Shown here: positions 1 through 64,000 of the stretch, in pieces | How the letters are laid out: the number at the start of each line of letters is the position of its first letter | How positions within the stretch are numbered: the first letter of the stretch is position 1 | Origin: a virus | Virus record (IMG/VR): IMGVR_UViG_3300031087_000014 | Reading direction: 5' to 3' (one strand) | DNA: 64,000 nt | Notes under the pieces: generated by a model | Told to the model about the DNA's origin: nothing | Database searches by the model: none | Seen by the model: only the letters and a program-made list of their open reading frames with translations | Made by a program: the position numbers and the translations under genes

Positions 1-39
1 AGTTTCAGTTCTTCTCGTCGTCGCTAATAGGAGATAAAG

Positions 40-252
40 GTGAAAGTAGGAAAGAAATATCAGATAATGGGGGCTATCTTTGACGATATAGCTCTACTAG
101 AAAATGCAAATATTTTCGAGTTGGTAGGTATCGAAGATAAAGGGACTAAAAATGAAGCGTACATTTTTAAGGGCGTATCCACTTCAAGGACGCAAGTATG
201 TCATAAGACTACTCAAGAGATCGGTTTGGCAATCATTCAAGAAGTAGGTTGA
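40..252 (+). CDS. hypothetical protein
   Basis: 70-aa ORF, GTG start after AGGAG RBS. Confidence 0.7.
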   Translation: MKVGKKYQIMGAIFDDIALLENANIFELVGIEDKGTKNEAYIFKGVSTSRTQVCHKTTQEIGLAIIQEVG

Positions 253-277
253 CTTTTACTCAGAGGGATCGTAAGAT
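249..277 (+). promoter_or_regulatory. sigma70-type promoter
   Basis: TTGACT-17 bp-TAAGAT; the -10 overlaps an inverted repeat at 262-283. Confidence 0.65.
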
Positions 278-306
278 CTCTCTTGTTAAGAGAAATCGGA
301 GGAAGT

Positions 307-885
307 ATGAAGACTATTCAAGATATAATGATGTTGTGGGCAGGAGTTATGACTGAGTTAAAAGATAACTTCCCCGACTATCACGCGATGATGAAGCGCT
401 TTGGGTATAAAGCGTGTGTCCGTGAAAGGAGAAATAATAGCTTTGGTTGGTGCAATCACAGAGAACGTATTGTGGCTATCAATAGATTCTTACATAAGAA
501 TAGTCAGGACGAAGCGATAATTGATACTATGTGGCACGAGATTGCTCACGCTATCGACTTCTGCCAGCGCGGTGTATCTGATCATAGCGCACCTTGGAAA
601 GCCATTGCAGAGGAACTTGGTGCAGTAGCTAAGTCTGCATCTAAACGTGCCGTAAAAGTCCAGTATAAGTTTGTATGTGCTTATCGTGAAAGTGATCGTA
701 GCGTTAAAATGCTCAGGGGCTATCACAGAAAACCTGCACACTACAAGCCAAACTCCGTTATGGCTGATACCTTTATGAAAGGTAAAAAAGAAGAGTCTAT
801 GGGAAAAGTTTGGTTGTATACTTGGGAAAAGTGGGTTACAATCTGTCAAATACTTGGGCAATCACCTTACAGAGAGGAGAATTAA
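307..885 (+). CDS. SprT-like zinc metalloprotease
   Basis: HEIAH zincin motif followed by DHSAPWK; ATG 307 after GGAGG. Confidence 0.75.
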   Translation: MKTIQDIMMLWAGVMTELKDNFPDYHAMMKRFGYKACVRERRNNSFGWCNHRERIVAINRFLHKNSQDEAIIDTMWHEIAHAIDFCQRGVSDHSAPWKAIAEELGAVAKSASKRAVKVQYKFVCAYRESDRSVKMLRGYHRKPAHYKPNSVMADTFMKGKKEESMGKVWLYTWEKWVTICQILGQSPYREEN

Positions 886-886
886 T

Positions 887-1435
887 ATGAAAGAAGATAT
901 GTTTAAAGGCGCACCAGCTTGGGCTACTATGGTAGAGGAATCCCGTAAGTTTATGGGTATGCCATTACGTGTGTGGACTGATGGCAAGAAGTATAAATAT
1001 GTCCCTGGCTACAACGGTTACGATAAATCCGGCAATACTTTTGATTTTGCGTGGGATATGGTTGGCAAGCGAGTTATTGCTGAGCGAAATCTTGAGGGTA
1101 AAGTTAAGACTTCCCGCAAGAAAGGGCCAAAGAAAACAGCCAAGACTGTACCAACTCTGGAGATCAGTTACACGGACGGTAGCAAATACAAAGTGAAAAA
1201 TCCTTTGACAATGATGTTGATTCCAGATTATGTTCTTCTTCTGCTGAAACAGAAGGGTGAAGCCGATGATGATGTTATTGAACAAGTTTCAGTTCGTATT
1301 AAAGCAGACAGCTTGGAGAAAATCCTGGTTAAATCACCAAACTTCGAGTCTTCTCTTTACTTCCAAAGCGGAGATGTGGTAGAGTTTATTAAAGGTACAC
1401 GGCGTAACGTTGTATCTGGTGAGTATAACTTTTAA
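887..1435 (+). CDS. hypothetical protein
   Basis: ATG 887 after GAGGAG; packed in operon. Confidence 0.75.
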   Translation: MKEDMFKGAPAWATMVEESRKFMGMPLRVWTDGKKYKYVPGYNGYDKSGNTFDFAWDMVGKRVIAERNLEGKVKTSRKKGPKKTAKTVPTLEISYTDGSKYKVKNPLTMMLIPDYVLLLLKQKGEADDDVIEQVSVRIKADSLEKILVKSPNFESSLYFQSGDVVEFIKGTRRNVVSGEYNF

Positions 1436-1450
1436 TTAGAGGAGACGAAT

Positions 1451-2563
1451 ATGACTAGCCCATTTCTGAGAGCAACACAATCTTCCCGTTCACGCAGCCC
1501 TATGGCTACACAAGAAAAGGAAGTAAAATCAGCACTGAATAATCCTCTGGTCGGTAGTCCGGTGTTCGCTCCGGCAGTGTCGGCTAAGCAAACAACTCTT
1601 CCGGCTGTTATGACAGAGGAAGATATTCAAGGTACAGGTGCAGCAGCAGGTCAGCAGATCAAGGCTGTAGCTTCACAGGTACTGAAACACCAACGTGCAA
1701 ACAATGGTGATGAACTGTCAAACCGTCTTAATGCTTTGGTCAAAGAAACAAAGCAACTTGATCCTAACAGTATGAAAAACTCGAAAGGGATCAAGAGGAT
1801 CTGGAAACGCATTCTGGGCATCAAGGAAGATATCTTTGAGCAGTTTGATACTATTGATGGTCGAATCAACGTTCTAGTGGGCGAACTGACTGAGGATCTT
1901 AAGCGTGAGAAAGATGGTCAGCATCAGCTTAAGCAACTGCGTGAGCAGGCTGGACATTATGCCCTGGCACTGAACCGTGATATCGAACTTCTCTCTGCAA
2001 ACTTAGAGCGTGAGCAGGCGACATTCGACAGTATCCCAGAAGAAGAAGTAGAGGCACGAGAAGAGAAACGTGGTACGATGGATCTGATTGAAACCCGTAT
2101 CAATGACTTGGCGGCACTTCGCCTGTTGATGGTTCAGTTTGGTCAACGTGTTAAAGGTATGGAAGAAGTTGGTCGTCAGCTTATCCGTGCAAGTAACAAC
2201 GTTCTCACTAACGTTATTCCAGCTTACACCGCAGCATTCTCTGCGTATGTACACAGTATGCGTCAGAAGAAAGCCGCAGAAGCGCTTAACAGCACGATTG
2301 ACGAGTTCAATAATGCTATCGCATTAGGTGGTGAACTGGCGTCTGCAAACCGCGTAGAAGCTGCACGTTTGGCTAATCGTCAGGTGGTAAGCATTGAGAC
2401 CTTAGAACGTGAGCAGGCTACACTTCTTAAGGATCTGGAAGCGATTAACGAAATTAATAACAATGCGCGTCAAGAACGTGTACAATACATCACTCGTGTG
2501 GGTGAACTGGAAGATAGCCTTGTTCAGACAATCCGCACTGGCTTAACCAATAAAGGAGTTTAA
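1451..2563 (+). CDS. TelA/KlaA-like toxic anion resistance protein
   Basis: 370-aa helical/coiled-coil protein with TelA-like layout (LNALVKETKQLDP, VLTNVIPAY, RQVVSIETL); lies near vWA and TerD genes. Confidence 0.7.
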   Translation: MTSPFLRATQSSRSRSPMATQEKEVKSALNNPLVGSPVFAPAVSAKQTTLPAVMTEEDIQGTGAAAGQQIKAVASQVLKHQRANNGDELSNRLNALVKETKQLDPNSMKNSKGIKRIWKRILGIKEDIFEQFDTIDGRINVLVGELTEDLKREKDGQHQLKQLREQAGHYALALNRDIELLSANLEREQATFDSIPEEEVEAREEKRGTMDLIETRINDLAALRLLMVQFGQRVKGMEEVGRQLIRASNNVLTNVIPAYTAAFSAYVHSMRQKKAAEALNSTIDEFNNAIALGGELASANRVEAARLANRQVVSIETLEREQATLLKDLEAINEINNNARQERVQYITRVGELEDSLVQTIRTGLTNKGV

Positions 2564-2564
2564 T

Positions 2565-2828
2565 ATGGAATCCATTAAGATTAGTAAGGTTGAAGGCACA
2601 GATCTGTATGCTCTTCAATACTCAGTAGAGCCTGACCTGATCTACCCAATCGGTGTTATGGTGTTGAAGGCTTTAGACTCACTGCCAGCCGATAATGATG
2701 GTATGCGTGTTAATATTGTTGAAACTCTGCTGGAGTGTCGAGATAAGTTAACAACTCTGCCTAACGATATTTTACCATTGGGAGAACTGATCTTTCACGT
2801 AGAGTACGAGGTACGAGATGCGCAATGA
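2565..2828 (+). CDS. hypothetical protein
   Basis: 87-aa ORF with AGGAG RBS. Confidence 0.7.
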   Translation: MESIKISKVEGTDLYALQYSVEPDLIYPIGVMVLKALDSLPADNDGMRVNIVETLLECRDKLTTLPNDILPLGELIFHVEYEVRDAQ

Positions 2829-3504
2829 TGTTGATCCGGTAATCGAGGGTACGGCTGAAAACTACTCTATCACGCATCCAGCCTACGGGCTGGTGCGGGT
2901 AACTCACCCTTCCGGTGGTCAGGTTAAGATGTTTGGTAGTGATCTGATTCACAATGAGCGCGTATGTCTTACCTTCTGTCTGGCAGAAGAAGATCGTCAC
3001 CTCAACAGTACTTGGTATCACGAGCGTGGACGCATTCTGGAAGTAGAACTGACTCACTCTCAGTGGGCAAGTATGGTTAGCTCAAGTATGGGCAGTCCTA
3101 CTCCTGTAACCTTTAAGTACTTCCGTGATGGGGATCTTAAGGTATTGCCTGGGATTGGCAAGCAAGATACTGCGAAACACAAAGCTAAACGTGAGTATGA
3201 TCGCAAACTAGCAGAAACGCTGGAACGCGGTGAGAAAGTGTTGGAGCAGATCGAACAACTGATCCTGAAAGGTAAAGCTGGCAAAAAAGATCTTGACGAA
3301 CTGAGAGGACTTATGCAACAATCTCTTGGTCGATTCAAGTCAGACACTACTTTCGCAGTTGGATGCTTCGAGGAAAGTATGGAAAGTCTTGTAACTAACG
3401 CTAAAATTGAGGTAGAATCTACTCTCAGTGCAATGGCAAAACGAATTGGTGCTGAGCACTTAGGTTTGAAGTTAGATACACAGTTACTTGAAAATAACGG
3501 TTGA
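2818..3504 (+). CDS. hypothetical protein
   Basis: 228-aa ORF overlapping the upstream stop. Confidence 0.75.
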   Translation: MRNDVDPVIEGTAENYSITHPAYGLVRVTHPSGGQVKMFGSDLIHNERVCLTFCLAEEDRHLNSTWYHERGRILEVELTHSQWASMVSSSMGSPTPVTFKYFRDGDLKVLPGIGKQDTAKHKAKREYDRKLAETLERGEKVLEQIEQLILKGKAGKKDLDELRGLMQQSLGRFKSDTTFAVGCFEESMESLVTNAKIEVESTLSAMAKRIGAEHLGLKLDTQLLENNG

Positions 3505-3529
3505 CACAGAGAACGGGGTGAGTTAAGCT
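3501..3529 (+). promoter_or_regulatory. sigma70-type promoter
   Basis: TTGACA-17 bp-TAAGCT; the -10 lies inside inverted repeat GGGGTGAG/CTTACCCC. Confidence 0.7.
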
Positions 3530-3562
3530 TACCCCACTAACCACAGAGAAGGAGAAATAAGA

Positions 3563-4345
3563 ATGGCAAAAGTATCCCTTAAGAAACGTAGCGAAACCCT
3601 GAAAGTTTCACTTAAGAAAGCAGGATTAGGTGATCGTCTGATGCTGCGCGTAGCAAGTGCTCTGGATATTTCCGGTAGTATGCAAAGTCTGTATCGTAGT
3701 GGTGTAATGAGCGAGTTTGTTGGTAAACTGTTACCGTTCGGTGTGCTCTTTGATGACAACGAAGAGATTGATATGTGGGCATTTGACCACGGTTTCCGTG
3801 AGCTTCCACCAGCAACCGCTGATGTTTACGCTGACTATGTTGGCAACTGTATGGGAGGTATTTCAATCTCCGGTGGCACTGCATATGCACCAGTAATGAA
3901 CGACATTTACGGTTCATATTTCGGCAAAGTCAGTCGTAACGAAGTTAGCCACTCTCAAGAAGTTCGCCCTAAAGGTGGTTTCTTCGGTAAGCTTCTGGGT
4001 AAAACTGAAACTGTCACTGTTAGCACTACTCAGACTATCTATGAAGATCCTGAGAATATGATGCCAGCAATGGTGTTGTTCCAGACTGACGGTGAGAACA
4101 GTGACGATTCAAGTGTTCGCAATCTGCTTTCACGCAATATTAACACTCCGGTGTTCTGGTTTATGGTAGGTGTTGGCAATAGTAACTTCCGTAGCCTGAA
4201 AGGTCTGGCTAAAGACTTCCCGAATGTTGATTTTATTTCGGTAGAAAGTCTTGACTTACCAGACGAACAACTGTATGATGAACTTCTCAAAGGTAAGTTC
4301 AAAGATTGGTGCGATGCACACAACGTACAGTCTGTAGCTAAGTAA
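3563..4345 (+). CDS. vWA-domain protein (TerF-associated type)
   Basis: MIDAS DISGSM, GGTAYAP and FQTDG motifs; adjacent to TerD. Confidence 0.85.
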   Translation: MAKVSLKKRSETLKVSLKKAGLGDRLMLRVASALDISGSMQSLYRSGVMSEFVGKLLPFGVLFDDNEEIDMWAFDHGFRELPPATADVYADYVGNCMGGISISGGTAYAPVMNDIYGSYFGKVSRNEVSHSQEVRPKGGFFGKLLGKTETVTVSTTQTIYEDPENMMPAMVLFQTDGENSDDSSVRNLLSRNINTPVFWFMVGVGNSNFRSLKGLAKDFPNVDFISVESLDLPDEQLYDELLKGKFKDWCDAHNVQSVAK

Positions 4346-4379
4346 TTAAATACACATTAATAAATAAGGAGAACATAGA

Positions 4380-4979
4380 ATGGCTAAGGTATCACTGAAA
4401 AAAGGTAACTCTGAGAAAGTATCACTGCGCAAAGTAGCACCGCTGCTGAAAAAGATTCTGATGCGCTTCAACTGGACTTCTGATGTGAAACTGGATCTGG
4501 ACTGTTCAGCCCTGCTGTGCCGTACTGATGCAAAAGGTTATCCAGAAGTTATTGATGTTCGACACATCGTGTTCTACGCCCCTACGAATGGCTTTGACCC
4601 GAGCCGTTCAGTGTTCTACGGCGGCGATGTTCGTGACGGTACTGGTGACTTCGAGACCATTGATATTAACCTGGAAACTCTGCCAGAAGATGTTACTGAA
4701 ATCCCGTTTGTTCTGACCATTGATGATGACTCAGACACCTTGACCTTCGGCAATGCAACCTCTGGTCTGCTGGAACTGGTGAATATGGAGACCAACGAAA
4801 CTGTACTGGACTTCAACTTCCTGGAGAAAGAACACGCTGGACGTAGTATCATCCACGTAGCCTCTCTGAAACGTTCAGATGCAGGTGGCTGGGATATCGT
4901 AGGTGTTGGCGCAGGTAAGAATGGTAGCATTCTGGATGCATTCACAGCCTTCGGTGCAGATGCTGAATGGTTTGAGTAA
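4380..4979 (+). CDS. TerD/TerZ-family protein
   Basis: VSLKKG N-terminus, DLDCSA, VFY, GDVRDG.G, ETIDINL..LP, TFG motifs. Confidence 0.85.
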   Translation: MAKVSLKKGNSEKVSLRKVAPLLKKILMRFNWTSDVKLDLDCSALLCRTDAKGYPEVIDVRHIVFYAPTNGFDPSRSVFYGGDVRDGTGDFETIDINLETLPEDVTEIPFVLTIDDDSDTLTFGNATSGLLELVNMETNETVLDFNFLEKEHAGRSIIHVASLKRSDAGGWDIVGVGAGKNGSILDAFTAFGADAEWFE

Positions 4980-4985
4980 GATTTA

Positions 4986-5011
4986 AAAAGGGGCTTCGGC
5001 CCCTTTGTTTT
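4986..5011 (+). terminator. rho-independent terminator
   Basis: AAAGGGGC-TTCG-GCCCCTTT plus T tail. Confidence 0.8.
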
Positions 5012-5089
5012 ATGTAGTCGTTAGTGTTAGAATGCACTCTCGAAATATAGGAGGCTAGATTGTTAAACCCCCTGAAAGGAGAGAAAAAG

Positions 5090-5569
5090 ATGCTAGTAGC
5101 GCCTTTACTTGCATTAACTCTTGCTGTAGTATCTCCAGGTGTTGATGCAAAAGCTTCTGTATCACATAAATGTACAAGAAATGACAATAAAGTAGATATG
5201 TTAGCTTGTGCAATGTATGCTGAAAGTAGAAGCCAAGGTAAAAAAGGAATGAATGCAGTCGGTAATGTTGTGATAAACAGAACTGACAATGCTACTTTCC
5301 CAGATAGTGTTGAAGGTGTGTTGTTTCAAAGAGGGCAATTCTCTTATACTCAAGCCGGATCTTTCCGTGCGTATGACAAAGAGAGCTGGGAAGACGCAAG
5401 AACGTTAGCAAAAAAGCTTTTGTATCTTGATGCAAACTTTCCAGAGGTAAGAAAAGCCGCTGACCCTACTAAAGGGGCAACATATTTCAAGAAAAGAACT
5501 GTACGTACCCATTGGCAACGTGATATGGTGATGGTGTACAGATACAAAGAACATCAGTTTTACAAATAG
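5090..5569 (+). CDS. cell wall hydrolase (SleB/Hydrolase_2)
   Basis: signal peptide; LACAMYAESR, AVGNVVINR, QFSY, DPTKGATYF, HQFY. Confidence 0.9.
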   Translation: MLVAPLLALTLAVVSPGVDAKASVSHKCTRNDNKVDMLACAMYAESRSQGKKGMNAVGNVVINRTDNATFPDSVEGVLFQRGQFSYTQAGSFRAYDKESWEDARTLAKKLLYLDANFPEVRKAADPTKGATYFKKRTVRTHWQRDMVMVYRYKEHQFYK

Positions 5570-5579
5570 GAGATAAATA

Positions 5580-5867
5580 ATGGAATTACTTGATACCTCT
5601 GTAGTGGCAAACGTGCTAGTTAATGGGATGACAGAAGAAGAAGTGTTCCAATCTCGCTGTAACTTGGAGCGTATGCTACCAGTGTTCGGGTTAAAACTGG
5701 AAGATGAAGACATTCTGTGGAAGATTGAATACATCGAACGGGATGAATATGTTATGCTATCCCTGTCAGTATGTATGGAGTACTGGAAACTCTACACAGA
5801 AAACAAAGAAGCCCTACATACGGGTATTACCGCTGCTCAGCCAGCTATCTATCGGGAGGTACACTAA
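5580..5867 (+). CDS. hypothetical protein
   Basis: 95-aa ORF with AGGAG RBS. Confidence 0.7.
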   Translation: MELLDTSVVANVLVNGMTEEEVFQSRCNLERMLPVFGLKLEDEDILWKIEYIERDEYVMLSLSVCMEYWKLYTENKEALHTGITAAQPAIYREVH

Positions 5868-6085
5868 TGGGTGACGTAATCAAGGTTGACTTCAACAAGA
5901 AACAAAAGGTTGAAAAGTTTACAGTGAAAAAATATTTGTGTGCAAATTGCCTGAAAGATACGATCCACGACAGCAGAAAGAAGCCTTACGATCCCTTCCT
6001 GAGCTTCGAGAAGAATCAGTCTCAAGGGTTGTGTAAAGAATGTGCAATGAAAGTAGCGGGGGCTGTTGAAAATGAAGGATGGTAA
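5867..6085 (+). CDS. small zinc-binding hypothetical protein
   Basis: CxxC...CxxC; ATG 5867 overlaps the upstream stop, GGAGG RBS. Confidence 0.65.
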   Translation: MGDVIKVDFNKKQKVEKFTVKKYLCANCLKDTIHDSRKKPYDPFLSFEKNQSQGLCKECAMKVAGAVENEGW

Positions 6086-6245
6086 AGTAGTAAGCCGTTG
6101 GGATGACCTGAGTGATATCTCAACTGACAAGCTGATCAAGCTGCGTGACGTGGCTACAGATAATGTTAGAGAGTTAGGCGCTTCTCTTGAAGATGAAAGG
6201 ATGTTATTAATCAATGTCCTAACTGAGCTTAAGTCTCGAACCTAA
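6072..6245 (+). CDS. hypothetical protein (57 aa, not in ORF track)
   Basis: MKDGKVVSRWDDLSDISTDKL...; fills the gap in the operon. Confidence 0.5.
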   Translation: MKDGKVVSRWDDLSDISTDKLIKLRDVATDNVRELGASLEDERMLLINVLTELKSRT

Positions 6246-6338
6246 GATTAATAGGTAAAATCTATTTCACATAAGCACCATTCGGTGTTAGTATTAAGAA
6301 GTGGAGGGTAATCCTCCACATTCTCACAGGAGGAACTT

Positions 6339-6926
6339 ATCAGTATTTATCACATCACTCCCTATCACACAGGGGATATCGGCAAAGCAATTAACGAAAC
6401 GATTAAAAGCCTTCCTGATGACTCTTGGATCTGCCTGCGAGATACAGATACAATGTTTCTGTTACCTCAACAAGGAGCTTGGATTGAAGAGATTGTCGCA
6501 TCTAATCCTGACTATGACCTAATTGGATGTGCAACGAATCGCTTAGGTGGGACGTACCAACTGTTCGACCGCAGAAGAAGTGAAAACCCAGATATTTTAT
6601 TCCATATGGATCGCGCTGCCCAGGCATATCAAGAGCACGGATTAACCCTGGAGGAAGTACCGAAAGATCAAGTGCTAGCAGGTATGTTCTTACTGTTCAG
6701 AAAATCATTATGGGAAGAGTTTCAGATTGAAGAGAAATCTATTCAGTTTGATATCATCCTGTCCGAGAAGTTGAAAAAGGCAGGTAAGCGGTTAGGTATT
6801 GCCAGAGGGATCTATATATTTCACTTATACCGTTTAGGTGCAGAAGATCCTCAACGTGCTATCAGCCACCTTATGCATTGCCAAGACTTCTCTAAAATCT
6901 ATACACCAGGAGAGTTTAATGAGTAA
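6339..6926 (+). CDS. GT-A fold glycosyltransferase, apparent ATC start
   Basis: frame is open upstream of ATG 6453 and includes WICLRDTD (DxD); CAGGAGGAACTT precedes ATC 6339; LAGMFLLF, D, HLYR motifs. Confidence 0.7.
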   Translation: MSIYHITPYHTGDIGKAINETIKSLPDDSWICLRDTDTMFLLPQQGAWIEEIVASNPDYDLIGCATNRLGGTYQLFDRRRSENPDILFHMDRAAQAYQEHGLTLEEVPKDQVLAGMFLLFRKSLWEEFQIEEKSIQFDIILSEKLKKAGKRLGIARGIYIFHLYRLGAEDPQRAISHLMHCQDFSKIYTPGEFNE

Positions 6927-7599
6927 AATTGGTATTGGGGTTATTACTGTTGGCAAAAGGCCAATCCCAGATTATCTCCTTCGAGAGGGAGATGTGTTTG
7001 AAGTGTTCGAAGACACAGAACGAAAAGGTGCATCCTTCGGCAGAAACTATTTGATGAAAAGTTTCTACGATCAGGGTTGTGACTATTGGTTTATCTTTGA
7101 TGATGACGTTAGACCTGTGATGCAGGGCTGGCAAGATTACTTTGTTAACCAAGCTAAAGAGGGATGGGATTTCTTCGGTATGCCGGAGTATTTTAAAGAT
7201 CCTATCGTGGGTGGTAATGGTGGAGAGATTCTTGCTTTTGGTCAATGCTTAGTCCAGTTTGCTTTGTATTCACGTAAGCTAATCGAAACAGCAGGATACT
7301 ACCGTAGATTTACCAATGCTTATGGATTTGAAGACACTGAGTACGCATTCCGTATCCAAGAGCTTCAACGGTCTAATAAGCTGAATCAAGGTATTTTTGG
7401 ATTCCCTTGTCCCGTTCGTATAATGGCTTATATTCATCCTGATGATGTTTTCGGTAACAATCCAAGCCCGTTCGTTAATATGACAAAGGAAGCAAAGGAA
7501 GAAGGTGTATCGCAGAACATTCAGGAATACAATCAATCTCTGGAGGACGTGAGAAATGGAAAAACATATTGGTCTTACGAAGAAGCCCAAGGAATTTGA
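6919..7599 (+). CDS. GT2-like glycosyltransferase
   Basis: GASFGRN, WFIFDDD, AGYY, YGFEDTEYAFR motifs. Confidence 0.85.
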   Translation: MSKIGIGVITVGKRPIPDYLLREGDVFEVFEDTERKGASFGRNYLMKSFYDQGCDYWFIFDDDVRPVMQGWQDYFVNQAKEGWDFFGMPEYFKDPIVGGNGGEILAFGQCLVQFALYSRKLIETAGYYRRFTNAYGFEDTEYAFRIQELQRSNKLNQGIFGFPCPVRIMAYIHPDDVFGNNPSPFVNMTKEAKEEGVSQNIQEYNQSLEDVRNGKTYWSYEEAQGI

Positions 7600-8566
7600 T
7601 CTTCTCCTAGATTTGAAACCAAACAGTAGCTGTGATTATCATCGTGTGACAATGCCTCTATATGATAACGAAGCAGTGTTTAGCCCTCAAGCAAACATCC
7701 TCGTATTCAACCGTATGTTCGGTGGTGGTATTGCTCTGTTGAAACGAATGAAAGCAGATGGTGTTAAGATTATCGTGGATTGGGATGACTTCTTTGAGTT
7801 AGACCCTTCTCATTATCTCTATGAGACATTCAGAGCGCATAACTTTGAAGAACAGGCGATTGCATTCCTTAGCTACGCAGACGTTGTGACGGTCACTACA
7901 GAGCTTCTAGCGGCTAAGTTGAGACCTTATCATCGTAACATTGTTGTTATCAGAAATGCTTTGCCTTTTGATAAGAGTCAGTTTACACTCAGCACCGATA
8001 AATCTTCTGGCACACCTGTTGTATGGGCGGGTGGAGCTTCCCACGCTGACGACCTCCAAGTAGTTACTTGGGCAATGGAAGATTATAGCTTGCTTACTTT
8101 GGCAGGTTATGAAAATATCGATAAGGTTGCTAAGGGAACTCATAAGGAAATGTCTGCTCAGGAGTGGTTGAAGATCAAGAATACCTTTGAAGGTGTTAAT
8201 CTTGTGCCTGCTGTAGCTGACATTAAGAACTATATGCAGGTGTACGATACACATCGCCTGGCGATAGCTCCTCTTATCGATAACGAGTTTAATCGGTGCA
8301 AGTCGAACTTGAAGATCTTAGAAGCTGGTGCAAAAGGGATACCAATTATCTGTTCCAAAGTTTTACCCTATTTTAATCCTATCGATGAACCTTTCGTAGA
8401 TTACGCAAGCAAAACGTGGGAGTGGGAACAGGAATTGAATCGTTACATTAAAAATCCTGCCTACTGTGAAGACAGAGGATTAGCACTAGCCGAACACGTT
8501 CGATTACATTACAACCTGGACGATGCTAATGAGCTAAGACGCCAGGTATATGAGAGTTTAAAATAA
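7556..8566 (+). CDS. GT-B (GT4-like) glycosyltransferase
   Basis: DWDD, ADVVTVTT, WAGGASH, IAPL..NEFNRCKSNLKILEAG. Confidence 0.85.
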   Translation: MEKHIGLTKKPKEFDLLLDLKPNSSCDYHRVTMPLYDNEAVFSPQANILVFNRMFGGGIALLKRMKADGVKIIVDWDDFFELDPSHYLYETFRAHNFEEQAIAFLSYADVVTVTTELLAAKLRPYHRNIVVIRNALPFDKSQFTLSTDKSSGTPVVWAGGASHADDLQVVTWAMEDYSLLTLAGYENIDKVAKGTHKEMSAQEWLKIKNTFEGVNLVPAVADIKNYMQVYDTHRLAIAPLIDNEFNRCKSNLKILEAGAKGIPIICSKVLPYFNPIDEPFVDYASKTWEWEQELNRYIKNPAYCEDRGLALAEHVRLHYNLDDANELRRQVYESLK

Positions 8567-8581
8567 GGGCTTCGGCCCTTC
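8565..8581 (+). terminator. UUCG hairpin (weak terminator or processing stem)
   Basis: AAGGGC-TTCG-GCCCTT between the GT genes. Confidence 0.5.
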
Positions 8582-8594
8582 ACAAGAGGAACCT

Positions 8595-9542
8595 ATGGCA
8601 AAGATTTTAGTAGATGATCGCGGCGGTGCTGACCAAAGTATTTGCGATTATCATCGAATTTACCTTCCTTATCTGACGGGCGATAACTTCACCGCTAAAT
8701 CAGATATTTACATCTTTAACGGCTTACCTACTCACGGCAGAGAAGGAATCAATAAGCTTCGTGAAGCTGGATTCAAGATCGTTATGGATCTAGATGACTC
8801 TATGGAGTTACCTATTGACCACGTTCTGTGGAATGTATTTGAGTCAGGAATTAAGAATGAGCTGATCTGGTGTATGCAAAACAGCGATGCTGTGTTGACA
8901 ACTACTGCTCGACTAGCAGAAGAGTTTTCTCAGTATAATAAAAATGTGTTTGTTGTACCAAATGGCTTGCCTTTTGATGAAAAAGGGTTTACACTCTCTA
9001 CTGATAAAACCTCGAAATCATTCTTCGTATGGGCAGGTAGTGAGACACACAAAAATGACTTAAGAGAACTCCCAGATTTAGGTGACAGGTTAACTGTGTG
9101 TGGATACAAGACAGACGCATCAGAGCCTATTTCTAAGCGGGAGTGGATGGATATCTCACAGAGTATCCTGCCTTACGCGAAGTATGAGCACCATCGTACT
9201 CTTGATTCCTATATGAAGTCCTATGACGGTCACTCAGCAGCATTAGCTCCTCTCGAAGATACAAACTTCAACAGGTCTAAAAGCAACCTCAAAATTCTTG
9301 AGGCTGGCGCTAAGGGTTTGCCTATCATCTGCTCTTCCGTGGATTGCTACGAGGATGAATCACTTTCCGATTATCTGTTATATGCAAAAGATATTATTCA
9401 GTGGGAAGATATGACTTCTAAGTTATACACCTCACCAGACTTTGCAGCAGAAATTGGCGCAGGCTTAGCGGAACACGTTCGCAAGCATTACAACATAACC
9501 AAGATGAATGATATTCGTCGTGAGATTTTTAAGGGGCTTTAA
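8595..9542 (+). CDS. GT-B (GT4-like) glycosyltransferase, paralog of the upstream gene
   Basis: shares CDYHR, LPFD..FTLSTDK, WAG..H, KSNLKILEAGAKG, LAEHVR.HYN. Confidence 0.85.
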   Translation: MAKILVDDRGGADQSICDYHRIYLPYLTGDNFTAKSDIYIFNGLPTHGREGINKLREAGFKIVMDLDDSMELPIDHVLWNVFESGIKNELIWCMQNSDAVLTTTARLAEEFSQYNKNVFVVPNGLPFDEKGFTLSTDKTSKSFFVWAGSETHKNDLRELPDLGDRLTVCGYKTDASEPISKREWMDISQSILPYAKYEHHRTLDSYMKSYDGHSAALAPLEDTNFNRSKSNLKILEAGAKGLPIICSSVDCYEDESLSDYLLYAKDIIQWEDMTSKLYTSPDFAAEIGAGLAEHVRKHYNITKMNDIRREIFKGL

Positions 9543-9811
9543 TGTACGTAACTTATGATTTTGATTATAAAACTGACCTGGGCGAGAGAATTCAAGTTGA
9601 AGTGGCTTGTGAATATAATGCACCAGATCCTTATTGTGTAGACAGCGATTGGGATTATCAGGGTGGTTTCTTTATCGATATTATCTCTCTGAGTCAGAAC
9701 GGCAAGCCTTGGGCTGGTGTTGTGACTAAGGAAGAACTTATGCGTGAACTTCAATGTAAGCTTCGTGAAGATGCTATTGAAAACGTTATGTATGGAAACG
9801 AGGGTTTTTAA
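9542..9811 (+). CDS. hypothetical protein
   Basis: 89-aa acidic ORF with a DSDWDY motif. Confidence 0.7.
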   Translation: MYVTYDFDYKTDLGERIQVEVACEYNAPDPYCVDSDWDYQGGFFIDIISLSQNGKPWAGVVTKEELMRELQCKLREDAIENVMYGNEGF

Positions 9812-9815
9812 GTAA

Positions 9816-10487
9816 ATGGAGAACATCTGGAAAAACTCTCCTGTACTTAAAGATCAGATATTCGGCAGATGGACAGTAGTAGAACAGGGAGAAATGAAGA
9901 ACAAGCGCAGGACAGTAAGATGCGTATGTACTTGTGGAGTCATAAAAGATGTTTTCCCTAAAAACCTCTTAAAAGGTAAATCAAAGTCTTGCGGTTGTTT
10001 GTCTGCTGAGTTAGCCTCTGTCCGAGAGAAGAAACACGGCCAGTATAAGTCTCTGACTTGGGGTAAATGGAATTCGATGATCAATAGGGCGGTTAACTAC
10101 TCGTCTTCCAATTCCTTCTACTACGAGGAAAGGGGAATAACCGTGTCAGAGGATTGGCAGGGCGAGAATGGTTTCTCTAACTTTCTTAGGGATATGGGTG
10201 AATGCCCCGTAGGTCTAACTTTAGACCGTATAGACAATGACAGGAACTATGAAAAGGGTAACTGTCAGTGGGCCACCAGAAATCATCAATCCACCAATAA
10301 GCGTCCTTGGAGAAAAGGACACTCTGGGCGAATAGGAGTACATTATGACTCCTCGGTTAATAAGTGGAGGGCTTCGTTAGTATGTAAAGGAGTTCGACAC
10401 AATAGCCCGAAATATTCTCTCTTAGAAGATGCCGTGCAAGCCATTGAAGAAATGGAGATCAAGTTTTTAGGATACAATAGGAGCTAA
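9816..10487 (+). mobile_element. free-standing HNH homing endonuclease with AP2-like C-terminus
   Basis: CVCTCG..SCGC N-terminus, TLDRIDNDRNYEKGNCQWAT core, GVHYD..NKWRA tail. Confidence 0.85.
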
Positions 10488-10489
10488 CT

Positions 10490-12262
10490 TTGATTATTAA
10501 AAAATATGGACAAGAGGTTGATTTATCCAAGGAAGGTCACACTGGTTGCCCTCGGTGTATTAGCAAGGGTAGAGATAGATCCAAAAACAACCTTATGTGT
10601 TATGGCTTAGATAGTGATGGTGAACATAAAGGCGCTCATTGCTTTTCGTGCGAACTAACTATACCTAGTCAGCAATGGTTAAGAGAAAATGGTCAAGAAC
10701 TAGAAGAAGAGGAAGAAATAGTGGGAAGAGAATTCAACGCAGAGATTCACAAGAAACTAAAAGAAATTACTGGTACTCACCCTAAAAACTATCGTGGCAT
10801 TCGTGAGGATATTTCAAAACCTCTCGGTGTTCGTTATGAGTATGCCAGTGACGGCAGTATCCATCGAACCTACTACCCTGTGACCAAAGGATATGAGATC
10901 GCGGGTTATAAAGTTCGTGAACATCCGAAGGAGTTTGCACACCCTGGCCCATTGGGTGAAACTGGTAAAGAATGTGATCTGTTTGGTCAGTTCAAATACC
11001 GCAATGCTTCCGGTACAATTCTGATTGTTGGCGGTGAGCACGACCAGCTTGCAGCAGTTCAACTTCTGAAAGACAACGATCCAGGTGGTAAATACCCAGA
11101 GATTGCTGTAGTATCAGGAACTTGTGGTGAAACTTCACTGCACCGTCAGTTGCAAAGTCAGTATAACTTCTTGAATCAGTTCAAGAAAATCATTCTCTGT
11201 CTGGATAATGATAAAGCTGGTCAAGAGGCAATGGAGAAGTGCGTTAAAGTGCTACCTCGTAACCGTGTCTATGTGATGACTTTGGATTGTAAAGATCCCA
11301 ATCAAGCACTGGTTGACGGTAAGAAAGATCACTTTATGACTCAGTTCTTTAAGTCCAAGCTATACACTCCAGCAGGTGTCTATGCATCTAATATGCTGTT
11401 CGAAGCGGCGCTTGAATGTATGGATGCTCAGATTATCACCCTGCCTGCCTTTATGCGGGTTGCTGCAAATATGCTTGGTGGTGGTTTGGTTCGAGAAGAG
11501 ATTACTGTTATTCTGGCTAAAACCAGTATCGGTAAAACTCTGTTAGTGAACGAGGTAACGAAGCACATTATTGTGGAACATCCAGAAGACATTCTCGGTA
11601 TCCTGTCTCTGGAAGCGACATATAAGAAGTACTCTCGTAACCTGCTTTCCTCTTACCTGCATATTCCTCTGCATCGTAAGACTCCAGAAGAGCGTGAGGC
11701 TATTCTTATGGACAACGAGCAACGCATTCGTGCTTTCTACGAACGTCCAGACGGCACTCCTAAGTTCTTTGTGTGTGATGACCGTGGAGCTAGCGTAGAG
11801 AGCGTTAAAGAGAAAGTGCTGGAGATGGTTGTTCACTATGGCGTAACTATTCTGGTCATTGACCCATACTCGGATCTTCTGTCTGGTATGGATGTTCGTG
11901 AGCAAGAAGAGTTAGCTACTTGGCTGAAACGAATTATGAAAGAGTACGGCATCACCATTATCGTAATCTCTCACGTTAAGAAGTCTGCCAACGGCAACAA
12001 CGAGCACATCACCGAAGATGATACAATGGGTAGTAGCTTCTTGGCTAAAGGTGCGGGTATCACTATCGCACTGGAACGTGACAAGGCAGCGGAAGATCCT
12101 ATTGAACGTAACACCACAAACTGTTTCATCCTGAAAAACCGTGAGTTTTCTGAGACAGGTGCTGCTGGTAACTTCTACTACGATATCAAAACTGCAACTC
12201 TGCACGACAAAGAGCAGTACTTTAGCAATCCCGCTAACATTGGCGGCGATATGAAGTTCTGA
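10490..12262 (+). CDS. DNA primase-helicase (T7 gp4-like)
   Basis: Zn finger CPRC..HCFSC, TOPRIM GEHD and LDND..G, Walker A AKTSIGKT, VIDP, VISHVKK. Confidence 0.92.
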   Translation: MIIKKYGQEVDLSKEGHTGCPRCISKGRDRSKNNLMCYGLDSDGEHKGAHCFSCELTIPSQQWLRENGQELEEEEEIVGREFNAEIHKKLKEITGTHPKNYRGIREDISKPLGVRYEYASDGSIHRTYYPVTKGYEIAGYKVREHPKEFAHPGPLGETGKECDLFGQFKYRNASGTILIVGGEHDQLAAVQLLKDNDPGGKYPEIAVVSGTCGETSLHRQLQSQYNFLNQFKKIILCLDNDKAGQEAMEKCVKVLPRNRVYVMTLDCKDPNQALVDGKKDHFMTQFFKSKLYTPAGVYASNMLFEAALECMDAQIITLPAFMRVAANMLGGGLVREEITVILAKTSIGKTLLVNEVTKHIIVEHPEDILGILSLEATYKKYSRNLLSSYLHIPLHRKTPEEREAILMDNEQRIRAFYERPDGTPKFFVCDDRGASVESVKEKVLEMVVHYGVTILVIDPYSDLLSGMDVREQEELATWLKRIMKEYGITIIVISHVKKSANGNNEHITEDDTMGSSFLAKGAGITIALERDKAAEDPIERNTTNCFILKNREFSETGAAGNFYYDIKTATLHDKEQYFSNPANIGGDMKF

Positions 12263-12292
12263 TTGACATAGAGGGAGAAGGAGTGTTATGCT
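12263..12292 (+). promoter_or_regulatory. sigma70-type promoter
   Basis: TTGACA-18 bp-TATGCT with extended TG; flanked by AGGGAG/CTCCCT. Confidence 0.6.
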
Positions 12293-12322
12293 CTTGCTCC
12301 CTAAAATAACAAAGGAGAGGAA

Positions 12323-14917
12323 ATGATTGGAGACACACCCTTAAATACTTTCACCTGGGATATCGAAGCAACGGATTTACTTCGTGAATCTTCTATCGAT
12401 TATACCCTGAGTCCATATCGACTCCGTGATAGCTTCGGTATGCACTGTATTGTGCTGGAGAATCACGAGACGGGTGAGATTATTGGCTTCCATAACGGAG
12501 ACAAGTATGAGTTTGATGGTCGTCCATATAGCGAGTCTGATGATAAATACACTTACGAACTGAAAGAGTATGAGACAGTCGAGTACACTCACTTCCCTCT
12601 GGATCAGTTTGTAGATTTTGTCAATCACACAGGTATCTTTGCGGATAAACCACAGTACAAAGTTGAACGTGCAATTGGTCATAACACCATTAACTATGAC
12701 TTCTTGGCGGTAAAGCTGTTCTACAAGATCCCTTACAGTGTGAAGTACAACACTTGGGGTGAAAGTAACGTTGAACTTATCGACTCAATGATTCTGAGTA
12801 AGGTGCTAAACCCTGATCGCTTTGGTGGTCATAGTCTGGATGCACTGTCACAGAAAGCTGGCGGGGATGTAAAACGAGACTTCCGTAAAGAAATTCCCGT
12901 AGAAGATCGATTTAAGACTTTTGCTGCGGATATGCTTTACTACTGTATCTACGATAACAAGGCGAACACCGCTGTGTATCGTATGTTGCAACAGGAATGG
13001 GGTGATTACGATAAGTGGACTGATCCATTTATCCTGGAACAGCGTGTAGCTGATATCATTACCCGACAAGAACACCGTGGCTTTGCTTTCGATATGAAGA
13101 AAGCAGAACAAAACATTGCAGATCTGGATCAGAAGATGGAAGAGCGCCGTCAACGTGCGGAACCTATCCTTCCACCTAAACCTGCAACGAAAGGCTATCT
13201 GAAAGACTTTATTCCTCCTAAGCTACAGTTTAAGAAGAATGGAGAGCCAACTTCTAACATCATTAAGTTTGCTGCAAAACACGGCGGTGAACTGGTTGAA
13301 GATGGTAATGGCGGTTATATCCTAAAGGCTCTTGATAAAGAATTCCCTTTACCTTTAGAGGCTGATGTACCAATCTGTGATCCAACCGTTCCAGCTACGC
13401 TGAACGATACAACTCACATTAAAAACTGGCTTGTTGGCTTGGGCTGGAACCCGAGCGAGTATAAGGATAAGGACATTACATTGAAGTCCGGCACGAAGAT
13501 CCGTAAGGATGATGCCGCGATGGAAAAAGGTATTCAGGATTATCTGAAACAAACCTATGAGTCCAACTTCCTTAATGATCGTGCAGAACATCTTGAGTGT
13601 ACACCAGACCGTCTGGAAGCCACTCTGAGAGCACGTATCGCAAAAGGACGTGGTGTTAAGGTAAGAACGAATCCTAGCTTCACAAAGGGACAGGAGAAGG
13701 AGATTTGCCCTAACCTGGAAAGCATCGCTAAGCAGTTCCCGTTTGCTATCGATATCGTGGAATACCTGACTTATAAGCATCGTCGTAACTCAATCTTAGG
13801 TGGTGGTGTTGATTGGGATGACCCAGAGGAAGAGCCAGATAAAGGTTATGTTGCTGCTGTAAGGGCTGACGGACGTATTCCTACGCCTGCGGCTACGTGT
13901 GATGCGGCTACAAGTCGTATGAAACACAGGTCAGTTGCTAACATTCCTCGTGTTAGTTCATTGTATGGTGAACAGATGCGTAGTTTGTTTGGTGCAGATA
14001 CACCTAATTATTTCCAAATCGGATACGACTTTGATAGTCTTGAAGCACGTATCGAAGCGCACTATACTTGGAAATATGACATTGAAGGTCAACCATACTG
14101 CAACTCATTGCTGTTGGATAAGCCTAACGATGTTCATACCAAAACTGCTGAGAAGATCTCTGAGATCCTTGGCAAGAAGTTTGAACGTGGTAGTGCTAAG
14201 GCGGTAAAATACGGTTGTACTTACGGCAGTCAGGCGGCTCGTGTTGCTAAGACAATCGGTAGTGACCTGTACACTGGTGAACTCGTGTTCGGCGGTTTCT
14301 GGGAAGCAGCTAAACCACTAGCAGATCTGAAAGAAAAACTGTCGGCATACTGGACAGCAACAGGTAAGACTTATGTTCCTGGCATTGATGGACGTAAAGT
14401 ACCTACCCGTTCTGCTCACGCAATCCTGAACTCATTGTTCCAATCAGGCGGTGTTATTTGTGCTAAACGTGCAATGGTGCTGTATGATGACTACATTGAA
14501 GAAGAAGGTTTGCTGTGTGACTTCTTTGTTGATGATTGGAAGAATATGAAGTTCGCCCAACAGATGATTGCTTACCACGATGAAGCCCAAGTAGAGGTGT
14601 CCAAGGAACTCGTAGAGTTCAAATGGTGGCGTCCAGAAGAGTTAGGCTGGGTGAAAGTAGAAGACGAGAAGGAGCAGGCTGCTATCGATAAAGCTTGTGA
14701 GAAGAGAGCTAAGCAACTTCTTGCAGAACTTGAAGAGAAGGAAGGTCGTAAGTGGGCTAACCTGCATCCGTCTCCTCGTGGTGGTTATTTCAGTGCTTAC
14801 TCTCGTGCTGGTGAACTTACAGTTATTGCTGTAACAGAGGCTGGACGTTACTACGGTTTGAATGTAGAATTAACGGCTGGTTATGATGTGGGCAGAAATT
14901 GGGCTGAGTGTCACTAA
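12323..14917 (+). CDS. DNA polymerase, family A, with 3'-5' exonuclease
   Basis: exonuclease DIE, GHN..YD, YC.YD; polymerase DFDSLEAR, AKAVKYGCTYG, YHDE. Confidence 0.95.
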   Translation: MIGDTPLNTFTWDIEATDLLRESSIDYTLSPYRLRDSFGMHCIVLENHETGEIIGFHNGDKYEFDGRPYSESDDKYTYELKEYETVEYTHFPLDQFVDFVNHTGIFADKPQYKVERAIGHNTINYDFLAVKLFYKIPYSVKYNTWGESNVELIDSMILSKVLNPDRFGGHSLDALSQKAGGDVKRDFRKEIPVEDRFKTFAADMLYYCIYDNKANTAVYRMLQQEWGDYDKWTDPFILEQRVADIITRQEHRGFAFDMKKAEQNIADLDQKMEERRQRAEPILPPKPATKGYLKDFIPPKLQFKKNGEPTSNIIKFAAKHGGELVEDGNGGYILKALDKEFPLPLEADVPICDPTVPATLNDTTHIKNWLVGLGWNPSEYKDKDITLKSGTKIRKDDAAMEKGIQDYLKQTYESNFLNDRAEHLECTPDRLEATLRARIAKGRGVKVRTNPSFTKGQEKEICPNLESIAKQFPFAIDIVEYLTYKHRRNSILGGGVDWDDPEEEPDKGYVAAVRADGRIPTPAATCDAATSRMKHRSVANIPRVSSLYGEQMRSLFGADTPNYFQIGYDFDSLEARIEAHYTWKYDIEGQPYCNSLLLDKPNDVHTKTAEKISEILGKKFERGSAKAVKYGCTYGSQAARVAKTIGSDLYTGELVFGGFWEAAKPLADLKEKLSAYWTATGKTYVPGIDGRKVPTRSAHAILNSLFQSGGVICAKRAMVLYDDYIEEEGLLCDFFVDDWKNMKFAQQMIAYHDEAQVEVSKELVEFKWWRPEELGWVKVEDEKEQAAIDKACEKRAKQLLAELEEKEGRKWANLHPSPRGGYFSAYSRAGELTVIAVTEAGRYYGLNVELTAGYDVGRNWAECH

Positions 14918-15009
14918 TGGACAGACAAACCGCACTAACAATATTTGATATGATGATGCTTGCTATTCTTGTGATAGGTTGTGTATTCTATATCAAAGAT
15001 GATGAATAA
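14917..15009 (+). CDS. small membrane protein (30 aa)
   Basis: MDRQTALTIFDMMMLAILVIGCVFYIKDDE; start overlaps the polymerase stop; followed by a TTCG hairpin. Confidence 0.45.
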   Translation: MDRQTALTIFDMMMLAILVIGCVFYIKDDE

Positions 15010-15037
15010 GGGCTTCGGCCCTTTAATGGAGGAAGAT

Positions 15038-15211
15038 ATGCAGACAATTTATCAAGTAATTTTCAGTCGCGATGATGAAGACGGTATTTCTACCATTTCT
15101 TCATATAGTCGTTACTTCTCTAGTCTCGACAAAGCCAAGAAGGAAAAGACAGAGTGGGATGAAAGATCCTGGCGTAACCGTTCTAACCTAATTATTCTGG
15201 AGGTGGAGTAA
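15038..15211 (+). CDS. hypothetical protein
   Basis: ATG 15038 after GGAGG. Confidence 0.65.
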   Translation: MQTIYQVIFSRDDEDGISTISSYSRYFSSLDKAKKEKTEWDERSWRNRSNLIILEVE

Positions 15212-15498
15212 TGATTAGTAGTGAAGATCTGATTGTGTGGCCTGATGATGTAATGTGCTTCGGTGAAGAACTGGAAGAAATGTTGCAAGGTCGTTCTGAT
15301 GATTACCGTGTTGTCAAAATGGGTACTGACGAGTGGTATGAACTTACTGACTCTGAGCGATCTGAGTATGATTCTGACGACTTTGAAGATGATTGGGACG
15401 ATACTTACTCCTGTGGTTGCTGCAAGTGCTGTGGTTGTTATTGTGACGAACCAACGGATCGCTTTGGCAATCCAAAAGAAGGCTGGGAGGAAGTATAA
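15211..15498 (+). CDS. acidic, Cys-cluster hypothetical protein
   Basis: CGCCKCCGCYC motif; coupled start. Confidence 0.7.
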   Translation: MISSEDLIVWPDDVMCFGEELEEMLQGRSDDYRVVKMGTDEWYELTDSERSEYDSDDFEDDWDDTYSCGCCKCCGCYCDEPTDRFGNPKEGWEEV

Positions 15499-15725
15499 TG
15501 GCTGCTGTTCGTGTTGAGTATGAAGAATATAAGGCTGGTGTTATTGACTACCAGCGTTCAAGCAAGTATTATGTGCCACCTATTCCGCGTAAGAATGAAT
15601 CTATGATCATCAATGATCAAGAGTATGTTGTTTACGATATTGTTCACAAACCAAACTGTGTAGAGCGTATTATGGGACAAGACTCTCCCCTGTATGTGAT
15701 TACAGTTAAGATTCAGAGGATTTAA
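15498..15725 (+). CDS. hypothetical protein
   Basis: coupled ORF with GGAGG RBS. Confidence 0.7.
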   Translation: MAAVRVEYEEYKAGVIDYQRSSKYYVPPIPRKNESMIINDQEYVVYDIVHKPNCVERIMGQDSPLYVITVKIQRI

Positions 15726-15726
15726 T

Positions 15727-15912
15727 ATGATCTTGCTTACCCGCTTGAGCGGTGAAACTGTTCTTATCAATGAACAAACGATTCTGTATGCACAACAGCA
15801 GCAGAACTCTGATAGCACTCGTGTTCGAGTGGTTATTGGTGATGTTTACGAAGATCTGTATGTTATGCAGACACCTTACACTATTTATTGTTTATCCAAG
15901 GAGCAAAAATGA
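15727..15912 (+). CDS. FlbD/SwrD-like small protein
   Basis: MILLTRLSGETVLIN resembles the MIxLTRLNGxxxxLN start of that family. Confidence 0.5.
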   Translation: MILLTRLSGETVLINEQTILYAQQQQNSDSTRVRVVIGDVYEDLYVMQTPYTIYCLSKEQK

Positions 15913-16118
15913 TTACCCAACTAAAACTGATCGCCCACTTAGAAATTGATCTGTCAAATCCAGGTCTTAAAGAAGGCTATGATGCACGTATTGCAGACGG
16001 TCAAACTCACGAGGAGATTGTTGCTGGACTTAGTGAAATGCTCACTCAGTGCTTCACTGAATTGATGAACGAAGAGTTCAGCGAAGAAGGTATGAACGTG
16101 ACCGTGGAGGTAAGATAA
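15909..16118 (+). CDS. hypothetical protein
   Basis: ATG 15909 after AGGAG. Confidence 0.65.
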   Translation: MITQLKLIAHLEIDLSNPGLKEGYDARIADGQTHEEIVAGLSEMLTQCFTELMNEEFSEEGMNVTVEVR

Positions 16119-16741
16119 TGAATCGTCACGCTGAGAGACGCTTAGGTGAAGAAGTATTGGAACGTATTAAAAAGATCGATCCTAACGCTATCATTGCAGG
16201 CGGTGCGCCTCGTGATTGGTGGATGGGTAATGAGTGCTCAGATATCGATATCTATCTGAAAGCCCCTGAACTGTCCTCTGACGCTTTACGACAAGCAGCC
16301 ATATCTTTGCTAGGTTTTAACCGTGTACGCTCTATGAGTGCCGTAGACGAAGATTACGAGGGTATTACAGACCTGCTGGCTGTCTTTGAGTTTGATTATG
16401 AAGGTAAGACGTTCAATATTATGTTTATGGATGAATATTGTTCGTTCCCTTATACAGGTCATTTCAGTTGTTCGATCTGTGAGATCTACTATGATGGTAG
16501 TCAATTCCATCCTTCACCTAAGTTTATGAAAACTCTACTGGACAAAGTGATCATCCTAGCAGATGATGTAGACGAGAACACTAAACATATTCGCAAGATT
16601 GCTGGTAAGTTTCCTGGCTATACCTTCGCTAAGTTTGTCTCTGTTGCACCAAGCTTCACCACAGTAAAAGTGAATGCAGACTTGGGCTTTGACTTCTTGG
16701 AGCGGGATGGCAAAGAAAGTCCAGATGTTTTCAACTTTTAG
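16118..16741 (+). CDS. nucleotidyltransferase (CCA-adding/poly(A) polymerase head-like)
   Basis: IIAGGAPRDW...DIDIY class II NTase signature. Confidence 0.75.
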   Translation: MNRHAERRLGEEVLERIKKIDPNAIIAGGAPRDWWMGNECSDIDIYLKAPELSSDALRQAAISLLGFNRVRSMSAVDEDYEGITDLLAVFEFDYEGKTFNIMFMDEYCSFPYTGHFSCSICEIYYDGSQFHPSPKFMKTLLDKVIILADDVDENTKHIRKIAGKFPGYTFAKFVSVAPSFTTVKVNADLGFDFLERDGKESPDVFNF

Positions 16742-16770
16742 TTGACACAGTAGCAGTATTTTGATATAGT
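16742..16770 (+). promoter_or_regulatory. sigma70-type promoter
   Basis: TTGACA-17 bp-TATAGT with TG extension. Confidence 0.75.
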
Positions 16771-16781
16771 AAGGATTCGCA

Positions 16782-17189
16782 ATGACAACAGCTTTGAAAA
16801 AACCTCTCGTTAAAGTACGAACAAACTTCTTTGAAGAAGCCTCCGAAATCTTCCTTAGTGAAGACACGATGATGAACAACAGGTTCTACTTGAAGGTAAA
16901 GCGTTTTCATAATGAGAAAACAGTGGTTGAGATTAATACTCACATCGGTAAACGTGAGACTGTCTCTTTCACTGTTAATCTGAAAGAGTTTCGACGTTTT
17001 CAGGATCATCTTTTAGATGTTCTTGATAATAAGAACACAGGTAGACGCATAGTATTAGGGGATGAACATTTTAACTTTGTTCATCTTCCAACTGGAGAAT
17101 TAGGAATGGATTTCAGCGGAAACAAGTTTCTTCTTCCCCGAGATGCAGCACTACGTCTTAGAACGTTTGCAGCAGAAACATTACATTAA
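16782..17189 (+). CDS. hypothetical protein
   Basis: 135-aa ORF downstream of a promoter. Confidence 0.7.
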   Translation: MTTALKKPLVKVRTNFFEEASEIFLSEDTMMNNRFYLKVKRFHNEKTVVEINTHIGKRETVSFTVNLKEFRRFQDHLLDVLDNKNTGRRIVLGDEHFNFVHLPTGELGMDFSGNKFLLPRDAALRLRTFAAETLH

Positions 17190-17217
17190 ATAAGAACTCA
17201 TATAGGAGATATACAAT

Positions 17218-18141
17218 ATGTCAGCAGTAATCAAATCAGAAATCGATCGTCGCACTAAGAAAGAAGTATTCTTTGCAGAAGGCGTGGTTGAATTTGTCAA
17301 ACTCGACAAGTTCCCTGAAATGAAAACTTCCTACATTAAAGTAGCTGGTCAGCCAGATAAGAAAATTGAATCTACTCACAAAGCCTCTATTCTTCTGAAA
17401 GAGAAAGGTGCTTCTCGTGACGATGCTGGTCAGTGGATTGGCCTCGGTGAAGTTAAGCTTCACCCAGAACACGAAAACCTGCAAGTTAAAGCAGCAGTAG
17501 GCGATGCTCCTGAGCGTTGGGTTACTATTGAGCGTGGTGTTGAAGTGGCTATGGATCTGAAAGTAAGTGAGTGGAACGGTAAAACCTATTACAACTCCTC
17601 TAAAGGTAAGATCAGTATCCTGTCTACTGATGGTGTTCAGGCTGCTCCAGCAGCAAACAAACCAGCGGCAGGCAATCAGACAGCAGGTAAAGGTACTTGG
17701 AAGAAAGATAATTCCGGTATGGAAGCAGGTCACGCTGTAAACGGCGCTCTGTATCTACAACGTAATGGTGTTGAAGGTGATGTTGTTTCTCTGGCTAAAC
17801 TGGTTCACGAAGCCACTGTCCAGATGAAAACCGAGGTTGCTCTGCAACGTGGTGTCGATATTTCTGACTACGATACTGGCGCTTCTGTAGGTCACGCTAT
17901 TCTGAATGCTACTCGTGATGCAGAAGGTGCTGTTACTGTTCAGTCTCTGATTGATTCAGCTAAGCCTATCCTGGCAGTGAGTGATGAAGTGTTGGCCTTT
18001 GTTAAGGCAGGTGGTAAAGTTGATGCTCCAGCTAAGACTGAAACTAAACCAGCGGCTAATAAGCCTGCTACCACTACGCCGAAAGATCCTGAGCCAGCGC
18101 CAGATGCTCCGGTTGACTTCGATGATGAGATCCCCTTTTAA
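17218..18141 (+). CDS. putative single-stranded DNA-binding protein
   Basis: beta-rich N-domain, flexible linker, SSB-type C-terminal tail DFDDEIPF. Confidence 0.65.
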   Translation: MSAVIKSEIDRRTKKEVFFAEGVVEFVKLDKFPEMKTSYIKVAGQPDKKIESTHKASILLKEKGASRDDAGQWIGLGEVKLHPEHENLQVKAAVGDAPERWVTIERGVEVAMDLKVSEWNGKTYYNSSKGKISILSTDGVQAAPAANKPAAGNQTAGKGTWKKDNSGMEAGHAVNGALYLQRNGVEGDVVSLAKLVHEATVQMKTEVALQRGVDISDYDTGASVGHAILNATRDAEGAVTVQSLIDSAKPILAVSDEVLAFVKAGGKVDAPAKTETKPAANKPATTTPKDPEPAPDAPVDFDDEIPF

Positions 18142-18164
18142 GTGATTGATTTATAAGGGAAATA

Positions 18165-18191
18165 AGGGAGCCGAAAGGCTCCTTTTCTTTT
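18165..18191 (+). terminator. rho-independent terminator
   Basis: GGAGCC-GAAA-GGCTCC plus T run. Confidence 0.8.
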
Positions 18192-18205
18192 GTCTGAAAT
18201 AAATG

Positions 18206-18234
18206 TTGACGTGATATCTCTACTGCTGTAATAT
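18206..18234 (+). promoter_or_regulatory. sigma70-type promoter
   Basis: TTGACG-17 bp-TAATAT. Confidence 0.6.
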
Positions 18235-18283
18235 TCATTTCAACAAGAAGCAATACTGCTTAAACAAGAAGAGGAGAAAGAAG

Positions 18284-18703
18284 ATGGCTAAGATTAATCG
18301 TGCGAAAGAAACTATGGTGGCATTGCAGGCTCTGGGCCTGAATGTGGAGAATGGTATTTCTGATTATATCTCTATGCGGGATATTGAAGAAGTGTCTGGT
18401 ATCCGGCAGGTGAGTAACGGTAGTCGCATCATCCGTGAAGATCTACATCCGTTCTCTTGCTTCAAGATTGAACGTGTGCTGGGTGAAGATGGTCGTTCCC
18501 TGGAAAGCCTCAAGTTTAACGGCTTCCGCGATGTTGAGTATCAGCGTGATCAGTTAGCAGAAGGTATTAACAAAGCCAATAACGAGATTGCTGCTCAGCA
18601 GATTAAGATCTCTAAGAACATTAAAGGTTTGGAAGATCTGTCTAAGTATAAAACAAACGAACCGCTCTTTAACAAAGAAAGTTTAGGTTTGTACATCGTA
18701 TAA
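18284..18703 (+). CDS. hypothetical protein
   Basis: 139-aa ORF with GAGGAG RBS. Confidence 0.75.
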   Translation: MAKINRAKETMVALQALGLNVENGISDYISMRDIEEVSGIRQVSNGSRIIREDLHPFSCFKIERVLGEDGRSLESLKFNGFRDVEYQRDQLAEGINKANNEIAAQQIKISKNIKGLEDLSKYKTNEPLFNKESLGLYIV

Positions 18704-18733
18704 AAGAAAAGGAGCCTTTCGGCTCCTTTTTTA
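18702..18733. terminator. bidirectional terminator between convergent blocks
   Basis: A-run, GGAGCC-TTTC-GGCTCC, T-run. Confidence 0.85.
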
Positions 18734-21301
18734 TTTCCAGGCAATCGTACCGCCTGCGGCAATCCATCTGATACCATCGCTCCACATAAGCTGGTTTGGA
18801 GGTGACAGAATGGTATCTGTACACACCACCATACCGTATACGTTGGCTGATGGAGAAGGCATTGTTGCTACCGTGTAACGTGGGATACGCAGTGAAGACG
18901 TTAGCGGGTTTAGTGCTACGTTCAACTGAGATCCGTTTACATAGATAGGCAGGAAGGTAGAAGCAGAATCTGCAACTGTTGTTCCGTGGTATTGAAGCAT
19001 ACCTGCATCCAGATCCATACCAAAACCGTGACCGTTGTAATCACCTTTGTTGATAGACCATCTTGCAGCAGCAGTCACCAAGTTGGTTTTTGCGTTAAGT
19101 TCGGCTTCTGAGATTTCCTCACCAGACCACACAGTATATGCTGGAGTACCACTTGCGATACGTACTGTACCGTTCATCGTGATAAACACGTTACAATGCT
19201 GTGCGTATGCGGCTAACTGCACATACAGGCGAATACTCTGCCAAGTGTGTACATATTTAACTGCAATAACTGGACAACCATCTGTCCCTGACCAGTGCAA
19301 CTGACCAGCAGTACTGCTTGAACTATTTGGATATTTCAGTTCATACCAAATGTTAGCTTCACCACCACCAAAGGCTGTGTGACCTGGTACTTTAGGCCCA
19401 TCACTAACTGAATCCCATCCACGCATACCTGTTACTTTGATATGAGCAGTTCTGTTCAGACCTTGAAGAACAATTCTTCCACAGTCAAACCAAGTGGCTG
19501 CGCTGTTTCCATTGTCCAGCATCTGTTCAGAGTAGGTGAATCTTGCGGCTAATGGTGAGTCGAAGAAGTTACCTAACAGATTGATACGCACATTACCTTG
19601 GTCATAGGCGTTACCTACCCAAGAAGGAATGTTACCGCTACCACCGTTAACTAAATCCATATCCTTAGTGTAACCAGATAGGGTATCATCCATTGTCGCA
19701 CCTTGTGCGAAACGACAGTTGATCTGAATGATCTTAGCATACTGAGTTTTAGCTGGGTAAGTACTGTTCTCCATAATCACAGTATCAAGCAGCCAACCAC
19801 CTTGAGAGATATCAAAGGTGTAGGCATTGTTACTGAACCAAGTATTACGCATAATACATTGACCAGCACGGATTGCTGTGATAGCCTCAATATTCTTCCC
19901 GCTGGAGAAGTTTGAGTTTGAGATTTCAATAGCCGTTGAGTGATCCCACGCACCTGTTTTTGTGTTTGTCCATCCGGCACGAAGGAATCCACCAGCAATG
20001 CTGTAGCAATAGATCTGCTCGAATGCTGTGTCAATCGTATCTAATAGATCAAATACCATACCACCAGTGCTGTTACAACGAATGTTCTTAACACGGTAGT
20101 ACTGACCTGCTGGACACAGGTTCTTAAAGAATGGCGTGGTTGTTCCGGCACCCTGTAGGTGCAAACCAGTTACCTCGGTACGACGAGCATTCACTTGGAA
20201 TACAGGTGTAGTAGAAGTTTTATCCAGGAAGAATACCTGAACTTTAGGGTTTACCCCGTAATCAACGGCTGGGCCTTTGATAGAGAAAATTGGTTGTTCT
20301 GTAGATTTACTTTCATCGAAAGTACTTCTCAGTGCGATCTTACCTGCTGGCAGACGAATACCGATAGCATTTGCTGTACCCAGGTTACGTGTCCCGATAT
20401 ACATTCTTTTACAAGCAGGCATATCGTCAGTAGTACCATCCATAAGAGCACCATAGTGCGTTACGAGCAGTTGTTCTGGCTCCAAGTCACGTTTCCAGCG
20501 TTTGCCACCTGCGGTTACAACGTAGTAGCCTGCGTCATCTACCGAAGTAGTGTCATTGGCGTTGTAAATGAAGTAACCTTGTCCACGTCCCGTATTTGAT
20601 GCATACTCTCTCAACCAAACACGTTGGCCTTGAACAGTTGGCTCAATAGTACGAAGATCTGCAATATTAGCAGCGCTGCCGATGTACTTCTCACCGTCTT
20701 TAGCAGAGAAAAGATCGTATGAGTTTGCTTCACCCAGCTTTAGCCAAATACCCGTAGGGTTTGATGCTGACCAAATACCACTCTGATCTGATTCAGGGGA
20801 ATCTGCGGTAGTTACGTAAGGGATAGCTGTACCGATGTAGGTATATGAGCTATCGATTCCTCTGTCATTGGTTTTGTAGTAGATACGTCCATATGCAGAG
20901 ATCTCTCTATCCTTTGCAAAAGGAAGAGGTTTAATATTTGCTGTAGCAGTGTACAGGACGAAGTTAGGATCGCCAATAGGCGTAGTTCCCAATGTCACTG
21001 GATTGGTTGCAGTAGCTGATGGAGCGTAGTATAATCCAGATACACGGTCATTTAAAGACGTGAAGTAGTAAAGCTGGTTGAATACTACAGCAGTGTTACC
21101 CTCTGCCCAGGCAATAGGGGAACGGAAATAGAAGTTGTTAACCAACGCATATCTCAGCGATGGAATATCACCGTCTTCACTTTCTACTGTTGACGTTGCA
21201 TCGCCGTTAATAACGTTGTGCAGTTGGTTTGCAGAGAAAATAGCAAGCTCAACGGCTTGCTCAAAGGTAGTTGACGGATATGTTGGGAAGCTAGTAGCCA
21301 T
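18731..21301 (-). CDS. tailspike/depolymerase-like receptor-binding protein
   Basis: phage anchor N-terminus, LRTIEP..GQRV.L domain, VTHYGA..DG..DD beta-helix entry; in the tail module. Confidence 0.75.
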   Translation of the reverse strand: MATSFPTYPSTTFEQAVELAIFSANQLHNVINGDATSTVESEDGDIPSLRYALVNNFYFRSPIAWAEGNTAVVFNQLYYFTSLNDRVSGLYYAPSATATNPVTLGTTPIGDPNFVLYTATANIKPLPFAKDREISAYGRIYYKTNDRGIDSSYTYIGTAIPYVTTADSPESDQSGIWSASNPTGIWLKLGEANSYDLFSAKDGEKYIGSAANIADLRTIEPTVQGQRVWLREYASNTGRGQGYFIYNANDTTSVDDAGYYVVTAGGKRWKRDLEPEQLLVTHYGALMDGTTDDMPACKRMYIGTRNLGTANAIGIRLPAGKIALRSTFDESKSTEQPIFSIKGPAVDYGVNPKVQVFFLDKTSTTPVFQVNARRTEVTGLHLQGAGTTTPFFKNLCPAGQYYRVKNIRCNSTGGMVFDLLDTIDTAFEQIYCYSIAGGFLRAGWTNTKTGAWDHSTAIEISNSNFSSGKNIEAITAIRAGQCIMRNTWFSNNAYTFDISQGGWLLDTVIMENSTYPAKTQYAKIIQINCRFAQGATMDDTLSGYTKDMDLVNGGSGNIPSWVGNAYDQGNVRINLLGNFFDSPLAARFTYSEQMLDNGNSAATWFDCGRIVLQGLNRTAHIKVTGMRGWDSVSDGPKVPGHTAFGGGEANIWYELKYPNSSSSTAGQLHWSGTDGCPVIAVKYVHTWQSIRLYVQLAAYAQHCNVFITMNGTVRIASGTPAYTVWSGEEISEAELNAKTNLVTAAARWSINKGDYNGHGFGMDLDAGMLQYHGTTVADSASTFLPIYVNGSQLNVALNPLTSSLRIPRYTVATMPSPSANVYGMVVCTDTILSPPNQLMWSDGIRWIAAGGTIAWK

Positions 21302-21639
21302 TAATTATCCTTAGTACGTTGACGCTTATAAACTTCTTCAAGCATAAGTTTGATTGGAGCATTCTTAAGATCCATAATCTTCTCGATTTTTTGCTCCAAT
21401 GTCGTGTTGTTGTTCATCAAGGTTGAGTTGATCTGGTTTAGCATTTGAGTTAACTCAGCTTTGGTAGCATAAGTTGATTCGACAAACACAACTTTCTTTT
21501 CTAACTCTCTGTATGAATCTTGGGCCTGTTCGATATCTTCTTCAAGCTTATCGATTTTCTGTTTAAAGAAAGCCCCGATAATCCCTACGAGAGGAATTAT
21601 TGCGTCTTTTGCAATGCCCCAAATGTCGCTCCAGTTCAT
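21301..21639 (-). CDS. membrane-anchored coiled-coil protein (holin/antiholin candidate)
   Basis: single N-terminal hydrophobic segment followed by a coiled coil. Confidence 0.5.
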   Translation of the reverse strand: MNWSDIWGIAKDAIIPLVGIIGAFFKQKIDKLEEDIEQAQDSYRELEKKVVFVESTYATKAELTQMLNQINSTLMNNNTTLEQKIEKIMDLKNAPIKLMLEEVYKRQRTKDN

Positions 21640-21649
21640 TACAATCTCC

Positions 21650-22078
21650 TTATGAAATATCTACAATCTGTCTCTTAAGAGATGTAATCTCTTGGTCAAC
21701 TGAGGAATCCCCTAACTCCTTCTTAATCTCAGCTACCTTGAGTTGCTTAAGTAACTTATCTAAAGATGGTTTAGGGATGAAGGGTGAAAATGTTTTTGTC
21801 TCAGGGTGGTATGTGTATAAATAGCTTACGTCTCCCATATCATCTACTTGGATGATGTTTCCACCAATTACAGGAAATAAAGCAATTGGGTCTTTCCCAA
21901 AACTTCTGACAATGTTATTCTTGCATAACATAATTGTGTATTTATCTTTTGATAATGTGGGAGCTAACTCGTAATAGTCATTTCCTGCATCATCTTTAAC
22001 AAACATAATGTTATTGTTTTCCTTTAAACCCCTTAAAAAGGGGTCTATAGGGGTATATAACTGGAAGTTAGTATACAT
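21650..22078 (-). CDS. tail fibre assembly protein
   Basis: follows the fibre gene; FVKDDAGNDYY motif typical of fibre chaperones. Confidence 0.65.
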   Translation of the reverse strand: MYTNFQLYTPIDPFLRGLKENNNIMFVKDDAGNDYYELAPTLSKDKYTIMLCKNNIVRSFGKDPIALFPVIGGNIIQVDDMGDVSYLYTYHPETKTFSPFIPKPSLDKLLKQLKVAEIKKELGDSSVDQEITSLKRQIVDIS

Positions 22079-22081
22079 AGA

Positions 22082-23026
22082 TTATCCGTAGTTGGCTGTA
22101 AACCAGTTTCCGTTGATTTGATACTGTAGCTGTCTACCTAAGTAGTAACCGTTTGAAGCACCAAAGTCTCCACCTGTTGTAACAACATAGCCGTTAGCAT
22201 ACTCGTATGCATCACCACCTACTTCCCATCCTGCTCTGTTGACAAGACGAATATTGGTGATGTATGTTCTCGCAACATCTGTTCTCAACTGATTGATAGC
22301 AGCAGATAGGTTGTTTACATTACTGTTGATAGAGTTTGACAGGTTAGAGTTAACTGTGTTAATACTATTCTGCAAGTTAGAAACGTTAGCACTGAATGTA
22401 TCGTAACGAACTAAAGCAGAACCTGTAGTTTCCTGTCCACTAGCGCTACGAGGAGCCGTAAGAGTAATATAGCCGGACTGTAGGTAGATAGAAGAAACTA
22501 CAGCACCGTTTACAGGGTTTTTACTAAGGATGAATACTGCTCCGGCTGCGCCAGGCGCGGCACTCATTTCACCAAACTCAACTCCGCTAGGATCTACTAA
22601 GAACAAGCTTGCGCTGTCTGAGGAGTTTGTTGCGTACGAGTATAGATCTCCCCCACGAATTGACTGATCTGAGTTACGTCTGACAAGTGTGTTAGCGCTA
22701 GAAGCTGTGCTAGAGGCAGCTACAGTAGTCGTGATTGATAACTCATTAGTGCCGGAGAATGTTGCAGTACCCGTAACTTCACCCGCAAGTGTAATTTTGG
22801 TATTATCGTTTCTTAATCCTACGGGAATAAGTTCGGAATCGAAGTATTTGATCCAGAGATAAATATTATTCATCATCCAGTTCATTTCTTCTGCCGAAGG
22901 AATTTGACCTTTATCCCAACCAATGTTTCTTAGGGTTGTCTTTGGTCTTTCCTTATTTGGTTCGCCTGTGGCTGGTAGATTTTGATCTACAGCAGACCAG
23001 ATAGGGTAATAAGTTGGTGCAGCCAT
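22082..23026 (-). CDS. tail fibre protein
   Basis: GW..GQIPSAEEMNW N-terminus, ANTLVRRN repeat, RQLQYQINGNW C-terminus. Confidence 0.8.
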   Translation of the reverse strand: MAAPTYYPIWSAVDQNLPATGEPNKERPKTTLRNIGWDKGQIPSAEEMNWMMNNIYLWIKYFDSELIPVGLRNDNTKITLAGEVTGTATFSGTNELSITTTVAASSTASSANTLVRRNSDQSIRGGDLYSYATNSSDSASLFLVDPSGVEFGEMSAAPGAAGAVFILSKNPVNGAVVSSIYLQSGYITLTAPRSASGQETTGSALVRYDTFSANVSNLQNSINTVNSNLSNSINSNVNNLSAAINQLRTDVARTYITNIRLVNRAGWEVGGDAYEYANGYVVTTGGDFGASNGYYLGRQLQYQINGNWFTANYG

Positions 23027-23035
23027 TTAAAATCC

Positions 23036-23683
23036 TCACTTAGTGGCGGCTAACAGGGAAGCTAATCTCCCCCCGTAACCTGCGGCATAATCTTTACTTT
23101 GGCTATCTGTTAAAGATCCAAAACCGTTATCACCGTCTGGACTAACATCTGTGTCATCGTAAATGCTACCGAAGATAAAAGGTGTACCACCCTTACTTAA
23201 TAGTCTGTAAGAAGATACAACAGGGAATAGCTTTTCTAATTCTTCTACTGCAACTGACTCATTTAAACAGCTACTATAGAATGCAATATCAAAGGACTTT
23301 TGTAAGCCTACGTAGGTATTTACCTCGGTCGATTCTAATCCCGTAAAACGAGAGAATACTTCGATAATGTTAGGTCGGCTACCTGCCGAAGTGACTCGGT
23401 ATGCACGGATTTGTAAGACAGCACGGTATTCATCGTCATTAGAGTCCTGTCTGTCTACGCCTAACTGTTTTCCAAGTTCATCAAGGTAAGCACCTGTTGC
23501 AGTGCTGATAAGTCTATATTTGGCTAGATAGATCATTGCCTGATCTATCTTCGCCTTTGACTCTGAGATTACGTAAGTTAACTTGACAATATTCTCAGAA
23601 GACTTAAAATCCTCGATAAGTAAATCTTTAACGTCAGCTACAATGTCCGTCCACAGAGTTACGTGGTCAACATTGGTAGTCAT
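23036..23683 (-). CDS. baseplate wedge subunit
   Basis: ATGAYLDELG..LGV.R...DDEYR motif next to the J-like gene. Confidence 0.75.
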   Translation of the reverse strand: MTTNVDHVTLWTDIVADVKDLLIEDFKSSENIVKLTYVISESKAKIDQAMIYLAKYRLISTATGAYLDELGKQLGVDRQDSNDDEYRAVLQIRAYRVTSAGSRPNIIEVFSRFTGLESTEVNTYVGLQKSFDIAFYSSCLNESVAVEELEKLFPVVSSYRLLSKGGTPFIFGSIYDDTDVSPDGDNGFGSLTDSQSKDYAAGYGGRLASLLAATK

Positions 23684-23685
23684 TT

Positions 23686-25170
23686 TTAGTCCTTATATTC
23701 GTAAGAGATGTTACTTGTGTCGAACGATGGTACAACACTGTAAGCAGGTTCGATATCCCCGTTACTGTAACTTCCATCATCTTCACTACTTAGTTTAACA
23801 TAAACAGCAAGGTAAGTCAAGCGTCCAAAGTCTAGGGCATTGTAAATAACACCTTTCATCTGATCGTTGGTTACTTTACTACCAATCTCAAAATAAGCTT
23901 CCAGGTCTTTCAATGCTGTGGTAATATTAGCTTTCTCAGTAGTAGTTAACACTTTACCAGAGGTTGTAGTGTAAACAAGCTTAACAGAGTACTCTCTAGT
24001 GCTACCAGGCGTGAACTTGATGATCTCCGTTCCACCATCTTCTGTGGTGATAGTCGTTGCGACAGTACCATAGGTCAGAGTGTTAATTGGTTTCTTCTCG
24101 TAGATAGTTCTGGCTACCGTTTCTGCATCTCCACCATACACAATTGTGTTGAAGGTGAATGCTGGTGCATAATCCTGATCTACAGAAGTTGGGTTGTCGT
24201 ACACCCTTACCTTAGTAACACCAGGCACGTTTAGCAGTGCTGAGATAATAGCAGGTCTTGTTGCAGCGTTTGCTTCGTCTTGGTTATCGTTGAAACGAGA
24301 ACGGAATTCAGCATCGGTTTCTACATCTGTTCCTGAACTGAAAGGAGAGAAGTTACCTGTGGCAGAGTATCCTGTGAAGGTAGAAGAAATACCTGTAATA
24401 CTCCCTGTACTAACTGGATTGTATCCCTTCTCAGATGCTGATACCGGAATCAGGCTCCACTTCGTACCTACGCTTACAGAAGCATAAAACTTAGTTGCTG
24501 TTGACAAGCCTACTGGATTAGAGTAGTCTGAGCTATTGAATCCAACATACAGTGTGCTGTCTTTTGTGCTCACCAAGTTTTTATCGGCAGAGGTAACGTT
24601 CCCTTGAATAAAGGTAACTAGATCTGTCATAAATGTGTTTGATGAAGTAGTTAGTGTTGTAGAGTTCAAACCACCATCAAGCGTGTTCTGCATATAGAAT
24701 GTGATCTGTTCTGCTGCGCTTGTTGCCTGGGCCTTTGTCAATGTGTAGGCTGCAACGGAAGCGTTTAGCAAAGTCTTTGAAGAGACATAGTAAGACAGGT
24801 CATTATCTGCTGTGAAATATGTATCTGTGTCCAGAGAAGCAGTCCATAGGGCTTTACTTGTAGACTTAACGTATACAAATCCACTACCAGCGGTTGCTGA
24901 TTGACGGGTTAACCCCCTCTTAGCAAACAGATCATCCAAATATGTACCTTCGGCTCCGTTCAGAGTTTGGGTGTTGTAAACACCTTGCATTCCTTCCCAA
25001 AGGGTGTAATCTGTGTATGCAATGATGCGGAACAGTTGTCCAAAGACAGTATCTTCGGATGTTGCTACATCGCTACCGAAAGTATTCTGCAATGCGGTAA
25101 CGTAACGATCTAAAATATTATCGAACGTAGGAATTACAAATCCTGCGTCTGTTAAGCCATAATCTGCCAT
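23686..25170 (-). CDS. baseplate J-like protein
   Basis: YGLT..GF, AEG.YLD, GTDVETDAEFRSR, V.GV motifs. Confidence 0.85.
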   Translation of the reverse strand: MADYGLTDAGFVIPTFDNILDRYVTALQNTFGSDVATSEDTVFGQLFRIIAYTDYTLWEGMQGVYNTQTLNGAEGTYLDDLFAKRGLTRQSATAGSGFVYVKSTSKALWTASLDTDTYFTADNDLSYYVSSKTLLNASVAAYTLTKAQATSAAEQITFYMQNTLDGGLNSTTLTTSSNTFMTDLVTFIQGNVTSADKNLVSTKDSTLYVGFNSSDYSNPVGLSTATKFYASVSVGTKWSLIPVSASEKGYNPVSTGSITGISSTFTGYSATGNFSPFSSGTDVETDAEFRSRFNDNQDEANAATRPAIISALLNVPGVTKVRVYDNPTSVDQDYAPAFTFNTIVYGGDAETVARTIYEKKPINTLTYGTVATTITTEDGGTEIIKFTPGSTREYSVKLVYTTTSGKVLTTTEKANITTALKDLEAYFEIGSKVTNDQMKGVIYNALDFGRLTYLAVYVKLSSEDDGSYSNGDIEPAYSVVPSFDTSNISYEYKD

Positions 25171-25412
25171 TAATCTTCTCCTTTAGAAGGTGACACTCTA
25201 CCCCAGCGTAGATCAACAAGGTTTCTCATAAGTCTCGATGGAGTAATCATAAATACGTAAGTCCATCCCATCCATTCAGGAATGTCCTTCTTGATGCCCA
25301 GATAAATAAACATTCCTGTCATTACAGAAAGTCCGATGAAGTTCCAGACCTTTGTACTGCTGACTTTATTTCCTGGGTAGGTACAAAACATACCAATTAA
25401 AAACTTTCTCAT
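25170..25412 (-). CDS. two-TM membrane protein (holin candidate)
   Basis: two hydrophobic helices and a charged C-terminus; promoter TTGACT-17 bp-TATCAT at 25427-25455. Confidence 0.5.
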   Translation of the reverse strand: MRKFLIGMFCTYPGNKVSSTKVWNFIGLSVMTGMFIYLGIKKDIPEWMGWTYVFMITPSRLMRNLVDLRWGRVSPSKGED

Positions 25413-25458
25413 TATTGTCAACCTGTATGATAACATCCTTGTCCTAAAAAGTCAATCC

Positions 25459-26400
25459 TTATGTTGTAGGTACTAATGTCCCTGTCGGAGTATATGCAGC
25501 TTTCCAGCGGAAAGGTGAGGTGGACTCTGCTACAGAGCTTCCTCCAAATGCCAATGTTCTCACTGAGAATCCTGTAGTAGTAACACTATCTGTTACCAGA
25601 GAGACAGCAGTAAGATTTGTTGTGTCTGAGGTTGTTTCTGGTGTAAGCTGGATATCCACAGGGGCTGTAGAAAACTCTCTACTGAATGTTACATCTGTCA
25701 GTCCAGAAGTAGGTACTACTCTTCCCCAAGCAGTCATAGCACCGCTTTTGTAGATCTGGAATCCTTCTGTATCTGTGATCTTGTACTCCGCCAACTCGCC
25801 TACCTCTACAAGACGATCCTGAATAGCTGTTACACTGTCGGTTACAGTTGAGATGTTACCGTTTGCTGTACTCAGACCAGATTCTAGAGTGCTAATTCTA
25901 ACTACTGCGGCTGCTACGTCACTATTGGTTGTATCTGTCTTGGAAGTAAGGTCGGATACGTTACTCTTGATATCAACGATATCAGATTGTTGCTGTACGC
26001 TTGCATCTGATAATGTCGTGACGGAAGATTCTACACTATCAACACGACTCATTAGGTTGCTAAGTGAGCTTGAGGTTGAAGACGTGCTAGCTTTTAGTGT
26101 GCTGATATCTGTCTCGTTAGTCTTTACTCGGGTAGCGAGAGCGCTAAGACTGTCTGTGAGAGTTTTATCTGCACTCTGTAGTGCTGTGATAGCCGCCTGT
26201 ACTGTCGTCCCTGCGGTTGTGCCAATGAGTCCTGCCCCGGCGTTTACACTATAATCTGTCAGCTTGGCTAGCTTAAGGTTAGTGATCATATAACCGATAG
26301 ATGTTTTTGTTGTTCTATCTGTCTTTTCTACCAGGAGGTAATCTGAATCGGCTAGATTTCCTGACTCCGGTAGCTGTGAAATTCTTACTGATGAAGCCAT
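25459..26400 (-). CDS. coiled-coil tail fibre-like protein
   Basis: VRISQLP N-terminus, heptad Ser/Thr-rich stalk, AWG...VTFSREF...FRWKA C-domain. Confidence 0.7.
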   Translation of the reverse strand: MASSVRISQLPESGNLADSDYLLVEKTDRTTKTSIGYMITNLKLAKLTDYSVNAGAGLIGTTAGTTVQAAITALQSADKTLTDSLSALATRVKTNETDISTLKASTSSTSSSLSNLMSRVDSVESSVTTLSDASVQQQSDIVDIKSNVSDLTSKTDTTNSDVAAAVVRISTLESGLSTANGNISTVTDSVTAIQDRLVEVGELAEYKITDTEGFQIYKSGAMTAWGRVVPTSGLTDVTFSREFSTAPVDIQLTPETTSDTTNLTAVSLVTDSVTTTGFSVRTLAFGGSSVAESTSPFRWKAAYTPTGTLVPTT

Positions 26401-26439
26401 TATAGGTTCCTTTTAAAATAAGGGGGAAGCCCCCTTTTA

Positions 26440-27057
26440 TTAATTTGTGATTTCCAAGTTTGCGCCGCTGCTTGTAAGCAACACTTGACCTTGTTCGTCA
26501 GTGACGTATACAATCTCAGTAATCTCTGATCCAGACCATTCATTCCACCACGTAGCGTAAGTGTTGAAAGGTAGACCGTCGATGTTCTCGAAGTAATACA
26601 GTTCGCCTGCGAATGGCTCCAGCGTGTACTTAGAACAAGTAACTGTTGATTCTGTGCTAGGAGTTGGGTAATAATATTCGTCAGAAGGACGTGTACTAAA
26701 CGTGGTTGAAACCACTTCCTCTGCCACCTGAACAGATGCCTGGATACTATAGTATCTGTTGTCTCTGTCAAATGAAGATGTATAACTAACAATAGAATCC
26801 ACATAGTCATTATCAGCCAAGGCTGCTAAGAAGATCTTGTCTACTGACTCTTTCTTCCTCGCAACGCCAATAATTTGTTGAATATATGGAATACCGAAGT
26901 TTGTATTCAGAAACCATTCACCCTGAAATGTATTCAAGGTGATACTCAGCGTCTGCATACACATCTCGGATCTTTTGGTAGTTAGTACTAAATCACCTGT
27001 ATCTCCAATCGTGATATCGTTGGAAGTATCCAACTTCAAATCAAAGGCAATCCCCAT
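26440..27057 (-). CDS. baseplate wedge/sheath initiator protein
   Basis: TFQGEWFLNTNFGIPY motif. Confidence 0.7.
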   Translation of the reverse strand: MGIAFDLKLDTSNDITIGDTGDLVLTTKRSEMCMQTLSITLNTFQGEWFLNTNFGIPYIQQIIGVARKKESVDKIFLAALADNDYVDSIVSYTSSFDRDNRYYSIQASVQVAEEVVSTTFSTRPSDEYYYPTPSTESTVTCSKYTLEPFAGELYYFENIDGLPFNTYATWWNEWSGSEITEIVYVTDEQGQVLLTSSGANLEITN

Positions 27058-27063
27058 TGATGA

Positions 27064-27795
27064 TTATCCTTTTGCTGTGCTAGTATTAACCGTGCTACTA
27101 CCCGTCTGTACTCCTACTACGGGGTGAGTATGCGTATTCAGACCGATACCGTTGCTATCTTTGATGTTACCTGACGAATCAATTGTTAGTCCATTGATAT
27201 TGACAGTGCCACCTTTGAATGTTAAGTTACCTCCAGTAAGAGATAAAGTTCCGGTTCCGTCTGTAAGCTGAATGCTAGATGTTGTCAGCTTGACAGACAT
27301 TCCTTGAGCATTCTTTGCTTCAATCTCACCATCTGGTGACAATGAAACGTAAGTCTGTTTGTTGTTGCTGATAACAACCTTATCTGGATCAAGAGCCTCA
27401 GAAGAGTCTCCTCCCATCGTAATCTTGGGAATGAATGCAATAGGATAAAGTCCACACGGTTGATTTAGTGTAGCGCTTGAAGCAGTACTACCGTCTGTCT
27501 GCAATGCGTTTGATGCATCCCTTTCAGAAAAGATTAGTACTCCGAGATCTCCGCTTTTAGTTGGAAATGAAATTCTTCCTGTCCCTCCTCCATTAACTGC
27601 CATTGGCACGTCATAGAATGTCGGATAGTTGATTTCATTGTCAGAATCTTTTGTGTTCTTGACAACAGATTCCAATACCACTGTTTTTGCATCGTAGTCC
27701 ACCCCTGTGACACGCACAGGGAGAGATGTATGCACTTCTGAGATCTGGTTCTTAATCAAGCCACGAAGCGCTGTGACAATGTTTAAGGAATCCAT
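27064..27795 (-). CDS. baseplate central spike
   Basis: HTSLPVRV, ISFP...GD.G...FSERD and C-terminal HTH (HxH) iron motif. Confidence 0.85.
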   Translation of the reverse strand: MDSLNIVTALRGLIKNQISEVHTSLPVRVTGVDYDAKTVVLESVVKNTKDSDNEINYPTFYDVPMAVNGGGTGRISFPTKSGDLGVLIFSERDASNALQTDGSTASSATLNQPCGLYPIAFIPKITMGGDSSEALDPDKVVISNNKQTYVSLSPDGEIEAKNAQGMSVKLTTSSIQLTDGTGTLSLTGGNLTFKGGTVNINGLTIDSSGNIKDSNGIGLNTHTHPVVGVQTGSSTVNTSTAKG

Positions 27796-27797
27796 TA

Positions 27798-28814
27798 TTA
27801 CTCCGTCTTAACTGTTTTGCTGATAATACCGGAAACAGAAACTGCTTCAACCTCAGAGATCCAATCCTTCCCTTCATAGTCTCCAGTATGCGTCACAGTG
27901 ACCACTTTAAAGTAACCGTCATAGGCTCTTGACTTGAGGTACACTGTTTTCTCTGGTAGAATGTTCCCATTAATCTGACACTTGAATGTTACACCATCGG
28001 TAGGCTTTTTGGCTTTCTTGGATGTGCTTTTGGTAACTTTCTTAGCAGGTTTAATATCGTTGTGGAATGGTTGTGGGCTTCCAATCAAACCCGTTTCAGG
28101 ACTGATGTAAGCACTTCTCTTTTCTTGTCTCTGGGATCTAGGTGTGATATAAACTGATCCGTCTTGGATGGAGACGTTATGATCGATACTTTTACACAGT
28201 CCTTCTAAGTACTCAGAAGAGTTTCCGCACATATGACTAGCACTTGAAATTGCTGCGTCACTGTCAATACTCAAGTTACCTGAGTTAGTACCGAGGTCTC
28301 CGGCGATATCTTTAATCACCTTAGAGATCTTTGTTCCTTTAGGATAACTTCTGCTAGTATTTGCCAAGGAGATATTAATACCTCCATCTACGCAATGCAG
28401 TTCTGTTAACCTATCAGTTCCTTTCCAAACATCACTAACCCACTGCACTGTTCCGATGAAAATAAGGACTTCTTCTTGTCCCTGATATCCAACCGCGAGT
28501 GCTACTGCCAAGTTGTTACGGATGCTGTTGTTGATGTAGTTTACTGTGTCATCAGATAGGTTGTAAATAACGATTGATCCTTTGTTTGGATCTTTGTTAT
28601 TATCTTTCTTGATGCTGAAAGTAATCTGATGTTCTGTTAATAGCTTCATTGTCCCGCTGGACTTTTTAGTAGAAGCTAGTTTTGTGTCCAAGTCAATCTT
28701 AGAAGTAAACGTACCGTTGGCGTTAGTCTTCTTTGACGTATCCGTTGCCTGACCAATCAGAAGTTTGTAACTGTGATTAAAGTTAGGCACAGAGTTAGTT
28801 TGAATATCTGGCAT
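27798..28814 (-). CDS. baseplate hub protein
   Basis: IYNLS, VGY, DGG, SIQDG, TGLIGSP motifs. Confidence 0.8.
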   Translation of the reverse strand: MPDIQTNSVPNFNHSYKLLIGQATDTSKKTNANGTFTSKIDLDTKLASTKKSSGTMKLLTEHQITFSIKKDNNKDPNKGSIVIYNLSDDTVNYINNSIRNNLAVALAVGYQGQEEVLIFIGTVQWVSDVWKGTDRLTELHCVDGGINISLANTSRSYPKGTKISKVIKDIAGDLGTNSGNLSIDSDAAISSASHMCGNSSEYLEGLCKSIDHNVSIQDGSVYITPRSQRQEKRSAYISPETGLIGSPQPFHNDIKPAKKVTKSTSKKAKKPTDGVTFKCQINGNILPEKTVYLKSRAYDGYFKVVTVTHTGDYEGKDWISEVEAVSVSGIISKTVKTE

Positions 28815-29248
28815 TAGTCTTGATCCTGTACTGCGTCAACGTACATAAGACAATATCTTTTATCAATACCTGTACTGTAAAAGTCTGGTCTACCGTTGAT
28901 CTTTACTGTGTCCACCATATAGAGTTGACCATCTGGTACTCCCTCTAAGTATTTGTAAGGAGCAAGAAGATCTAATCCGTTTGTCGCTTTAAAGGTAATT
29001 ACAGCTTCGTCACCAGAAGGCCCGAAGAATAACTGCCAAGATTCATCTCGTGTATTCCATCGGATTCTGATATCGTAATCCACACCATCAAGCGTTACTG
29101 TGTAAGTGTGATCTGTGTGTTGAAGTGTCTGTAATGCCCAAGCAGTATATCCTGTGTCAGAGTCAATGAATACTCTATCGTATCCTTTGTTCCCTGTGTC
29201 GTTCCTGGTTGTTTCAGCGAACGTTGTGATGTTATTTGTTACTGCCAT
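28814..29248 (-). CDS. baseplate/virion structural protein
   Basis: VTLDGVDYDIRIRWNTRDESW; position in module. Confidence 0.7.
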   Translation of the reverse strand: MAVTNNITTFAETTRNDTGNKGYDRVFIDSDTGYTAWALQTLQHTDHTYTVTLDGVDYDIRIRWNTRDESWQLFFGPSGDEAVITFKATNGLDLLAPYKYLEGVPDGQLYMVDTVKINGRPDFYSTGIDKRYCLMYVDAVQDQD

Positions 29249-29250
29249 TA

Positions 29251-29994
29251 TTACCCCGTCTTGTTATTTGATCCACCAGCTTGATTCTGGATTCTCTGTT
29301 CAAGGTCGGCACTAGTAGGTTTGTATACTGCTTTCTTAACCTGCTTACCTGTATTTAATGTTGATGCTGTTTTGACTGCAATAGCGTTAACTGTGGCACC
29401 TTTTACAAGCCTCACCTGCTCGAAGTTAAGATCAAATTGCATTGCATATTCTGACTTATAAGCGTAATCTACCCCAATAAGAACAACATCTTTAAAAACT
29501 TTATGTTCTGTAAGGAGAGTGATTGGTTGTCTTGCTTCCATAATCTTTGTAAGATATGTGATTGCCTGACTTACCCTGTCGCCTTTTGGCTGACCGCTGT
29601 ACAGAAGGTCTTTCTTTAACTGAATAGGTGTTTCACTGATTACACCAGAGATATCAATCTTAGTGTTTTTAATCTGAACGTGATCGCTAACTTCGCTGCT
29701 TTTTGAGTTATCTTGATCCGTGCTGGAGTTGCTACTACTTGTCTTACTGCTAGCTTCGATAGCGTAAGATGAAACTTCTGCCTGATGTGTAACGTGAGTA
29801 TTGGTTACTGCATCGAAAACAATTGCCTGGTAGTTCTGAATGAAACTATCGCTGGCTGTGTTATATAAACTAGCCAAGATACAAAATCCATTCTCACCTT
29901 TCACTTGAGAGTTTGAGTTTACATTAGTTCGGCTGTTTACAGATTTATTTGTATTTGTTGGCGTTCCTACTGCCTGTGTGATTGGTGCTGCCAT
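29251..29994 (-). CDS. tail tube initiator/distal-tail-like protein
   Basis: FDAV...H...VSSYAIE..VSDH..I.GVIS motif after the tape measure gene. Confidence 0.65.
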   Translation of the reverse strand: MAAPITQAVGTPTNTNKSVNSRTNVNSNSQVKGENGFCILASLYNTASDSFIQNYQAIVFDAVTNTHVTHQAEVSSYAIEASSKTSSSNSSTDQDNSKSSEVSDHVQIKNTKIDISGVISETPIQLKKDLLYSGQPKGDRVSQAITYLTKIMEARQPITLLTEHKVFKDVVLIGVDYAYKSEYAMQFDLNFEQVRLVKGATVNAIAVKTASTLNTGKQVKKAVYKPTSADLEQRIQNQAGGSNNKTG

Positions 29995-30145
29995 ATTAGA
30001 TCCTCGCAATTATCCTACCTTTATCATAACATCTTACCATTAAAAAGTAAAGAACTTTCGGTAAGGGGGATCTATGATAGCATATATAACTCTCGTAGTC
30101 AAAGGATAATAAAAAATCCCCAACTCCGAAGAGAAGGGGATTATG

Positions 30146-32134
30146 TCAGTTGCTACTGTTTGAAGACGAGATATCTCGAATCAGAGAGTTGTGGTTAAAC
30201 CTCTGACTGTCTTGGATTTTTACGTCCAAGATATCTCCGAAGGTAGAACTTGGAGTTACTTCTACACGAACAATATCCGAAGGAATATTGATGATAGGAG
30301 CACCACCCATATTAACAGACTGTTGCTGCTGGGACACAGACTGATTCAGTGAACCGTACTTATATCCTTGACCAATATCTGAAATAGGAGCAGTATTCAA
30401 GCCTACAGGATCAATCCACCCGAGGTCATTAGCCCAGCGCTTCAAGAACGAAGGACTTCCATCTCCCATTCCCGTACCGTAAGCATCTGCAATGGCATTG
30501 CCTGAGCTAGGGCGTGGATCTGTACCGTAGATTTCGCCTGGTGTTCTTTGAGTTCCATCTGGCTTGTAGTTGAACTTCTCATTAAAGGTTGATAACCAGT
30601 TAGAGAATCCCGCACCGTAGTTTACAATATCTCCCAGCCACTTCCCTAGACCATCAATAGAAGGCCCGAGGTTTTTAATGTGCTGCTGGAATTCATCCAT
30701 TACTTTAGGGTCTAAACTAGAAACAAAACCATCCAGGAACTTATTGCTAAGCCCTTCTTCGATTTTATCCATTGTCTGTCCCATAGTAACATATCTATGG
30801 GCTGCATCAACTTGACTATCGGTAAGGTTTGATCCAGACTTAACTAATCCTGCACTTGCATCTAGGATCTCTTGACCGTTATTCTTAAAGGCACGAACAA
30901 AGTGTGAAAGGTCATCACCTAAGTTTTCCAGTAAGTTACCAATCTGCCCATCACTCAACCCTTTTTGTTGACCAGCACCTACAACGGATTGTAAGAAGTC
31001 AATTGGATTGTGCTGCATAGATTTGATATCATCAAGGTTCCAACCAAACTGGTTCATAATCTCGTTTACACCAGCATTACCCTTAGTCCACTCTCCTTTC
31101 TTATTCAGTTCGGATGTGGTTACAGATGATGCTAATTTTTCACGGATATCCTTAATCTGGTCAACACTCTTGGTCATATTTGCAGAATCAACACCGTTAT
31201 TCTGGCCCCAAGCTGTTAATGCTTGAATTACGTTAGGGTTAACTTCGATGTTCTTGGCAGCTTGACCTACGTAGTTGATACGATCCGCAGAGTCTGAAAG
31301 GTTCCCTTTGATACGAGAGATACCTTGAATAGCGGCTGCGCCAGCTACACCTCCCAGAAGCAAACCAGGACTTAAGCCTAAGCCTGCTCTTGTAAATCTG
31401 TCTCTACGTTCTTCTCTTCTACGTCTAGCGTCTCTGGCATCCCTCTCCCTCTGACGTTTAGCTTGGGCTTCTTCTTGGCGTCTCTGTCTATCTCTACGCG
31501 CATCTTCCTGACGAGCCTCAGTCTCAAGTAAACGCATTCTCTTACGTTGGTTTTCCAGGTCTTGCATTGCCAGGCGATTCTTCTGACGAAGTTCACTTAG
31601 CTGATGTGCGATAACTTGGTTCATCCTGGAAGCACTGATTCTCTGCTCTTCATAAGCTTTGGTTACATCGTTAACGGCTTTAGTTGCAGCTTCACGATCC
31701 TGCCTAGAGACGTTACCAAACTGACCTGCTCTAAAGTTAAAGTTCTCACGTCTTAACTGAGCAGTATCTAAACGAGTGCCACCTGCTCCACCACGTCCAC
31801 CGCCTGCGCCTCTTCCTCCGCGACCACCTCCAGCCCCGCCAGAACCACCACCTCTACGACCACCGCCTCCAGCAGGAGGGACAGGGGGTACAGGAGGTCT
31901 TCCACCAGCGCCGCCTTTTCTTGCATTTTCCATATGCTTAGCAATGCTTTTAGCATACTTTTCCATTTCCTTGAAATCTTTCTTGGTCTGAGTCATCTTA
32001 ATCGAAGGTTTGATACCCTCAGAGAACTTCTTTAGATCCTCAAGAGATTTCTTGGCAGCGTTGAAAGATCTTTTATCTACTTTGAAATCTACAACGTTTG
32101 TTAACTTCTGTGTATTTAACGACGATCCCGCCAT
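30146..32134 (-). CDS. tape measure protein
   Basis: long helical ORF downstream of the tail chaperones. Confidence 0.75.
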   Translation of the reverse strand: MAGSSLNTQKLTNVVDFKVDKRSFNAAKKSLEDLKKFSEGIKPSIKMTQTKKDFKEMEKYAKSIAKHMENARKGGAGGRPPVPPVPPAGGGGRRGGGSGGAGGGRGGRGAGGGRGGAGGTRLDTAQLRRENFNFRAGQFGNVSRQDREAATKAVNDVTKAYEEQRISASRMNQVIAHQLSELRQKNRLAMQDLENQRKRMRLLETEARQEDARRDRQRRQEEAQAKRQRERDARDARRRREERRDRFTRAGLGLSPGLLLGGVAGAAAIQGISRIKGNLSDSADRINYVGQAAKNIEVNPNVIQALTAWGQNNGVDSANMTKSVDQIKDIREKLASSVTTSELNKKGEWTKGNAGVNEIMNQFGWNLDDIKSMQHNPIDFLQSVVGAGQQKGLSDGQIGNLLENLGDDLSHFVRAFKNNGQEILDASAGLVKSGSNLTDSQVDAAHRYVTMGQTMDKIEEGLSNKFLDGFVSSLDPKVMDEFQQHIKNLGPSIDGLGKWLGDIVNYGAGFSNWLSTFNEKFNYKPDGTQRTPGEIYGTDPRPSSGNAIADAYGTGMGDGSPSFLKRWANDLGWIDPVGLNTAPISDIGQGYKYGSLNQSVSQQQQSVNMGGAPIINIPSDIVRVEVTPSSTFGDILDVKIQDSQRFNHNSLIRDISSSNSSN

Positions 32135-32171
32135 TTTACCTCGCAAAGCCCTTGGCTAGCAAGGGCATAGA

Positions 32172-32902
32172 TTATTTCTTGTTGAACATATCCCATTTAC
32201 GACGAGCTTCATCTTTCTGATCGAAGTCCTTTCTGTGCAAGGCACTGATATAATCTTCGTAATCAATGATCTCAGCTTGCTTGAGTAAGTAATCCACATT
32301 ATACTTATCGAGCGTGTAGAGGGTTTCTGACGTTTTTGTTGTGATTCTGTAGAGCAGATAATCCCACCAGCGAAAGCTAGTGGTTTCTTCCGCGATGGCA
32401 ATAGCCTTAGCTATCGTTGGATTTAGCTGTTGTTCAGCGTCTGCACGGTTTGAAATTGGGTTAACAGTTTTCCGAAACCGCGTTTGAAAAAAGGGCCGTA
32501 GTTCACCTCAAGAACCTTTGCTGCTAAATCAACTACAAGGTAAGGGTGTAACATAAACAATTCTTCAAATTTTTCTACAACAGAAACGTTGTCTTCTGTG
32601 TAGGTTTCGTCTAAGATATCTTTCAACAGGTCAGACAGAACACGTTGCTCTAGTCCCGAGAAAAGCTGAATCAGAGACATTGCAATCTTCTGTTCATAAT
32701 CTTCTCCGGCAAGATCCTCGGCTGTACCATACATCACCATAGGAACAGCAAAAATACTGCCGTACTCAGGGATTCGGTCAAAGACTTTAGAAGGTCTCCA
32801 GCGAATAATCCTGAAACCTACTTTACGTCCTGAATCTAACTCAAGTTCAATCTTAACCTCTGGTTTCGCGTATTGTGCGATAACATTTTCTTCAACTTGC
32901 AT
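32172..32902 (-). CDS. tail assembly chaperone, -1 frameshift (GT-type) product
   Basis: slippery C CCT TTT at 32495-32489; the -1 frame is open to TAA 32172. Confidence 0.75.
32423..32902 (-). CDS. tail assembly chaperone (G-type)
   Basis: lies between tube and tape measure genes; VNYGPFF at the slippery site. Confidence 0.8.
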   Translation of the reverse strand: MQVEENVIAQYAKPEVKIELELDSGRKVGFRIIRWRPSKVFDRIPEYGSIFAVPMVMYGTAEDLAGEDYEQKIAMSLIQLFSGLEQRVLSDLLKDILDETYTEDNVSVVEKFEELFMLHPYLVVDLAAKVLEVNYGPFFKRGFGKLLTQFQTVQTLNNS

Positions 32903-32940
32903 ATTTTTCTCTTAGTTAATAAAAAAGGGGTAACACAGAT

Positions 32941-32969
32941 ATGTTACCCCAGATGGAAATTAAAGTCAA
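32941..32969 (-). promoter_or_regulatory. sigma70-type promoter overlapping a terminator hairpin
   Basis: TTGACT-17 bp-TAACAT inside GGGGTAACA/TGTTACCCC followed by a T run. Confidence 0.55.
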
Positions 32970-32974
32970 TCTTT

Positions 32975-33454
32975 TTATGCGATTGTCAGGGCAGTAATTG
33001 AGTTTAGGACACTCAAACCTAGCGTTGCAGTGTTGCGTAGCAGGGAAGCATCTTTCAAACCAATAACCCAATCGTTTGTAGTGATGGTATCACCCATTGT
33101 GTCGTCTGGCTGTGACTGAATCCATCCAATCGTGCTGATGTAGTATCCGCGTGGATCTTCCAGGTAAACAGGGAAGGCAACTTGACGAGTAGAGTACATT
33201 GTCTGTGCGTAAGTAGCTAGTACTTCGTTAGCCTCAGATGTTCTCTGTAGGGAGATAGTCATTGTACCCATACGGTTACGACTCAGAGCAAGTGACACGT
33301 CACCGTCTGTACCGCCATAAGGGTTGATAATGTCGTTAGATTTACTAACTACGATCTTAGTATCAGAGGCAAACCCGTAAGGTTCCCATCCACCAAGTGA
33401 GAGCGTGATGTTAGATGGATCATAGGCCATTACACCAGTTAGCATCTTATCCAT
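32975..33454 (-). CDS. tail tube protein
   Basis: YDP..I.L, G.DG, GT.TI.L..TS..N motifs; follows sheath. Confidence 0.8.
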   Translation of the reverse strand: MDKMLTGVMAYDPSNITLSLGGWEPYGFASDTKIVVSKSNDIINPYGGTDGDVSLALSRNRMGTMTISLQRTSEANEVLATYAQTMYSTRQVAFPVYLEDPRGYYISTIGWIQSQPDDTMGDTITTNDWVIGLKDASLLRNTATLGLSVLNSITALTIA

Positions 33455-33491
33455 TTTTATTCCTTTTTAAGGAAGGGCCGAAGCCCTTCAA

Positions 33492-34910
33492 TTATGATGA
33501 TGTTGTGCTTACTGAGCTTGAAGCTGAGCTTGTGGTTCCAGTTCTGTTGGTCAGAACGTTCACCTGCACTTTCACGTAGTGGAAGAATCCAGCGTATACA
33601 TACTCAACAATCATACCGTCTACTAGACGTTGGTTAATTTGAGCAGTAGTCATATCCGCACGAGATGGAATGTAAACTGTTGGTTTCAGGCTGACATACA
33701 TTCCTGTATCGCTTGAGGTAACAACTTCGTTTGCAATCGTACCGTTCAAAATACCGACTTGGATCGGGTTAGCTGTTACTGCCTGACGAATCAGAACAAT
33801 ACCAGAACTTGTTGCACGAACACCGCTTCCCAGCATAGACTGTTGCTTGAACAGTGTGAACAGAGATTCGTCCAAACGAGCCTTGAACCACAGTGCGTGA
33901 ATGATGTAGTCTGCGTACAGTCCTGACACCATAAAGCCATCGCGGTAGAATAGCAGTCCGTGTTCTTTGCGGTAGATGTTACCGTTGTTAGCAACAATCT
34001 TAGACTCACGATCAGTACTTAGTTTCTCTAGTGTAACACCAACCAGCGTTTTACCGTGGAGAGGAGTTGTCCCTGGAGTTGCAGAACAAATACTACCTAC
34101 GACACCTGCTTCTGGGAAGGTGCTGTCTGCTGTACTAGTCCAAAGAGCAAAGCCAGTGTTGTTGTAACCAGTATCACCTAGAGTGACCAGCAGGTTTCCG
34201 TCAACATCGTCTGCAATGTCTGTGTCTTGGCTTGAGAAGAAGTAAACCTTATCGTGTTCTTCTACCCAACCAGCCAGGGCCAGTACGTCTGCACTTACGT
34301 GAGACTCAGAGAGAACATAGAAGAATGAACTATCTTCATCAGCAACTTTTGTGATATCTTCCAGTACGCTTTGAGCAAACTGAACTTTCTCGACAAAGTT
34401 ATCAGATCCTTCAACCGTTACATTCTGACCATCCACAGGGGAGAACAGAATCTGGTCTGCGGTTCCTTCGACAGTTACTTTAGCACTCCAAGTAGTGTCT
34501 TCTTGAATCAGTTTAGCAATGCCTTCGTTAACTTCCTGTACTGTAGCAGCATCGGTAGCTTTATAACTAAAGGTCTTAGAAGTCTTGCCTTGTTTCAGGG
34601 TGACAGTGTAAACTCCACCATTCTCAAGTTCACCGACTGTGAAATCTGTTGCGGTAATATCACGCTTACCGACAATCACTCTTTCAGGAGCATACAGCCC
34701 ATCGAAAAGTAATTTAGCCATTTTGTAGGCTGCGCTGTTTACAGAGAAACCAGCCGATACCATTGCATCTGTAGACGTGTAGGTGTTAGTAACGTCTGAG
34801 GTAACGTTATGCCCTACAAGAATCAGAGGAATGTCAAACTGAGTTTCGTTAATTGCTGTAGCGCCGTAGTTTAGAGTTACGGTAACTACCTTATCACGAA
34901 AAGTCGCCAT
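33492..34910 (-). CDS. tail sheath protein
   Basis: 472 aa; KTLVGV, G.Y.D.I...W, YAG.FH.V.V motifs. Confidence 0.85.
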   Translation of the reverse strand: MATFRDKVVTVTLNYGATAINETQFDIPLILVGHNVTSDVTNTYTSTDAMVSAGFSVNSAAYKMAKLLFDGLYAPERVIVGKRDITATDFTVGELENGGVYTVTLKQGKTSKTFSYKATDAATVQEVNEGIAKLIQEDTTWSAKVTVEGTADQILFSPVDGQNVTVEGSDNFVEKVQFAQSVLEDITKVADEDSSFFYVLSESHVSADVLALAGWVEEHDKVYFFSSQDTDIADDVDGNLLVTLGDTGYNNTGFALWTSTADSTFPEAGVVGSICSATPGTTPLHGKTLVGVTLEKLSTDRESKIVANNGNIYRKEHGLLFYRDGFMVSGLYADYIIHALWFKARLDESLFTLFKQQSMLGSGVRATSSGIVLIRQAVTANPIQVGILNGTIANEVVTSSDTGMYVSLKPTVYIPSRADMTTAQINQRLVDGMIVEYVYAGFFHYVKVQVNVLTNRTGTTSSASSSVSTTSS

Positions 34911-34954
34911 TTGTGCTCCTGATTAGGTTTATAGCTATATCCATAAGGATTGGG

Positions 34955-35530
34955 TTAGGTTACATATACAAAGGTATGATCGTTATATTCCAGAGGATCT
35001 GGATCGGCATACGTTCCGTTGTAACTGTGAATTGAGTATCTAACTTGCTCAATTGGTGTAGTTGGAATATCTTCTAGCAGCATACGTGTGTTGAAAGTAA
35101 AGATAGCCCTGGCTCTTAGCTGGGTTTTATCTCCGTCCAAAATAGTATTCGCTTGAGATGCATCCGATGAAGATAGGTAAGAAACACCCTTGGAATACAT
35201 AGTCTGATATTTAAGTTCATCTAAGCTATTAAATGCTGAGATCAAATAAGACATAGCTGCCATTGGTCTTCCACGATATACCATAATCTCTATCGTGTAG
35301 TTGTTGTCAGTGAAGTAAGAGAACATATCGTTTTCGAGTTTGCTTCTCTGGCCCCACCCTCCTGAGTTATCGGATGTGATTACTCGGAGTGTTACATAAG
35401 GTTTCTCCGGTGCAATGAAAGGTTTATCCTTCAAGTACACTGGCAATCCCAGCACGGTCTTTACAAAAGTACCGATACTGTTTAGAATGTGATCTTCGTA
35501 AGCTTCAATCTGCTGCATAATATCAGCCAA
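34955..35530 (-). CDS. tail completion/neck protein
   Basis: position before sheath; P..PY.T motif. Confidence 0.65.
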   Translation of the reverse strand: MADIMQQIEAYEDHILNSIGTFVKTVLGLPVYLKDKPFIAPEKPYVTLRVITSDNSGGWGQRSKLENDMFSYFTDNNYTIEIMVYRGRPMAAMSYLISAFNSLDELKYQTMYSKGVSYLSSSDASQANTILDGDKTQLRARAIFTFNTRMLLEDIPTTPIEQVRYSIHSYNGTYADPDPLEYNDHTFVYVT

Positions 35531-35939
35531 AGTTACCTCCCTCTACGTCTTCGTGCCAAGAGTTATCTTGGTCATCGTAGATAGCTACGCATTGCGTATG
35601 TTGTAGGAAAGAAGTTCTAGTCCAATCACTGAGAGCGTAGATTGAATACCACTTACCATCGATGTTGATCTGGTCAGAAAGTTGGTTGCTCCCTTGAATG
35701 AGAGGTCTAATTTCTGTTACAGTCCAGAATGTGTATTGTGCTTTAGAACGATAACCATCCGGTACAGCCTGTAGAGTGAATCCACTGATCGGTTGCAGGG
35801 ATGAAGACTCGATCACAAAATCCTCAGTTAGGATCGTATTATCTTGGTTCGAGAATACAGCATCTGTATTTTCAACGTAAGTCCTACGGCGTCCTGGGTA
35901 TTGAGTCAAGTCAAGAAGTTTAAACTGTGAAAGTAACAT
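35523..35939 (-). CDS. head closure protein
   Basis: SLQP...L..VPDG.R, D.I.IDG.WY motif. Confidence 0.65.
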   Translation of the reverse strand: MLLSQFKLLDLTQYPGRRRTYVENTDAVFSNQDNTILTEDFVIESSSLQPISGFTLQAVPDGYRSKAQYTFWTVTEIRPLIQGSNQLSDQINIDGKWYSIYALSDWTRTSFLQHTQCVAIYDDQDNSWHEDVEGGNFG

Positions 35940-35983
35940 TTCGTTCTCCTTTCAGTATAACCCACATTTAAAATAAATGCAAG

Positions 35984-36460
35984 TTATTTCTTAGAGATTT
36001 TAGTCTCGATGTTGTTGATCATATAAGATGAATCGATCAGGATAGTTGTGCTATTATTTCCCTTCTCTCTTCTTTTCTCCAGTGTAGTCGGAGACAGAGG
36101 AGTAAATCGTTGCATCTTAATGGCTTGGATAATACTTTCTTTCGAGATCTCTGCAATAGGTTTCATTGCGACAGTGAGACTTGTCCCTTTCAGGTACTTA
36201 TGAATTGCACCTGGCAACTGTTGTTTTAGTTTGTTCTGGGATAAAACAAAACCATCTGTCATAAATGGACGCTCAGGAATGTTTTTAGTCACACTACCAA
36301 ACTGTTGAATATTAGCTAGCTCCACCATATCAATACCTGTTTCAGGATGCTTTTTATGAGTGATGAATCCAGCTTCAACTTCAACACTTTCTAGTTCGAG
36401 ATATCTGGCAAAAATAGAATCAAGGGAACCATCAGTTCCCTTTGTAATAGTAGCTCTCAT
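35984..36460 (-). CDS. neck/tail completion protein
   Basis: A.IQ.FG...IPERPFM, LSP.T...K, LID motifs. Confidence 0.7.
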   Translation of the reverse strand: MRATITKGTDGSLDSIFARYLELESVEVEAGFITHKKHPETGIDMVELANIQQFGSVTKNIPERPFMTDGFVLSQNKLKQQLPGAIHKYLKGTSLTVAMKPIAEISKESIIQAIKMQRFTPLSPTTLEKRREKGNNSTTILIDSSYMINNIETKISKK

Positions 36461-36461
36461 A

Positions 36462-37001
36462 TCAACACCAGTAACCAAACCTGTTAGGCTGATCCCATTT
36501 GATATTTCTAGTCTTTCTATCTACACTGGCAGTGCGTCCTAGTCCATTAACTGAATCGGGATTGCTGTTTACACGATTAATTTCGTTAGCACTTACGCCA
36601 CCTACCAGTACTTTACTTCCTAGTCCGTTTGCAATTGCACAACCAGGGATTTGTAGCGTACCGTTTAGGTAGTTATCATAGATAGATTGCCAAGGAGATG
36701 TATAGCTGCTGCTGCCGTCTCCGTACTGAACTTGTACCTGAACCTGTCCGACTTTCTCCAGCCTTGAGGTTGCTCCTCCTGACTGCTGAGCGTGATTGAT
36801 CAGATCAGAGTTAAGAAGGTATTCTAGCGCAGAGATTAAACTGTTCCATAGAACGATGCACTTATTTTTATCATCATCCCCAAAGATATCAATCCATCCT
36901 TGAATGATAGTGAGTAATACATCGTCAGACAGGACTTCTGGACTAGGGTTGTATGTCAGTAAACGGATAGTCGGTAGAAGCTGAATAGCTTGTAATGCCA
37001 T
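36462..37001 (-). CDS. head-tail adaptor protein
   Basis: EKVG.V.V.Y motif; position after capsid genes. Confidence 0.6.
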   Translation of the reverse strand: MALQAIQLLPTIRLLTYNPSPEVLSDDVLLTIIQGWIDIFGDDDKNKCIVLWNSLISALEYLLNSDLINHAQQSGGATSRLEKVGQVQVQVQYGDGSSSYTSPWQSIYDNYLNGTLQIPGCAIANGLGSKVLVGGVSANEINRVNSNPDSVNGLGRTASVDRKTRNIKWDQPNRFGYWC

Positions 37002-37015
37002 AATCCGTTCTCCTA

Positions 37016-37363
37016 TTATTTTTTAGCTCGGGTAGCTCTTTTCTTAGCAGGAGTATCTACAGCCTTAACTGTGATCTTCTCTTGTGCTTCTGATTCTACC
37101 GGAGAATAATCTTCGTAGCTAACAGCAAATACACCAGGCATTTCTAGGCTAGACATTGGAAGAATTTTGATGCCAGTGGCTTCAACGACTTTAACCAAGA
37201 AGATCAGGAATGTTCCACCGAGGTGAATAGATCCGTCTTTGGTATAGAAAGAAAACTCTGGAGCACGAGCCAGTGTAGCTTCTGCGTCAATCTTATCACT
37301 AAGAGTGGCAAAGTCCATCACCATATCGTATGTGCTGTGGTAATGCTTGAGAATGTTATTCAT
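37016..37363 (-). CDS. hypothetical virion-associated protein
   Basis: AGGAG RBS; downstream of the capsid terminator. Confidence 0.6.
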   Translation of the reverse strand: MNNILKHYHSTYDMVMDFATLSDKIDAEATLARAPEFSFYTKDGSIHLGGTFLIFLVKVVEATGIKILPMSSLEMPGVFAVSYEDYSPVESEAQEKITVKAVDTPAKKRATRAKK

Positions 37364-37375
37364 TTTATCTCCTAA

Positions 37376-37409
37376 ATAAAAAACCCCCACCCTGTGAAGG
37401 GCAGGGGTT
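37376..37409 (-). terminator. rho-independent terminator after the capsid gene
   Basis: CCCCTGCCCT/AGGGTGGGGG stem plus T run on the - strand. Confidence 0.7.
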
Positions 37410-37435
37410 GATATTATCCAATCGTTCCGCTACAA

Positions 37436-38452
37436 TTAAGCAGTGGTCAGACGAACAACCAGTTCTGGACGAGTACAAACTGCCAGCATCCCGAATTCGG
37501 ACTGCATTGACATTACACGCCAGTCAGTGTTGATCAGGAACAGGTAGAAATCCTGAGCCAGTTGGTTAGCGTATGCGTAAGCATCTGCTGGTGCGAAGTG
37601 TTCCTGGAACATATTGGAAATGCCCTCTGGGAATACAAACGCTTCGTTTGTTGGAACGTTGTTGTGGATATCTTCGATGTAAGTTACACCTTTGAAGTTC
37701 CAAACACGCGCATCCAGGTTTCCACCGATACGGTCACGAATCGGGTTCGGAGTACCTTGGTAGTAAGTGAATGCAGAGCGAACAAACGGGCTGCTGATGA
37801 TGCGAGAGAAGAACTGACGACCGCACAGGGCGATGATGTTACTTACAGTGCTACCATCTTGCTTGTTGTCGATGATGTAACCACGAGCCTGAGCTTCGAT
37901 AACCTCAGTTGGGTCAATGGTTGTGCTTGTGAAGTCAATAGAGATTGACTCTTGAGCAACACCGAATACATCATACCAGTTGTAGTTCTGGTTCTGGTTC
38001 TGGAAACCGTCTGCATCAGTACCAACGTAAGCACGGCCCATAACTGCATCAGCAAGGATACGTTCTTTGGTGAAGGCTACGTTACGACGAATCTGGTTCA
38101 GATAACGGTTAACAACTGCTTCCTGAGTGGTCAGGCGATCTGCATCTGGGTTCAGGAAGTCAAGGAATGACTGAATATCCTGAGCTTTGATGTTGTGGTC
38201 AAGTGGGAAGAACGGAATGGTTACAGCAACGCCGTTCAGACCAGGAGTGGTCAGCCAGTTACGCTCACCGCCACGAACACGAGCAGGGATCAGTTTGTCA
38301 CTTGAAACGTCACGATCAACGCGAATCTCAGTGGTTGCGTGGTTGTATGACTCGAAGATGCCCAGGCTGCTGATCAGAGTGTTCTGAGTTGGAGCCAGTT
38401 CAATCAGTGGAGTAAAGTCAACCTTGCGGTCAGTTTGAAAATCGAAAGCCAT
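37436..38452 (-). CDS. major capsid protein
   Basis: 338 aa, lambda gpE-like (IPFF, DIQ, RPELVV); follows scaffold and decoration genes. Confidence 0.88.
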   Translation of the reverse strand: MAFDFQTDRKVDFTPLIELAPTQNTLISSLGIFESYNHATTEIRVDRDVSSDKLIPARVRGGERNWLTTPGLNGVAVTIPFFPLDHNIKAQDIQSFLDFLNPDADRLTTQEAVVNRYLNQIRRNVAFTKERILADAVMGRAYVGTDADGFQNQNQNYNWYDVFGVAQESISIDFTSTTIDPTEVIEAQARGYIIDNKQDGSTVSNIIALCGRQFFSRIISSPFVRSAFTYYQGTPNPIRDRIGGNLDARVWNFKGVTYIEDIHNNVPTNEAFVFPEGISNMFQEHFAPADAYAYANQLAQDFYLFLINTDWRVMSMQSEFGMLAVCTRPELVVRLTTA

Positions 38453-38480
38453 TATTTAGCGTCCTTATTAAAAGTTAAAA

Positions 38481-38873
38481 TTAAGAAGTCACAAGGACTT
38501 TAGCAGTCAGTTTCAGACCGACTTCTTCCAGAGCCGCAACACCAGCATCGTCAATCAGACTTCCGTCAGAATAAACAACTTTGAAGCGGTTCAGAGTCAG
38601 GTCACGCTTAGCGACTACTGCTGTGAAAGTTTCACCAACTGGAACGTCAGCAATGTCAAAGGTAACGTCAGTCCATACCAGTACGGTAGCAGCATCGCCA
38701 GCGGCAGCAGCTTCTACACCAGCAGCGGTCAGGACACTACCAAGTTGCATTGTAGCGGTTTTAACCAGGTTGATTTCACGAACACAATGGCCTAGATCAG
38801 AAGAGAATACGTTTCCAAGTACCAGGTCACTGTAACGACCGAAGCCGCGAGAGTAAGTTTTAAATGTTGCCAT
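38481..38873 (-). CDS. head decoration protein
   Basis: 130 aa immediately upstream of the capsid gene. Confidence 0.7.
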   Translation of the reverse strand: MATFKTYSRGFGRYSDLVLGNVFSSDLGHCVREINLVKTATMQLGSVLTAAGVEAAAAGDAATVLVWTDVTFDIADVPVGETFTAVVAKRDLTLNRFKVVYSDGSLIDDAGVAALEEVGLKLTAKVLVTS

Positions 38874-38892
38874 TTAAGAGATTCCTTTTAAA

Positions 38893-40005
38893 TTATTTAG
38901 ATTTACGGGCTTTCATTTCTTGAGCGCGTTTAGCGATCAGGTCACTTGAGCTTTTAACTACAGCAGAAGCATTCTCTACAGAAGCACCTTTCTCAGCGGC
39001 AAATTCAGCTTTGACTGTTGCTACTTCGTCTTTAGCCTTATCAAAAGACTCAACGATTGCATCAGCTACTTCGCTATTTGCTACCAGGTATTTAACCAGA
39101 ACGTCAACTTTTTCTTCTGACACGAAGCCATAAGATTTCAGTACAGTTGCATAGTCTTCTTCGATACGAGCTTGTTCAGCTTTGCGAAGTTCTTCCAGTT
39201 CAGCCTGAGCTTTAGCAATAGCTTCCTGAGCTTCGGCCTGAGCAGCTTCTTTAGCTTCGGCGCTAGCCTTTTCTACAGCTTCTGCAATTTGAGCCTTCAT
39301 CAGATCTTGGAATTCTGCTGATTTCAGAAACTCTTCTTTGTTAAGTTCCAATGGGAGTTCTCCTTTTTGGATTTCGGGTGTGTTTGCAGTTGATCCTGCG
39401 TGAGTTTCCTCTGCATTCACAGAGTTGTCTTCTGGCTTGGCTTTCGCCTTAACCAGTAATTCTTTTACGTGTGAGTGTTTGATTGTGCTCTTAACCAGAT
39501 TAGCTAATGCTTCGTCAATCATATCGTCAAAGTAGTCAATGGAAATAAGTACTGCACCATCTAATACTTGATAATCTGTAACTGGCATTACTGGATTAGC
39601 TGTATCTTCCAACTCAACTGTAAGTCCGTTAATAGTGAATCCAGCAGCGTACAAACCAAAGTCTGTAACGAAGATAACTAGGCTGTTATCAAAATCTGCG
39701 TCCACTACACTCACCCAACTCCAACCGTCCGAATATTTATCGTTGACAGCGGATTGAAGAGAGTCCATAATCTGACTTACATAAGACTTGCGCAGTTCTG
39801 TAACATCTTCACCGAGAGCCTTAAGAGTCTCTAGTTTTTCAAATGACAGTTCAGCGTTAGCCGCGTTATTCTTAAACATCAGAGGATTATTGAATCCTGA
39901 TGCTGCACCGCCTTGTTCGGCAAATGTGTAAGCAATGTGTGCTCCACAAGAAACATCAGACGCTGGTGCGGAGAAGTCAATGTCTTCTAAATATGTGTTA
40001 GCCAT
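38893..40005 (-). CDS. head scaffolding protein
   Basis: acidic Ala/Glu/Lys coiled-coil C-half; position. Confidence 0.7.
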   Translation of the reverse strand: MANTYLEDIDFSAPASDVSCGAHIAYTFAEQGGAASGFNNPLMFKNNAANAELSFEKLETLKALGEDVTELRKSYVSQIMDSLQSAVNDKYSDGWSWVSVVDADFDNSLVIFVTDFGLYAAGFTINGLTVELEDTANPVMPVTDYQVLDGAVLISIDYFDDMIDEALANLVKSTIKHSHVKELLVKAKAKPEDNSVNAEETHAGSTANTPEIQKGELPLELNKEEFLKSAEFQDLMKAQIAEAVEKASAEAKEAAQAEAQEAIAKAQAELEELRKAEQARIEEDYATVLKSYGFVSEEKVDVLVKYLVANSEVADAIVESFDKAKDEVATVKAEFAAEKGASVENASAVVKSSSDLIAKRAQEMKARKSK

Positions 40006-40009
40006 TAAG

Positions 40010-40498
40010 TTATTCCTTTTCGACTGAGCGACCCAGAGCACCAATACTAAGACCTTTCAATACGCCATTTTTTCTTGCTTCAAACAAGTCTCTGTCGTAG
40101 AATTGAATCTTAACTAGGGGCGTTCCTTCGGTTACTAGGTTATCACCAATCATACAATCCACTTCATTAACCCAAGCTTTCACTGGTTTAAATTGCTTCG
40201 TGTTCTTGATGTGTCCTAAGTTACCTTGAACGTTATTGATGTTCTCGTTAAAGTTATCTACCATCTTGCGAATCTCAAGTTCTGACATTCGTTCGCCGTG
40301 CAAATCATCATACTCTGGAGGACAATACATAACCTCAATGGCCTGCATCTTCTCTTCTGCAAATTGCTCAACTTTCAGGATTGGTAAACTTTCTTCTGTC
40401 TTATCGGCAGGGATAGTGCTCTTGTCGATTTCAACTTTAGTGGGAGATTGTTGCAATGCCTTAGACAGTGCGATAAACTCTTCTGGAGATAAGTTCAA
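40010..40498 (-). CDS. prohead protease (XkdF-like)
   Basis: D.HGE, H, GT..V, G.LKGLSIG motifs. Confidence 0.75.
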   Translation of the reverse strand: MNLSPEEFIALSKALQQSPTKVEIDKSTIPADKTEESLPILKVEQFAEEKMQAIEVMYCPPEYDDLHGERMSELEIRKMVDNFNENINNVQGNLGHIKNTKQFKPVKAWVNEVDCMIGDNLVTEGTPLVKIQFYDRDLFEARKNGVLKGLSIGALGRSVEKE

Positions 40499-40536
40499 AA
40501 TGAAGTTCCTTTGAAAACATATATCCTATAAATCTC

Positions 40537-40565
40537 ATTCTATAGGATATACGGTATTTTGTCAA
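40537..40565 (-). promoter_or_regulatory. sigma70-type promoter
   Basis: TTGACA-17 bp-TAGAAT; the -10 lies within inverted repeat ATATCCTATA/TATAGGATAT. Confidence 0.7.
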
Positions 40566-40594
40566 TAGCTTTTTTAAATATTTATGAAAATATT

Positions 40595-42154
40595 TTAGTT
40601 AGCCGTATTTGCAACTGAATTATCGCGGGTTGCGGCAGTGGTAGAAGTACCGTTGCCTTGTCCGGCGGCGATTCCGTCACCCGATCTTGAGGTAGGATCA
40701 GACATATATGTTTCCACATACTCTTTAAACTTCTCAGGATCTGCTGCTACATCATCAGGAATCCTTTCTTTCATCCCCATCATTGCGAAGAACTCATTGA
40801 TAGTGCCTGGAGTCATTGGCAGACCTTTAACACCTACAATCTTCTGGATCGCAGAAGAGACAGTTTCGATATCAGGATCACCAATATCATCACTACAGAA
40901 TCTTGGCATATCTTCCTGAGACAAATAGATTCCGTTAATTTTCAACATTGTTGGAATAACTTGAGTGTTGATTGCTTCGATGATAGTATCTACATCTCTC
41001 TCAACATAATGAGAAAGAAGGGTTTGTTTGTTGTCAGAAAGAGATAAGCTGCCTCCTTCACCACCACCCATAATAAGAACACCTGCACCGAATCTGTTAA
41101 AGATATCTAGCTGGCGTTGTTTAATCAGGGCTTGTGTATCAAACTGCTTACCACTCCCTTGTACACCTTGGAATACCAAGTCATACTGACGCATTGATGT
41201 GTTCTCATAAATGTCAGAAGGCAACACCATATAAGACTGCTCACCAGCGTGTAGGTTTGCGATGTTTGATTGCAGGACGCGAAGCGACTGAGCTTCTTCC
41301 CCGTTAGGGTTCAGAGATGCACGGTTTAGGATTGCTCCAGGAACCATCAGTACTGGCATACCGCCTAAGTCTTTACTCACACCAACAACTTCATACTCTT
41401 GAATCAGAGTCTTCTCTCTCCAGCTACGGTAAACAGAAGCTAACGGGCTTACACCCAGAGGATTGTTATCAGTGATGTTATTTCCTACGAGAACACACTT
41501 CTGAATTGGAATAGACTTTTTACCAATCAGAGATTGTGGTAATGCTTTACTAAGCATTGATCCGGTGATGTTCTGGTTGACTGAAATGATCTCACGTCCA
41601 TCGTCACTGTAAGTGAATGGAGTGGTCAGGTCAATCGTGTCTTGTGGACGAAAACCTAATTTCTGTAAACGGTATTGACCGAAGTACGGACTTTTGGTAT
41701 CTTCATCTACAGCGAATACTTTCTCAGCAATGGCAAATCCATATTGCTTATATGTAAGGAGTGATCTAACATATTGGCGTAATGGTGCTTCCATATTGCG
41801 AAGAGAGTAATCAATGAATTTAGCTGCTCTTTTAGATTTAGCTGACTTTTGGTTATAGTCAATACGGAAATCAAAGAATGCTCTATCGACAAATGTATAA
41901 ACTGCGTCCAGCGCTGTTGCTACATCTGGATCTTCGCCCATCTCTCTGTATGTGCGAATAGACTCTGGAAACTTAGTCTCGTGATTATGCAGGAATGCAG
42001 TGAAGCTACGAATTGAACTTAGGCCCAACGTACCGATTTCTTGCGAGAGAACTAGATTAGACTCTTCTTTCTGCGGTGCGGGTGCTGCTTTCTGTACCGA
42101 AGTTTTTGAGTTCCAGTAGTCGGACTTTTTGGTATATTGTCTCTTAGCCACCAC
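40595..42154 (-). CDS. portal protein
   Basis: 519 aa after terminase; YGFA..EKV, NP.G.SPL, KDLGGMPV. Confidence 0.88.
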   Translation of the reverse strand: MVAKRQYTKKSDYWNSKTSVQKAAPAPQKEESNLVLSQEIGTLGLSSIRSFTAFLHNHETKFPESIRTYREMGEDPDVATALDAVYTFVDRAFFDFRIDYNQKSAKSKRAAKFIDYSLRNMEAPLRQYVRSLLTYKQYGFAIAEKVFAVDEDTKSPYFGQYRLQKLGFRPQDTIDLTTPFTYSDDGREIISVNQNITGSMLSKALPQSLIGKKSIPIQKCVLVGNNITDNNPLGVSPLASVYRSWREKTLIQEYEVVGVSKDLGGMPVLMVPGAILNRASLNPNGEEAQSLRVLQSNIANLHAGEQSYMVLPSDIYENTSMRQYDLVFQGVQGSGKQFDTQALIKQRQLDIFNRFGAGVLIMGGGEGGSLSLSDNKQTLLSHYVERDVDTIIEAINTQVIPTMLKINGIYLSQEDMPRFCSDDIGDPDIETVSSAIQKIVGVKGLPMTPGTINEFFAMMGMKERIPDDVAADPEKFKEYVETYMSDPTSRSGDGIAAGQGNGTSTTAATRDNSVANTAN

Positions 42155-42243
42155 TACCTCTTATGTTGTTTGTTAAAAGAAGAGGAGACCGAAAGATCTC
42201 CTAATCCCAATATAACACCAAAGATATAAAAAGTCAAGAAATA

Positions 42244-44328
42244 TTACCAAGAGCGCATTCTTGACGGCATCTTAGGCATTGACGGCTTACCCAACTGAGA
42301 ACTAGCCCAACGAGTAGTAGCATTGATTGAAGGAATGCTCACAGCGTTAAACACCTGTTCACGTTGGATTGTGTTAAAGGCAGAAGCCACGGCATCCGGT
42401 AAATCATCCTTAATCGTTGCACTTGATCTTTCACCAGTAAATACTTCAAGTTCACGATAGAAGTGATCAAGAGTTTCTTGGTTGTTGAAAGAGTCTTCTA
42501 CAATGTAAACAAACCCATTCTGACAAGCACTACTGAATGGAATGAAACGTTGCAGTTTCTTTTTGTTGTTAGGCATTGCGTCTGGTTTGACATTGAATCC
42601 CTGTGCGATTAATTTCTTAGCCGATTCGGTGTATTCGATGATACCTGCACCAGATGGATCTTTAGGAAGTACAACAGTTACGTCTGTTCCGTCAATATTA
42701 CTCTGGTTTAGGATTAGCTTATCCCTATCGCCTGGTAGTCTGCGGAATCTTCCGTATACCTTGCTCTTCTCGTCGATTGCATCATAGTCATAATCCCCGA
42801 AGATATAAATGTTACCATCGCTATCTTTTCCGAGTTTAACCGAAGCCGTATAGTCAGGGTATTTATATTTTTCGGATGGAATAGATGCTGCTTTATCCCA
42901 ACCACGAACGTAAGTCATATTGTTAGGGATCTCAGAGTATTTGATTTTGTTCAACCAATCTCTCTGGAAATAACTTGAGGCTTGTTCACGAGCATACCAG
43001 CAACCATCAAGCAGACGTTCACGGTTAACCTTAGTCTGAGCTTTCAATGAAGCCAAGTAGTTTGGGTTAAGACGAATTAGCGCTGGGTTGTCAAAGATTG
43101 TACCACCAATGAAGACGAAAGTCTTAGGTGGAACATCAATAGTTTCTCCGGTGTTCTGGTTGTACTGACTACACAGATCAGGGTATAATTCCCGTAGCTC
43201 TTGCTCTGAATCAGAGAAAACAGGTTCATCGTTGTTGATGATGAAGTAAAGCTGTTTACCACACATCTCGTCTGTTGGGAAGCCTTTTTCGTCCAAGTAA
43301 GGAAGAACAAACTTCAATACCCAACTATCTGCATCAGGGTTGCACGTTGCTAGGCAGAAACTTGAGGTCTCAGATTCAGAACGCAAACGACCAATCAGAT
43401 ATAGGAACTGAGTGATACTGAAATGTGTAAGTTCGTCAAACCCTACCATCGAGTACTGTGTACCCTGGTGGTTTTGTTCTGCGGTTGATTCTAATTCCAA
43501 GTGGTCAAACTTAAGCTTACCACCTCGGGTTGATTGGAATTCAATCTCCATAGAAGATTCACGAACGTGTGGTTGCAGTGGTGCAAACAGTTTCTTAGCT
43601 TCTGTGAATAATCCCCCAGCGGATCTGTGTGCTTTAGTTGTTCTACGGAATAGAACGCCTTCAAACAACGGATCTTTAAATGCAAACTTCAAAGCTTTCA
43701 GGAGTAACAGACGACTCTTACCACTATTACCAGTGACAAAGGTATGACCTGCTCTACGAAGGATCAAGTAAGACGATGGAGTTTCGAAACAATATTTCAG
43801 ACCGTCTGTAGCCGGAGATTCAAAGATCTTCAAAGCTGTACTTGGTTTGCCTTTAATATTGAAAGGGATTCTTGTCCCGAAGAAAGTTTCTACGTATCCA
43901 CGAAGAGGATTTCCAGATTGTTGTAGTGCAATAAGATCACCAACAGCAATTTCGAAATGCTTCTTAGATTTTTTCTTCTTGTAAAATACGAAGCGATGCT
44001 CCATACTTAGTTCTTGATAAATACCAGCAGCGTTACTGATGCGGTGAAAGTTATCGTTTTTGATCTCTGTCTCGATAAAGTATGGCATCACCAGTTCCAG
44101 TTTCTTATTATCTGGGTTGTACTGATAGATCTTCTCGTTGTCATAATACTTAATCGGTTTCCATCCTTCTGCGGATAGATATTCTGTTTCTGCTGATACA
44201 CATCCAGCCGCACCGCCGTAAATCATTACGTCAGGCATACTCTCCATAGCTATAGTCTGCTTACCTTCCTGGGCATTGATCTGAATGTTATTTACGTTAA
44301 TCTTTTTCTTTGCTGCTGCTCTTCCCAT
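42244..44328 (-). CDS. terL: terminase large subunit (intein-containing)
   Basis: Walker A GGAAG/SGKS split by an insert, Walker B VGFDELT, ATCNP, nuclease WD.A and DD..DA. Confidence 0.93.
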   Translation of the reverse strand: MGRAAAKKKINVNNIQINAQEGKQTIAMESMPDVMIYGGAAGCVSAETEYLSAEGWKPIKYYDNEKIYQYNPDNKKLELVMPYFIETEIKNDNFHRISNAAGIYQELSMEHRFVFYKKKKSKKHFEIAVGDLIALQQSGNPLRGYVETFFGTRIPFNIKGKPSTALKIFESPATDGLKYCFETPSSYLILRRAGHTFVTGNSGKSRLLLLKALKFAFKDPLFEGVLFRRTTKAHRSAGGLFTEAKKLFAPLQPHVRESSMEIEFQSTRGGKLKFDHLELESTAEQNHQGTQYSMVGFDELTHFSITQFLYLIGRLRSESETSSFCLATCNPDADSWVLKFVLPYLDEKGFPTDEMCGKQLYFIINNDEPVFSDSEQELRELYPDLCSQYNQNTGETIDVPPKTFVFIGGTIFDNPALIRLNPNYLASLKAQTKVNRERLLDGCWYAREQASSYFQRDWLNKIKYSEIPNNMTYVRGWDKAASIPSEKYKYPDYTASVKLGKDSDGNIYIFGDYDYDAIDEKSKVYGRFRRLPGDRDKLILNQSNIDGTDVTVVLPKDPSGAGIIEYTESAKKLIAQGFNVKPDAMPNNKKKLQRFIPFSSACQNGFVYIVEDSFNNQETLDHFYRELEVFTGERSSATIKDDLPDAVASAFNTIQREQVFNAVSIPSINATTRWASSQLGKPSMPKMPSRMRSW
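43726..44202 (-). mobile_element. mini-intein (159 aa) in the terminase Walker A motif
   Basis: starts CVSAETEYL, block B SMEHRF, ends YCFETPS...FVTGN followed by Ser; no endonuclease motif. Confidence 0.9.
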
Positions 44329-44339
44329 AGGGAACGCTC

Positions 44340-44666
44340 CTATTTAGCCACAATACCTTTATCCTGTAAGGTATGCACGTATTCTTGTAAACCATCGACT
44401 TTAGCTCTGTCATTAGCCCACAGTTTATTGTTCTCTGATTGATTTGCCACAACCTCTGAGGTGTTGGCTCCATTTTTAATCTGACTCGCTGTGTATCTGA
44501 CAGGAATCGATTTAGCTTCCATCAATGAGGCAGAAGGGCCAGATACAGGCGCTGTTGCAACTACCTTACATTGGTCAATTACTATCGGGGAAGCTTTCAT
44601 TGATGATGCGCAGCCCGTTACCGTTAGAACGGAAGCAAGTACCAGCACCTTCAACAGATTTGGCAT
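44340..44666 (-). CDS. o-spanin (Rz1-like lipoprotein)
   Basis: lipobox LTVTGC; overlaps the i-spanin gene. Confidence 0.75.
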   Translation of the reverse strand: MPNLLKVLVLASVLTVTGCASSMKASPIVIDQCKVVATAPVSGPSASLMEAKSIPVRYTASQIKNGANTSEVVANQSENNKLWANDRAKVDGLQEYVHTLQDKGIVAK

Positions 44667-44997
44667 AATCTATTACCTCTTGTTTCTGTTTAGTGTATTT
44701 CTCGTCAAGTTTGGCCTGGAGAGAATTGTTCTTTTCGGTGAGTTGTTCTATTGTGGTATTCAGCTTAGCTCTGTCGCTATCCGCTTGTGCCTGCTTGGAG
44801 GCAAGAGTATTTCTAGCTTCGTCCTGTTGCTTCTGGTAAACTTGCGTTTGATATGCAACACCAGATTCATATCCATTATGATAGATGTGATGGTGAAGGG
44901 CTACCCCTCCAATCACAAGAGCGAATGCTAACACCACGATCAAAATAACCTTTCTCACCTGTTTACTGGCTAGCAGTAGTTTTAGTGCTTCTAGCAT
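44575..44997 (-). CDS. i-spanin (Rz-like)
   Basis: N-terminal TM, GY..G, periplasmic coiled coil, C-terminal Cys. Confidence 0.75.
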   Translation of the reverse strand: MLEALKLLLASKQVRKVILIVVLAFALVIGGVALHHHIYHNGYESGVAYQTQVYQKQQDEARNTLASKQAQADSDRAKLNTTIEQLTEKNNSLQAKLDEKYTKQKQEVIDYAKSVEGAGTCFRSNGNGLRIINESFPDSN

Positions 44998-45100
44998 TTA
45001 TAAGATCCTGTATGTGTTTTGGTGGAGAGTTATCTACCACCTTCTTAATCGGCATTGGCTTGGCTGTCATCAACAGCTTCGCTAGTTCCTCTTGGTTCAT
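44963..45100 (-). CDS. hypothetical protein
   Basis: MNQEELAK... 45 aa, overlapping its neighbours. Confidence 0.4.
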   Translation of the reverse strand: MNQEELAKLLMTAKPMPIKKVVDNSPPKHIQDLINARSTKTTASQ

Positions 45101-45206
45101 AGTCGTCCATCTCGTCATCAATGTCCCACGCACGGTTATAATCGTTCTTGCGATCACGGTGAGTGGAAGCACGGTTGAAATCATTTTTAGCTACAAAGTT
45201 TCTCAT
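45045..45206 (-). CDS. hypothetical protein (53 aa, not in ORF track)
   Basis: MRNFVAKNDFNRASTHRDRK...; AAGGAG RBS. Confidence 0.6.
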   Translation of the reverse strand: MRNFVAKNDFNRASTHRDRKNDYNRAWDIDDEMDDYEPRGTSEAVDDSQANAD

Positions 45207-45306
45207 TTATTTCTCCTTGTTGAATGTAAAAAATCCCCTGCTTTTTACGACAGGGGCTGTTATATTAACAGAAAGGTGCGCATAGCGCAAGGAGGAGAGA
45301 GGGGTA

Positions 45307-45594
45307 TTAGATAACAATGGCTTCGGATTCTGAGTCGTCCTGATCGTCTTCGGCTTCCATTGAGGCGTGATGTTCTTCCAGCCAAGCTTCGACTTGATCT
45401 TTAACAGTCTTAGCGGCGGTGAATCTTAAGTTAGGTGAAGCCTTATCATCCACAACTAAATCAGCAATATATCGCATTGCTTCTAGGTATCTGTCAGCGA
45501 AAATCTCTTTCACTGTACCTTGAGCATCATCCATAGCGTAAATCTGCTGCAATTCTTTTGGTGGACGACCAACACTTCTTTTGAGCTTCTTCAT
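45307..45594 (-). CDS. hypothetical protein, possible terminase small subunit
   Basis: basic GRP N-terminus, helical core, acidic tail; upstream of terL. Confidence 0.45.
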   Translation of the reverse strand: MKKLKRSVGRPPKELQQIYAMDDAQGTVKEIFADRYLEAMRYIADLVVDDKASPNLRFTAAKTVKDQVEAWLEEHHASMEAEDDQDDSESEAIVI

Positions 45595-45633
45595 AGGTTA
45601 CTCCTTTTACTACCTGTCTTTACCTTAGCATAT

Positions 45634-45825
45634 TTAACGATTCCTGTCAAGCCTTTCGTCAGAGATGATCATCTTCTCAAGAATGGCAACCAGATTTCTC
45701 AACTGACCCTGTTCTGGTGCGAGATAGTTTGTAATGAAAGCGGGATTGTTTATAATGGTCTCAATAGCCTGATAGCAATCACGCCTAGACTCCAATATAT
45801 CTGGGTCTATGTGGAAATTATGCAT
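45634..45825 (-). CDS. hypothetical protein
   Basis: 63-aa ORF with AGGT RBS. Confidence 0.55.
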   Translation of the reverse strand: MHNFHIDPDILESRRDCYQAIETIINNPAFITNYLAPEQGQLRNLVAILEKMIISDERLDRNR

Positions 45826-46129
45826 TTTTATACCTGTTGATTAGAAAGTGTTCTATCTTGAATATAGCACGTATCTCTGATCCTTACAAGTTAAATCTTT
45901 TTGACAGTACCATCGTAAGTAGAGAACCCGCCGAAGCGGGAGCCGTTAGAACGAGATATACCCGTCTTCTCCTACTTTATTAACTTCCATATATAACCAA
46001 CGAGCGGTATCAACACCTACATCCATCTGGAGAGTAACCGAATAGAAAAGGTTGTTTCTCGAATCAATTCTGGTAGGGTGTCAGACATACAGAGGTTCCT
46101 TTAAGTAGGAGGTTAGTCTAAAATAGACA

Positions 46130-46160
46130 ATAAAAAACCCCTACCCAAAAGGGCAGGGGC
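46130..46160 (-). terminator. terminator ending the tRNA operon
   Basis: GCCCCTGCCC-TTTT-GGGTAGGGGT plus T run. Confidence 0.85.
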
Positions 46161-46164
46161 TTAA

Positions 46165-46308
46165 ACTTTGCCTGCGTTGAAGAGTCGCAGCCCTCTAGCT
46201 TGCCTTTCGGCTACTCTTTGAAGGAACTAGGCATTAGTCTTCGAAGATGGACACATAAAGTGTCCGTAGAAATCATACTAGGTATGTCTCTACACCGCTG
46301 GCGCGGAT
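46165..46308 (-). ncRNA. candidate structured ncRNA at the operon 3' end
   Basis: consecutive hairpins including GCC-GAAA-GGC, plus an AAGAGT/ACTCTT possible pseudoknot. Confidence 0.4.
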
Positions 46309-46309
46309 A

Positions 46310-46383
46310 TGGTTGCTCCAGCAGGTAACGATCCTGCTTCTGTCGCTTATCAGGCGACTGTAATACCTTTATACTATAGAGCA
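46310..46383 (-). tRNA. tRNA-Ile(GAT)
   Basis: GTCGC-CTGATAA-GCGAC; encoded CCA; T-loop ATCGTTA. Confidence 0.85.
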
Positions 46384-46389
46384 ATTGAT

Positions 46390-46470
46390 TGGCACGTAGG
46401 TGATGATTCGAACACCTAAACTAACGGGTTTGGAAGCCGTCTCCTGACCACCAGGATTAGTGACCCACGT
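46390..46470 (-). tRNA. tRNA-Trp(CCA), atypical
   Basis: loop TTCCAAA, G73, CCA end; aberrant D region and mismatches in anticodon and T stems. Confidence 0.55.
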
Positions 46471-46477
46471 ATTTATT

Positions 46478-46556
46478 TGGTGGAGAATAAGAGACTTGAA
46501 CTCTTCTGGTATCCTCGGTGCAAGCGAGGTGTCCACTCCTGGCAGACCCATTCCCC
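46478..46556 (-). tRNA. tRNA-Ala(TGC)
   Basis: G3:U70; CCTCG-CTTGCAC-CGAGG. Confidence 0.9.
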
Positions 46557-46561
46557 TAATT

Positions 46562-46706
46562 TGGCATCGTAGAAAGGAATCGAACCCCTCAGAGTAGGCG
46601 ATCAACTCTACCTGTGACCCTCATCACTTGGGAGATTAGCTACATCACCACCTCCGTCGAGGAAGTATCTCGTAACCATCTTTCCTTTGCTTTGTATCAC
46701 TACGAC
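46562..46706 (-). ncRNA. 145-nt tRNA-like RNA A
   Basis: acceptor GTCGTAG/CTACGAT-G-CCA and T-arm with TTCGATT enclosing a multi-hairpin insert. Confidence 0.65.
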
Positions 46707-46730
46707 ATTTTATTTGGTGATCATTTCATT

Positions 46731-46816
46731 TGGTACATCAGGTGAGACTCGAACTCACACGTCACAAGGACACTGGAACCTAAATCCAGGGCGTCTACCA
46801 ATTTCGCCACTGATGC
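46731..46816 (-). tRNA. tRNA-Leu(TAG)
   Basis: class II; CTGGA-TTTAGGT-TCCAG. Confidence 0.92.
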
Positions 46817-46823
46817 ATTTGTT

Positions 46824-46890
46824 TAGTGGAATCGTGCAGATTCGAACTGCATCCGGCTCCCTACGGGAACCAGTCACCCAAATCAATTCC
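46824..46890 (-). ncRNA. 67-nt minimal tRNA-like RNA (tmRNA-TLD-like fold)
   Basis: GGAATTG/CGATTCC acceptor, stemless D loop, one 9-bp hairpin, perfect T-arm, ends ACTA. Confidence 0.6.
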
Positions 46891-46897
46891 GAGTGTT

Positions 46898-46979
46898 TGG
46901 AAGCGAGAGCGGAAGTCGAATCCGCAATTTTCAGGGTATGAGCCTAACGTGATCTATATATCCGTTTCACTATCTCGCT
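46898..46979 (-). tRNA. tRNA-Met(CAT) (initiator/elongator/Ile2 status unresolved)
   Basis: TTAGG-CTCATAC-CCTGA; enlarged D loop; U73. Confidence 0.8.
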
Positions 46980-47063
46980 ATTGTTAAATCAGCTTTAAAC
47001 TAAAAGCATTATCCACGGCCCTATCAGACTCCTATCTTCAATTAGGGAATCGTAGCCTTGATA

Positions 47064-47136
47064 TGGTGCAGATGCAAGGATTCGAACCTCGAACAAACAC
47101 CTTCGTAGAGTGTTGCCTGTCCATCAGGACACCTGC
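47064..47136 (-). tRNA. tRNA-Arg(ACG)
   Basis: ACACT-CTACGAA-GGTGT; CCA end. Confidence 0.8.
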
Positions 47137-47141
47137 AAAAA

Positions 47142-47216
47142 TGGTGCGACCTGCTGGTAACGATCCAGCCTTTCTGCCTTTTCAGGGCAGCACACATCCG
47201 TCTATGTCAAAGTCGC
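47142..47216 (-). tRNA. tRNA-Phe(GAA)
   Basis: CTGCC-CTGAAAA-GGCAG; T-loop ATCGTTA. Confidence 0.85.
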
Positions 47217-47250
47217 TTTGAAACCGATATCATCTTCGATTTCTATTGTT

Positions 47251-47328
47251 TGGTCAGTGCAGGGTGAATCGAACACCCGACCTCCTGCTCCCAAAGCAGG
47301 CGCTGCTACCAGGCTGAGCTATGCACTG
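47251..47328 (-). tRNA. tRNA-Pro(TGG)
   Basis: C1:G72; CCTGC-TTTGGGA-GCAGG. Confidence 0.92.
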
Positions 47329-47334
47329 AATATT

Positions 47335-47411
47335 TGGGGTGGCTAATGGGACTCGAACCCACATAGAACTGCATCACAGGCAGCGTCATTAAGCCATTAT
47401 GATATAGCCAC
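47335..47411 (-). tRNA. tRNA-His(GTG)
   Basis: GTGGCTA/TAGCCAC-C-CCA; loop CTGTGAT; no encoded G-1. Confidence 0.9.
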
Positions 47412-47443
47412 ATCTTAGTGCTCTCATTGAAAACACTAAAATT

Positions 47444-47518
47444 TGGCAGAGGTGAGAGGAGTTGAACCTGCTGCTACGGGAGTCAAAGGCCCGTGTGCTA
47501 CCATTACACCACACCCCT
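47444..47518 (-). tRNA. tRNA-Gln(TTG)
   Basis: loop CTTTGAC, G73, CCA. Confidence 0.85.
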
Positions 47519-47524
47519 AGTATT

Positions 47525-47669
47525 TGGCGAACAGGAAGGAGTCGAACCTTCGTACACATCCTTTGGCGAGGCTATGTATTCTTGAATGCCCATACTAATT
47601 ATGTTTTGTTAGTCAAACAAGCGCCAACTTGCGAACCCTAACGCTACACTTTCATATTGCATCTATCCG
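47525..47669 (-). ncRNA. about 145-nt tRNA-like RNA B
   Basis: T-arm GAAGG-TTCGACT-CCTTC and CCA end; 5' CGGATAG can pair with CTGTTCG; no anticodon arm. Confidence 0.55.
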
Positions 47670-47675
47670 ATAATT

Positions 47676-47747
47676 TGTTGAAGCTAGAAGATAAATCTTC
47701 ATTTGTCAATCTCGGAAGTGACAAGTTTTGCATTAAACTATAGCTTC
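47676..47747 (-). pseudogene. degenerate tRNA-like element
   Basis: perfect acceptor GAAGCTA/TAGCTTC, enlarged anticodon loop, non-consensus T-loop, ends AACA. Confidence 0.5.
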
Positions 47748-47753
47748 TTTTTT

Positions 47754-47841
47754 TGGTATCGTGGACGGGATTCGAACCCGTAAGCAGAAAACTGCGCCAG
47801 ATTGAAAGTCTGGTTACTTAGGCCAATTTGTATACCACGAT
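47754..47841 (-). tRNA. tRNA with Glu anticodon (TTC) on a class II long-variable-arm body
   Basis: CCAGA-CTTTCAA-TCTGG, variable arm GCAG-TTTT-CTGC, A73. Confidence 0.85.
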
Positions 47842-47847
47842 ATAATT

Positions 47848-47924
47848 TGGAGCGAGATATCGGATTCGAACCGATGACGAACTGCTTGGAAGGCAGACAC
47901 TCTACCAGACTGAGTTAAACTCGC
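47848..47924 (-). tRNA. tRNA-Gly(TCC)
   Basis: GCG start, U73, loop CTTCCAA. Confidence 0.9.
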
Positions 47925-48050
47925 AATGTTGAAGGGCTAGCTGTGTGCTGCATATAGAGACATTGCACACCCACGCTGTAAATATTCTCGTTGGAAAACA
48001 CTTACAGAGATCTCTACTGGTATCCAGTTATTCCCCTTCTTGGGATACTC

Positions 48051-48101
48051 CGCGCTACGCTTCACAGCGTTTCGTCTTATTTCAAAGACTCATCAGGCGC
48101 G
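48051..48101 (-). ncRNA. type I hammerhead ribozyme
   Basis: CGCGC CUGAUGA GUCUU-UGAAAU-AAGAC GAAA CGCU-GUGA-AGCG UA GCGCG: complete core and three Watson-Crick stems. Confidence 0.92.
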
Positions 48102-48434
48102 TTTGCTTGATAATATACGATCACGTAGACCTTTTATGTGCCGTCGCGGTCACAACCTGTTATGATAAATCACAGTGCAGGTAGGGGAGAGGGTATAACA
48201 TTTCTGCTATCTCGTGTCGCCCTCTCTAAACAACCTCCATCACTAAAGACTGGACGCTATTGTTATTTGTGGGACAGTGACGGATATCCCTTTGCTGACT
48301 AGGCTACGTTCGGGACTGCTACCTTACAATGTTACAAGCTGTTGCGAATAACTCTGCTCGGTGCTCTCGACAAGAAGTACCCGCTGATACTATGCTCTTG
48401 TCATCCATACTCGCGGTCAAGCTTTCTGGTCATC

Positions 48435-48510
48435 TGGTGCTTGCAGCAGGACTTGAACCCGCGACCCACTGATTACAAAACAGTAGCTCTACCAACTGAG
48501 CTATACAAGC
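48435..48510 (-). tRNA. tRNA-Thr(TGT)
   Basis: loop TTTGTAA; canonical D and T arms. Confidence 0.9.
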
Positions 48511-48511
48511 T

Positions 48512-48685
48512 TTATCTTAATGGAATACCTTTGTATTCTCTTGAACGTATCAGTGCTTCTCTTCGTTTACGAGCTTCACGTTTTACGTTGTTTGGTGAAC
48601 GAGGATATTCACTGTAGACTTGAAAAGTTCTATTAACTTCTCTTGGTTCATCAAAGGAACCTATGGTCTGCTTCTGGAATGTCAT
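48512..48685 (-). CDS. small basic hypothetical protein
   Basis: ATG 48685 after AGGAG; lies between tRNA genes. Confidence 0.6.
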   Translation of the reverse strand: MTFQKQTIGSFDEPREVNRTFQVYSEYPRSPNNVKREARKRREALIRSREYKGIPLR

Positions 48686-48700
48686 ATCATTCTCCTGTAT

Positions 48701-48778
48701 TGGCGATCCTAGCAGGACTCGAACCTGCAACCGGTGGATTAACAGTCCACTGCTCTAACCAATTATAGCTATAGAATC
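48701..48778 (-). tRNA. tRNA-Asn(GTT)
   Basis: GTGGA-CTGTTAA-TCCAC; G73. Confidence 0.92.
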
Positions 48779-48784
48779 ATTGTT

Positions 48785-48869
48785 TGGTGAAATCTACTTT
48801 TCGAGCTTGTATCCCCGAAGGACTGAGTGATATAGATCACGCCATCTCGTCTTCCCTTATTTCGATTTC
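48785..48869 (-). ncRNA. 85-nt CCA-ended non-tRNA
   Basis: GAAATC/GATTTC-A-CCA terminal stem; internal hairpins including a C-TTCG-G loop; no T-loop. Confidence 0.5.
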
Positions 48870-48875
48870 ATTATT

Positions 48876-48957
48876 TGGTGGGGCTGCCTGGATTCGAACC
48901 AGGGCGTGGTATGCCTGATTTACAGTCAGGTGCGTTCGGCCTCTCCGCCACATCCCC
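48876..48957 (-). tRNA. tRNA-Tyr(GTA)
   Basis: CCTGA-CTGTAAA-TCAGG; A73. Confidence 0.92.
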
Positions 48958-48976
48958 TTAAACTTTATTTATCAAT

Positions 48977-49005
48977 ACTATATCATAAAAGTATTCAGAA
49001 GTAAA
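48977..49005 (-). promoter_or_regulatory. sigma70-type promoter within the tRNA cluster
   Basis: TTTACT-17 bp-TATAGT with TG extension. Confidence 0.6.
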
Positions 49006-49025
49006 GATTTATTTTACTTTTTGTT

Positions 49026-49102
49026 TGGTGCATCGCGGAGGATTCGAACCTCCAGTATTCTGATTAAAAGTCAGATGCCTTATCCAGTTTAGCTAGCGAT
49101 GC
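49026..49102 (-). tRNA. tRNA-Lys(TTT)
   Basis: TCTGA-CTTTTAA-TCAGA. Confidence 0.92.
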
Positions 49103-49103
49103 G

Positions 49104-49197
49104 TGGAGGAGAATATCAGACTTGAACTGATACGCCGCGTTTCCGCGACTACTGAGTGTTTAGCAAACACTTCCCTTACCGTTAGGGTTAATTCTCC
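49104..49197 (-). tRNA. tRNA-Ser(GCT)
   Basis: AGTGT-TTGCTAA-ACACT; long variable arm; U73. Confidence 0.88.
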
Positions 49198-49238
49198 GTT
49201 ACTTCTTATCGGTGTGATTTCTCACTCAATATCTTAGT

Positions 49239-49314
49239 TGGCGGGGATAGAGGAAATCGAATCCTCGGCTCCGCAGTGACAGTGCGGTATTTTTACCAAC
49301 TAAACTATATCCCC
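49239..49314 (-). tRNA. tRNA-Asp(GTC)
   Basis: CCGCA-CTGTCAC-TGCGG; G73. Confidence 0.92.
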
Positions 49315-49320
49315 TTAATT

Positions 49321-49411
49321 TGGAGGAAGGTAATGGAGTCGAACCATCATCGGCTATTAACCGATGGGCTGGTTTTCAAGACCAGTTACTCACCGCTGAG
49401 TCCTACCTTCC
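49321..49411 (-). tRNA. tRNA-Ser(TGA)
   Basis: CTGGT-CTTGAAA-ACCAG; long variable arm; U73. Confidence 0.88.
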
Positions 49412-49452
49412 TTTAAGTAGTTGTTAACTAACAATCTTCTCTACTTAATACC

Positions 49453-49481
49453 AATGTACCACGTATTTGATTGTCTGTCAA
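49453..49481 (-). promoter_or_regulatory. sigma70-type promoter
   Basis: TTGACA-17 bp-TACATT with TG extension. Confidence 0.7.
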
Positions 49482-49498
49482 CAACTATTTTAAACTAT

Positions 49499-49678
49499 TT
49501 ACTGCTTGGTAGAACGAGCGCGTTCACGCTTAGTTTTACCAGTACGGATGCGGTGAGACACTTTCTTCACTTCGCCGTTGATGGTAATTTCAACTGGCTT
49601 ACTTTCAGTCTGAGTAGACTTGCTCTCAAACTGGAAAGGCTGAATGATTTTGTCTACTGCGCTTACTTTCTTACCCAT
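49499..49678 (-). CDS. small basic hypothetical protein
   Basis: MGKKVSAVDK..., AAGGAG RBS. Confidence 0.65.
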   Translation of the reverse strand: MGKKVSAVDKIIQPFQFESKSTQTESKPVEITINGEVKKVSHRIRTGKTKRERARSTKQ

Positions 49679-49877
49679 TATGTCTCTCCTTATATGATTT
49701 ATTTTTAAATTGTGCCTCTCTGTCGCCATAAGCGAGGCTACTTACTATGATCGGAAAACAAAAAGTTACAATAACTTTTAAAAACGATGGCTTGTATATT
49801 TCATTAAGTTGTGCTCGACAAGAAGGCTAGTCTACAAACGCTACAACTTTAAATCAACGCATATACCAGACGCAAAC

Positions 49878-49954
49878 TGGCACTCCGTGAGGGATTCGAA
49901 CCCCCAACCTAGAGAGTAGAAATCTCTTGCGCTATCCAATTGCGCTAACGGAGC
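49878..49954 (-). tRNA. tRNA-Arg(TCT)
   Basis: AGAGA-TTTCTAC-TCTCT; A20; canonical arms. Confidence 0.92.
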
Positions 49955-49990
49955 AAATATTCTCTTTAACCTTGTTGGTCAGTGAGGTAA

Positions 49991-50176
49991 CTATACTACA
50001 GTTTCAGTAATAAAGTCAACATCTTTTTTAAACTTTCTTTTCTTGTTCCCAAAAATAACTCCACATACAGAGCACTTCTGACCTGGAGCTACTAAATCTC
50101 TATCGCAGCCACACCATACTCGCACTTTCTTTGGTGACTTGGCCTTTACTCTATTCGAATGTCTTTTGTAAGTCAA
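49991..50176 (-). CDS. small basic Zn-ribbon-like protein
   Basis: WCGCD...KCSVCG; TTG start after GGAG. Confidence 0.55.
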   Translation of the reverse strand: MTYKRHSNRVKAKSPKKVRVWCGCDRDLVAPGQKCSVCGVIFGNKKRKFKKDVDFITETVV

Positions 50177-50327
50177 TCTCTTTTCTCCCTTCACGACGAG
50201 CTTTCTTTCTTTTTGCTCGGTCAATTACTTTTCTGACAGTCCAGTGTCGCTGAGTTCGATCAGGATGGAAGCAGCAACCCCAACCACAGATAGAGTTATC
50301 TTTTTCTGTGTGTCCATATGGTTTCAT
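50151..50327 (-). CDS. small basic hypothetical protein (58 aa, not in ORF track)
   Basis: MKPYGHTEKDNSICGWGCC...KKARREGRKEI; GGAGGT RBS. Confidence 0.6.
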   Translation of the reverse strand: MKPYGHTEKDNSICGWGCCFHPDRTQRHWTVRKVIDRAKRKKARREGRKEIDLQKTFE

Positions 50328-50408
50328 TATTACCTCCGATAAAAATAATAAGAAAGAGTGTTTCTTTATTATTACTTCTAAAGAAAGCCCCCGAAGGGGC
50401 TTATAAAA

Positions 50409-51017
50409 TTACTTGCCGTTGTTAACGGTAACACCCTGGCGCTGAGCATCAGCACGAGCGATTTCCAGACGAGTTTCACGTTCTGCGGTAATCTGACCTT
50501 TCAGATCTTTGTTCTGCTCTTCGAGGAAGGCAATACGCTGTTCAAAAGATTTCTCGTTAGCTTCGAACTGAGCGATGGCTACGCGATGGTTTGATTCGAT
50601 TGCAGACTTCTGAGCGTTAAACGCGATTGCTGCTGAACGTTCACCTGCTGCTTTGGCTTCTGCCAGAGCGTCTTCGTTAGAATCCTGAGCCACAGCCAGA
50701 TCTGAACGGAGGGTAGCCAGTTCTTTAGGATCGATAGTTACCAGAGTACGAGATTTCAGAAGAGTACCAAGTACTTTATCTTCGTCTTCAATTACTTTCA
50801 GTTTCAGTTCAGCAGAAGCTTCACGGAATTTAGTATCGAACTGCTGATTCAGGTTATCCAGATCATTCTGCTTGTATTCGATATCAGTCGCCAGAGAAAC
50901 AGCTTGGTCAGCGATTGCTGCCAGATCCTGGGTGATTTTAACCAGGCCAGTTGCTGCGGTGTTCAGTGCTTTAGTAGAACGATCTGCTACGGTGATTACT
51001 TTTTTAACTTCTGACAT
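50409..51017 (-). CDS. coiled-coil hypothetical protein
   Basis: 202 aa; GAGGAG RBS; followed by a GCCCC-TTCG-GGGGC terminator. Confidence 0.8.
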   Translation of the reverse strand: MSEVKKVITVADRSTKALNTAATGLVKITQDLAAIADQAVSLATDIEYKQNDLDNLNQQFDTKFREASAELKLKVIEDEDKVLGTLLKSRTLVTIDPKELATLRSDLAVAQDSNEDALAEAKAAGERSAAIAFNAQKSAIESNHRVAIAQFEANEKSFEQRIAFLEEQNKDLKGQITAERETRLEIARADAQRQGVTVNNGK

Positions 51018-51098
51018 ATCTATATTCTCCTCTAAGAATTATTTATTTTTGATTAGTAATCTGTCCACTATATTAGTGAACAGAGCATTAAACAAAGT

Positions 51099-51205
51099 TG
51101 GAGCCGGATGGTGGAGTCGAACCACCTATGTATTCACATCACCCTAAAAGTGAATGCTGTTTTCGGGCTTTGATGGCCCCGCCCTTACCCAAGGGCTTAT
51201 CCGGC
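51099..51205 (-). tRNA. atypical tRNA with UCA (opal/Sec) anticodon
   Basis: GCCGGAT/ATCCGGC-T-CCA; 6-bp D stem with 4-nt loop; loop CATCAAA; very long variable region; perfect T-arm. Confidence 0.65.
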
Positions 51206-51207
51206 GT

Positions 51208-51333
51208 TGGTTGATGCGTAACAGGACTCGAACCTGCAATGTGTGAGTCATCGGCGGCTTCCGGTAAGCTACGGCGCTCAACCGTAGTAGATTCCCTATT
51301 CCCCCGCGTCTACCTATTTCGCCAGACGCATCA
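51208..51333 (-). ncRNA. 126-nt tRNA-Leu-like RNA with extended acceptor and expanded centre
   Basis: D arm GGCGAAATAGGTAGACGC, T-arm with TTCGAGT, TGATGCGT/ACGCATCA-A-CCA. Confidence 0.65.
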
Positions 51334-51350
51334 TTGTTTCAACGAGGAGG

Positions 51351-51380
51351 ATATTAACACGGTTTTTGATACCGTGTCAA
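51351..51380 (-). promoter_or_regulatory. promoter at the head of the RNA island, with a spacer palindrome
   Basis: TTGACA-18 bp-TAATAT; ACACGGT-N7-ACCGTGT spans the spacer. Confidence 0.65.
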
Positions 51381-51439
51381 CACCTTTTATTTAAATAATC
51401 TCAATAATACGCATTTATTTTCTCCCTCTGAGATTATTG

Positions 51440-51553
51440 TTAAGTTGAGGAAGAATCAGTACGGTCACAACACTTGCTACCAAGGTGTTTACCCAAGGCA
51501 AAAGCAACAAGCAAAGAGACCAACTGGACGGAGATTGCTATTTCAAGAGCCAT
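51440..51553 (-). CDS. small membrane protein (37 aa)
   Basis: MALEIAISVQLVSLLVAFALG...; AAGGAG RBS. Confidence 0.55.
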   Translation of the reverse strand: MALEIAISVQLVSLLVAFALGKHLGSKCCDRTDSSST

Positions 51554-51562
51554 AATCGCTCC

Positions 51563-51826
51563 TTACGTAGTTGGAGATCCGTTCATTGTAGAGATTACAA
51601 TTTCGGATTTCACGGTTTGTGATCGAACCCAGGCTGAACCAAACTCCGGTGCAATAGTGCTCCAGTTAGCCAAGCGGTGATGATCGTGAGTAAATGCAGT
51701 AGGCATAGTTTCGCTGAATGCAAGATAGACGTTTCCGACTCTTACTTCAACAACCGAAACAGTGCTTCCGTCAATCACTTTAATCCAACCGTCAGTGTCC
51801 GTTAGTGAGTATGACTTAGTTGCCAT
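51563..51826 (-). CDS. hypothetical protein
   Basis: 87-aa beta-rich ORF, AAGGA RBS. Confidence 0.65.
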   Translation of the reverse strand: MATKSYSLTDTDGWIKVIDGSTVSVVEVRVGNVYLAFSETMPTAFTHDHHRLANWSTIAPEFGSAWVRSQTVKSEIVISTMNGSPTT

Positions 51827-51835
51827 TGTGTTTCC

Positions 51836-52054
51836 TTAATCTAGGTTATTTGAGGGTGATGGTGTATATTGAGTAAGAACATCGGTGATATCTTGATGAT
51901 GATACTCTCTATACTCTGAATCATCTGATGCTAGGCTAGTACATACGGAACATAAGTCCGATTCTTTAATCAGTCCACTCTTGCTGGCGTTAGCCCTATT
52001 GTGAAGTTTCCGATTACAAGCTTTACATCTAAAATGAAAACTGTGTCCATTCAT
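51836..52054 (-). CDS. small Zn-finger-like protein
   Basis: RCKACN...LCSVC. Confidence 0.6.
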   Translation of the reverse strand: MNGHSFHFRCKACNRKLHNRANASKSGLIKESDLCSVCTSLASDDSEYREYHHQDITDVLTQYTPSPSNNLD

Positions 52055-52156
52055 AGTAGTTGCTCATACACAGAGGGAGTATTAGCAAGCTTTAATATAC
52101 CACGAATAGAGGGGAGTTGTCAATCTGTCTGACGCATCCCCTACCCTCTTTATAAC

Positions 52157-53872
52157 TTATTTCAGATACTTGCTCACCGTTTCATCCAAGATGCAGCGAA
52201 CTTCGTCGATACTTACGTCAACAACCATTTGGCTATTGCGGAAGATTTCTTTCAGTTCATTGCGCTCTGACGAGATATCGGAGAAAGACAAACCATCTTC
52301 CAATACCAGATCTCCATCTGGGCTAGCCACTACAGCCAAGAATCCACGAGCAGAACGTTTACCTAAGTCGGTTTTTGGTTCCTTGCTTACAAGAATCTCG
52401 TTACCGTCAATGATACAACCTGTAGCTTTACAAGCAAAGCCGAAAGTATCACGAGTGCTGTAGTTGTAAGTGTAACTACCAACACCAAGAACGATATTGC
52501 TCGATGCAAAACCATTCGCCTCCAGACGTTTGAAGATTTCCTTGGTCAGACTAACAGTAATACTGTCACCGTAGATCAGGCCAATATGTTCATCCAGAAC
52601 TTTGTAGCCCTTACTGTTGACAGTGCCGCCAAAGGTTTCCCACAGAATCTGAATAGTACCTACAGCTTCGTGACGGGGAATCTCATATACTTCGTTGATG
52701 CTGGCGTTAATGGTACGATCACCAGTAATATCGTAGTATTTGTCACGGTCTTCCAGGTAAATAACTTCTGTACTAATTCCAACACTCGAAGTCTGCATTG
52801 TCTGCCAATCTTTGAAGCTTTCAATCTTGTAACCGCAAATAATATGCAGGGGCTTACCGCTATCTGGACGGATAACTAATTTACCGTCACGTTCCATAAT
52901 CTCTTCTTTCAAGAGAGGAAGGATCTCAGTGACCAGCGCCCAATAGTCATAACTATCTGCCACGTAAGACACGATGCCGTCAGGGTAAATCTGAGTGACA
53001 TACTTACGCAAGAATTCCAGTTCAGAGAAGAAGCGTTGTTCATCAACGTTCATTGCTGCAAAACCATCAACTTCGATCATCAGTTTAGCCAAGATATCAC
53101 TAATGTTGGTGGTAGCTACGCTGTGTTCTGATGCTGGGATGCTTCCAGCTACAAAGGTATCTTCGCCGTAGTAGAAATCATCTACGTAGCAAACTGCACG
53201 TAATGTGTCAGTACCTTTAAATGCCAGTAAGTGACCGAAGCCTGAACGATAGCCATCATCGATACCAGATAAGCCACGAGCAGAGAAATCGTGAAACTGG
53301 AAGGCTAAGTGATCTTTGCTGTCACAAGTAGATTCAGCGTAAGACTCACCCAGCAGACGATACTGGAATGCGATAGTCGCATTGTTCATTGTCTTCCAGG
53401 TTTCTGCACTCAGCATAGTTTCCAGATAGTTCACCAACCAAGCAAAGCCTGCTACTGTATTGTGAATCGTATAAACTGGAACCTGAATCGGACACAGTAC
53501 ACCTTCTGGTAGCGCTCGTACAGACAGAGGCAAATAACCTAAGTCGTGCAGTGCTTCGATGTGATCAGTGCGATTCTGACGACCGTTATAGCGAGTCATA
53601 AACTTAGAGTATTCCGCAACGACTTCATCTTTTGGACGAGAGAAGAAGTTTTCATTCCAATCGTCAATCAGTCGTTCTTTAATCACGCCCTGGATACCAG
53701 CAGCAATTACGCCGCGAGGTGCATTAGGTGCGTAATGCGGGAAGTACTTATCACCGCGAGGGGTGAAGTTAGAAAACAGGATTTCCATATTGTCAGCGTA
53801 CTGGTCAATGTGGCTTGGTTTGTAACCGTCAGTGTTGAACAGTGGGTTTTTAATACGTTTAGCCATAATCAT
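52157..53872 (-). CDS. nicotinamide phosphoribosyltransferase-like protein (Namat candidate)
   Basis: TDGYKPSH..QY, HDFSARG, GTDT, ASEHS, VADSYD, VIRPDSG, IYGDSIT, TRDT.GFA.KAT; start chosen after AAGGAG. Confidence 0.92.
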   Translation of the reverse strand: MIMAKRIKNPLFNTDGYKPSHIDQYADNMEILFSNFTPRGDKYFPHYAPNAPRGVIAAGIQGVIKERLIDDWNENFFSRPKDEVVAEYSKFMTRYNGRQNRTDHIEALHDLGYLPLSVRALPEGVLCPIQVPVYTIHNTVAGFAWLVNYLETMLSAETWKTMNNATIAFQYRLLGESYAESTCDSKDHLAFQFHDFSARGLSGIDDGYRSGFGHLLAFKGTDTLRAVCYVDDFYYGEDTFVAGSIPASEHSVATTNISDILAKLMIEVDGFAAMNVDEQRFFSELEFLRKYVTQIYPDGIVSYVADSYDYWALVTEILPLLKEEIMERDGKLVIRPDSGKPLHIICGYKIESFKDWQTMQTSSVGISTEVIYLEDRDKYYDITGDRTINASINEVYEIPRHEAVGTIQILWETFGGTVNSKGYKVLDEHIGLIYGDSITVSLTKEIFKRLEANGFASSNIVLGVGSYTYNYSTRDTFGFACKATGCIIDGNEILVSKEPKTDLGKRSARGFLAVVASPDGDLVLEDGLSFSDISSERNELKEIFRNSQMVVDVSIDEVRCILDETVSKYLK

Positions 53873-53929
53873 ATCTCCTTTTCGTTTTCGATAGGGAGAG
53901 TCTACACCCTCCCTGATTATTGTCAATAC

Positions 53930-54820
53930 TTAGTTGTAGTATTTGTTCAAAATAACACGGCGACTGATCCCCTGGTTTAGTACGAGGATATCTTGGTCAA
54001 TCTCAACATTATCTTTCCAGACGTTAAGAGAGTGTACGCGGTCAATGATACCTTCCAGAGGACGAAGCCCTTTAGAGAAAATACCGTGAGTTACGTAGAG
54101 ATCTACACGTCCTGCGTTACGACTCTTGAGAAGTTCAGCTAGTTTGATGAATGTATAGCCGCCGTCACAGATATCATCCACGATGATTAGATTTCGACCT
54201 TTGAAGTCTTGGACAGAAATATCTGTGTGTTTGATAGCTCCAGTAGCAGTATCACGAATCTTTTCAGCACAGTAAACATCTACTCCACCTAATTCTTTCG
54301 CAACCTTGAAGATTTTCTTCAAAGCGCCAGCGTCAGGAGACACGATAGCGAAGTTATCCATTGGGATGTAGTGTCCCAGCATTTCTTTCACAATCTTCTC
54401 TTGTGGAATGATGGTGAGTCGGTCGATCAGTGCCGGAGTAACGTCACTGTGCGGATCTGCAATTACCACCTCTTCAAAGTCCCAGCTATTGATGATATTA
54501 GCAAACACCTTAAGCCCGAATGCCTCTCCTGCTTCACAAGGGCGATCCTGACGACCGTAAGGAACGTAGAGCATAATCAGCTTCACTGGAACACGGAAGT
54601 GAGCACAACGCGATATAGCGTCTTTAATCATACCTACTCGCATAAGGTCATCACTGCTGCGGATTTCTGCTTCAATAATCACTTCATCACCGTAAGAGAT
54701 TTCCTTTAATGCTTCTGGCAGAACAATGTGTTCTTCCCCAGCAGAGAATCGGAAAGACTTAACAGGACACTCAATCGTGTTCATATTAAAACCTAACATA
54801 GTGCGGATACTTACTTTCAT
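53930..54820 (-). CDS. ribose-phosphate pyrophosphokinase-like protein (Adps candidate)
   Basis: FSAGE, YVPYGRQDR, DPHS, VSPDAGA, IVDDICDGG.TF, YVTHGIFS. Confidence 0.92.
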   Translation of the reverse strand: MKVSIRTMLGFNMNTIECPVKSFRFSAGEEHIVLPEALKEISYGDEVIIEAEIRSSDDLMRVGMIKDAISRCAHFRVPVKLIMLYVPYGRQDRPCEAGEAFGLKVFANIINSWDFEEVVIADPHSDVTPALIDRLTIIPQEKIVKEMLGHYIPMDNFAIVSPDAGALKKIFKVAKELGGVDVYCAEKIRDTATGAIKHTDISVQDFKGRNLIIVDDICDGGYTFIKLAELLKSRNAGRVDLYVTHGIFSKGLRPLEGIIDRVHSLNVWKDNVEIDQDILVLNQGISRRVILNKYYN

Positions 54821-55041
54821 ACATTCACCTCCAATTTTGCGTTAACAGGGATTGCTACGCCGTCTATAGGCATTGAATCTACCACACCTTTGTTCAGGTT
54901 GACAAGATAAATCATATCTTCTGCTTCACCAGGTGGACGCTCAATAATCATAAAATACTCACGCCCCACTTTGATAACATCTCCGATATCCAGTTTGCGT
55001 ACATCGACAAACACCTGACCACCAGCCTGTATAATAATCAT
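54817..55041 (-). CDS. hypothetical protein (tandem paralog 4)
   Basis: 74 aa with a shared L..G..., V.L..G, A..EV pattern. Confidence 0.65.
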   Translation of the reverse strand: MIIIQAGGQVFVDVRKLDIGDVIKVGREYFMIIERPPGEAEDMIYLVNLNKGVVDSMPIDGVAIPVNAKLEVNV

Positions 55042-55262
55042 AACACCACCTCCATAGAAACAGAAGTCGCAGCTTCAACAAGGGATTCCCCATCGGGAGA
55101 GATAAGATACCCATCCTTTAAGCGTACACATTGTGGATCACCGTACCCATCTTCTTCATCAGACTTGATATAGAAATCACCATCATAGATGAATACTGAT
55201 CCGTCTTCAAGATTCACAAGCTTCTCTACCCTGGAAGCCTTAGTGTGTTTAATATCAATCAT
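55038..55262 (-). CDS. hypothetical protein (tandem paralog 3)
   Basis: GSVFIYDG..YI..DE.D.YGD..CVRL.DG. Confidence 0.7.
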   Translation of the reverse strand: MIDIKHTKASRVEKLVNLEDGSVFIYDGDFYIKSDEEDGYGDPQCVRLKDGYLISPDGESLVEAATSVSMEVVL

Positions 55263-55483
55263 ATGTCAATCTCCATTTTTGCAGAGTGGGCTACATCAAC
55301 AGTAGCGGCAGGGTCATAAGTAAATAATTGACCATCACGAATTCTAACGCAGCGAATATCTCCGTATTCATCTGTCTCGTCGGTGAGGATATGGAATGTA
55401 CCATCATAGTTAAAGACAGTACCGCTTTGGAGGCTACCCAGCCTTCCGGTTTGCTTCTGATTCTTTTGTGATATTTCAATCAT
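55259..55483 (-). CDS. hypothetical protein (tandem paralog 2)
   Basis: GTVFNYDG..HI..DE.DEYGD..CVRI.DG. Confidence 0.7.
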   Translation of the reverse strand: MIEISQKNQKQTGRLGSLQSGTVFNYDGTFHILTDETDEYGDIRCVRIRDGQLFTYDPAATVDVAHSAKMEIDI

Positions 55484-55703
55484 AGAATACCTCCATTGAT
55501 GCATTGTGTATAGGGGTGACTTCGTGACTCTGTGAGATACGACTAATATCTCCTGTAGCTAAGTCTACACAAACTGATGAATGACCCGCTCCTACTTCAT
55601 CTGTCTTCATAAACACAGAGTCTTCAAACTTGAATAAACCCCCAATTGGTAAGAGCAGAATGCTGGTTTTATTTTTCTTAGCAACTTCTTTAATCTCTAA
55701 CAT
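55476..55703 (-). CDS. hypothetical protein (tandem paralog 1)
   Basis: GGLFKFED..FMKTDE...CVDL..G; AGGAGG RBS. Confidence 0.7.
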   Translation of the reverse strand: MLEIKEVAKKNKTSILLLPIGGLFKFEDSVFMKTDEVGAGHSSVCVDLATGDISRISQSHEVTPIHNASMEVFYD

Positions 55704-55791
55704 AATTCCTCCTGTTTCGTTTCGATGGATGTAATGTACTCCTTAACGACTTCACCTGTCAAACTCTTTTTGAAAATAATATCTTCTATAT

Positions 55792-56027
55792 AGATCTGTT
55801 GTTCCTTCGTCACAACATCTCTGTTATCTAAACTCACTTCGTTCGTTAAGATAAAACAACCTAAAACATTAAAAACAAAAGAAGTTATTACTACTCACTC
55901 CCTTCGGTCGTTCGTAGAAGATCAGTAGGGTAACACACTTTAAAACAAAAGTCAACAACAAAAGAATAAATATTTAAGTCTTTTGTCTTTAATACTCAGT
56001 ATGTTCGCTTCGCTCCCATACTTCGTA
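55792..56027 (-). repeat. array of four GAA-triloop hairpins with tandem G.A mismatches
   Basis: 55792-55822, 55824-55854, 55891-55917, 55993-56027; e.g. CTAC GA AC GA CC GAA GG GA GT GA GTAG. Confidence 0.75.
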
Positions 56028-56119
56028 AGAGAGGGTATCACAATTTAGACTAAAAATCAAGTTGTATTATGTTTTATTTAATGGTAGAGTGCAGGCTGTT
56101 TTTACAGAGGAGAATGAAA

Positions 56120-56260
56120 ATGAACAAATCGCTTGCAATGTCACTGCTAACTATGCAGAATGTAGACCTTACCCCGAAAGCTAAGCGCGGTGGTGCAGCT
56201 ACCCACAAAGGGAAGCTTACTAAGACCGATTCTAAGCTTCTTAAAAGTAAACCTTGGTGA
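56120..56260 (+). CDS. small basic hypothetical protein
   Basis: ATG after GAGGAG. Confidence 0.5.
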   Translation: MNKSLAMSLLTMQNVDLTPKAKRGGAATHKGKLTKTDSKLLKSKPW

Positions 56261-56442
56261 TTTATCGTCTTATGTGATAAAGTGCCTTAAAATGCGATAC
56301 AGGAGGTGCTAGGTGTATTCTATTGTGAGTAAGGTGATGTTCGGTGAACTGTATCACTGTGTCTATGAAAACAGTGTGAGTGTAGGGGCCTGGCATCACT
56401 TGGATTTACCTAAAAAGTTTAAATATTTACTGGAGAATTAAT

Positions 56443-56625
56443 ATGCCTATTTATGATTACCACTGCAAAGAACACGGATCATTTGAGAAGATGAAGAAGA
56501 TCTCCGAACGATCCTCTGCCAACTGTCCTGAGTGTGAGGCTGAGTGTGAGCAAAGTATTACCGCTCCGAAGATGGTGAACGGTGGTTTCTGCGATAAGTC
56601 TATGAAATTAAGCAAGAAGTTTTAA
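56443..56625 (+). CDS. FmdB-family zinc ribbon protein
   Basis: MPIYDYHC..HG.FE...CPEC...GGF. Confidence 0.8.
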   Translation: MPIYDYHCKEHGSFEKMKKISERSSANCPECEAECEQSITAPKMVNGGFCDKSMKLSKKF

Positions 56626-56643
56626 CAGGAGGAAATTTAGAGT

Positions 56644-57753
56644 ATGAAGATTATCCCATTAAGTATTGCGAAGTCGTATGTAAGTCACTGGAGTTGGTGG
56701 GAAGGAGTGAGAGAACTCCTCCAGAACGCAGTTGACACAAAGGATTATGAGGTGCAAATCTCAGAGAAAAACGAGATCATCATTATCTCTCGCGGGGATC
56801 GTATCCCTGTCAGTGCATTGCTTATGGGTAAATCTGGCAAGCAGGATGATGACAGCACCATCGGAAAGTTTGGTGAAGGTATGAAACTTGCTTTCTTGGT
56901 ATTGGGGCGTCTAGGTGCAACAGTCGTAGTGCAAAACTATGATGAAGTGTGGCATCCTGCCTTCCAATGGAGTGATACTTTCCAGGAGGAATGTCTTTCT
57001 ATCGGAATCGTATCGGCTGTAGATATTGGAGAGGTTCAGATTACTATCTCCGGTGTTCCTGATGAAGTGTTGGAAGAGGTGAGCGATAAGTTTCTCCCTC
57101 TTCAAGACAGAACTCCTGAACATTCATCCCACAACGGAGAAGCCTACAAGAAAGATGCAGACGGCTGTGACCTGTATATCAATGGTATCTTCGTCACTAA
57201 TATGGAAGGTCGTTATAAATATGACTACAATTTCAGGCCATCGGCGTTTACGTTAGACCGAGATCGAAATACCGCAAAGGATTTTGAGGTTCGTTGGGAG
57301 GCAAGTGCATTATTGATGAATGCAAACCAGTTCTTGCTTATTGCTGAAATGGTGTCTGATGGATATCTGGATGTTGAGCACTTCAAATATCACAGTAGCT
57401 GTGCAACCCAGGAAGAGAAAGACGATATGGATAGCTTGGCTGTATCTCTGTTCTTCACGCAGCACGGAGAAAATGCTTGGGCTATCAACCGTAGCTGGGA
57501 GGACGGTAAACGCCGTCTCGTCACTAAGGCTTGTATTGATAAGGGATACATCCCTGTAGAAGTGCCGGATGGACTATATCATCTGCTGAAAGGTAAGTTT
57601 GCTGTTGACAAAGATATGCAGGAGGTGTTAAGCTTCAAGCCAATCGAGTTCTTAGAAGGTTTCCTTGCCGAGAACAAACGTCATATGCGGTCTAAGCCTG
57701 TACGTCAGTTGAAAGCCGTTATCGAACGACTCAAAATTATCCGAGGAGCTTAA
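56644..57753 (+). CDS. GHKL-type ATPase domain protein
   Basis: VRELLQNAVD, MG.SGK, IGKFGEGMKLA motifs. Confidence 0.75.
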   Translation: MKIIPLSIAKSYVSHWSWWEGVRELLQNAVDTKDYEVQISEKNEIIIISRGDRIPVSALLMGKSGKQDDDSTIGKFGEGMKLAFLVLGRLGATVVVQNYDEVWHPAFQWSDTFQEECLSIGIVSAVDIGEVQITISGVPDEVLEEVSDKFLPLQDRTPEHSSHNGEAYKKDADGCDLYINGIFVTNMEGRYKYDYNFRPSAFTLDRDRNTAKDFEVRWEASALLMNANQFLLIAEMVSDGYLDVEHFKYHSSCATQEEKDDMDSLAVSLFFTQHGENAWAINRSWEDGKRRLVTKACIDKGYIPVEVPDGLYHLLKGKFAVDKDMQEVLSFKPIEFLEGFLAENKRHMRSKPVRQLKAVIERLKIIRGA

Positions 57754-57951
57754 ATGAACCCGAACATTTATACATTATGGCTGGACGATCACAAAGTAGA
57801 ATCAACTCTCTCATACACTGAGGCAAAGAAGAAGTTTATGGAGTGGATCGATTTCACCAAAGAAAACAATGTCGCTTATCAAGCGGTAATCGTAACTAAG
57901 AATATGGAGGTATTACTTGAATATCGAAGGTCGAATCCCACTGCCAAATGA
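57754..57951 (+). CDS. hypothetical protein
   Basis: coupled ORF with GAGGAG RBS. Confidence 0.65.
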   Translation: MNPNIYTLWLDDHKVESTLSYTEAKKKFMEWIDFTKENNVAYQAVIVTKNMEVLLEYRRSNPTAK

Positions 57952-58180
57952 GACTGTGTTTGAGGCGAAGGAAGTCTTTTACACTTGCATTGGCAAAGGT
58001 GGCTTGTATCGTATCGTTGGTCGAGCGCGTGGAGCGGGTAAGTCTCGTGAGACAGGCGTGATCGTAGTATACGAAGATGTTAACTCGTTAGAGCATATGC
58101 CTTTCTTCCGTACTCTGGAGGACTTCCAGGATCGTATGCAAGAGGTGGACATTGATGAAGCAATCGCCGCTCAAGAGTAA
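57917..58180 (+). CDS. hypothetical protein (DUF1653-like)
   Basis: KGGLYRIVG.A...VVY...R....F..R pattern. Confidence 0.6.
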   Translation: MNIEGRIPLPNETVFEAKEVFYTCIGKGGLYRIVGRARGAGKSRETGVIVVYEDVNSLEHMPFFRTLEDFQDRMQEVDIDEAIAAQE

Positions 58181-58520
58181 CACAAAGAAAGCAGCCCCTA
58201 AAAAGGCTGCTCCAAAGAAACGCGCACCAGCGAAACCAAAAGTCAACCGGACTTTAAAGGTAGCGAAGGAAGCGCCTAAGAAAAAGAATAAGTTTGATAC
58301 AGAAGCGTTTACTTTTAGTACGCCTATAGAACACATTGAAGCAGCGCTGGAGCGCCTGGATAAACAGGACGCAGATCCAATGGCTGAACCATTTACAAAA
58401 GATGAAATCTATTGGATGGTGGTGTGGACGGAAATGTTACCGGAAGCTAAAAGACGTAAAATGACGCACGTCCCTTGTTGTGCGAAAGAACGCGCTGTTT
58501 TGAAGTTACCTAAATTATAG
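58152..58520 (+). CDS. hypothetical protein with a Lys/Ala/Pro-rich N-terminus
   Basis: KKAAPKKAAPKKRAPAKPK. Confidence 0.65.
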   Translation: MMKQSPLKSNTKKAAPKKAAPKKRAPAKPKVNRTLKVAKEAPKKKNKFDTEAFTFSTPIEHIEAALERLDKQDADPMAEPFTKDEIYWMVVWTEMLPEAKRRKMTHVPCCAKERAVLKLPKL

Positions 58521-58529
58521 GAGGATGAA

Positions 58530-58886
58530 ATGAAACCAGACACTATCCTGTGGTTGGATGATGTACGTGACCCTAAAAACTTTGGTATGGAAGGTGCTGT
58601 CTGGATCAAGACATTCTCAGACTTCGAAAATACTCTTCATACCTTGATCGAAGCGATGCAGGATGATAATATCGTTCACATCAGTTTTGATAATGACCTG
58701 GGCACTGAGGAAGAAGGGTATGATGGATTCTGTATCTTGGAGGAGTATCTTCATATGGGATACTTCGAAGGGCTGAAAAAGATCACAGTACATTCATCAA
58801 ACCCTAGCGCAGTTCATAAGTTTATGTTAGTATCTCGGGCAATGAAGGCTCACTTTGATATTGACCTTTTACGTACACCACTTTGA
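58530..58886 (+). CDS. cyclic-phosphate-processing receiver-domain protein
   Basis: LWLDDVRDP, ISFDNDLG...GYD, VHSSNP; first gene of the RNA repair cluster. Confidence 0.8.
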   Translation: MKPDTILWLDDVRDPKNFGMEGAVWIKTFSDFENTLHTLIEAMQDDNIVHISFDNDLGTEEEGYDGFCILEEYLHMGYFEGLKKITVHSSNPSAVHKFMLVSRAMKAHFDIDLLRTPL

Positions 58887-58895
58887 GGAGTAATT

Positions 58896-59810
58896 ATGAT
58901 TGACGTTAGCGTAGTTCTGGAATACCTTAAGGATTACCGCGAAGAACTGAAACAACCTATGGATCGTGTGCTGGCAAGAAAGGCATTGTTCACCAACGGT
59001 GTTCCAGTAATGAGCTTCGAGGAGATGGTTTCCTTTGATAGTGATGTTTTCGACGAAATGTTTGAATACTACATCACAACAGGACGTAAGCCAAGTCGCC
59101 GCCCTATATTGGAGCGTATTTACCCTTGGTTTGGATATGTAAAAGGTAATGTGTATTGGGGCAAAGCTGTAGATGTTGAGCGGCGTGCTCTGAGAAAAAT
59201 GCAGATGAAAGACTTGCATTACTCGGAGGATAATGTACACTTCGTATCGGATGTTCATTTCTTGCATAAGAATATCATCCATCACAACCGAAACAACATC
59301 TCAAACATTGATGAAATGCATCATCTGCTGATTGAAGCGTGGAACAAACAAGTGGGGCCAAACGATTTGGTGTTTGACTTGGGGGATCTCACCTTGGGTA
59401 GTATGACTAAGGGATTGGAATTACTTAAGCAGTTGAATGGCTTTATTATTCATCTGAAAGGAAACCACGTTAGTGAAAAGGAATGGGAGTATTACGATAT
59501 GAATCTCCCTAAACAAAAGTTTGTTGACAGTAGCTACTTATGCAGTACAATCAACGGGCAGAAGATTGCAATGTGTCACTTCCCGATTCTGAGTTGGGAC
59601 GATATGCACCGCGATAGCTGGCACCTGTTTGGTCACTGTCACGGAAGTAATGCAATGGAGCAGCATATGGGCAAGGCGATGGATGTTGGAGTAGATGCAA
59701 CTGTAGGCATTACTGAATCACTCCGTCCTGTCTCTATGGCAGAAGTAAGAACAGTTATGGCTGGCAAAAGAATTGTTAGCTGGGATCATCACGAAGTAGG
59801 AGGAAACTAA
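58896..59810 (+). CDS. calcineurin-like metallophosphoesterase
   Basis: SDVHF.H, LGD, GNH, CHFP, GHCH motifs. Confidence 0.9.
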   Translation: MIDVSVVLEYLKDYREELKQPMDRVLARKALFTNGVPVMSFEEMVSFDSDVFDEMFEYYITTGRKPSRRPILERIYPWFGYVKGNVYWGKAVDVERRALRKMQMKDLHYSEDNVHFVSDVHFLHKNIIHHNRNNISNIDEMHHLLIEAWNKQVGPNDLVFDLGDLTLGSMTKGLELLKQLNGFIIHLKGNHVSEKEWEYYDMNLPKQKFVDSSYLCSTINGQKIAMCHFPILSWDDMHRDSWHLFGHCHGSNAMEQHMGKAMDVGVDATVGITESLRPVSMAEVRTVMAGKRIVSWDHHEVGGN

Positions 59811-59811
59811 T

Positions 59812-60834
59812 ATGAGCAATATCAAATACCCGAGCACAAACCAGTTCCGTCAGGTAGTTAAGACAATGAAAACTCAACTGGAGTATGATCATTATAATCC
59901 AGAGACGCAGGAACACGTCACAAAGATTCCAGAAACGTATGTGATCCCTTACATCGGTACTGTGAAGATTCACGGCACCAACGGTAGCGTACTTTTCCGC
60001 TCAGAAACTGATTTCATCTTCCAATCAAAAGCCCAGCAGGTAGACATTGGGAAAGATAATGCCGGATTTGCAGCGTTTATGCATCGCAAAGATATGGATC
60101 TTCTGCTGGCGCGAGTACGTAAAGTATGTGAGGATCATAACGTAACATTTGAGTTCCCTGTCGAGATTGCTGGAGAGTGGGCAGGTCGTGGTATTCAGAA
60201 AGGCGTTGCTGTTACTGAGGTTGAACCATTCTTCGCTGTATTCCGTGTTGCAGTAGGTGAGCGTCCTAATGGCGGTCTGAAATGGCTTCCGACAGATATC
60301 ATCGGGCCAGTGTCTGATAATGAAAACCGGATCTTCAACATTCTACAGTTTGGCTTTGTTCCACTGGAGATTGACTTTGAAAATCCTCAGAATGTACAGA
60401 ACACCCTCGTATCTCTGACAGAAGAAGCAGAGAAAGAATGTCCGGCAGGTAAGTTCTTTGGTGTGTCTGGTATCGGTGAAGGTTATGTTTGGACTCCTGC
60501 TGATCCATCTCTGGCTATTGACTCTGGCTTGTGGTTTAAAGTGAAAGGCGATAAGCACTCTGTTTCTAAGGTTAAGACCTTGGCGGCAGTAGACCCTGAA
60601 CGTATGGCAAACATCGCTGAGTTTGTGGAATATGCCGTAACTGAAAATCGTCTGGAGCAGGCTCTGGGTGAAGTAGGCTTGGATAAGACCAAGATCGGAG
60701 AGTTTGTTAAGTGGATGTCTACAGACATTCTTAAAGAGGAAGGCGATGTTATGGAAGCCTCCGCTCTAACAATGAAAGATGTTGGTAAGAACATCTCTGA
60801 TAAATCCCGTAAATGGTATATGGCTAAACTGTAA
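59812..60834 (+). CDS. RNA ligase, Rnl2 family
   Basis: motif I KIHGTN, DNAGF, GEWAG, GEGYV, FKVK, and a C-domain with RL/DILKEE. Confidence 0.85.
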   Translation: MSNIKYPSTNQFRQVVKTMKTQLEYDHYNPETQEHVTKIPETYVIPYIGTVKIHGTNGSVLFRSETDFIFQSKAQQVDIGKDNAGFAAFMHRKDMDLLLARVRKVCEDHNVTFEFPVEIAGEWAGRGIQKGVAVTEVEPFFAVFRVAVGERPNGGLKWLPTDIIGPVSDNENRIFNILQFGFVPLEIDFENPQNVQNTLVSLTEEAEKECPAGKFFGVSGIGEGYVWTPADPSLAIDSGLWFKVKGDKHSVSKVKTLAAVDPERMANIAEFVEYAVTENRLEQALGEVGLDKTKIGEFVKWMSTDILKEEGDVMEASALTMKDVGKNISDKSRKWYMAKL

Positions 60835-60847
60835 GAGGAGAATTAAA

Positions 60848-61972
60848 ATGCAAGTAACTGACTTCCTGAAAACACCTGGTAACTCTCTGACCCTGTTAAC
60901 TCTGTCTACAGGCATAAAAGTGAAAGAATATCCAGAAGAGGGCTTATACGTCCTAAACTATGACCAGATAGATAGTCCAAAGACACATCCTCTGGTTATG
61001 GAGTGCCGAGCACTGATCCTTGACAGGGAGTTTAATGTGGTTGCTCGTTCATTTGACCGATTCTTCAACCTGAATGAAGCGCCGGATACACAGGCGCATT
61101 TAGATTGGGATATTGCTGAGATTGCTGATAAAGTAGATGGTAGTCTAATCAAACTGTACTACTGGAACGGTGCTTGGCGCTTCTCTACTCGTGGCACAGC
61201 ATTTGCTGAAAGCCAGTGTATGAATAGTGAATACACATTCCACGATCTTTGCGTCAAAGCTTCTAACGCTAGTTATATGGAAGAGGTAGAGGCGTCAGCA
61301 GAACTGGCTGATCTTGACCAGGGAGTTACATACCTACTGGAGCTTACTTGTCGTGAAAACCGAGTGGTAACAGTATATGAGGGCTATCATCTGCACTTCT
61401 TAGGTGCTCGTCGTAATGACACTGGTGAATATGTGACTGTCCCTAATAGTGCATTATGGGTGATGAACTGGAAAGCTGTTAATAAGTATAAGTTTAACAG
61501 TGCTCAAGCTTGTAAAGAGACAGCCGAAAAGCTTCCTAATCTGGCAGAAGGTTATGTTGTTTACCAGAATGGCATCCCTGTTTGTAAGGTGAAGTCTCCA
61601 GCATACGTTGCTGTCCACCATCTCCGAGGTAACGGTATCCCTTCTTTGAAGCGTATTGTTGATTTGGTTGCTGTGGGTGAAGAAGACGAGTATCTTACTT
61701 ACTTCCCAGAGGACAGAAAGTACTTTGATCCGGTGACTCAAGCTAAGGCTTGGATTATCAATCAGGCTGATGCTATGTGGCACGTAGCTAAAGATATTGA
61801 GGAACAGAAGAAGTTTGCCATTGTGGTGAAAGATCTGTCCTTTGCTTGGTTGCTGTTTCAAGCAAGAAAGGTAAACAAGGAGCCGTCTGAGGTGTTCAAC
61901 TCCGCTCCGCTGGAGAAGCGATCTAAGACAATCCTGAACTATGTCGAAAAAGCAGGGAATGCTTTGAAATAA
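60848..61972 (+). CDS. RNA ligase, Rnl1 (T4 RnlA-like) family
   Basis: ECRALIL, SFDRFFN, KVDGSL, TRG, EGYV, KVKS..Y. Confidence 0.88.
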   Translation: MQVTDFLKTPGNSLTLLTLSTGIKVKEYPEEGLYVLNYDQIDSPKTHPLVMECRALILDREFNVVARSFDRFFNLNEAPDTQAHLDWDIAEIADKVDGSLIKLYYWNGAWRFSTRGTAFAESQCMNSEYTFHDLCVKASNASYMEEVEASAELADLDQGVTYLLELTCRENRVVTVYEGYHLHFLGARRNDTGEYVTVPNSALWVMNWKAVNKYKFNSAQACKETAEKLPNLAEGYVVYQNGIPVCKVKSPAYVAVHHLRGNGIPSLKRIVDLVAVGEEDEYLTYFPEDRKYFDPVTQAKAWIINQADAMWHVAKDIEEQKKFAIVVKDLSFAWLLFQARKVNKEPSEVFNSAPLEKRSKTILNYVEKAGNALK

Positions 61973-61981
61973 GGAGGAAAA

Positions 61982-62386
61982 TTGAAGAATTTCTATATCA
62001 TTCGTGGTGTATCTGGGAGTGGCAAGTCCACTCTCGCTAAAACAATGTCTGAGGCTCTTGGAGCTTCACATTTAGAAGCTGATATGCTGCTATACAATAA
62101 CCAAGGAGAATACGTCTGGACAAAAGAAGGCGTATCTGAGGCACATCGACAGACTGCGATTCATCTGTATCACTTAATGGAGTCAGGTGAGTCTAATATA
62201 ATTCTGTCCGATACCTCTGCAAAACAAAAAGATATGCAAAAATACCTTGATCTGGCTAAAGAGAAGGGTTACACTACGACAGTGATTGTAGTTGAGAACC
62301 GTCACGGCGGTAAGTCCATTCACGATGTAAGCGAGGAAACACTAGCTAAACAACGTGATCGTATCCGAAGCACTATTTCACTCTAA
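61982..62386 (+). CDS. polynucleotide kinase-like P-loop protein
   Basis: RGVSGSGKSTLA, EAD, SIHDV; follows the RNA ligases. Confidence 0.75.
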   Translation: MKNFYIIRGVSGSGKSTLAKTMSEALGASHLEADMLLYNNQGEYVWTKEGVSEAHRQTAIHLYHLMESGESNIILSDTSAKQKDMQKYLDLAKEKGYTTTVIVVENRHGGKSIHDVSEETLAKQRDRIRSTISL

Positions 62387-62397
62387 GGATAAAATAT

Positions 62398-62631
62398 ATG
62401 TTGATTAAAGAACTTAGTCCTGGTACAGTATACAAACTGAAAGACGAACACTTTATTCAAAACAAACTGATGGTGATTGCAGTCCCATATGACATTGAAA
62501 TTGTCGATAAAGAGTTTGGGGCACCTGTTTGTGCTGGACTAGCGTCTATTGATTTGGTAACATTCGAACTCGTTCAGTGGCAAGGCCACGAAGAACAAGA
62601 AGCAACTTTACTTACAGAAGGAGATGAATAA
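62398..62631 (+). CDS. hypothetical protein
   Basis: 77-aa ORF in operon. Confidence 0.65.
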   Translation: MLIKELSPGTVYKLKDEHFIQNKLMVIAVPYDIEIVDKEFGAPVCAGLASIDLVTFELVQWQGHEEQEATLLTEGDE

Positions 62632-62864
62632 TGTCAACAGCAATCTATGTACGTGGTGAACGTGGTGATCAGAACCTGTTTTCTTTCAACGATGATGTTT
62701 CTATCTACGATATTCGTCGTGAGATGGAAGATTTTATCCGCGAAGTACGAGGCTTTGTTCTGGCAGAGTTCCTTATCAGTACAACCCGAGGTGATTACTG
62801 GTATATGGACATTGAAGGGCTGGTGAATGATATTGGTGAGTTTTCTGTGGAGATGAACGGCTAA
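62631..62864 (+). CDS. hypothetical protein
   Basis: coupled ORF with AGGAG RBS. Confidence 0.65.
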   Translation: MSTAIYVRGERGDQNLFSFNDDVSIYDIRREMEDFIREVRGFVLAEFLISTTRGDYWYMDIEGLVNDIGEFSVEMNG

Positions 62865-63061
62865 TGCATACTGTTCCCGATTTTGAGGTCGGGAATATCG
62901 TCAAGCTACTATCTGGCGGTGTTCCAATGACTGTTCAAGAAGTCTTCGATAATATGTGTAGTGTTATCTGGATGGATTTGAAAGGCGAGATGAAAACTAC
63001 TCGCGTTTATAAATCTGTGTTACGGCATCTGAATGACGAGGAGTATCAATGGAACAAGTAA
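62864..63061 (+). CDS. YodC/DUF2158-like protein
   Basis: F.VG.IVKL.SGG.PMTV...C.W. Confidence 0.7.
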   Translation: MHTVPDFEVGNIVKLLSGGVPMTVQEVFDNMCSVIWMDLKGEMKTTRVYKSVLRHLNDEEYQWNK

Positions 63062-64000
63062 AAACAACCCTATATGCTTTAAACAAAGATGAAAGCTTTC
63101 AACAGTGGAAGGTATTCACTGTGGGCAGCACTATTGTTGTAGAGTTTGGGAAACTCGGTGGTAAGATTCAAGTTAAGCGCACGGAAGCTAAACCTAAGAA
63201 TGTAGGTCGAGCAAATGAAACAACAGCCGAGCAGCAAGCAGTACTGGAAGCTATTTCTAAATGGGAAAAGCAGGTTCGTACTGGATACCGTGAATCTACC
63301 GAAGAGCTTGAAACTGTCGAGCAATTCTCTCCGATGCTTGCTCACGATGGGAATAAGCGTAGCCACGATATTGTGTATCCTTGTTATGTTCAGCCGAAGC
63401 TGGATGGTTTACGTTGCCTGGTTACTTTTGATGTATTTGGTAATCCTATTTTCAATAGTCGTGGAAATAAGACATACCCAATCCAAGGAAAGATAGCCGA
63501 ACAAATGACAGAGTTGCGTGACAAGACGATGAATACGATCTTTGAAAATCGCACACCGATGTTTGATGGTGAAGTTTATCTACACGGGCTGAGCCTACAA
63601 AAGATTGTAGCTCTGGCTAAGAAGTGGCGTACTCACGATGAAATTGAGATCGAAATTGATAAGGATTTCGAGGCAGATAAGAAACGTCGAGCAAAAGCTA
63701 TTGCAGCAGGGGAAACTGTATGGAAGAACTTTGCTAAGCGCGAGATTAGCGTGGAAGTAGAGCCAGTACGTGACACTGATCGATACAATGGTTATGAGAG
63801 TGCGGATCTCCAGTTCCATATCTTCGATATTCCTGATTCGAAGAAGAAATGGTACGTCCCTAAACCAGATGACCAGGTAGAATGGGCTGATAGTCGATAC
63901 ACTGATCTATTCCTCATTGGGCTGGAAGCTAGTGGTATGTCTCACTTACGTTTTGTTAAAGGTAAGGTGTTAGAGACAGAAGAGGCTGTTAAGCTTTACA
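63049..64000 (+). CDS. ATP-dependent DNA ligase (partial, runs off window)
   Basis: ATG 63049 after GAGGAG; PMLAH, YVQPKLDGLRC, SRG, FDGEVY.HG, FHIFD; absent from the ORF track because there is no stop in the window. Confidence 0.9.
   Translation, partial: MEQVKTTLYALNKDESFQQWKVFTVGSTIVVEFGKLGGKIQVKRTEAKPKNVGRANETTAEQQAVLEAISKWEKQVRTGYRESTEELETVEQFSPMLAHDGNKRSHDIVYPCYVQPKLDGLRCLVTFDVFGNPIFNSRGNKTYPIQGKIAEQMTELRDKTMNTIFENRTPMFDGEVYLHGLSLQKIVALAKKWRTHDEIEIEIDKDFEADKKRRAKAIAAGETVWKNFAKREISVEVEPVRDTDRYNGYESADLQFHIFDIPDSKKKWYVPKPDDQVEWADSRYTDLFLIGLEASGMSHLRFVKGKVLETEEAVKLY

Follow-up and report, generated by a model that had tools for sequence, protein, structure and literature searches.

Complete absence of the tetranucleotide CATG from a clade of uncultured myoviruses, consistent with restriction-site avoidance

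Introduction

The tetranucleotide CATG is the recognition site of NlaIII, FatI, CviAII and Hin1II (REBASE prototypes). In the chlorella-virus CviAII restriction-modification (R-M) system the same word serves the virus, which cuts host DNA at CATG and methylates its own. Immunity can also be gained by losing the site: not one GATC remains in the ~140-kb genome of Staphylococcus phage K, which thereby avoids restriction by Sau3A (PMC6532042). Among dsDNA phages, virulent ones have been found to eliminate orthodox Type II sites completely (Rusinov et al. 2018, PMC6286503), and in that survey the “eliminated” class, defined by a compositional bias below 0.1, comprises 7.1% of phage/site pairs (PMC6286503).

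Here we analyze 64,000 nucleotides (the window) of an uncultured, virulent-type myovirus of the Stephanstirmvirinae kind, together with its complete genome and its relatives. Like phage K, members of the clade described below are large virulent myoviruses from which a 4-bp palindromic Type II site, expected in hundreds of copies, has wholly disappeared. The two cases differ in the word, CATG rather than GATC, and in the host, which is Staphylococcus for phage K and, by inference, a plant-associated member of the Enterobacterales for the clade; the cognate enzyme, known for phage K, is a predicted one here. The loss in the clade is, moreover, demonstrably limited to one young lineage and comes with about 30 other lost sites.

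With the phages of the Rusinov survey the clade shares a predominance of orthodox Type II words, a non-temperate dsDNA lifestyle and values of the “eliminated” class. Type IIG sites were not avoided in the survey, whereas the clade eliminates CTGAAG (Eco57I/AcuI-type), ACTGGG and GATGTC; the survey also pairs each phage with the R-M content of its host, while the clade is known from the phage side alone. The CviAII virus and the clade have the same target word and a viral genome in need of immunity to cutting at CATG. That virus, however, carries its own nuclease and CATG methylase and keeps its sites, whereas in the clade no comparable nuclease was detected, the one methylase occurs in some strains only, and it is the missing site that confers immunity.

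Results

CATG is absent from the window and from the whole genome

Apparent total avoidance of CATG had been noted for the window (Table 1) by a sequence-only reading, and counting bears this out: neither strand contains a copy, where 180–256 are expected under two null models. Dinucleotide-preserving shuffles give an expectation of 255.6 ± 15.7, and a maximal-order Markov model one of 180, so that CATG, far from its expected frequency, has the lowest score among all 256 tetramers (z = −16.7). The absence extends to the entire phage genome, a single contig of 141,261 bp with 0 copies against 409 expected (Markov, z = −25), for which the Poisson probability is therefore ~e^−409. GATC, GGCC, CCGG and GCGC, correctly reported as present, occur 302, 45, 53 and 88 times in the window, where the most over-represented tetramers are CATT and AATG, one-step “scars” of lost CATG.

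Contigs of the same clade assembled independently from other samples are likewise devoid of the word (observed/expected: G1, 0/243; L010, 0/20; L113, 0/23; L118, 0/57; L141, 0/62), and its absence is thus not an assembly artefact. Sequence of the phage is present in 20 runs from 14 studies. Few cases of total tetramer loss are as clean as this one, with 0 of ~400 expected sites.

Table 1. Features of the analyzed window and their coordinates.
Feature	Position in window	Strand	Remarks
CATG-free stretch	1..64000	window = G000:C1:40889-104888, minus strand	141,261-bp genome entirely CATG-free
HNH endonuclease, 223 aa	9816..10487	+	phrog_374, E 1e-50
Tail protein, 856 aa, EPS depolymerase residues ~190-850	18731..21301	-	matches to EPS depolymerases
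Large terminase	42244..44328	-	Terminase_6N
Array of 18 tRNA genes	46310..49954	-	ARAGORN

The word is purged from all reading frames and from non-coding DNA

CATG has been removed mainly through synonymous codon choice. In the genes of the phage (G0), histidine before a G is encoded by CAC in 180 cases and by CAT in none, although in other contexts 55% of His codons are CAT. Among 196 cases before TGN, none is an NCA codon (35% elsewhere), and among 956 before ATG, none is an NNC codon (22% elsewhere). Likewise, none of the 152 ATG start codons is directly preceded by C, against 12 cases for GTG and TTG starts. None of these biases is seen in the sister phage G2. A minority of sites was lost via amino-acid change: His-[VADEG] dipeptides stand at 0.66–0.69 of expectation, compared with 0.88 in G2, a deficit in which a minor protein-level cost of CATG loss is visible.

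The target of selection has been the DNA word and not the protein, as judged by the equal purge of all three reading frames and of non-coding DNA; intergenic/non-ORF DNA has 0 CATG against 30 expected. The tRNA array is also CATG-free, and the purge is therefore not confined to protein-coding DNA.

CATG loss is limited to one clade and is still under selection

Relatives were placed, and the limits of the CATG-free clade drawn, with the large terminase as the marker gene. Contigs with a 95–100% identical terminase contain no CATG, except for one site in L008. Relatives with a terminase 65–83% identical retain CATG at 0.25–1.1 of expectation (e.g., L011, 13/14; 05F01, 105/165; G2, 473/589), and G2 has eliminated CTAG instead (0/249). 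Comparison with related phages, as the sequence-only reading had proposed, thus confines the loss to one clade whose next relatives, with a terminase 70–83% identical, keep the word.

Within the clade, the CATG-free strains G1 (83% nucleotide identity) and L141 (82%) lie at 17–18% DNA divergence from the present phage. Single substitutions across this distance should have left CATG in one genome only at 172 (G1) and 56 (L141) sites; the observed number is 0. The other 15 palindromic tetramers have 40–288 such single-substitution sites, at ratios of 0.44–1.22. The avoidance is lineage-specific, and purifying selection against new CATG is still acting across 17–18% divergence. None of 40 listed strain variants from four plant metagenomes creates a CATG, where 0.7 were expected, a number too small to bear on selection.

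About 30 other restriction sites are lost as well

The scan covered 123 Type II/IIS prototype sites, each expected at least 8 times, and sites below 0.35 of expectation were scored as depleted. Of the 123, 33 are depleted and ~30 are down to 0–1 copies; PstI, BamHI, KpnI, PvuII, GGWCC and CTGAAG are among the sites absent or almost absent. Observed/expected counts include CTGCAG 0/43, GGATCC 0/30, CAGCTG 0/21, CACGTG 0/20, TCCGGA 0/25, GRGCYC 0/41 and GGWCC 1/69. CATG, itself the site of known enzymes, is hence avoided alongside other such sites. Asymmetric words are also eliminated in the clade: CTGAAG (0/99), ACTGGG (1/32) and GATGTC (1/56). These unusual avoidances are shared with Pantoea phage LIMElight, in which GATC is eliminated (0/172).

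Candidate phage-encoded agents

A search for a nuclease or methyltransferase returned a methylase and an HNH gene that lie on insertions absent from G1. The sole DNA methyltransferase found (genome positions 32221–33075) belongs to the D12/Dam family, with DpnM as its nearest solved structure; a profile search found no PF01555 or PF00145 methylases in the genome. It sits on a 2.5-kb cassette present in G0 and L141 only. The HNH gene of Table 1, probably a homing endonuclease, has no counterpart in G1 or G2, and G1 is contiguous across the site. Because both are strain-specific insertions missing from the equally CATG-free G1, they cannot explain the loss, and we rejected the methylase as the CATG agent and the HNH protein as a CATG nuclease. 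A second HNH-type gene of the genome has a counterpart in G2, which retains CATG. The 337-aa neighbor of the methylase was considered as a restriction enzyme, but assignment as a nuclease is unsupported: the protein falls in no Pfam or PADLOC family and has just 4 homologues, and its poor structure model (pLDDT 63) resembles ParB/sulfiredoxin-like folds no more than weakly (every E > 0.06).

Among accessory genes of at least 140 aa, scanned against Pfam and PHROGs, the strain-specific HNH gene was the only nuclease, and no restriction-endonuclease families were detected. A nuclease gene carried by all site-free members, as a CviAII-like arrangement would have it, was not found among these genes. 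Neither was a cognate methyltransferase protecting viral DNA, and the genome holds no CATG to methylate. Two of the larger genes common to G0 and G1 and missing from G2 were searched, and both have homologues in CATG-keeping phages; the remaining ones match known enzyme families or PHROG families from other cultured phages.

Habitat and tail protein suggest a Pantoea or Erwinia host

The habitat and the EPS-depolymerase tail protein point to a host in the Erwiniaceae, in Pantoea or Erwinia. The best phage matches of the depolymerase are in Erwinia phages Stean and PEp14 (47%) and in Pantoea phages (36–38%), and are annotated as EPS depolymerase. Its best match among 401 Enterobacterales genomes is on a Pantoea alfalfae plasmid (NZ_CP082293.1; 52%, E 1e-232). 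The genome carries rmlBACD. RmlA was discarded as a host indicator; it is too conserved, with best hits spread across phyla, and yields only an Enterobacterales handle.

Sampled stretches of Pantoea-like genomes show no CATG depletion (ratio ~0.9). Extra D12 methylases exist in Pantoea-like genomes. Convergent CATG loss was found in 0 of 4 cultured Pantoea/Erwinia phages and in 0 of 40 other viral contigs with related EPS depolymerases. Phages likely to have the same host genus thus add no signal, and this, like the normal CATG content of the Pantoea-like stretches, weighs against a host enzyme as the agent. A literature search on CATG avoidance in phages, or on CATG methylation in Pantoea/Enterobacteriaceae, returned nothing relevant.

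Discussion

The CATG loss is total, mostly synonymous, maintained over 17–18% divergence and accompanied by the loss of ~30 other sites, which supports strong selection by a CATG-specific agent, as first read from the sequence. We infer the agent, the type of enzyme and the host genus, and consider it likely that the clade avoids restriction sites of a CATG-specific endonuclease in its host population. On entry, phage DNA would be open to attack by this enzyme at each unmethylated CATG. The enzyme is most likely an orthodox Type II endonuclease of NlaIII, FatI or CviAII specificity; selection would favor mutations that abolish a site and remove those that create one. The clade probably infects plant-associated Pantoea or Erwinia. 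Lineage-specific word loss, such as that of CTAG in G2 and of GATC in LIMElight, is expected since host R-M repertoires differ.

The sequence-only reading had named either host restriction or a phage-encoded nuclease or modifier as the agent; the former fits the evidence, with the enzyme predicted, and the latter gained no support, its candidates lying on insertions absent from CATG-free G1. That the phage encodes its own CATG nuclease, for instance for host DNA degradation, and protects itself by lacking the site would account for total absence, the expected outcome of lethal self-cutting. Such a nuclease would be akin to chlorella-virus R.CviAII, with self-methylation made unnecessary. Unrelated phages that carry a related depolymerase keep CATG, so the loss tracks phage lineage and not the presumed host genus, and the genome has two HNH-type genes and many small ORFs with no assigned function. 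Nevertheless, the window HNH gene and the D12 cassette fail on G1, the second HNH gene fails on its counterpart in G2, and the shared larger genes and the nuclease scan of accessory genes of at least 140 aa offer no substitute. A single phage nuclease also cannot explain the ~30 other losses in the same genome. We therefore regard a nuclease of the phage's own as quite improbable. Marginally less credible still is the specific version in which an unrecognized small nuclease of the clade cleaves host DNA at CATG and the phage tells self from non-self by site absence, without modification; to our knowledge, no phage has been described to work in this way.

Somewhat better placed, albeit unlikely, is a non-orthodox host defense that reads CATG, whether Type IIG/IIS, Type III or an undescribed system with a CATG core. 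Type I and IIG sites are normally not avoided (PMC6286503), and since the clade has nonetheless eliminated the three asymmetric words, the lineage does respond to non-orthodox systems. A 4-bp palindrome, however, is typical of orthodox Type IIP targets, several CATG enzymes are known and no data require another class of system. A non-selective cause (mutational bias, a translational constraint on C-ATG, or a sequencing/assembly artefact) is the least plausible of all. Several relatives do have mildly fewer CATG than expected, at ratios of 0.4–0.8, and a background bias may exist, but mild bias cannot bring a turnover of 172 expected sites down to 0, the absence recurs in assemblies made independently from several samples and studies, and close outgroups have normal CATG counts. 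Turnover and the like purge of three reading frames and non-coding DNA effectively refute such a cause.

Avoidance of a host endonuclease is accordingly the reading we prefer. It is classic restriction-site avoidance, a mechanism already known, and no new one is revealed; total loss of a tetramer is here accompanied by direct evidence of selection still at work. It predicts that the plant-associated hosts of the clade, by inference Pantoea/Erwinia, commonly carry a CATG-cutting enzyme, which has so far not been pointed out there. The list of lost words can be taken as a fingerprint of the restriction enzymes met by a phage; such a fingerprint can aid the host assignment of uncultured phages, and in this case links the clade to Pantoea phage LIMElight. 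For the use of phages on plants, the clade represents a lineage naturally resistant to many Type II systems.

CATG is absent throughout the genome

On both strands of the 64-kb window CATG has no matches, against expectations of 256 ± 16 from dinucleotide-preserving shuffles and 180 from a maximal-order Markov model (z = −16.7, the lowest among all 256 tetramers). The window lies in a single virus contig of 141,261 bp (43% G+C, CheckV 96% complete), in which the count is again 0, versus 409 expected (z = −25). The absence is therefore real, genome-wide and far beyond chance. Computed counts thus bear out the total avoidance that a sequence-only reading had described by eye, as well as the presence of the other words it named (GATC 302, GGCC 45, CCGG 53 and GCGC 88 in the window).

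Simple longest-ORF calls (233 ORFs, which account for 89% of the genome) reveal how coding sequence accommodates this. Histidine followed by a G-starting codon is encoded by CAC 180 times and never by CAT, although elsewhere CAT accounts for 55% of His codons. NCA is never used before TGN (0/196, versus 35% elsewhere), nor a C-ending codon before ATG (0/956, versus 22% elsewhere), and C precedes 0 of 152 ATG starts and 12 TTG/GTG starts. Non-ORF DNA holds 0 CATG versus 30 expected, and the 18 tRNA genes likewise lack it. The most over-represented tetramers, CATT and AATG, are those that result when a single step destroys CATG. None of the codon-context biases is present in the sister phage G2 (IMGVR_UViG_3300014004_000001). 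Dipeptides of His followed by Val, Ala, Asp, Glu or Gly occur at 0.66–0.69 of expectation in CATG-free genomes, versus 0.88 in G2; amino-acid changes paid for a small part of the purge. The tRNA array itself is structurally variable between strains, with many skips and replacements in contigs from four plant/silage metagenomes, including a 1,123-bp skip in three runs.

Loss is confined to one clade and actively maintained

Gene products of the window include a T4-type large terminase, Mu-type portal, family-A DNA polymerase, primase-helicase, NAPRTase and two RNA ligases. Among cultured phages the nearest relatives are Klebsiella phage 05F01 (Stephanstirmvirinae), with a terminase 80% identical, and Phapecoctavirus- and Justusliebigvirus-type E. 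coli phages (about 70–72%). The large terminase carries a ~200-residue N-terminal extension before its Terminase_6N domain, and the 05F01 homologue is annotated with an N-terminal endonuclease domain. A 193-aa ORF of the tyrosine-recombinase/integrase family lies within this otherwise virulent-type genome.

Counted per contig as observed/expected, CATG is missing from all contigs with terminase or polymerase 94–96% identical: G1 (83.5 kb, 83% nucleotide identity; 0/243), L141 (82% nucleotide identity; 0/62), L010 (0/20), L113 (0/23), L118 (0/57) and L120 (0/4). The sole exception in the clade is one CATG in contig L008, inside a ~330-bp terminase-portal segment that does not align with our genome, which suggests recently acquired DNA that has so far escaped the purge; the terminase of that strain is 100% identical. 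Relatives at 65–83% terminase identity keep CATG (L011, 13/14; 05F01, 105/165; G2, 473/589; L017, 62/61; PD06-like phages, 21–26/56–62).

We aligned G1 and L141 to our genome and counted tetramers present in one genome only through a single substitution, with expectations derived from the observed substitution spectrum. CATG shows 0 such differences versus 172 (G1) and 56 (L141) expected, while the other 15 palindromic tetramers show 40–288 (observed/expected 0.44–1.22); therefore, newly arising CATG sites were removed throughout diversification of the clade.

Other restriction sites have also been lost

Counts were computed for 123 restriction-enzyme prototype sites, with recognition sequences as generally known, together with k-mer statistics. 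Thirty-three of the 123 reach less than 0.35 of the expected count, with about 30 of these at 0–1 copies. Lost sites in the genome (observed/expected) include CTGCAG 0/43, GGATCC 0/30, CAGCTG 0/21, CACGTG 0/20 and TCCGGA 0/25; also lost are GGTACC 0/15, GRGCYC 0/41, GGTNACC 0/20, GGWCC 1/69 and CCSGG 1/33, and the asymmetric words CTGAAG 0/99, ACTGGG 1/32 and GATGTC 1/56. CTGAAG is the Eco57I/AcuI site, of the Type IIG kind. Loss of GGWCC, CTGAAG, ACTGGG, GTGCAC and CGATCG is also largely limited to the CATG-free clade; a few relatives outside it (L114, L119) have lost CTGAAG and GGWCC independently. Losses common to G2 (contigs L024–L031, 153 kb, terminase 71% identical) are the PstI, BamHI, KpnI, PvuII, BspEI, PmlI, BanII, BstEII, CCSGG and GATGTC sites. 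Instead of CATG, G2 has eliminated CTAG (0/249), so that expectations for XbaI, SpeI and AvrII sites are near zero there.

The asymmetric hexamer GATGTC/GACATC is also eliminated in G1 (2/34), G2 (0/48), Pantoea phage LIMElight (0/22) and another Pantoea podovirus, L143 (1/22). No prototype enzyme with this target is known to us, and loss of the hexamer may point to a Pantoea restriction specificity that has yet to be characterised.

Host and source of the selection

The sequence is found in metagenomic runs from 14 studies, which cover phyllosphere, rhizosphere, plant and silage samples. An 856-aa tail protein with an EPS-depolymerase domain has its best phage matches in Erwinia (47%) and Pantoea (36–38%) phages; among 401 Enterobacterales species genomes its best match (52%) is on a 235-kb Pantoea alfalfae plasmid. 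LIMElight (NC_019454.1), like this clade, shows the unusual avoidance of CTGAAG, ACTGGG and GATGTC, and it also avoids several of the same palindromes. In a silage study, fresh grass had Stephanstirmvirinae among its most abundant virus groups and a community that was almost 40% Pantoea (PMC10146946). Together these observations make Pantoea or Erwinia the likely host.

The plasmid match lies in a low-GC (44%) phage-like region, where genes for an integrase, ParB and a TipJ tail protein are also present; this may be a phage-plasmid or what remains of one. The depolymerase match contains one in-frame TGA. LIMElight has lost GATC (0/172) and holds no CTGAAG, ACTGGG, GATGTC, GTGCAC, CTGCAG or TCCGGA. 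LIMElight-like contigs (L164–L167, L170) have all lost GATC, ACTGGG, CTGCAG and TCCGGA, and most have lost CTGAAG, GTGCAC and GATGTC.

No CATG-specific enzyme was identified in any candidate host. CATG loss is seen in none of four cultured Pantoea/Erwinia phages, nor in 40 viral contigs with related depolymerases, and chromosomal DNA sampled from Pantoea-like genomes shows no CATG depletion. It therefore seems to be particular strains infected by the clade, rather than the whole genus, that exert the pressure.

The sequence-only reading had proposed a CATG-specific agent, either a host restriction system or a phage-encoded nuclease or modifier. A phage-intrinsic cause would accord with this retention of CATG around the likely host, and many small ORFs that could hold a nuclease are uncharacterised. 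However, the one DNA methyltransferase in the genome, of the D12/Dam family (DpnM is the nearest match among solved structures; the genome has no N6_N4 or C5 methylase), belongs to a 2.5-kb cassette that is present in L141 and absent from G1 with a clean junction, and an HNH endonuclease gene just upstream of the primase-helicase gene is an insertion also absent from G1. Because G1 is equally CATG-free without either, both are ruled out as the cause. For a second HNH match, itself weak, a counterpart exists in G2, where CATG is retained. Two of the larger genes common to our genome and G1 and missing from G2 were searched, and both have homologues in CATG-keeping phages; each of the others has a match to a known enzyme family or to a PHROG family built from other cultured phages. 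The phage-encoded alternative is thus unsupported, with small space left for it, whereas host restriction is supported.

The cassette also encodes a 186-aa ORF and a 337-aa protein of no assigned family with invariant QR and DGNTR motifs, for which a low-confidence structure model gives only weak ParB/sulfiredoxin-like matches. In distant relatives (L139, L140) the homologue of the 337-aa protein adjoins an N6_N4 methylase instead of D12: the pair is conserved and the methylase type swapped. Between its polymerase and helicase genes G1 has a ~400-bp insertion of its own, and together with the HNH gene this pattern looks like homing-endonuclease traffic.

Coordinates of features discussed in the text
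Feature	Location	Strand
Tyrosine-recombinase/integrase ORF	genome 3587-4168 (L001)	+
D12/Dam methylase	genome 32221-33075	
Methylase cassette (outside the window)	G000:C1:32218-34766; L007; L002:15221-17708	
Second HNH match	genome ~35.0 kb	
HNH endonuclease gene	window 9816-10487	+
Primase-helicase gene	window 10490-12262	
Large terminase	window 42244-44328	-
Region with tRNA-array variation	window 46000-50000	
Skip in tRNA array	window 47362-48486	
Non-homologous segment	L008:3170-3500 (IMGVR_UViG_3300007767_000059)	
Phage-like plasmid region	L127 (NZ_CP082293.1, 8-28 kb)	

Relation to known restriction avoidance

Virulent dsDNA phages are documented to evade restriction by eliminating orthodox Type II sites: in one survey, 7.1% of the phage/Type II-site pairs counted as 'eliminated' (PMC6286503), and phage K, with a genome of 140 kb, has been purged of GATC altogether and so avoids Sau3A restriction (PMC6532042). 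Compared with these cases, the present one concerns another word in another ecological setting, and asymmetric sites are lost too; no avoidance of Type IIG sites was seen in the survey (PMC6286503), whereas this clade has lost at least one, CTGAAG. In every feature that could be tested the CATG case is alike, and it is a very clean further example of known restriction-site avoidance.

Follow-up and report, generated by a model that had tools for sequence, protein, structure and literature searches.

Genes and RNAs of the region

A minus-strand tRNA island, the genes of an NAD+ salvage pair and a plus-strand RNA repair kit lie, in that order, at positions 46,130–62,386 of the window, i.e. of the whole 64,000-nt stretch of IMG/VR record IMGVR_UViG_3300031087_000014 that was analysed (Table 1). 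The source genome is 141 kb long and belongs to a lytic phage distantly related to the Vequintavirinae; the window phage and one close relative, G001, are the two known members of the lineage. The repair cluster is separated from the upstream end of the tRNA island by 8.6 kb, not by the ∼7 kb given in a preliminary description of this DNA, and the two are transcribed divergently. The inventory in that description (tRNAs, tRNA-like RNAs, a hammerhead and repair genes) was confirmed by ARAGORN, Rfam, profile searches and motifs.

Table 1. Coordinates of the features in the window
Feature	Position	Strand	Evidence or remarks
Intrinsic terminator at the island's end	46135..46162	-	12-bp stem, 7 G-C pairs, T tract
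tRNA array, first part: Arg-UCU, Ser-UGA, Asp, Ser-GCU, Lys, Tyr, Asn, Thr, Gly, Glu	46310..49954	-	
tRNA array, rest: Gln, His, Pro, Phe, Arg-ACG, Met-like (CAU), Leu-UAG, Ala, Ile and one atypical			
E1, 81-nt tRNA-like RNA	46390..46470	-	7-bp terminal stem, GUUCGAAUC T-loop, G+CCA
E2, 145-nt CCA-ended RNA candidate	46562..46706	-	acceptor-type stem, GUUCGAUUC T-loop, G+CCA
E3, 64-nt mini tRNA-like RNA	46827..46890	-	acceptor stem, one long helix, T-arm
E4, 145-nt CCA-ended RNA candidate	47525..47669	-	acceptor-type stem, GUUCGACUC T-loop
Atypical tRNA-shaped RNA	47679..47747	-	Rfam tRNA 36.1 bits
131-nt double-pseudoknot RNA	47925..48055	-	predicted product of hammerhead cleavage, bounded by tRNA-Gly
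Type I hammerhead ribozyme	48051..48101	-	sequence read directly; Rfam
Structured insert, 317 nt, tRNA-Thr to hammerhead	48115..48431	-	
E5, 86-nt CCA-ended RNA candidate	48785..48870	-	7-bp terminal stem, no T-loop
Second sigma-70-like promoter, ahead of tRNA-Ser	49481-49453	-	TTGACA-17-TACATT, 10/12; consensus match only
76-aa ORF in the Arg-Ser spacer	49499..49729	-	Shine-Dalgarno sequence present
Sigma-70-like promoter ahead of tRNA Arg-UCU (first)	49990..50019	-	TTGACT-18-TATAGT, 10/12; consensus match only
tRNA-Sec-like gene, anticodon UCA	51103..51205	-	outside island; Rfam tRNA-Sec 36.5 bits, E 1.4e-4
NAMPT-type phosphoribosyltransferase	52157-53926	-	PF04095 1.2e-30
PRPP synthetase	53930-54820	-	PF00156/PF14572
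Four upstream genes of the plus-strand unit	56644..58520	+	PHROG 6077, 15683, 12584, 6208
cREC (cyclic-phosphate-processing receiver) protein	58530..58886	+	PF20274 (cREC_REC) 2.1e-15, 57.6 bits vs cut-off 27
Calcineurin-like metallophosphoesterase	58896..59810	+	PHROG 547 6.9e-44; PDB 1xm7 2.5e-5
Rnl2-type RNA ligase	59812..60834	+	PF09414 31.2 bits vs 27; PHROG 548 3.7e-68
Rnl1-type RNA ligase	60779..61972	+	PF09511 70 bits vs 28.3; KVDG motif
P-loop kinase, 134 aa	61982..62386	+	PF13671 (AAA_33) 48.1 bits vs 27; GVSGSGKS

ARAGORN identified 18 tRNAs on the minus strand (49954-46310), and Rfam contributed two further tRNAs in the island: a Met-like tRNA with CAU in the anticodon loop (46979-46901, 51.2 bits) and an atypical one (47747-47679) that has a 7-bp acceptor stem, an anticodon-type loop of ∼10 nt, a 4-nt T-loop and no encoded CCA, and is 100% identical to its copy in G001. 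With the tRNA-Sec-like gene, whose score is below the Rfam gathering score, the count is 20–21, in agreement with the earlier estimate of about 21. The order of the array is identical in G001. The Arg-Ser spacer is 94% conserved there, and its ORF had no match in the family search.

The contiguous cluster of cREC, phosphoesterase, Rnl2, Rnl1 and kinase genes was found as described, at 58530-62386. The cREC protein is predicted to act on the RNA 3′ end. The metallophosphoesterase, with DxH (DVH), GD and GNH motifs, is a candidate 3′-end healing enzyme, and the kinase, which also matches PHROG 505 'polynucleotide kinase' (6.9e-11), is a candidate 5′-end healing enzyme. The Rnl2-type ligase carries a KIHGTN motif and is 62% identical to the Vequintavirinae 'RNA ligase 2'; its score against TIGR02307 is well under the cut-off. 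The Rnl1-type ligase matches T4 Rnl1 structures (E 1.6e-15). The four genes upstream code for three small proteins and a 369-aa GHKL/sacsin-like ATPase candidate (weak matches to HATPase_c_3 and NF047352), at the corresponding position of which Klebsiella phage KNP2 has an 'ATPase'.

Phages classically counter defences that cut tRNAs with a tRNA array next to healing and sealing genes. As in the T4 type of tRNA repair, which has Pnkp and Rnl1 together with Rnl2, and in the RNA ligase operons linked to cRec in large phages (Iyer et al. 2021, PMC7824862; Burroughs and Aravind 2016, as cited therein), the kit is a single operon accompanied by many tRNAs and by NAD+ salvage genes, here the NAMPT-type phosphoribosyltransferase and PRPP synthetase (52157..54820, minus strand). 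Phage phiPMW has a matching neighbourhood of tRNAs, Rnl1, Pnkp, Prs and NAMPT. Compared with T4 Pnkp, healing is here predicted to be spread over three small proteins (cREC, metallophosphoesterase and the 134-aa kinase), and another difference from these systems is that the Rnl1- and Rnl2-type ligase genes are neighbours. In the KNP2-type Vequintavirinae, the nearest relatives by Rnl2, the cluster has a phosphatase and Rnl2, and a second RNA ligase is not annotated there.

tRNA-like RNAs of the array

Five spacers (E1–E5) have tRNA-style terminal stems, four of them with a T-loop and four with a CCA end, so that the proposal of at least five tRNA-shaped or CCA-ended non-tRNAs was borne out; E3 ends in A-CUA rather than CCA, and E5 is the one lacking a T-loop. 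E1 has a CUUCCAA loop (Gly-UCC-like) and an expanded D region. For none of the five did the tRNA model of Rfam give a hit at E≤10. Conservation was observed in G001 for E1 (97% identity), E2 (88%), E4 (96%) and E5 (100%), while E3 was not found in this sole relative compared. Only the last ∼36 nt of E4 and the 3′ ∼36 nt of E2 match other phages, as the 3′ halves of tRNA-Trp and tRNA-Glu, respectively; beyond these halves there were no homologues among 50,697 phage records. Judged by sequence, E1–E5 are lineage-specific. Since the tRNA-derived RNAs keep the acceptor/T-arm minihelix and CCA, they would be expected to be excised like tRNAs.

In T4, RNAC and RNAD lie within the tRNA cluster. They are stable small RNAs of still unknown function (PMC9697503), to which the tRNA-like RNAs here can be likened as non-tRNAs of ∼120–145 nt among tRNA genes; unlike RNAC and RNAD, the elements described here occur in the window phage lineage alone.

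The retained minihelix and CCA would also suit decoys or sponges, with the tRNA-like RNAs that end in CCA binding host tRNA-targeting nucleases or other translation-directed defence proteins, a role that the hammerhead-led RNA described below might share. Phage tRNAs are proven counter-defence tools, the hammerhead-led RNA shares genomic niches with them, and four of the five tRNA-like RNAs are conserved between the two phages at least as well as true tRNAs. We nevertheless regard decoys as improbable, given that homology of E2 and E4 is limited to tRNA 3′ halves, that E3 is absent from G001, that these RNAs are known from two sequences only and that they could just as well be tRNA genes in decay or after rearrangement, which the array has retained.

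A hammerhead fused to a double-pseudoknot RNA

All core nucleotides and the three stems of a type I hammerhead are present at 48101-48051: stem I (48101-48097/48055-48051), the CUGAUGA core, stem II, GAA and stem III with a GUGA loop. The Rfam score is 30.9 bits (E 1e-4 to 6.5e-6, the latter for the whole genome), less than the gathering score of 48.5, and stems II and III covary across 14 homologues; the complete core and this covariation uphold the earlier identification. Cleavage is predicted after GUA, between 48056 and 48055. The full core, the three stems, the location in phage intergenic RNA and the GUA/GUC cleavage site are those of bacterial and phage type I hammerheads (RF00163, clan CL00010; Perreault et al. 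2011, PMC3088659), self-cleavage being predicted here. Unlike RF00163 hammerheads, this one has a stem I of only 5 bp, scores below the Rfam gathering thresholds and is joined to a conserved double-pseudoknot RNA of 131 nt, the first nucleotides of which are the 3′ strand of stem I.

The helices of the 131-nt RNA are 48048-48043/48025-48020, 48039-48034/47936-47931, 48016-48010/47961-47955, 48007-47997/47986-47976 and 47970-47965/47948-47943. With 49 pairs, 98.3% paired, it shows compensatory change in 19 pairs, a number equalled by none of 500 shuffles (slid controls gave 1–6); it has no match in Rfam. A covariance model of the hammerhead unit (R1) scores 171.7 bits here and finds a single copy in the genome. 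The alignment groups the window copy with lambdoid prophage copies as one family, in which the prophage/EhYP subfamily encloses the entire unit in an extra closing helix of ∼18 bp, which the window copy lacks. The hammerhead forms the leading part of a portable unit made up of ribozyme and 131-nt RNA.

The 317-nt insert between tRNA-Thr and the hammerhead was not found in G001; over its first ∼200 nt it shows homology to the spacer that phAPEC8-like phages have between Thr and Gly. In G001 the hammerhead begins 10 nt past tRNA-Thr, so its cut would leave a cyclic-phosphate trailer on that tRNA. Like the Theta (HDV-like) ribozymes near gut-phage tRNAs (PMC10879173), the hammerhead is a small ribozyme among tRNA genes that would help to cut the precursor; unlike them, it belongs to another class, would act for the RNA attached to it and not for the 3′ trailer of a tRNA, and is part of a unit that is also found far from tRNAs.

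Distribution of the hammerhead unit

The unit was also found in lambdoid prophages, in T7-like phages of Enterobacter, Pectobacterium and Dickeya (40–48 kb) and in IMG/VR contigs. In an E. coli prophage and in another carrier, L009, it lies in the leader between Q and holin; Enterobacter phage EhYP has it behind the capsid gene and Pectobacterium phage Pappous ahead of tRNA-Met. Unlike the prophage late-leader copies, the copy described here lies among the arrayed tRNA genes of a large lytic phage and is bounded by a tRNA. Its location, in every case a leader or intergenic spot with strong transcription just ahead of genes or tRNAs, together with the closing helix of the prophage/EhYP subfamily, is what one would expect of a natural RiboJ-like insulator, a cis-acting processing or stability element. 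Self-cleavage would detach the upstream RNA, and the tightly folded cap with its 5′-OH would shield the downstream RNA from 5′-end-dependent decay; in the window phage, the element would merely split the tRNA precursor into two halves. We see this as possible but rather doubtful: long invariant stretches common to phages of different families and hosts favour a specific partner over a generic cap, and in tRNA arrays RNase P would remove the cap from the downstream RNA.

Hammerhead cuts and anticodon-nuclease cuts have the same end chemistry. The preliminary description had proposed that the ribozyme and the repair kit are coupled in one system. On such a reading, the phage's healing and sealing enzymes would act on hammerhead-made ends, either clearing the 2′,3′-cyclic phosphate and so enabling trimming of the tRNA-Thr trailer, or phosphorylating and sealing the 131-nt RNA (re-ligation or circularisation). 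The matching chemistry is established knowledge, the window phage and G001 each carry both parts, the predicted cut in G001 would supply such a trailer, and a circularly permuted copy of the hammerhead-led RNA (L008) indicates a fold compatible with joined 3′ and 5′ ends. The parts are real, but their coupling was not supported. Rnl1 (PF09511) was not found in seven complete carriers of the unit by a search that did match in G001, so that the unit occurs in at least seven complete phages without Rnl1, and in prophages; the Rnl2-type ligase (PF09414) was not found in any of the five carriers tested for it. Conversely, the covariance model found no hammerhead unit in KNP2, phiPMW or phAPEC8, which have RNA ligases and/or tRNA arrays; KNP2 and phiPMW are phages with a repair kit. 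The ribozyme is present at one of ∼25 junctions of the array, the NAD+ salvage genes stand between the distant, divergent gene sets, and re-sealing would be futile if the ribozyme recut the site. Since the hammerhead is a portable module in phages without the repair kit, the proposed link is unsupported, and we consider a single pathway very unlikely. The searches show that the hammerhead unit and the repair kit are independently distributed; a lineage-specific interaction of unit and kit may exist, as both lineage members have both.

Proposed explanation

We favour, with a probability of about two in three, the explanation that the region is a set of co-located, independently mobile modules, each serving translation or counter-defence. 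The processing steps, enzyme substrates and counter-defence role that we infer are as follows. The array of ∼20 tRNAs would be transcribed from promoter to terminator and cut for the most part by RNase P and 3′ processing enzymes of the host, with the interspersed tRNA-derived RNAs excised like tRNAs. The hammerhead unit, probably imported between tRNA-Thr and tRNA-Gly, would cut itself after GUA (48056|48055), so that the upstream fragment would end in a 2′,3′-cyclic phosphate and the 131-nt RNA would begin with a 5′-OH, with the 3′ end of the latter set by RNase P at tRNA-Gly; in other phages the unit would work independently. The NAD+ salvage pair would be a separate module. In the repair operon, cREC and the metallophosphoesterase would treat the 3′ end and the kinase the 5′ end, with Rnl1 and Rnl2 sealing. 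Operons of cRec and RNA ligase have been described in phages, as have tRNAs together with RNA repair and NAD+ salvage as counter-defence (PMC7824862); PARIS, retron effectors and PrrC-type nucleases are defeated by phage tRNAs (PMC11464382, PMC11555353, PMC10264068). The repair operon of the window phage would most likely mend tRNAs cut by host anticodon nucleases.

The hammerhead and its attached RNA

The most interesting item of the region is a double-pseudoknot RNA led by a hammerhead. It represents a horizontally mobile, so far undescribed family with a well-supported fold; literature searches found no published description of it. The ribozyme reads CGCGC-CUGAUGA-G-UCUU-(UGAAAUA)-AAGA-C-GAA-ACGCU-(GUGA)-AGCGU-A-GCGCG. 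When this sequence is read directly against the core criterion (C3-U4-G5-A6-N7-G8-A9 ... G12-A13-A14), the type I core is complete, with CUGAUGA, GAA, a G10.1-C11.1 pair closing stem II and an A15.1-U16.1 pair closing stem III. The core is invariant across 14 homologues, N7 excepted, and the three helices around it (stems II and III capped, stem I open) are paired at 100/96/100%. Compensatory changes affect two pairs of stem II and one pair of stem III, stem I being invariant. The cleavage triplet (NUH, where H is not G) is GUA in the window and in one other contig, L018, and GUC in all other homologues. The hammerhead of the preliminary description is therefore borne out as a complete type I ribozyme, predicted to cleave itself between 48056 and 48055.

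The Rfam model RF00008 gave 30.9 bits, below its gathering threshold of 48.5, with an E-value of 1e-4 in the spacer search and 6.5e-6 in the genome search; it is a type III model and fits awkwardly. The relatives' hammerheads scored 28.7 bits with RF00163 (gathering threshold 34). Long loops, and the use of a type III model on a type I RNA, plausibly explain the sub-threshold score. Since the RF00163 search overlooked the known copy in G001 (an IMG/VR fragment), a 'no hammerhead' outcome of that search carries little weight, and a custom covariance model of the unit, R1, was used in its place.

In our alignment of 14 distinct sequences the ribozyme is always fused to ∼125-131 nt of conserved RNA. 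The double-pseudoknot model of this RNA has 49 pairs, with 98.3% of cells paired and compensatory changes in 19 pairs; none of 500 shuffles matched its support, and slid controls gave 1-6. Its second long-range helix is GAAGGG/CCCUUC in the window, GCCGGG/CCCGGC in prophages, GGCGGG/CCCGCC in Pectobacterium phage Pappous and GUAGGG/CCCUAC in contig L008. A first model with one pseudoknot and a simple CCCC/GGGG hairpin was replaced by a GUAUCC/GGAUAC helix together with a covarying long-range helix, 66-71/169-174.

Known RNA classes were considered and rejected: Rfam returned no match at E<=10 to an HDV-like, twister, hatchet, pistol, Drum, tmRNA or riboswitch family. An HDV-like (theta) ribozyme is a nested double pseudoknot in which a P3 hairpin separates the P2 strand from the P1 strand and the cleavage site immediately precedes P1. 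Here the two strands are only 8 nt apart, which leaves no space for P3 and excludes an HDV-like topology; the first helix lies 7 nt from the 5′ end. Weak tmRNA matches were seen in another contig, L014, upstream of its hammerhead unit.

A circularly permuted copy, in the order 3′ domain, hammerhead, 5′ domain, is present in IMGVR_UViG_3300020052_000106 (L008:11239-11440, minus strand) and keeps the covarying helices GCUAUC/GAUAGC, UAGAGAC/GUCUCUA and GUAGGG/CCCUAC; since such a copy exists, the ends of the 131-nt RNA can evidently be joined. In the subfamily of prophages and Enterobacter phage SDFMU_EhYP (L002, L005, L006, L007, L009, L012, L017 and L019) a closing helix of ∼18 bp surrounds the entire unit; the 26 nt preceding stem I supply one strand and the 30 nt following the RNA the other, with duplex energies of -20 to -27 kcal/mol and z-values from -4 to -5.6. 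This helix is absent from the window, L016 and Pappous copies.

Distribution of the hammerhead unit

A blastn search with the spacer between tRNA-Thr and tRNA-Gly matched SDFMU_EhYP, Pectobacterium phages Pappous and Taid and Dickeya phage Setonix, the matches beginning within the hammerhead and ending immediately ahead of tRNA-Gly; a 20-mer from the matched stretch occurs in 19 IMG/VR contigs. By blastn the unit is present in 4 of 50,697 phage records, whereas Rnl2-type homologues occur in 157 and Rnl1-type homologues in 1,551 of these records; the unit is also carried by 15 of 5,426 complete E. coli genomes. Another probe, an 18-mer of the RNA searched against one genome per species, gave 10 matches that were dismissed as chance, the flanking motifs being absent.

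The sites of the unit differ. It lies between the Q antiterminator and the holin in E. coli and contig L009, downstream of the capsid gene in SDFMU_EhYP, immediately upstream of tRNA-Met in Pappous, and 10 nt downstream of tRNA-Thr and immediately upstream of tRNA-Gly in G001. In the window a 317-nt insert separates tRNA-Thr from the unit. This insert is helix-rich, has no Rfam match and is missing in G001; it shares ∼65% identity over ∼200 nt with the spacer that phAPEC8-like phages have between tRNA-Thr and tRNA-Gly (L004:1305-1626). The SDFMU_EhYP and E. coli prophage units share 96% identity, which indicates that the unit was recently exchanged horizontally between phage families that are not related. 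It moves among enterobacterial phages of the lambdoid, T7-like and large lytic kinds.

The tRNA island and its tRNA-like elements

Features of the region, with positions in the window
Feature	Position	Strand	Remarks
Intrinsic terminator	46162-46135	-	Strong; end of the island
E1	46470-46390	-	T-loop, CCA end
E2	46706-46562	-	145 nt; T-loop, CCA end
E3	46890-46827	-	T-loop, CUA end
tRNA added by Rfam	46979-46901	-	51.2 bits
E4	47669-47525	-	145 nt; T-loop, CCA end
Atypical tRNA added by Rfam	47747-47679	-	36.1 bits
Double-pseudoknot RNA	48055-47925	-	131 nt
Hammerhead	48101-48051	-	RF00008 below gathering threshold
Insert	48115-48431	-	317 nt
Small ORF	48511-48700	-	∼57 aa
E5	48870-48785	-	CCA end
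Second promoter-like site	49481-49453	-	Ahead of tRNA-Ser
Small ORF	49499-49729	-	∼76 aa
tRNAs found by ARAGORN	49954-46310	-	18 tRNAs
Promoter-like site	50019-49990	-	Ahead of the island's first tRNA
tRNA-Sec-like gene, anticodon UCA	51205-51103	-	Outside the island; Rfam tRNA-Sec 36.5 bits, gathering 47
NAMPT-type phosphoribosyltransferase and PRPP synthetase (NAD+ salvage pair)	52157-54820	-	Between tRNA island and repair genes
Divergent junction	55780-56040		Between minus- and plus-strand units
cREC protein	58530-58886	+	PF20274 57.6 vs 27 bits
Metallophosphoesterase (predicted)	58896-59810	+	PHROG 547; 1xm7 2.5e-5
Rnl2-type ligase (putative)	59812-60834	+	PF09414 31.2 vs 27 bits; PHROG 548 3.7e-68; KIHGTN
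Rnl1	60779-61972	+	PF09511 70 vs 28.3 bits; T4 Rnl1 structures 1.6e-15
P-loop kinase, candidate polynucleotide 5′-kinase	61982-62386	+	134 aa; AAA_33 48.1 vs 27 bits; PHROG 505 6.9e-11; Walker A

To the tRNAs called by ARAGORN, Rfam adds one whose anticodon loop, CUCAUAC, gives CAU and one whose cloverleaf is atypical, its anticodon-type loop being oversized and its T-loop only 4 nt long. The tRNA-Sec-like gene, not called by ARAGORN, has a 7-bp acceptor stem, a 6-bp D stem with a 4-nt loop, a variable arm of ∼37 nt and U73 followed by CCA. The count of about 21 tRNAs in the preliminary description holds because 18 ARAGORN calls, two Rfam additions and this gene make it up. UGA recoding was rejected as the reason for a UCA tRNA, as the window gives no sign of it (stops of long frames: TAA 39, TGA 8, TAG 2).

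The array differs between the window and G001: tRNA-Ala and two spacers of the window array are missing in G001. A 409-nt insertion between tRNA-His and tRNA-Pro of G001 (L049:2726-3146) was observed to have no counterpart in the window; the array spacers therefore turn over quickly. Two small ORFs with Shine-Dalgarno sequences were also seen inside tRNA spacers, the ∼57-aa one missing from G001 and the ∼76-aa one conserved there and without a family match.

Folding all spacers and screening for 7-bp terminal stems identified five tRNA-like elements, E1-E5, in agreement with the claim of at least five tRNA-shaped or CCA-ended non-tRNAs: they have the end features of tRNAs, and their spacers gave zero matches to the tRNA covariance model RF00005 at E<=10. 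The T-loop GUUCGANUC is common to E1-E4. ARAGORN called none of the five at default settings, and at a relaxed threshold its sole call was an odd tRNA with a 4-base anticodon in E2. Conservation of these RNAs stands for E1, E2, E4 and E5 (88-100% identical in G001, as is the atypical tRNA) and fails for E3, missing there. Against the 50,697 phage records, E2 and E4 gave matches only via their last ∼36 nt, which align to annotated tRNA genes (tRNA-Glu and tRNA-Trp) in their 3′ halves; the elements are therefore lineage-specific and tRNA-derived. RNase P needs no more of its substrate than an acceptor/T-arm minihelix with CCA, and it is thus fair to infer that the elements would be excised as stable RNAs, which might accumulate or act as decoys. 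Their nearest precedent is T4 RNAC/RNAD, of still unknown function (PMC9697503).

RNA repair genes and the source phage

The contiguous cREC, phosphoesterase, Rnl2-type, Rnl1 and kinase genes described before were found on the plus strand at 58530-62386, the cREC gene adjoining the phosphoesterase and the two ligase genes, and an ATP-dependent DNA ligase gene following next. The metallophosphoesterase has the DxH, GD and GNH metal-binding motifs of calcineurin-like enzymes (DVH at 119, DLGD near 162, GNH near 189) and no Pfam match at 0.01. The putative Rnl2-type ligase has its motif I lysine in KIHGTN, a KxHGxN context; it scores 28 bits with TIGR02307 (cut-off 197), has no PDB sequence match and is ∼62% identical to homologues in Vequintavirinae, e.g. 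Klebsiella phage KNP2 and Salmonella phage PVP-SE1. The product of the next gene belongs to the Rnl1 (T4 RnlA) ligase family by its profile score, its motif I (KxDG; KVDG at residue 118) and its similarity to the T4 Rnl1 structures 2c5u/5tt6 (E 1e-15); it scores 82.8 with the NCBIfam equivalog and does not reach the cut-off of 242. In NCBIfam the kinase matches generic kinases, and its single-sequence AlphaFold model (pLDDT 45.8) was too poor for a structure search. The repair kit is complete on paper, the polynucleotide specificity of the kinase and the activities of cREC and the phosphoesterase being predicted; the activity of the cREC family is itself only predicted (PMC7824862).

Iyer et al. 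2021 (PMC7824862) described phage operons of cRec and ligase genes, and also a counter-defence of phages that combines tRNAs, RNA repair and NAD+ salvage. Pseudomonas phage phiPMW has a matching neighbourhood (tRNAs, Rnl1, Pnkp, Prs and NAMPT). Several short hairpins with CGAAG-type loops were noted in the divergent junction.

The parent record of the window is 141,261 bp long and an estimated 96% complete. The only close relative found was G001, an 83-kb fragment collinear with the window at 79-94% identity over tRNA island and repair genes alike. NAMPT as bait returned only G001 and an uninformative 120-kb fragment that lacks Rnl1, the hammerhead unit and nearby tRNAs; the cREC protein as bait gave zero matches in IMG/VR.

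Ribozyme and repair genes as probably separate modules

The preliminary description had the ribozyme and the repair kit form a coupled system, and the comparisons argue against this. Rnl1 is absent from all seven complete unit-carrying genomes (G003, G004, G006, G007, G008, SDFMU_EhYP and Pappous) in a search that recovers G001 and so is able to detect the family, and PF09414 ligase is absent from all five unit-carrying genomes tested. Conversely, the R1 search found zero copies of the unit in KNP2, phiPMW and phAPEC8, and a single copy in the window's genome. The rarity of the unit among phage records, 4 of 50,697 by blastn against 157 with Rnl2-type and 1,551 with Rnl1-type homologues, likewise speaks against coupling. 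The ribozyme stands at only one junction of the tRNA array, and the tRNA island and the kit are transcribed divergently, 8.6 kb apart, not about 7 kb as first estimated. The kit may have a lineage-specific use on hammerhead products, though none is indicated: it could strip the trailer of tRNA-Thr of its cyclic phosphate, or its kinase and ligase could seal the 131-nt RNA. The sole fact in favour of coupling is that unit and kit occur together in both members of the lineage, the window and G001, which amounts to one phylogenetic observation. We consider it highly improbable that the 131-nt RNA is a portable trans-acting RNA for counter-defence or translation support in the phage-tRNA niche and, in this lineage, has its ribozyme-made 5′-OH end phosphorylated and joined, perhaps into a circle, by the kinase and ligases nearby; if this were true, ribozyme and repair kit would be a single RNA-maturation pathway. 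The case cautions against taking a match in end chemistry together with proximity as evidence of a pathway.

The region is best read as a counter-defence and translation island of independent modules, with the repair kit most likely aimed at host-cut tRNAs, in agreement with PMC11464382, PMC11555353 and PMC10264068. The kit and the tRNA array are ordinary, since they are counter-defence equipment of the textbook type. The hammerhead unit is directly testable because it is short, easily mutated and carried by the cultured phages SDFMU_EhYP, Pappous, Taid and Setonix. Less ordinary is that the tRNA precursor of a phage contains a predicted self-cleaving ribozyme which is part of an undescribed, mobile RNA unit.
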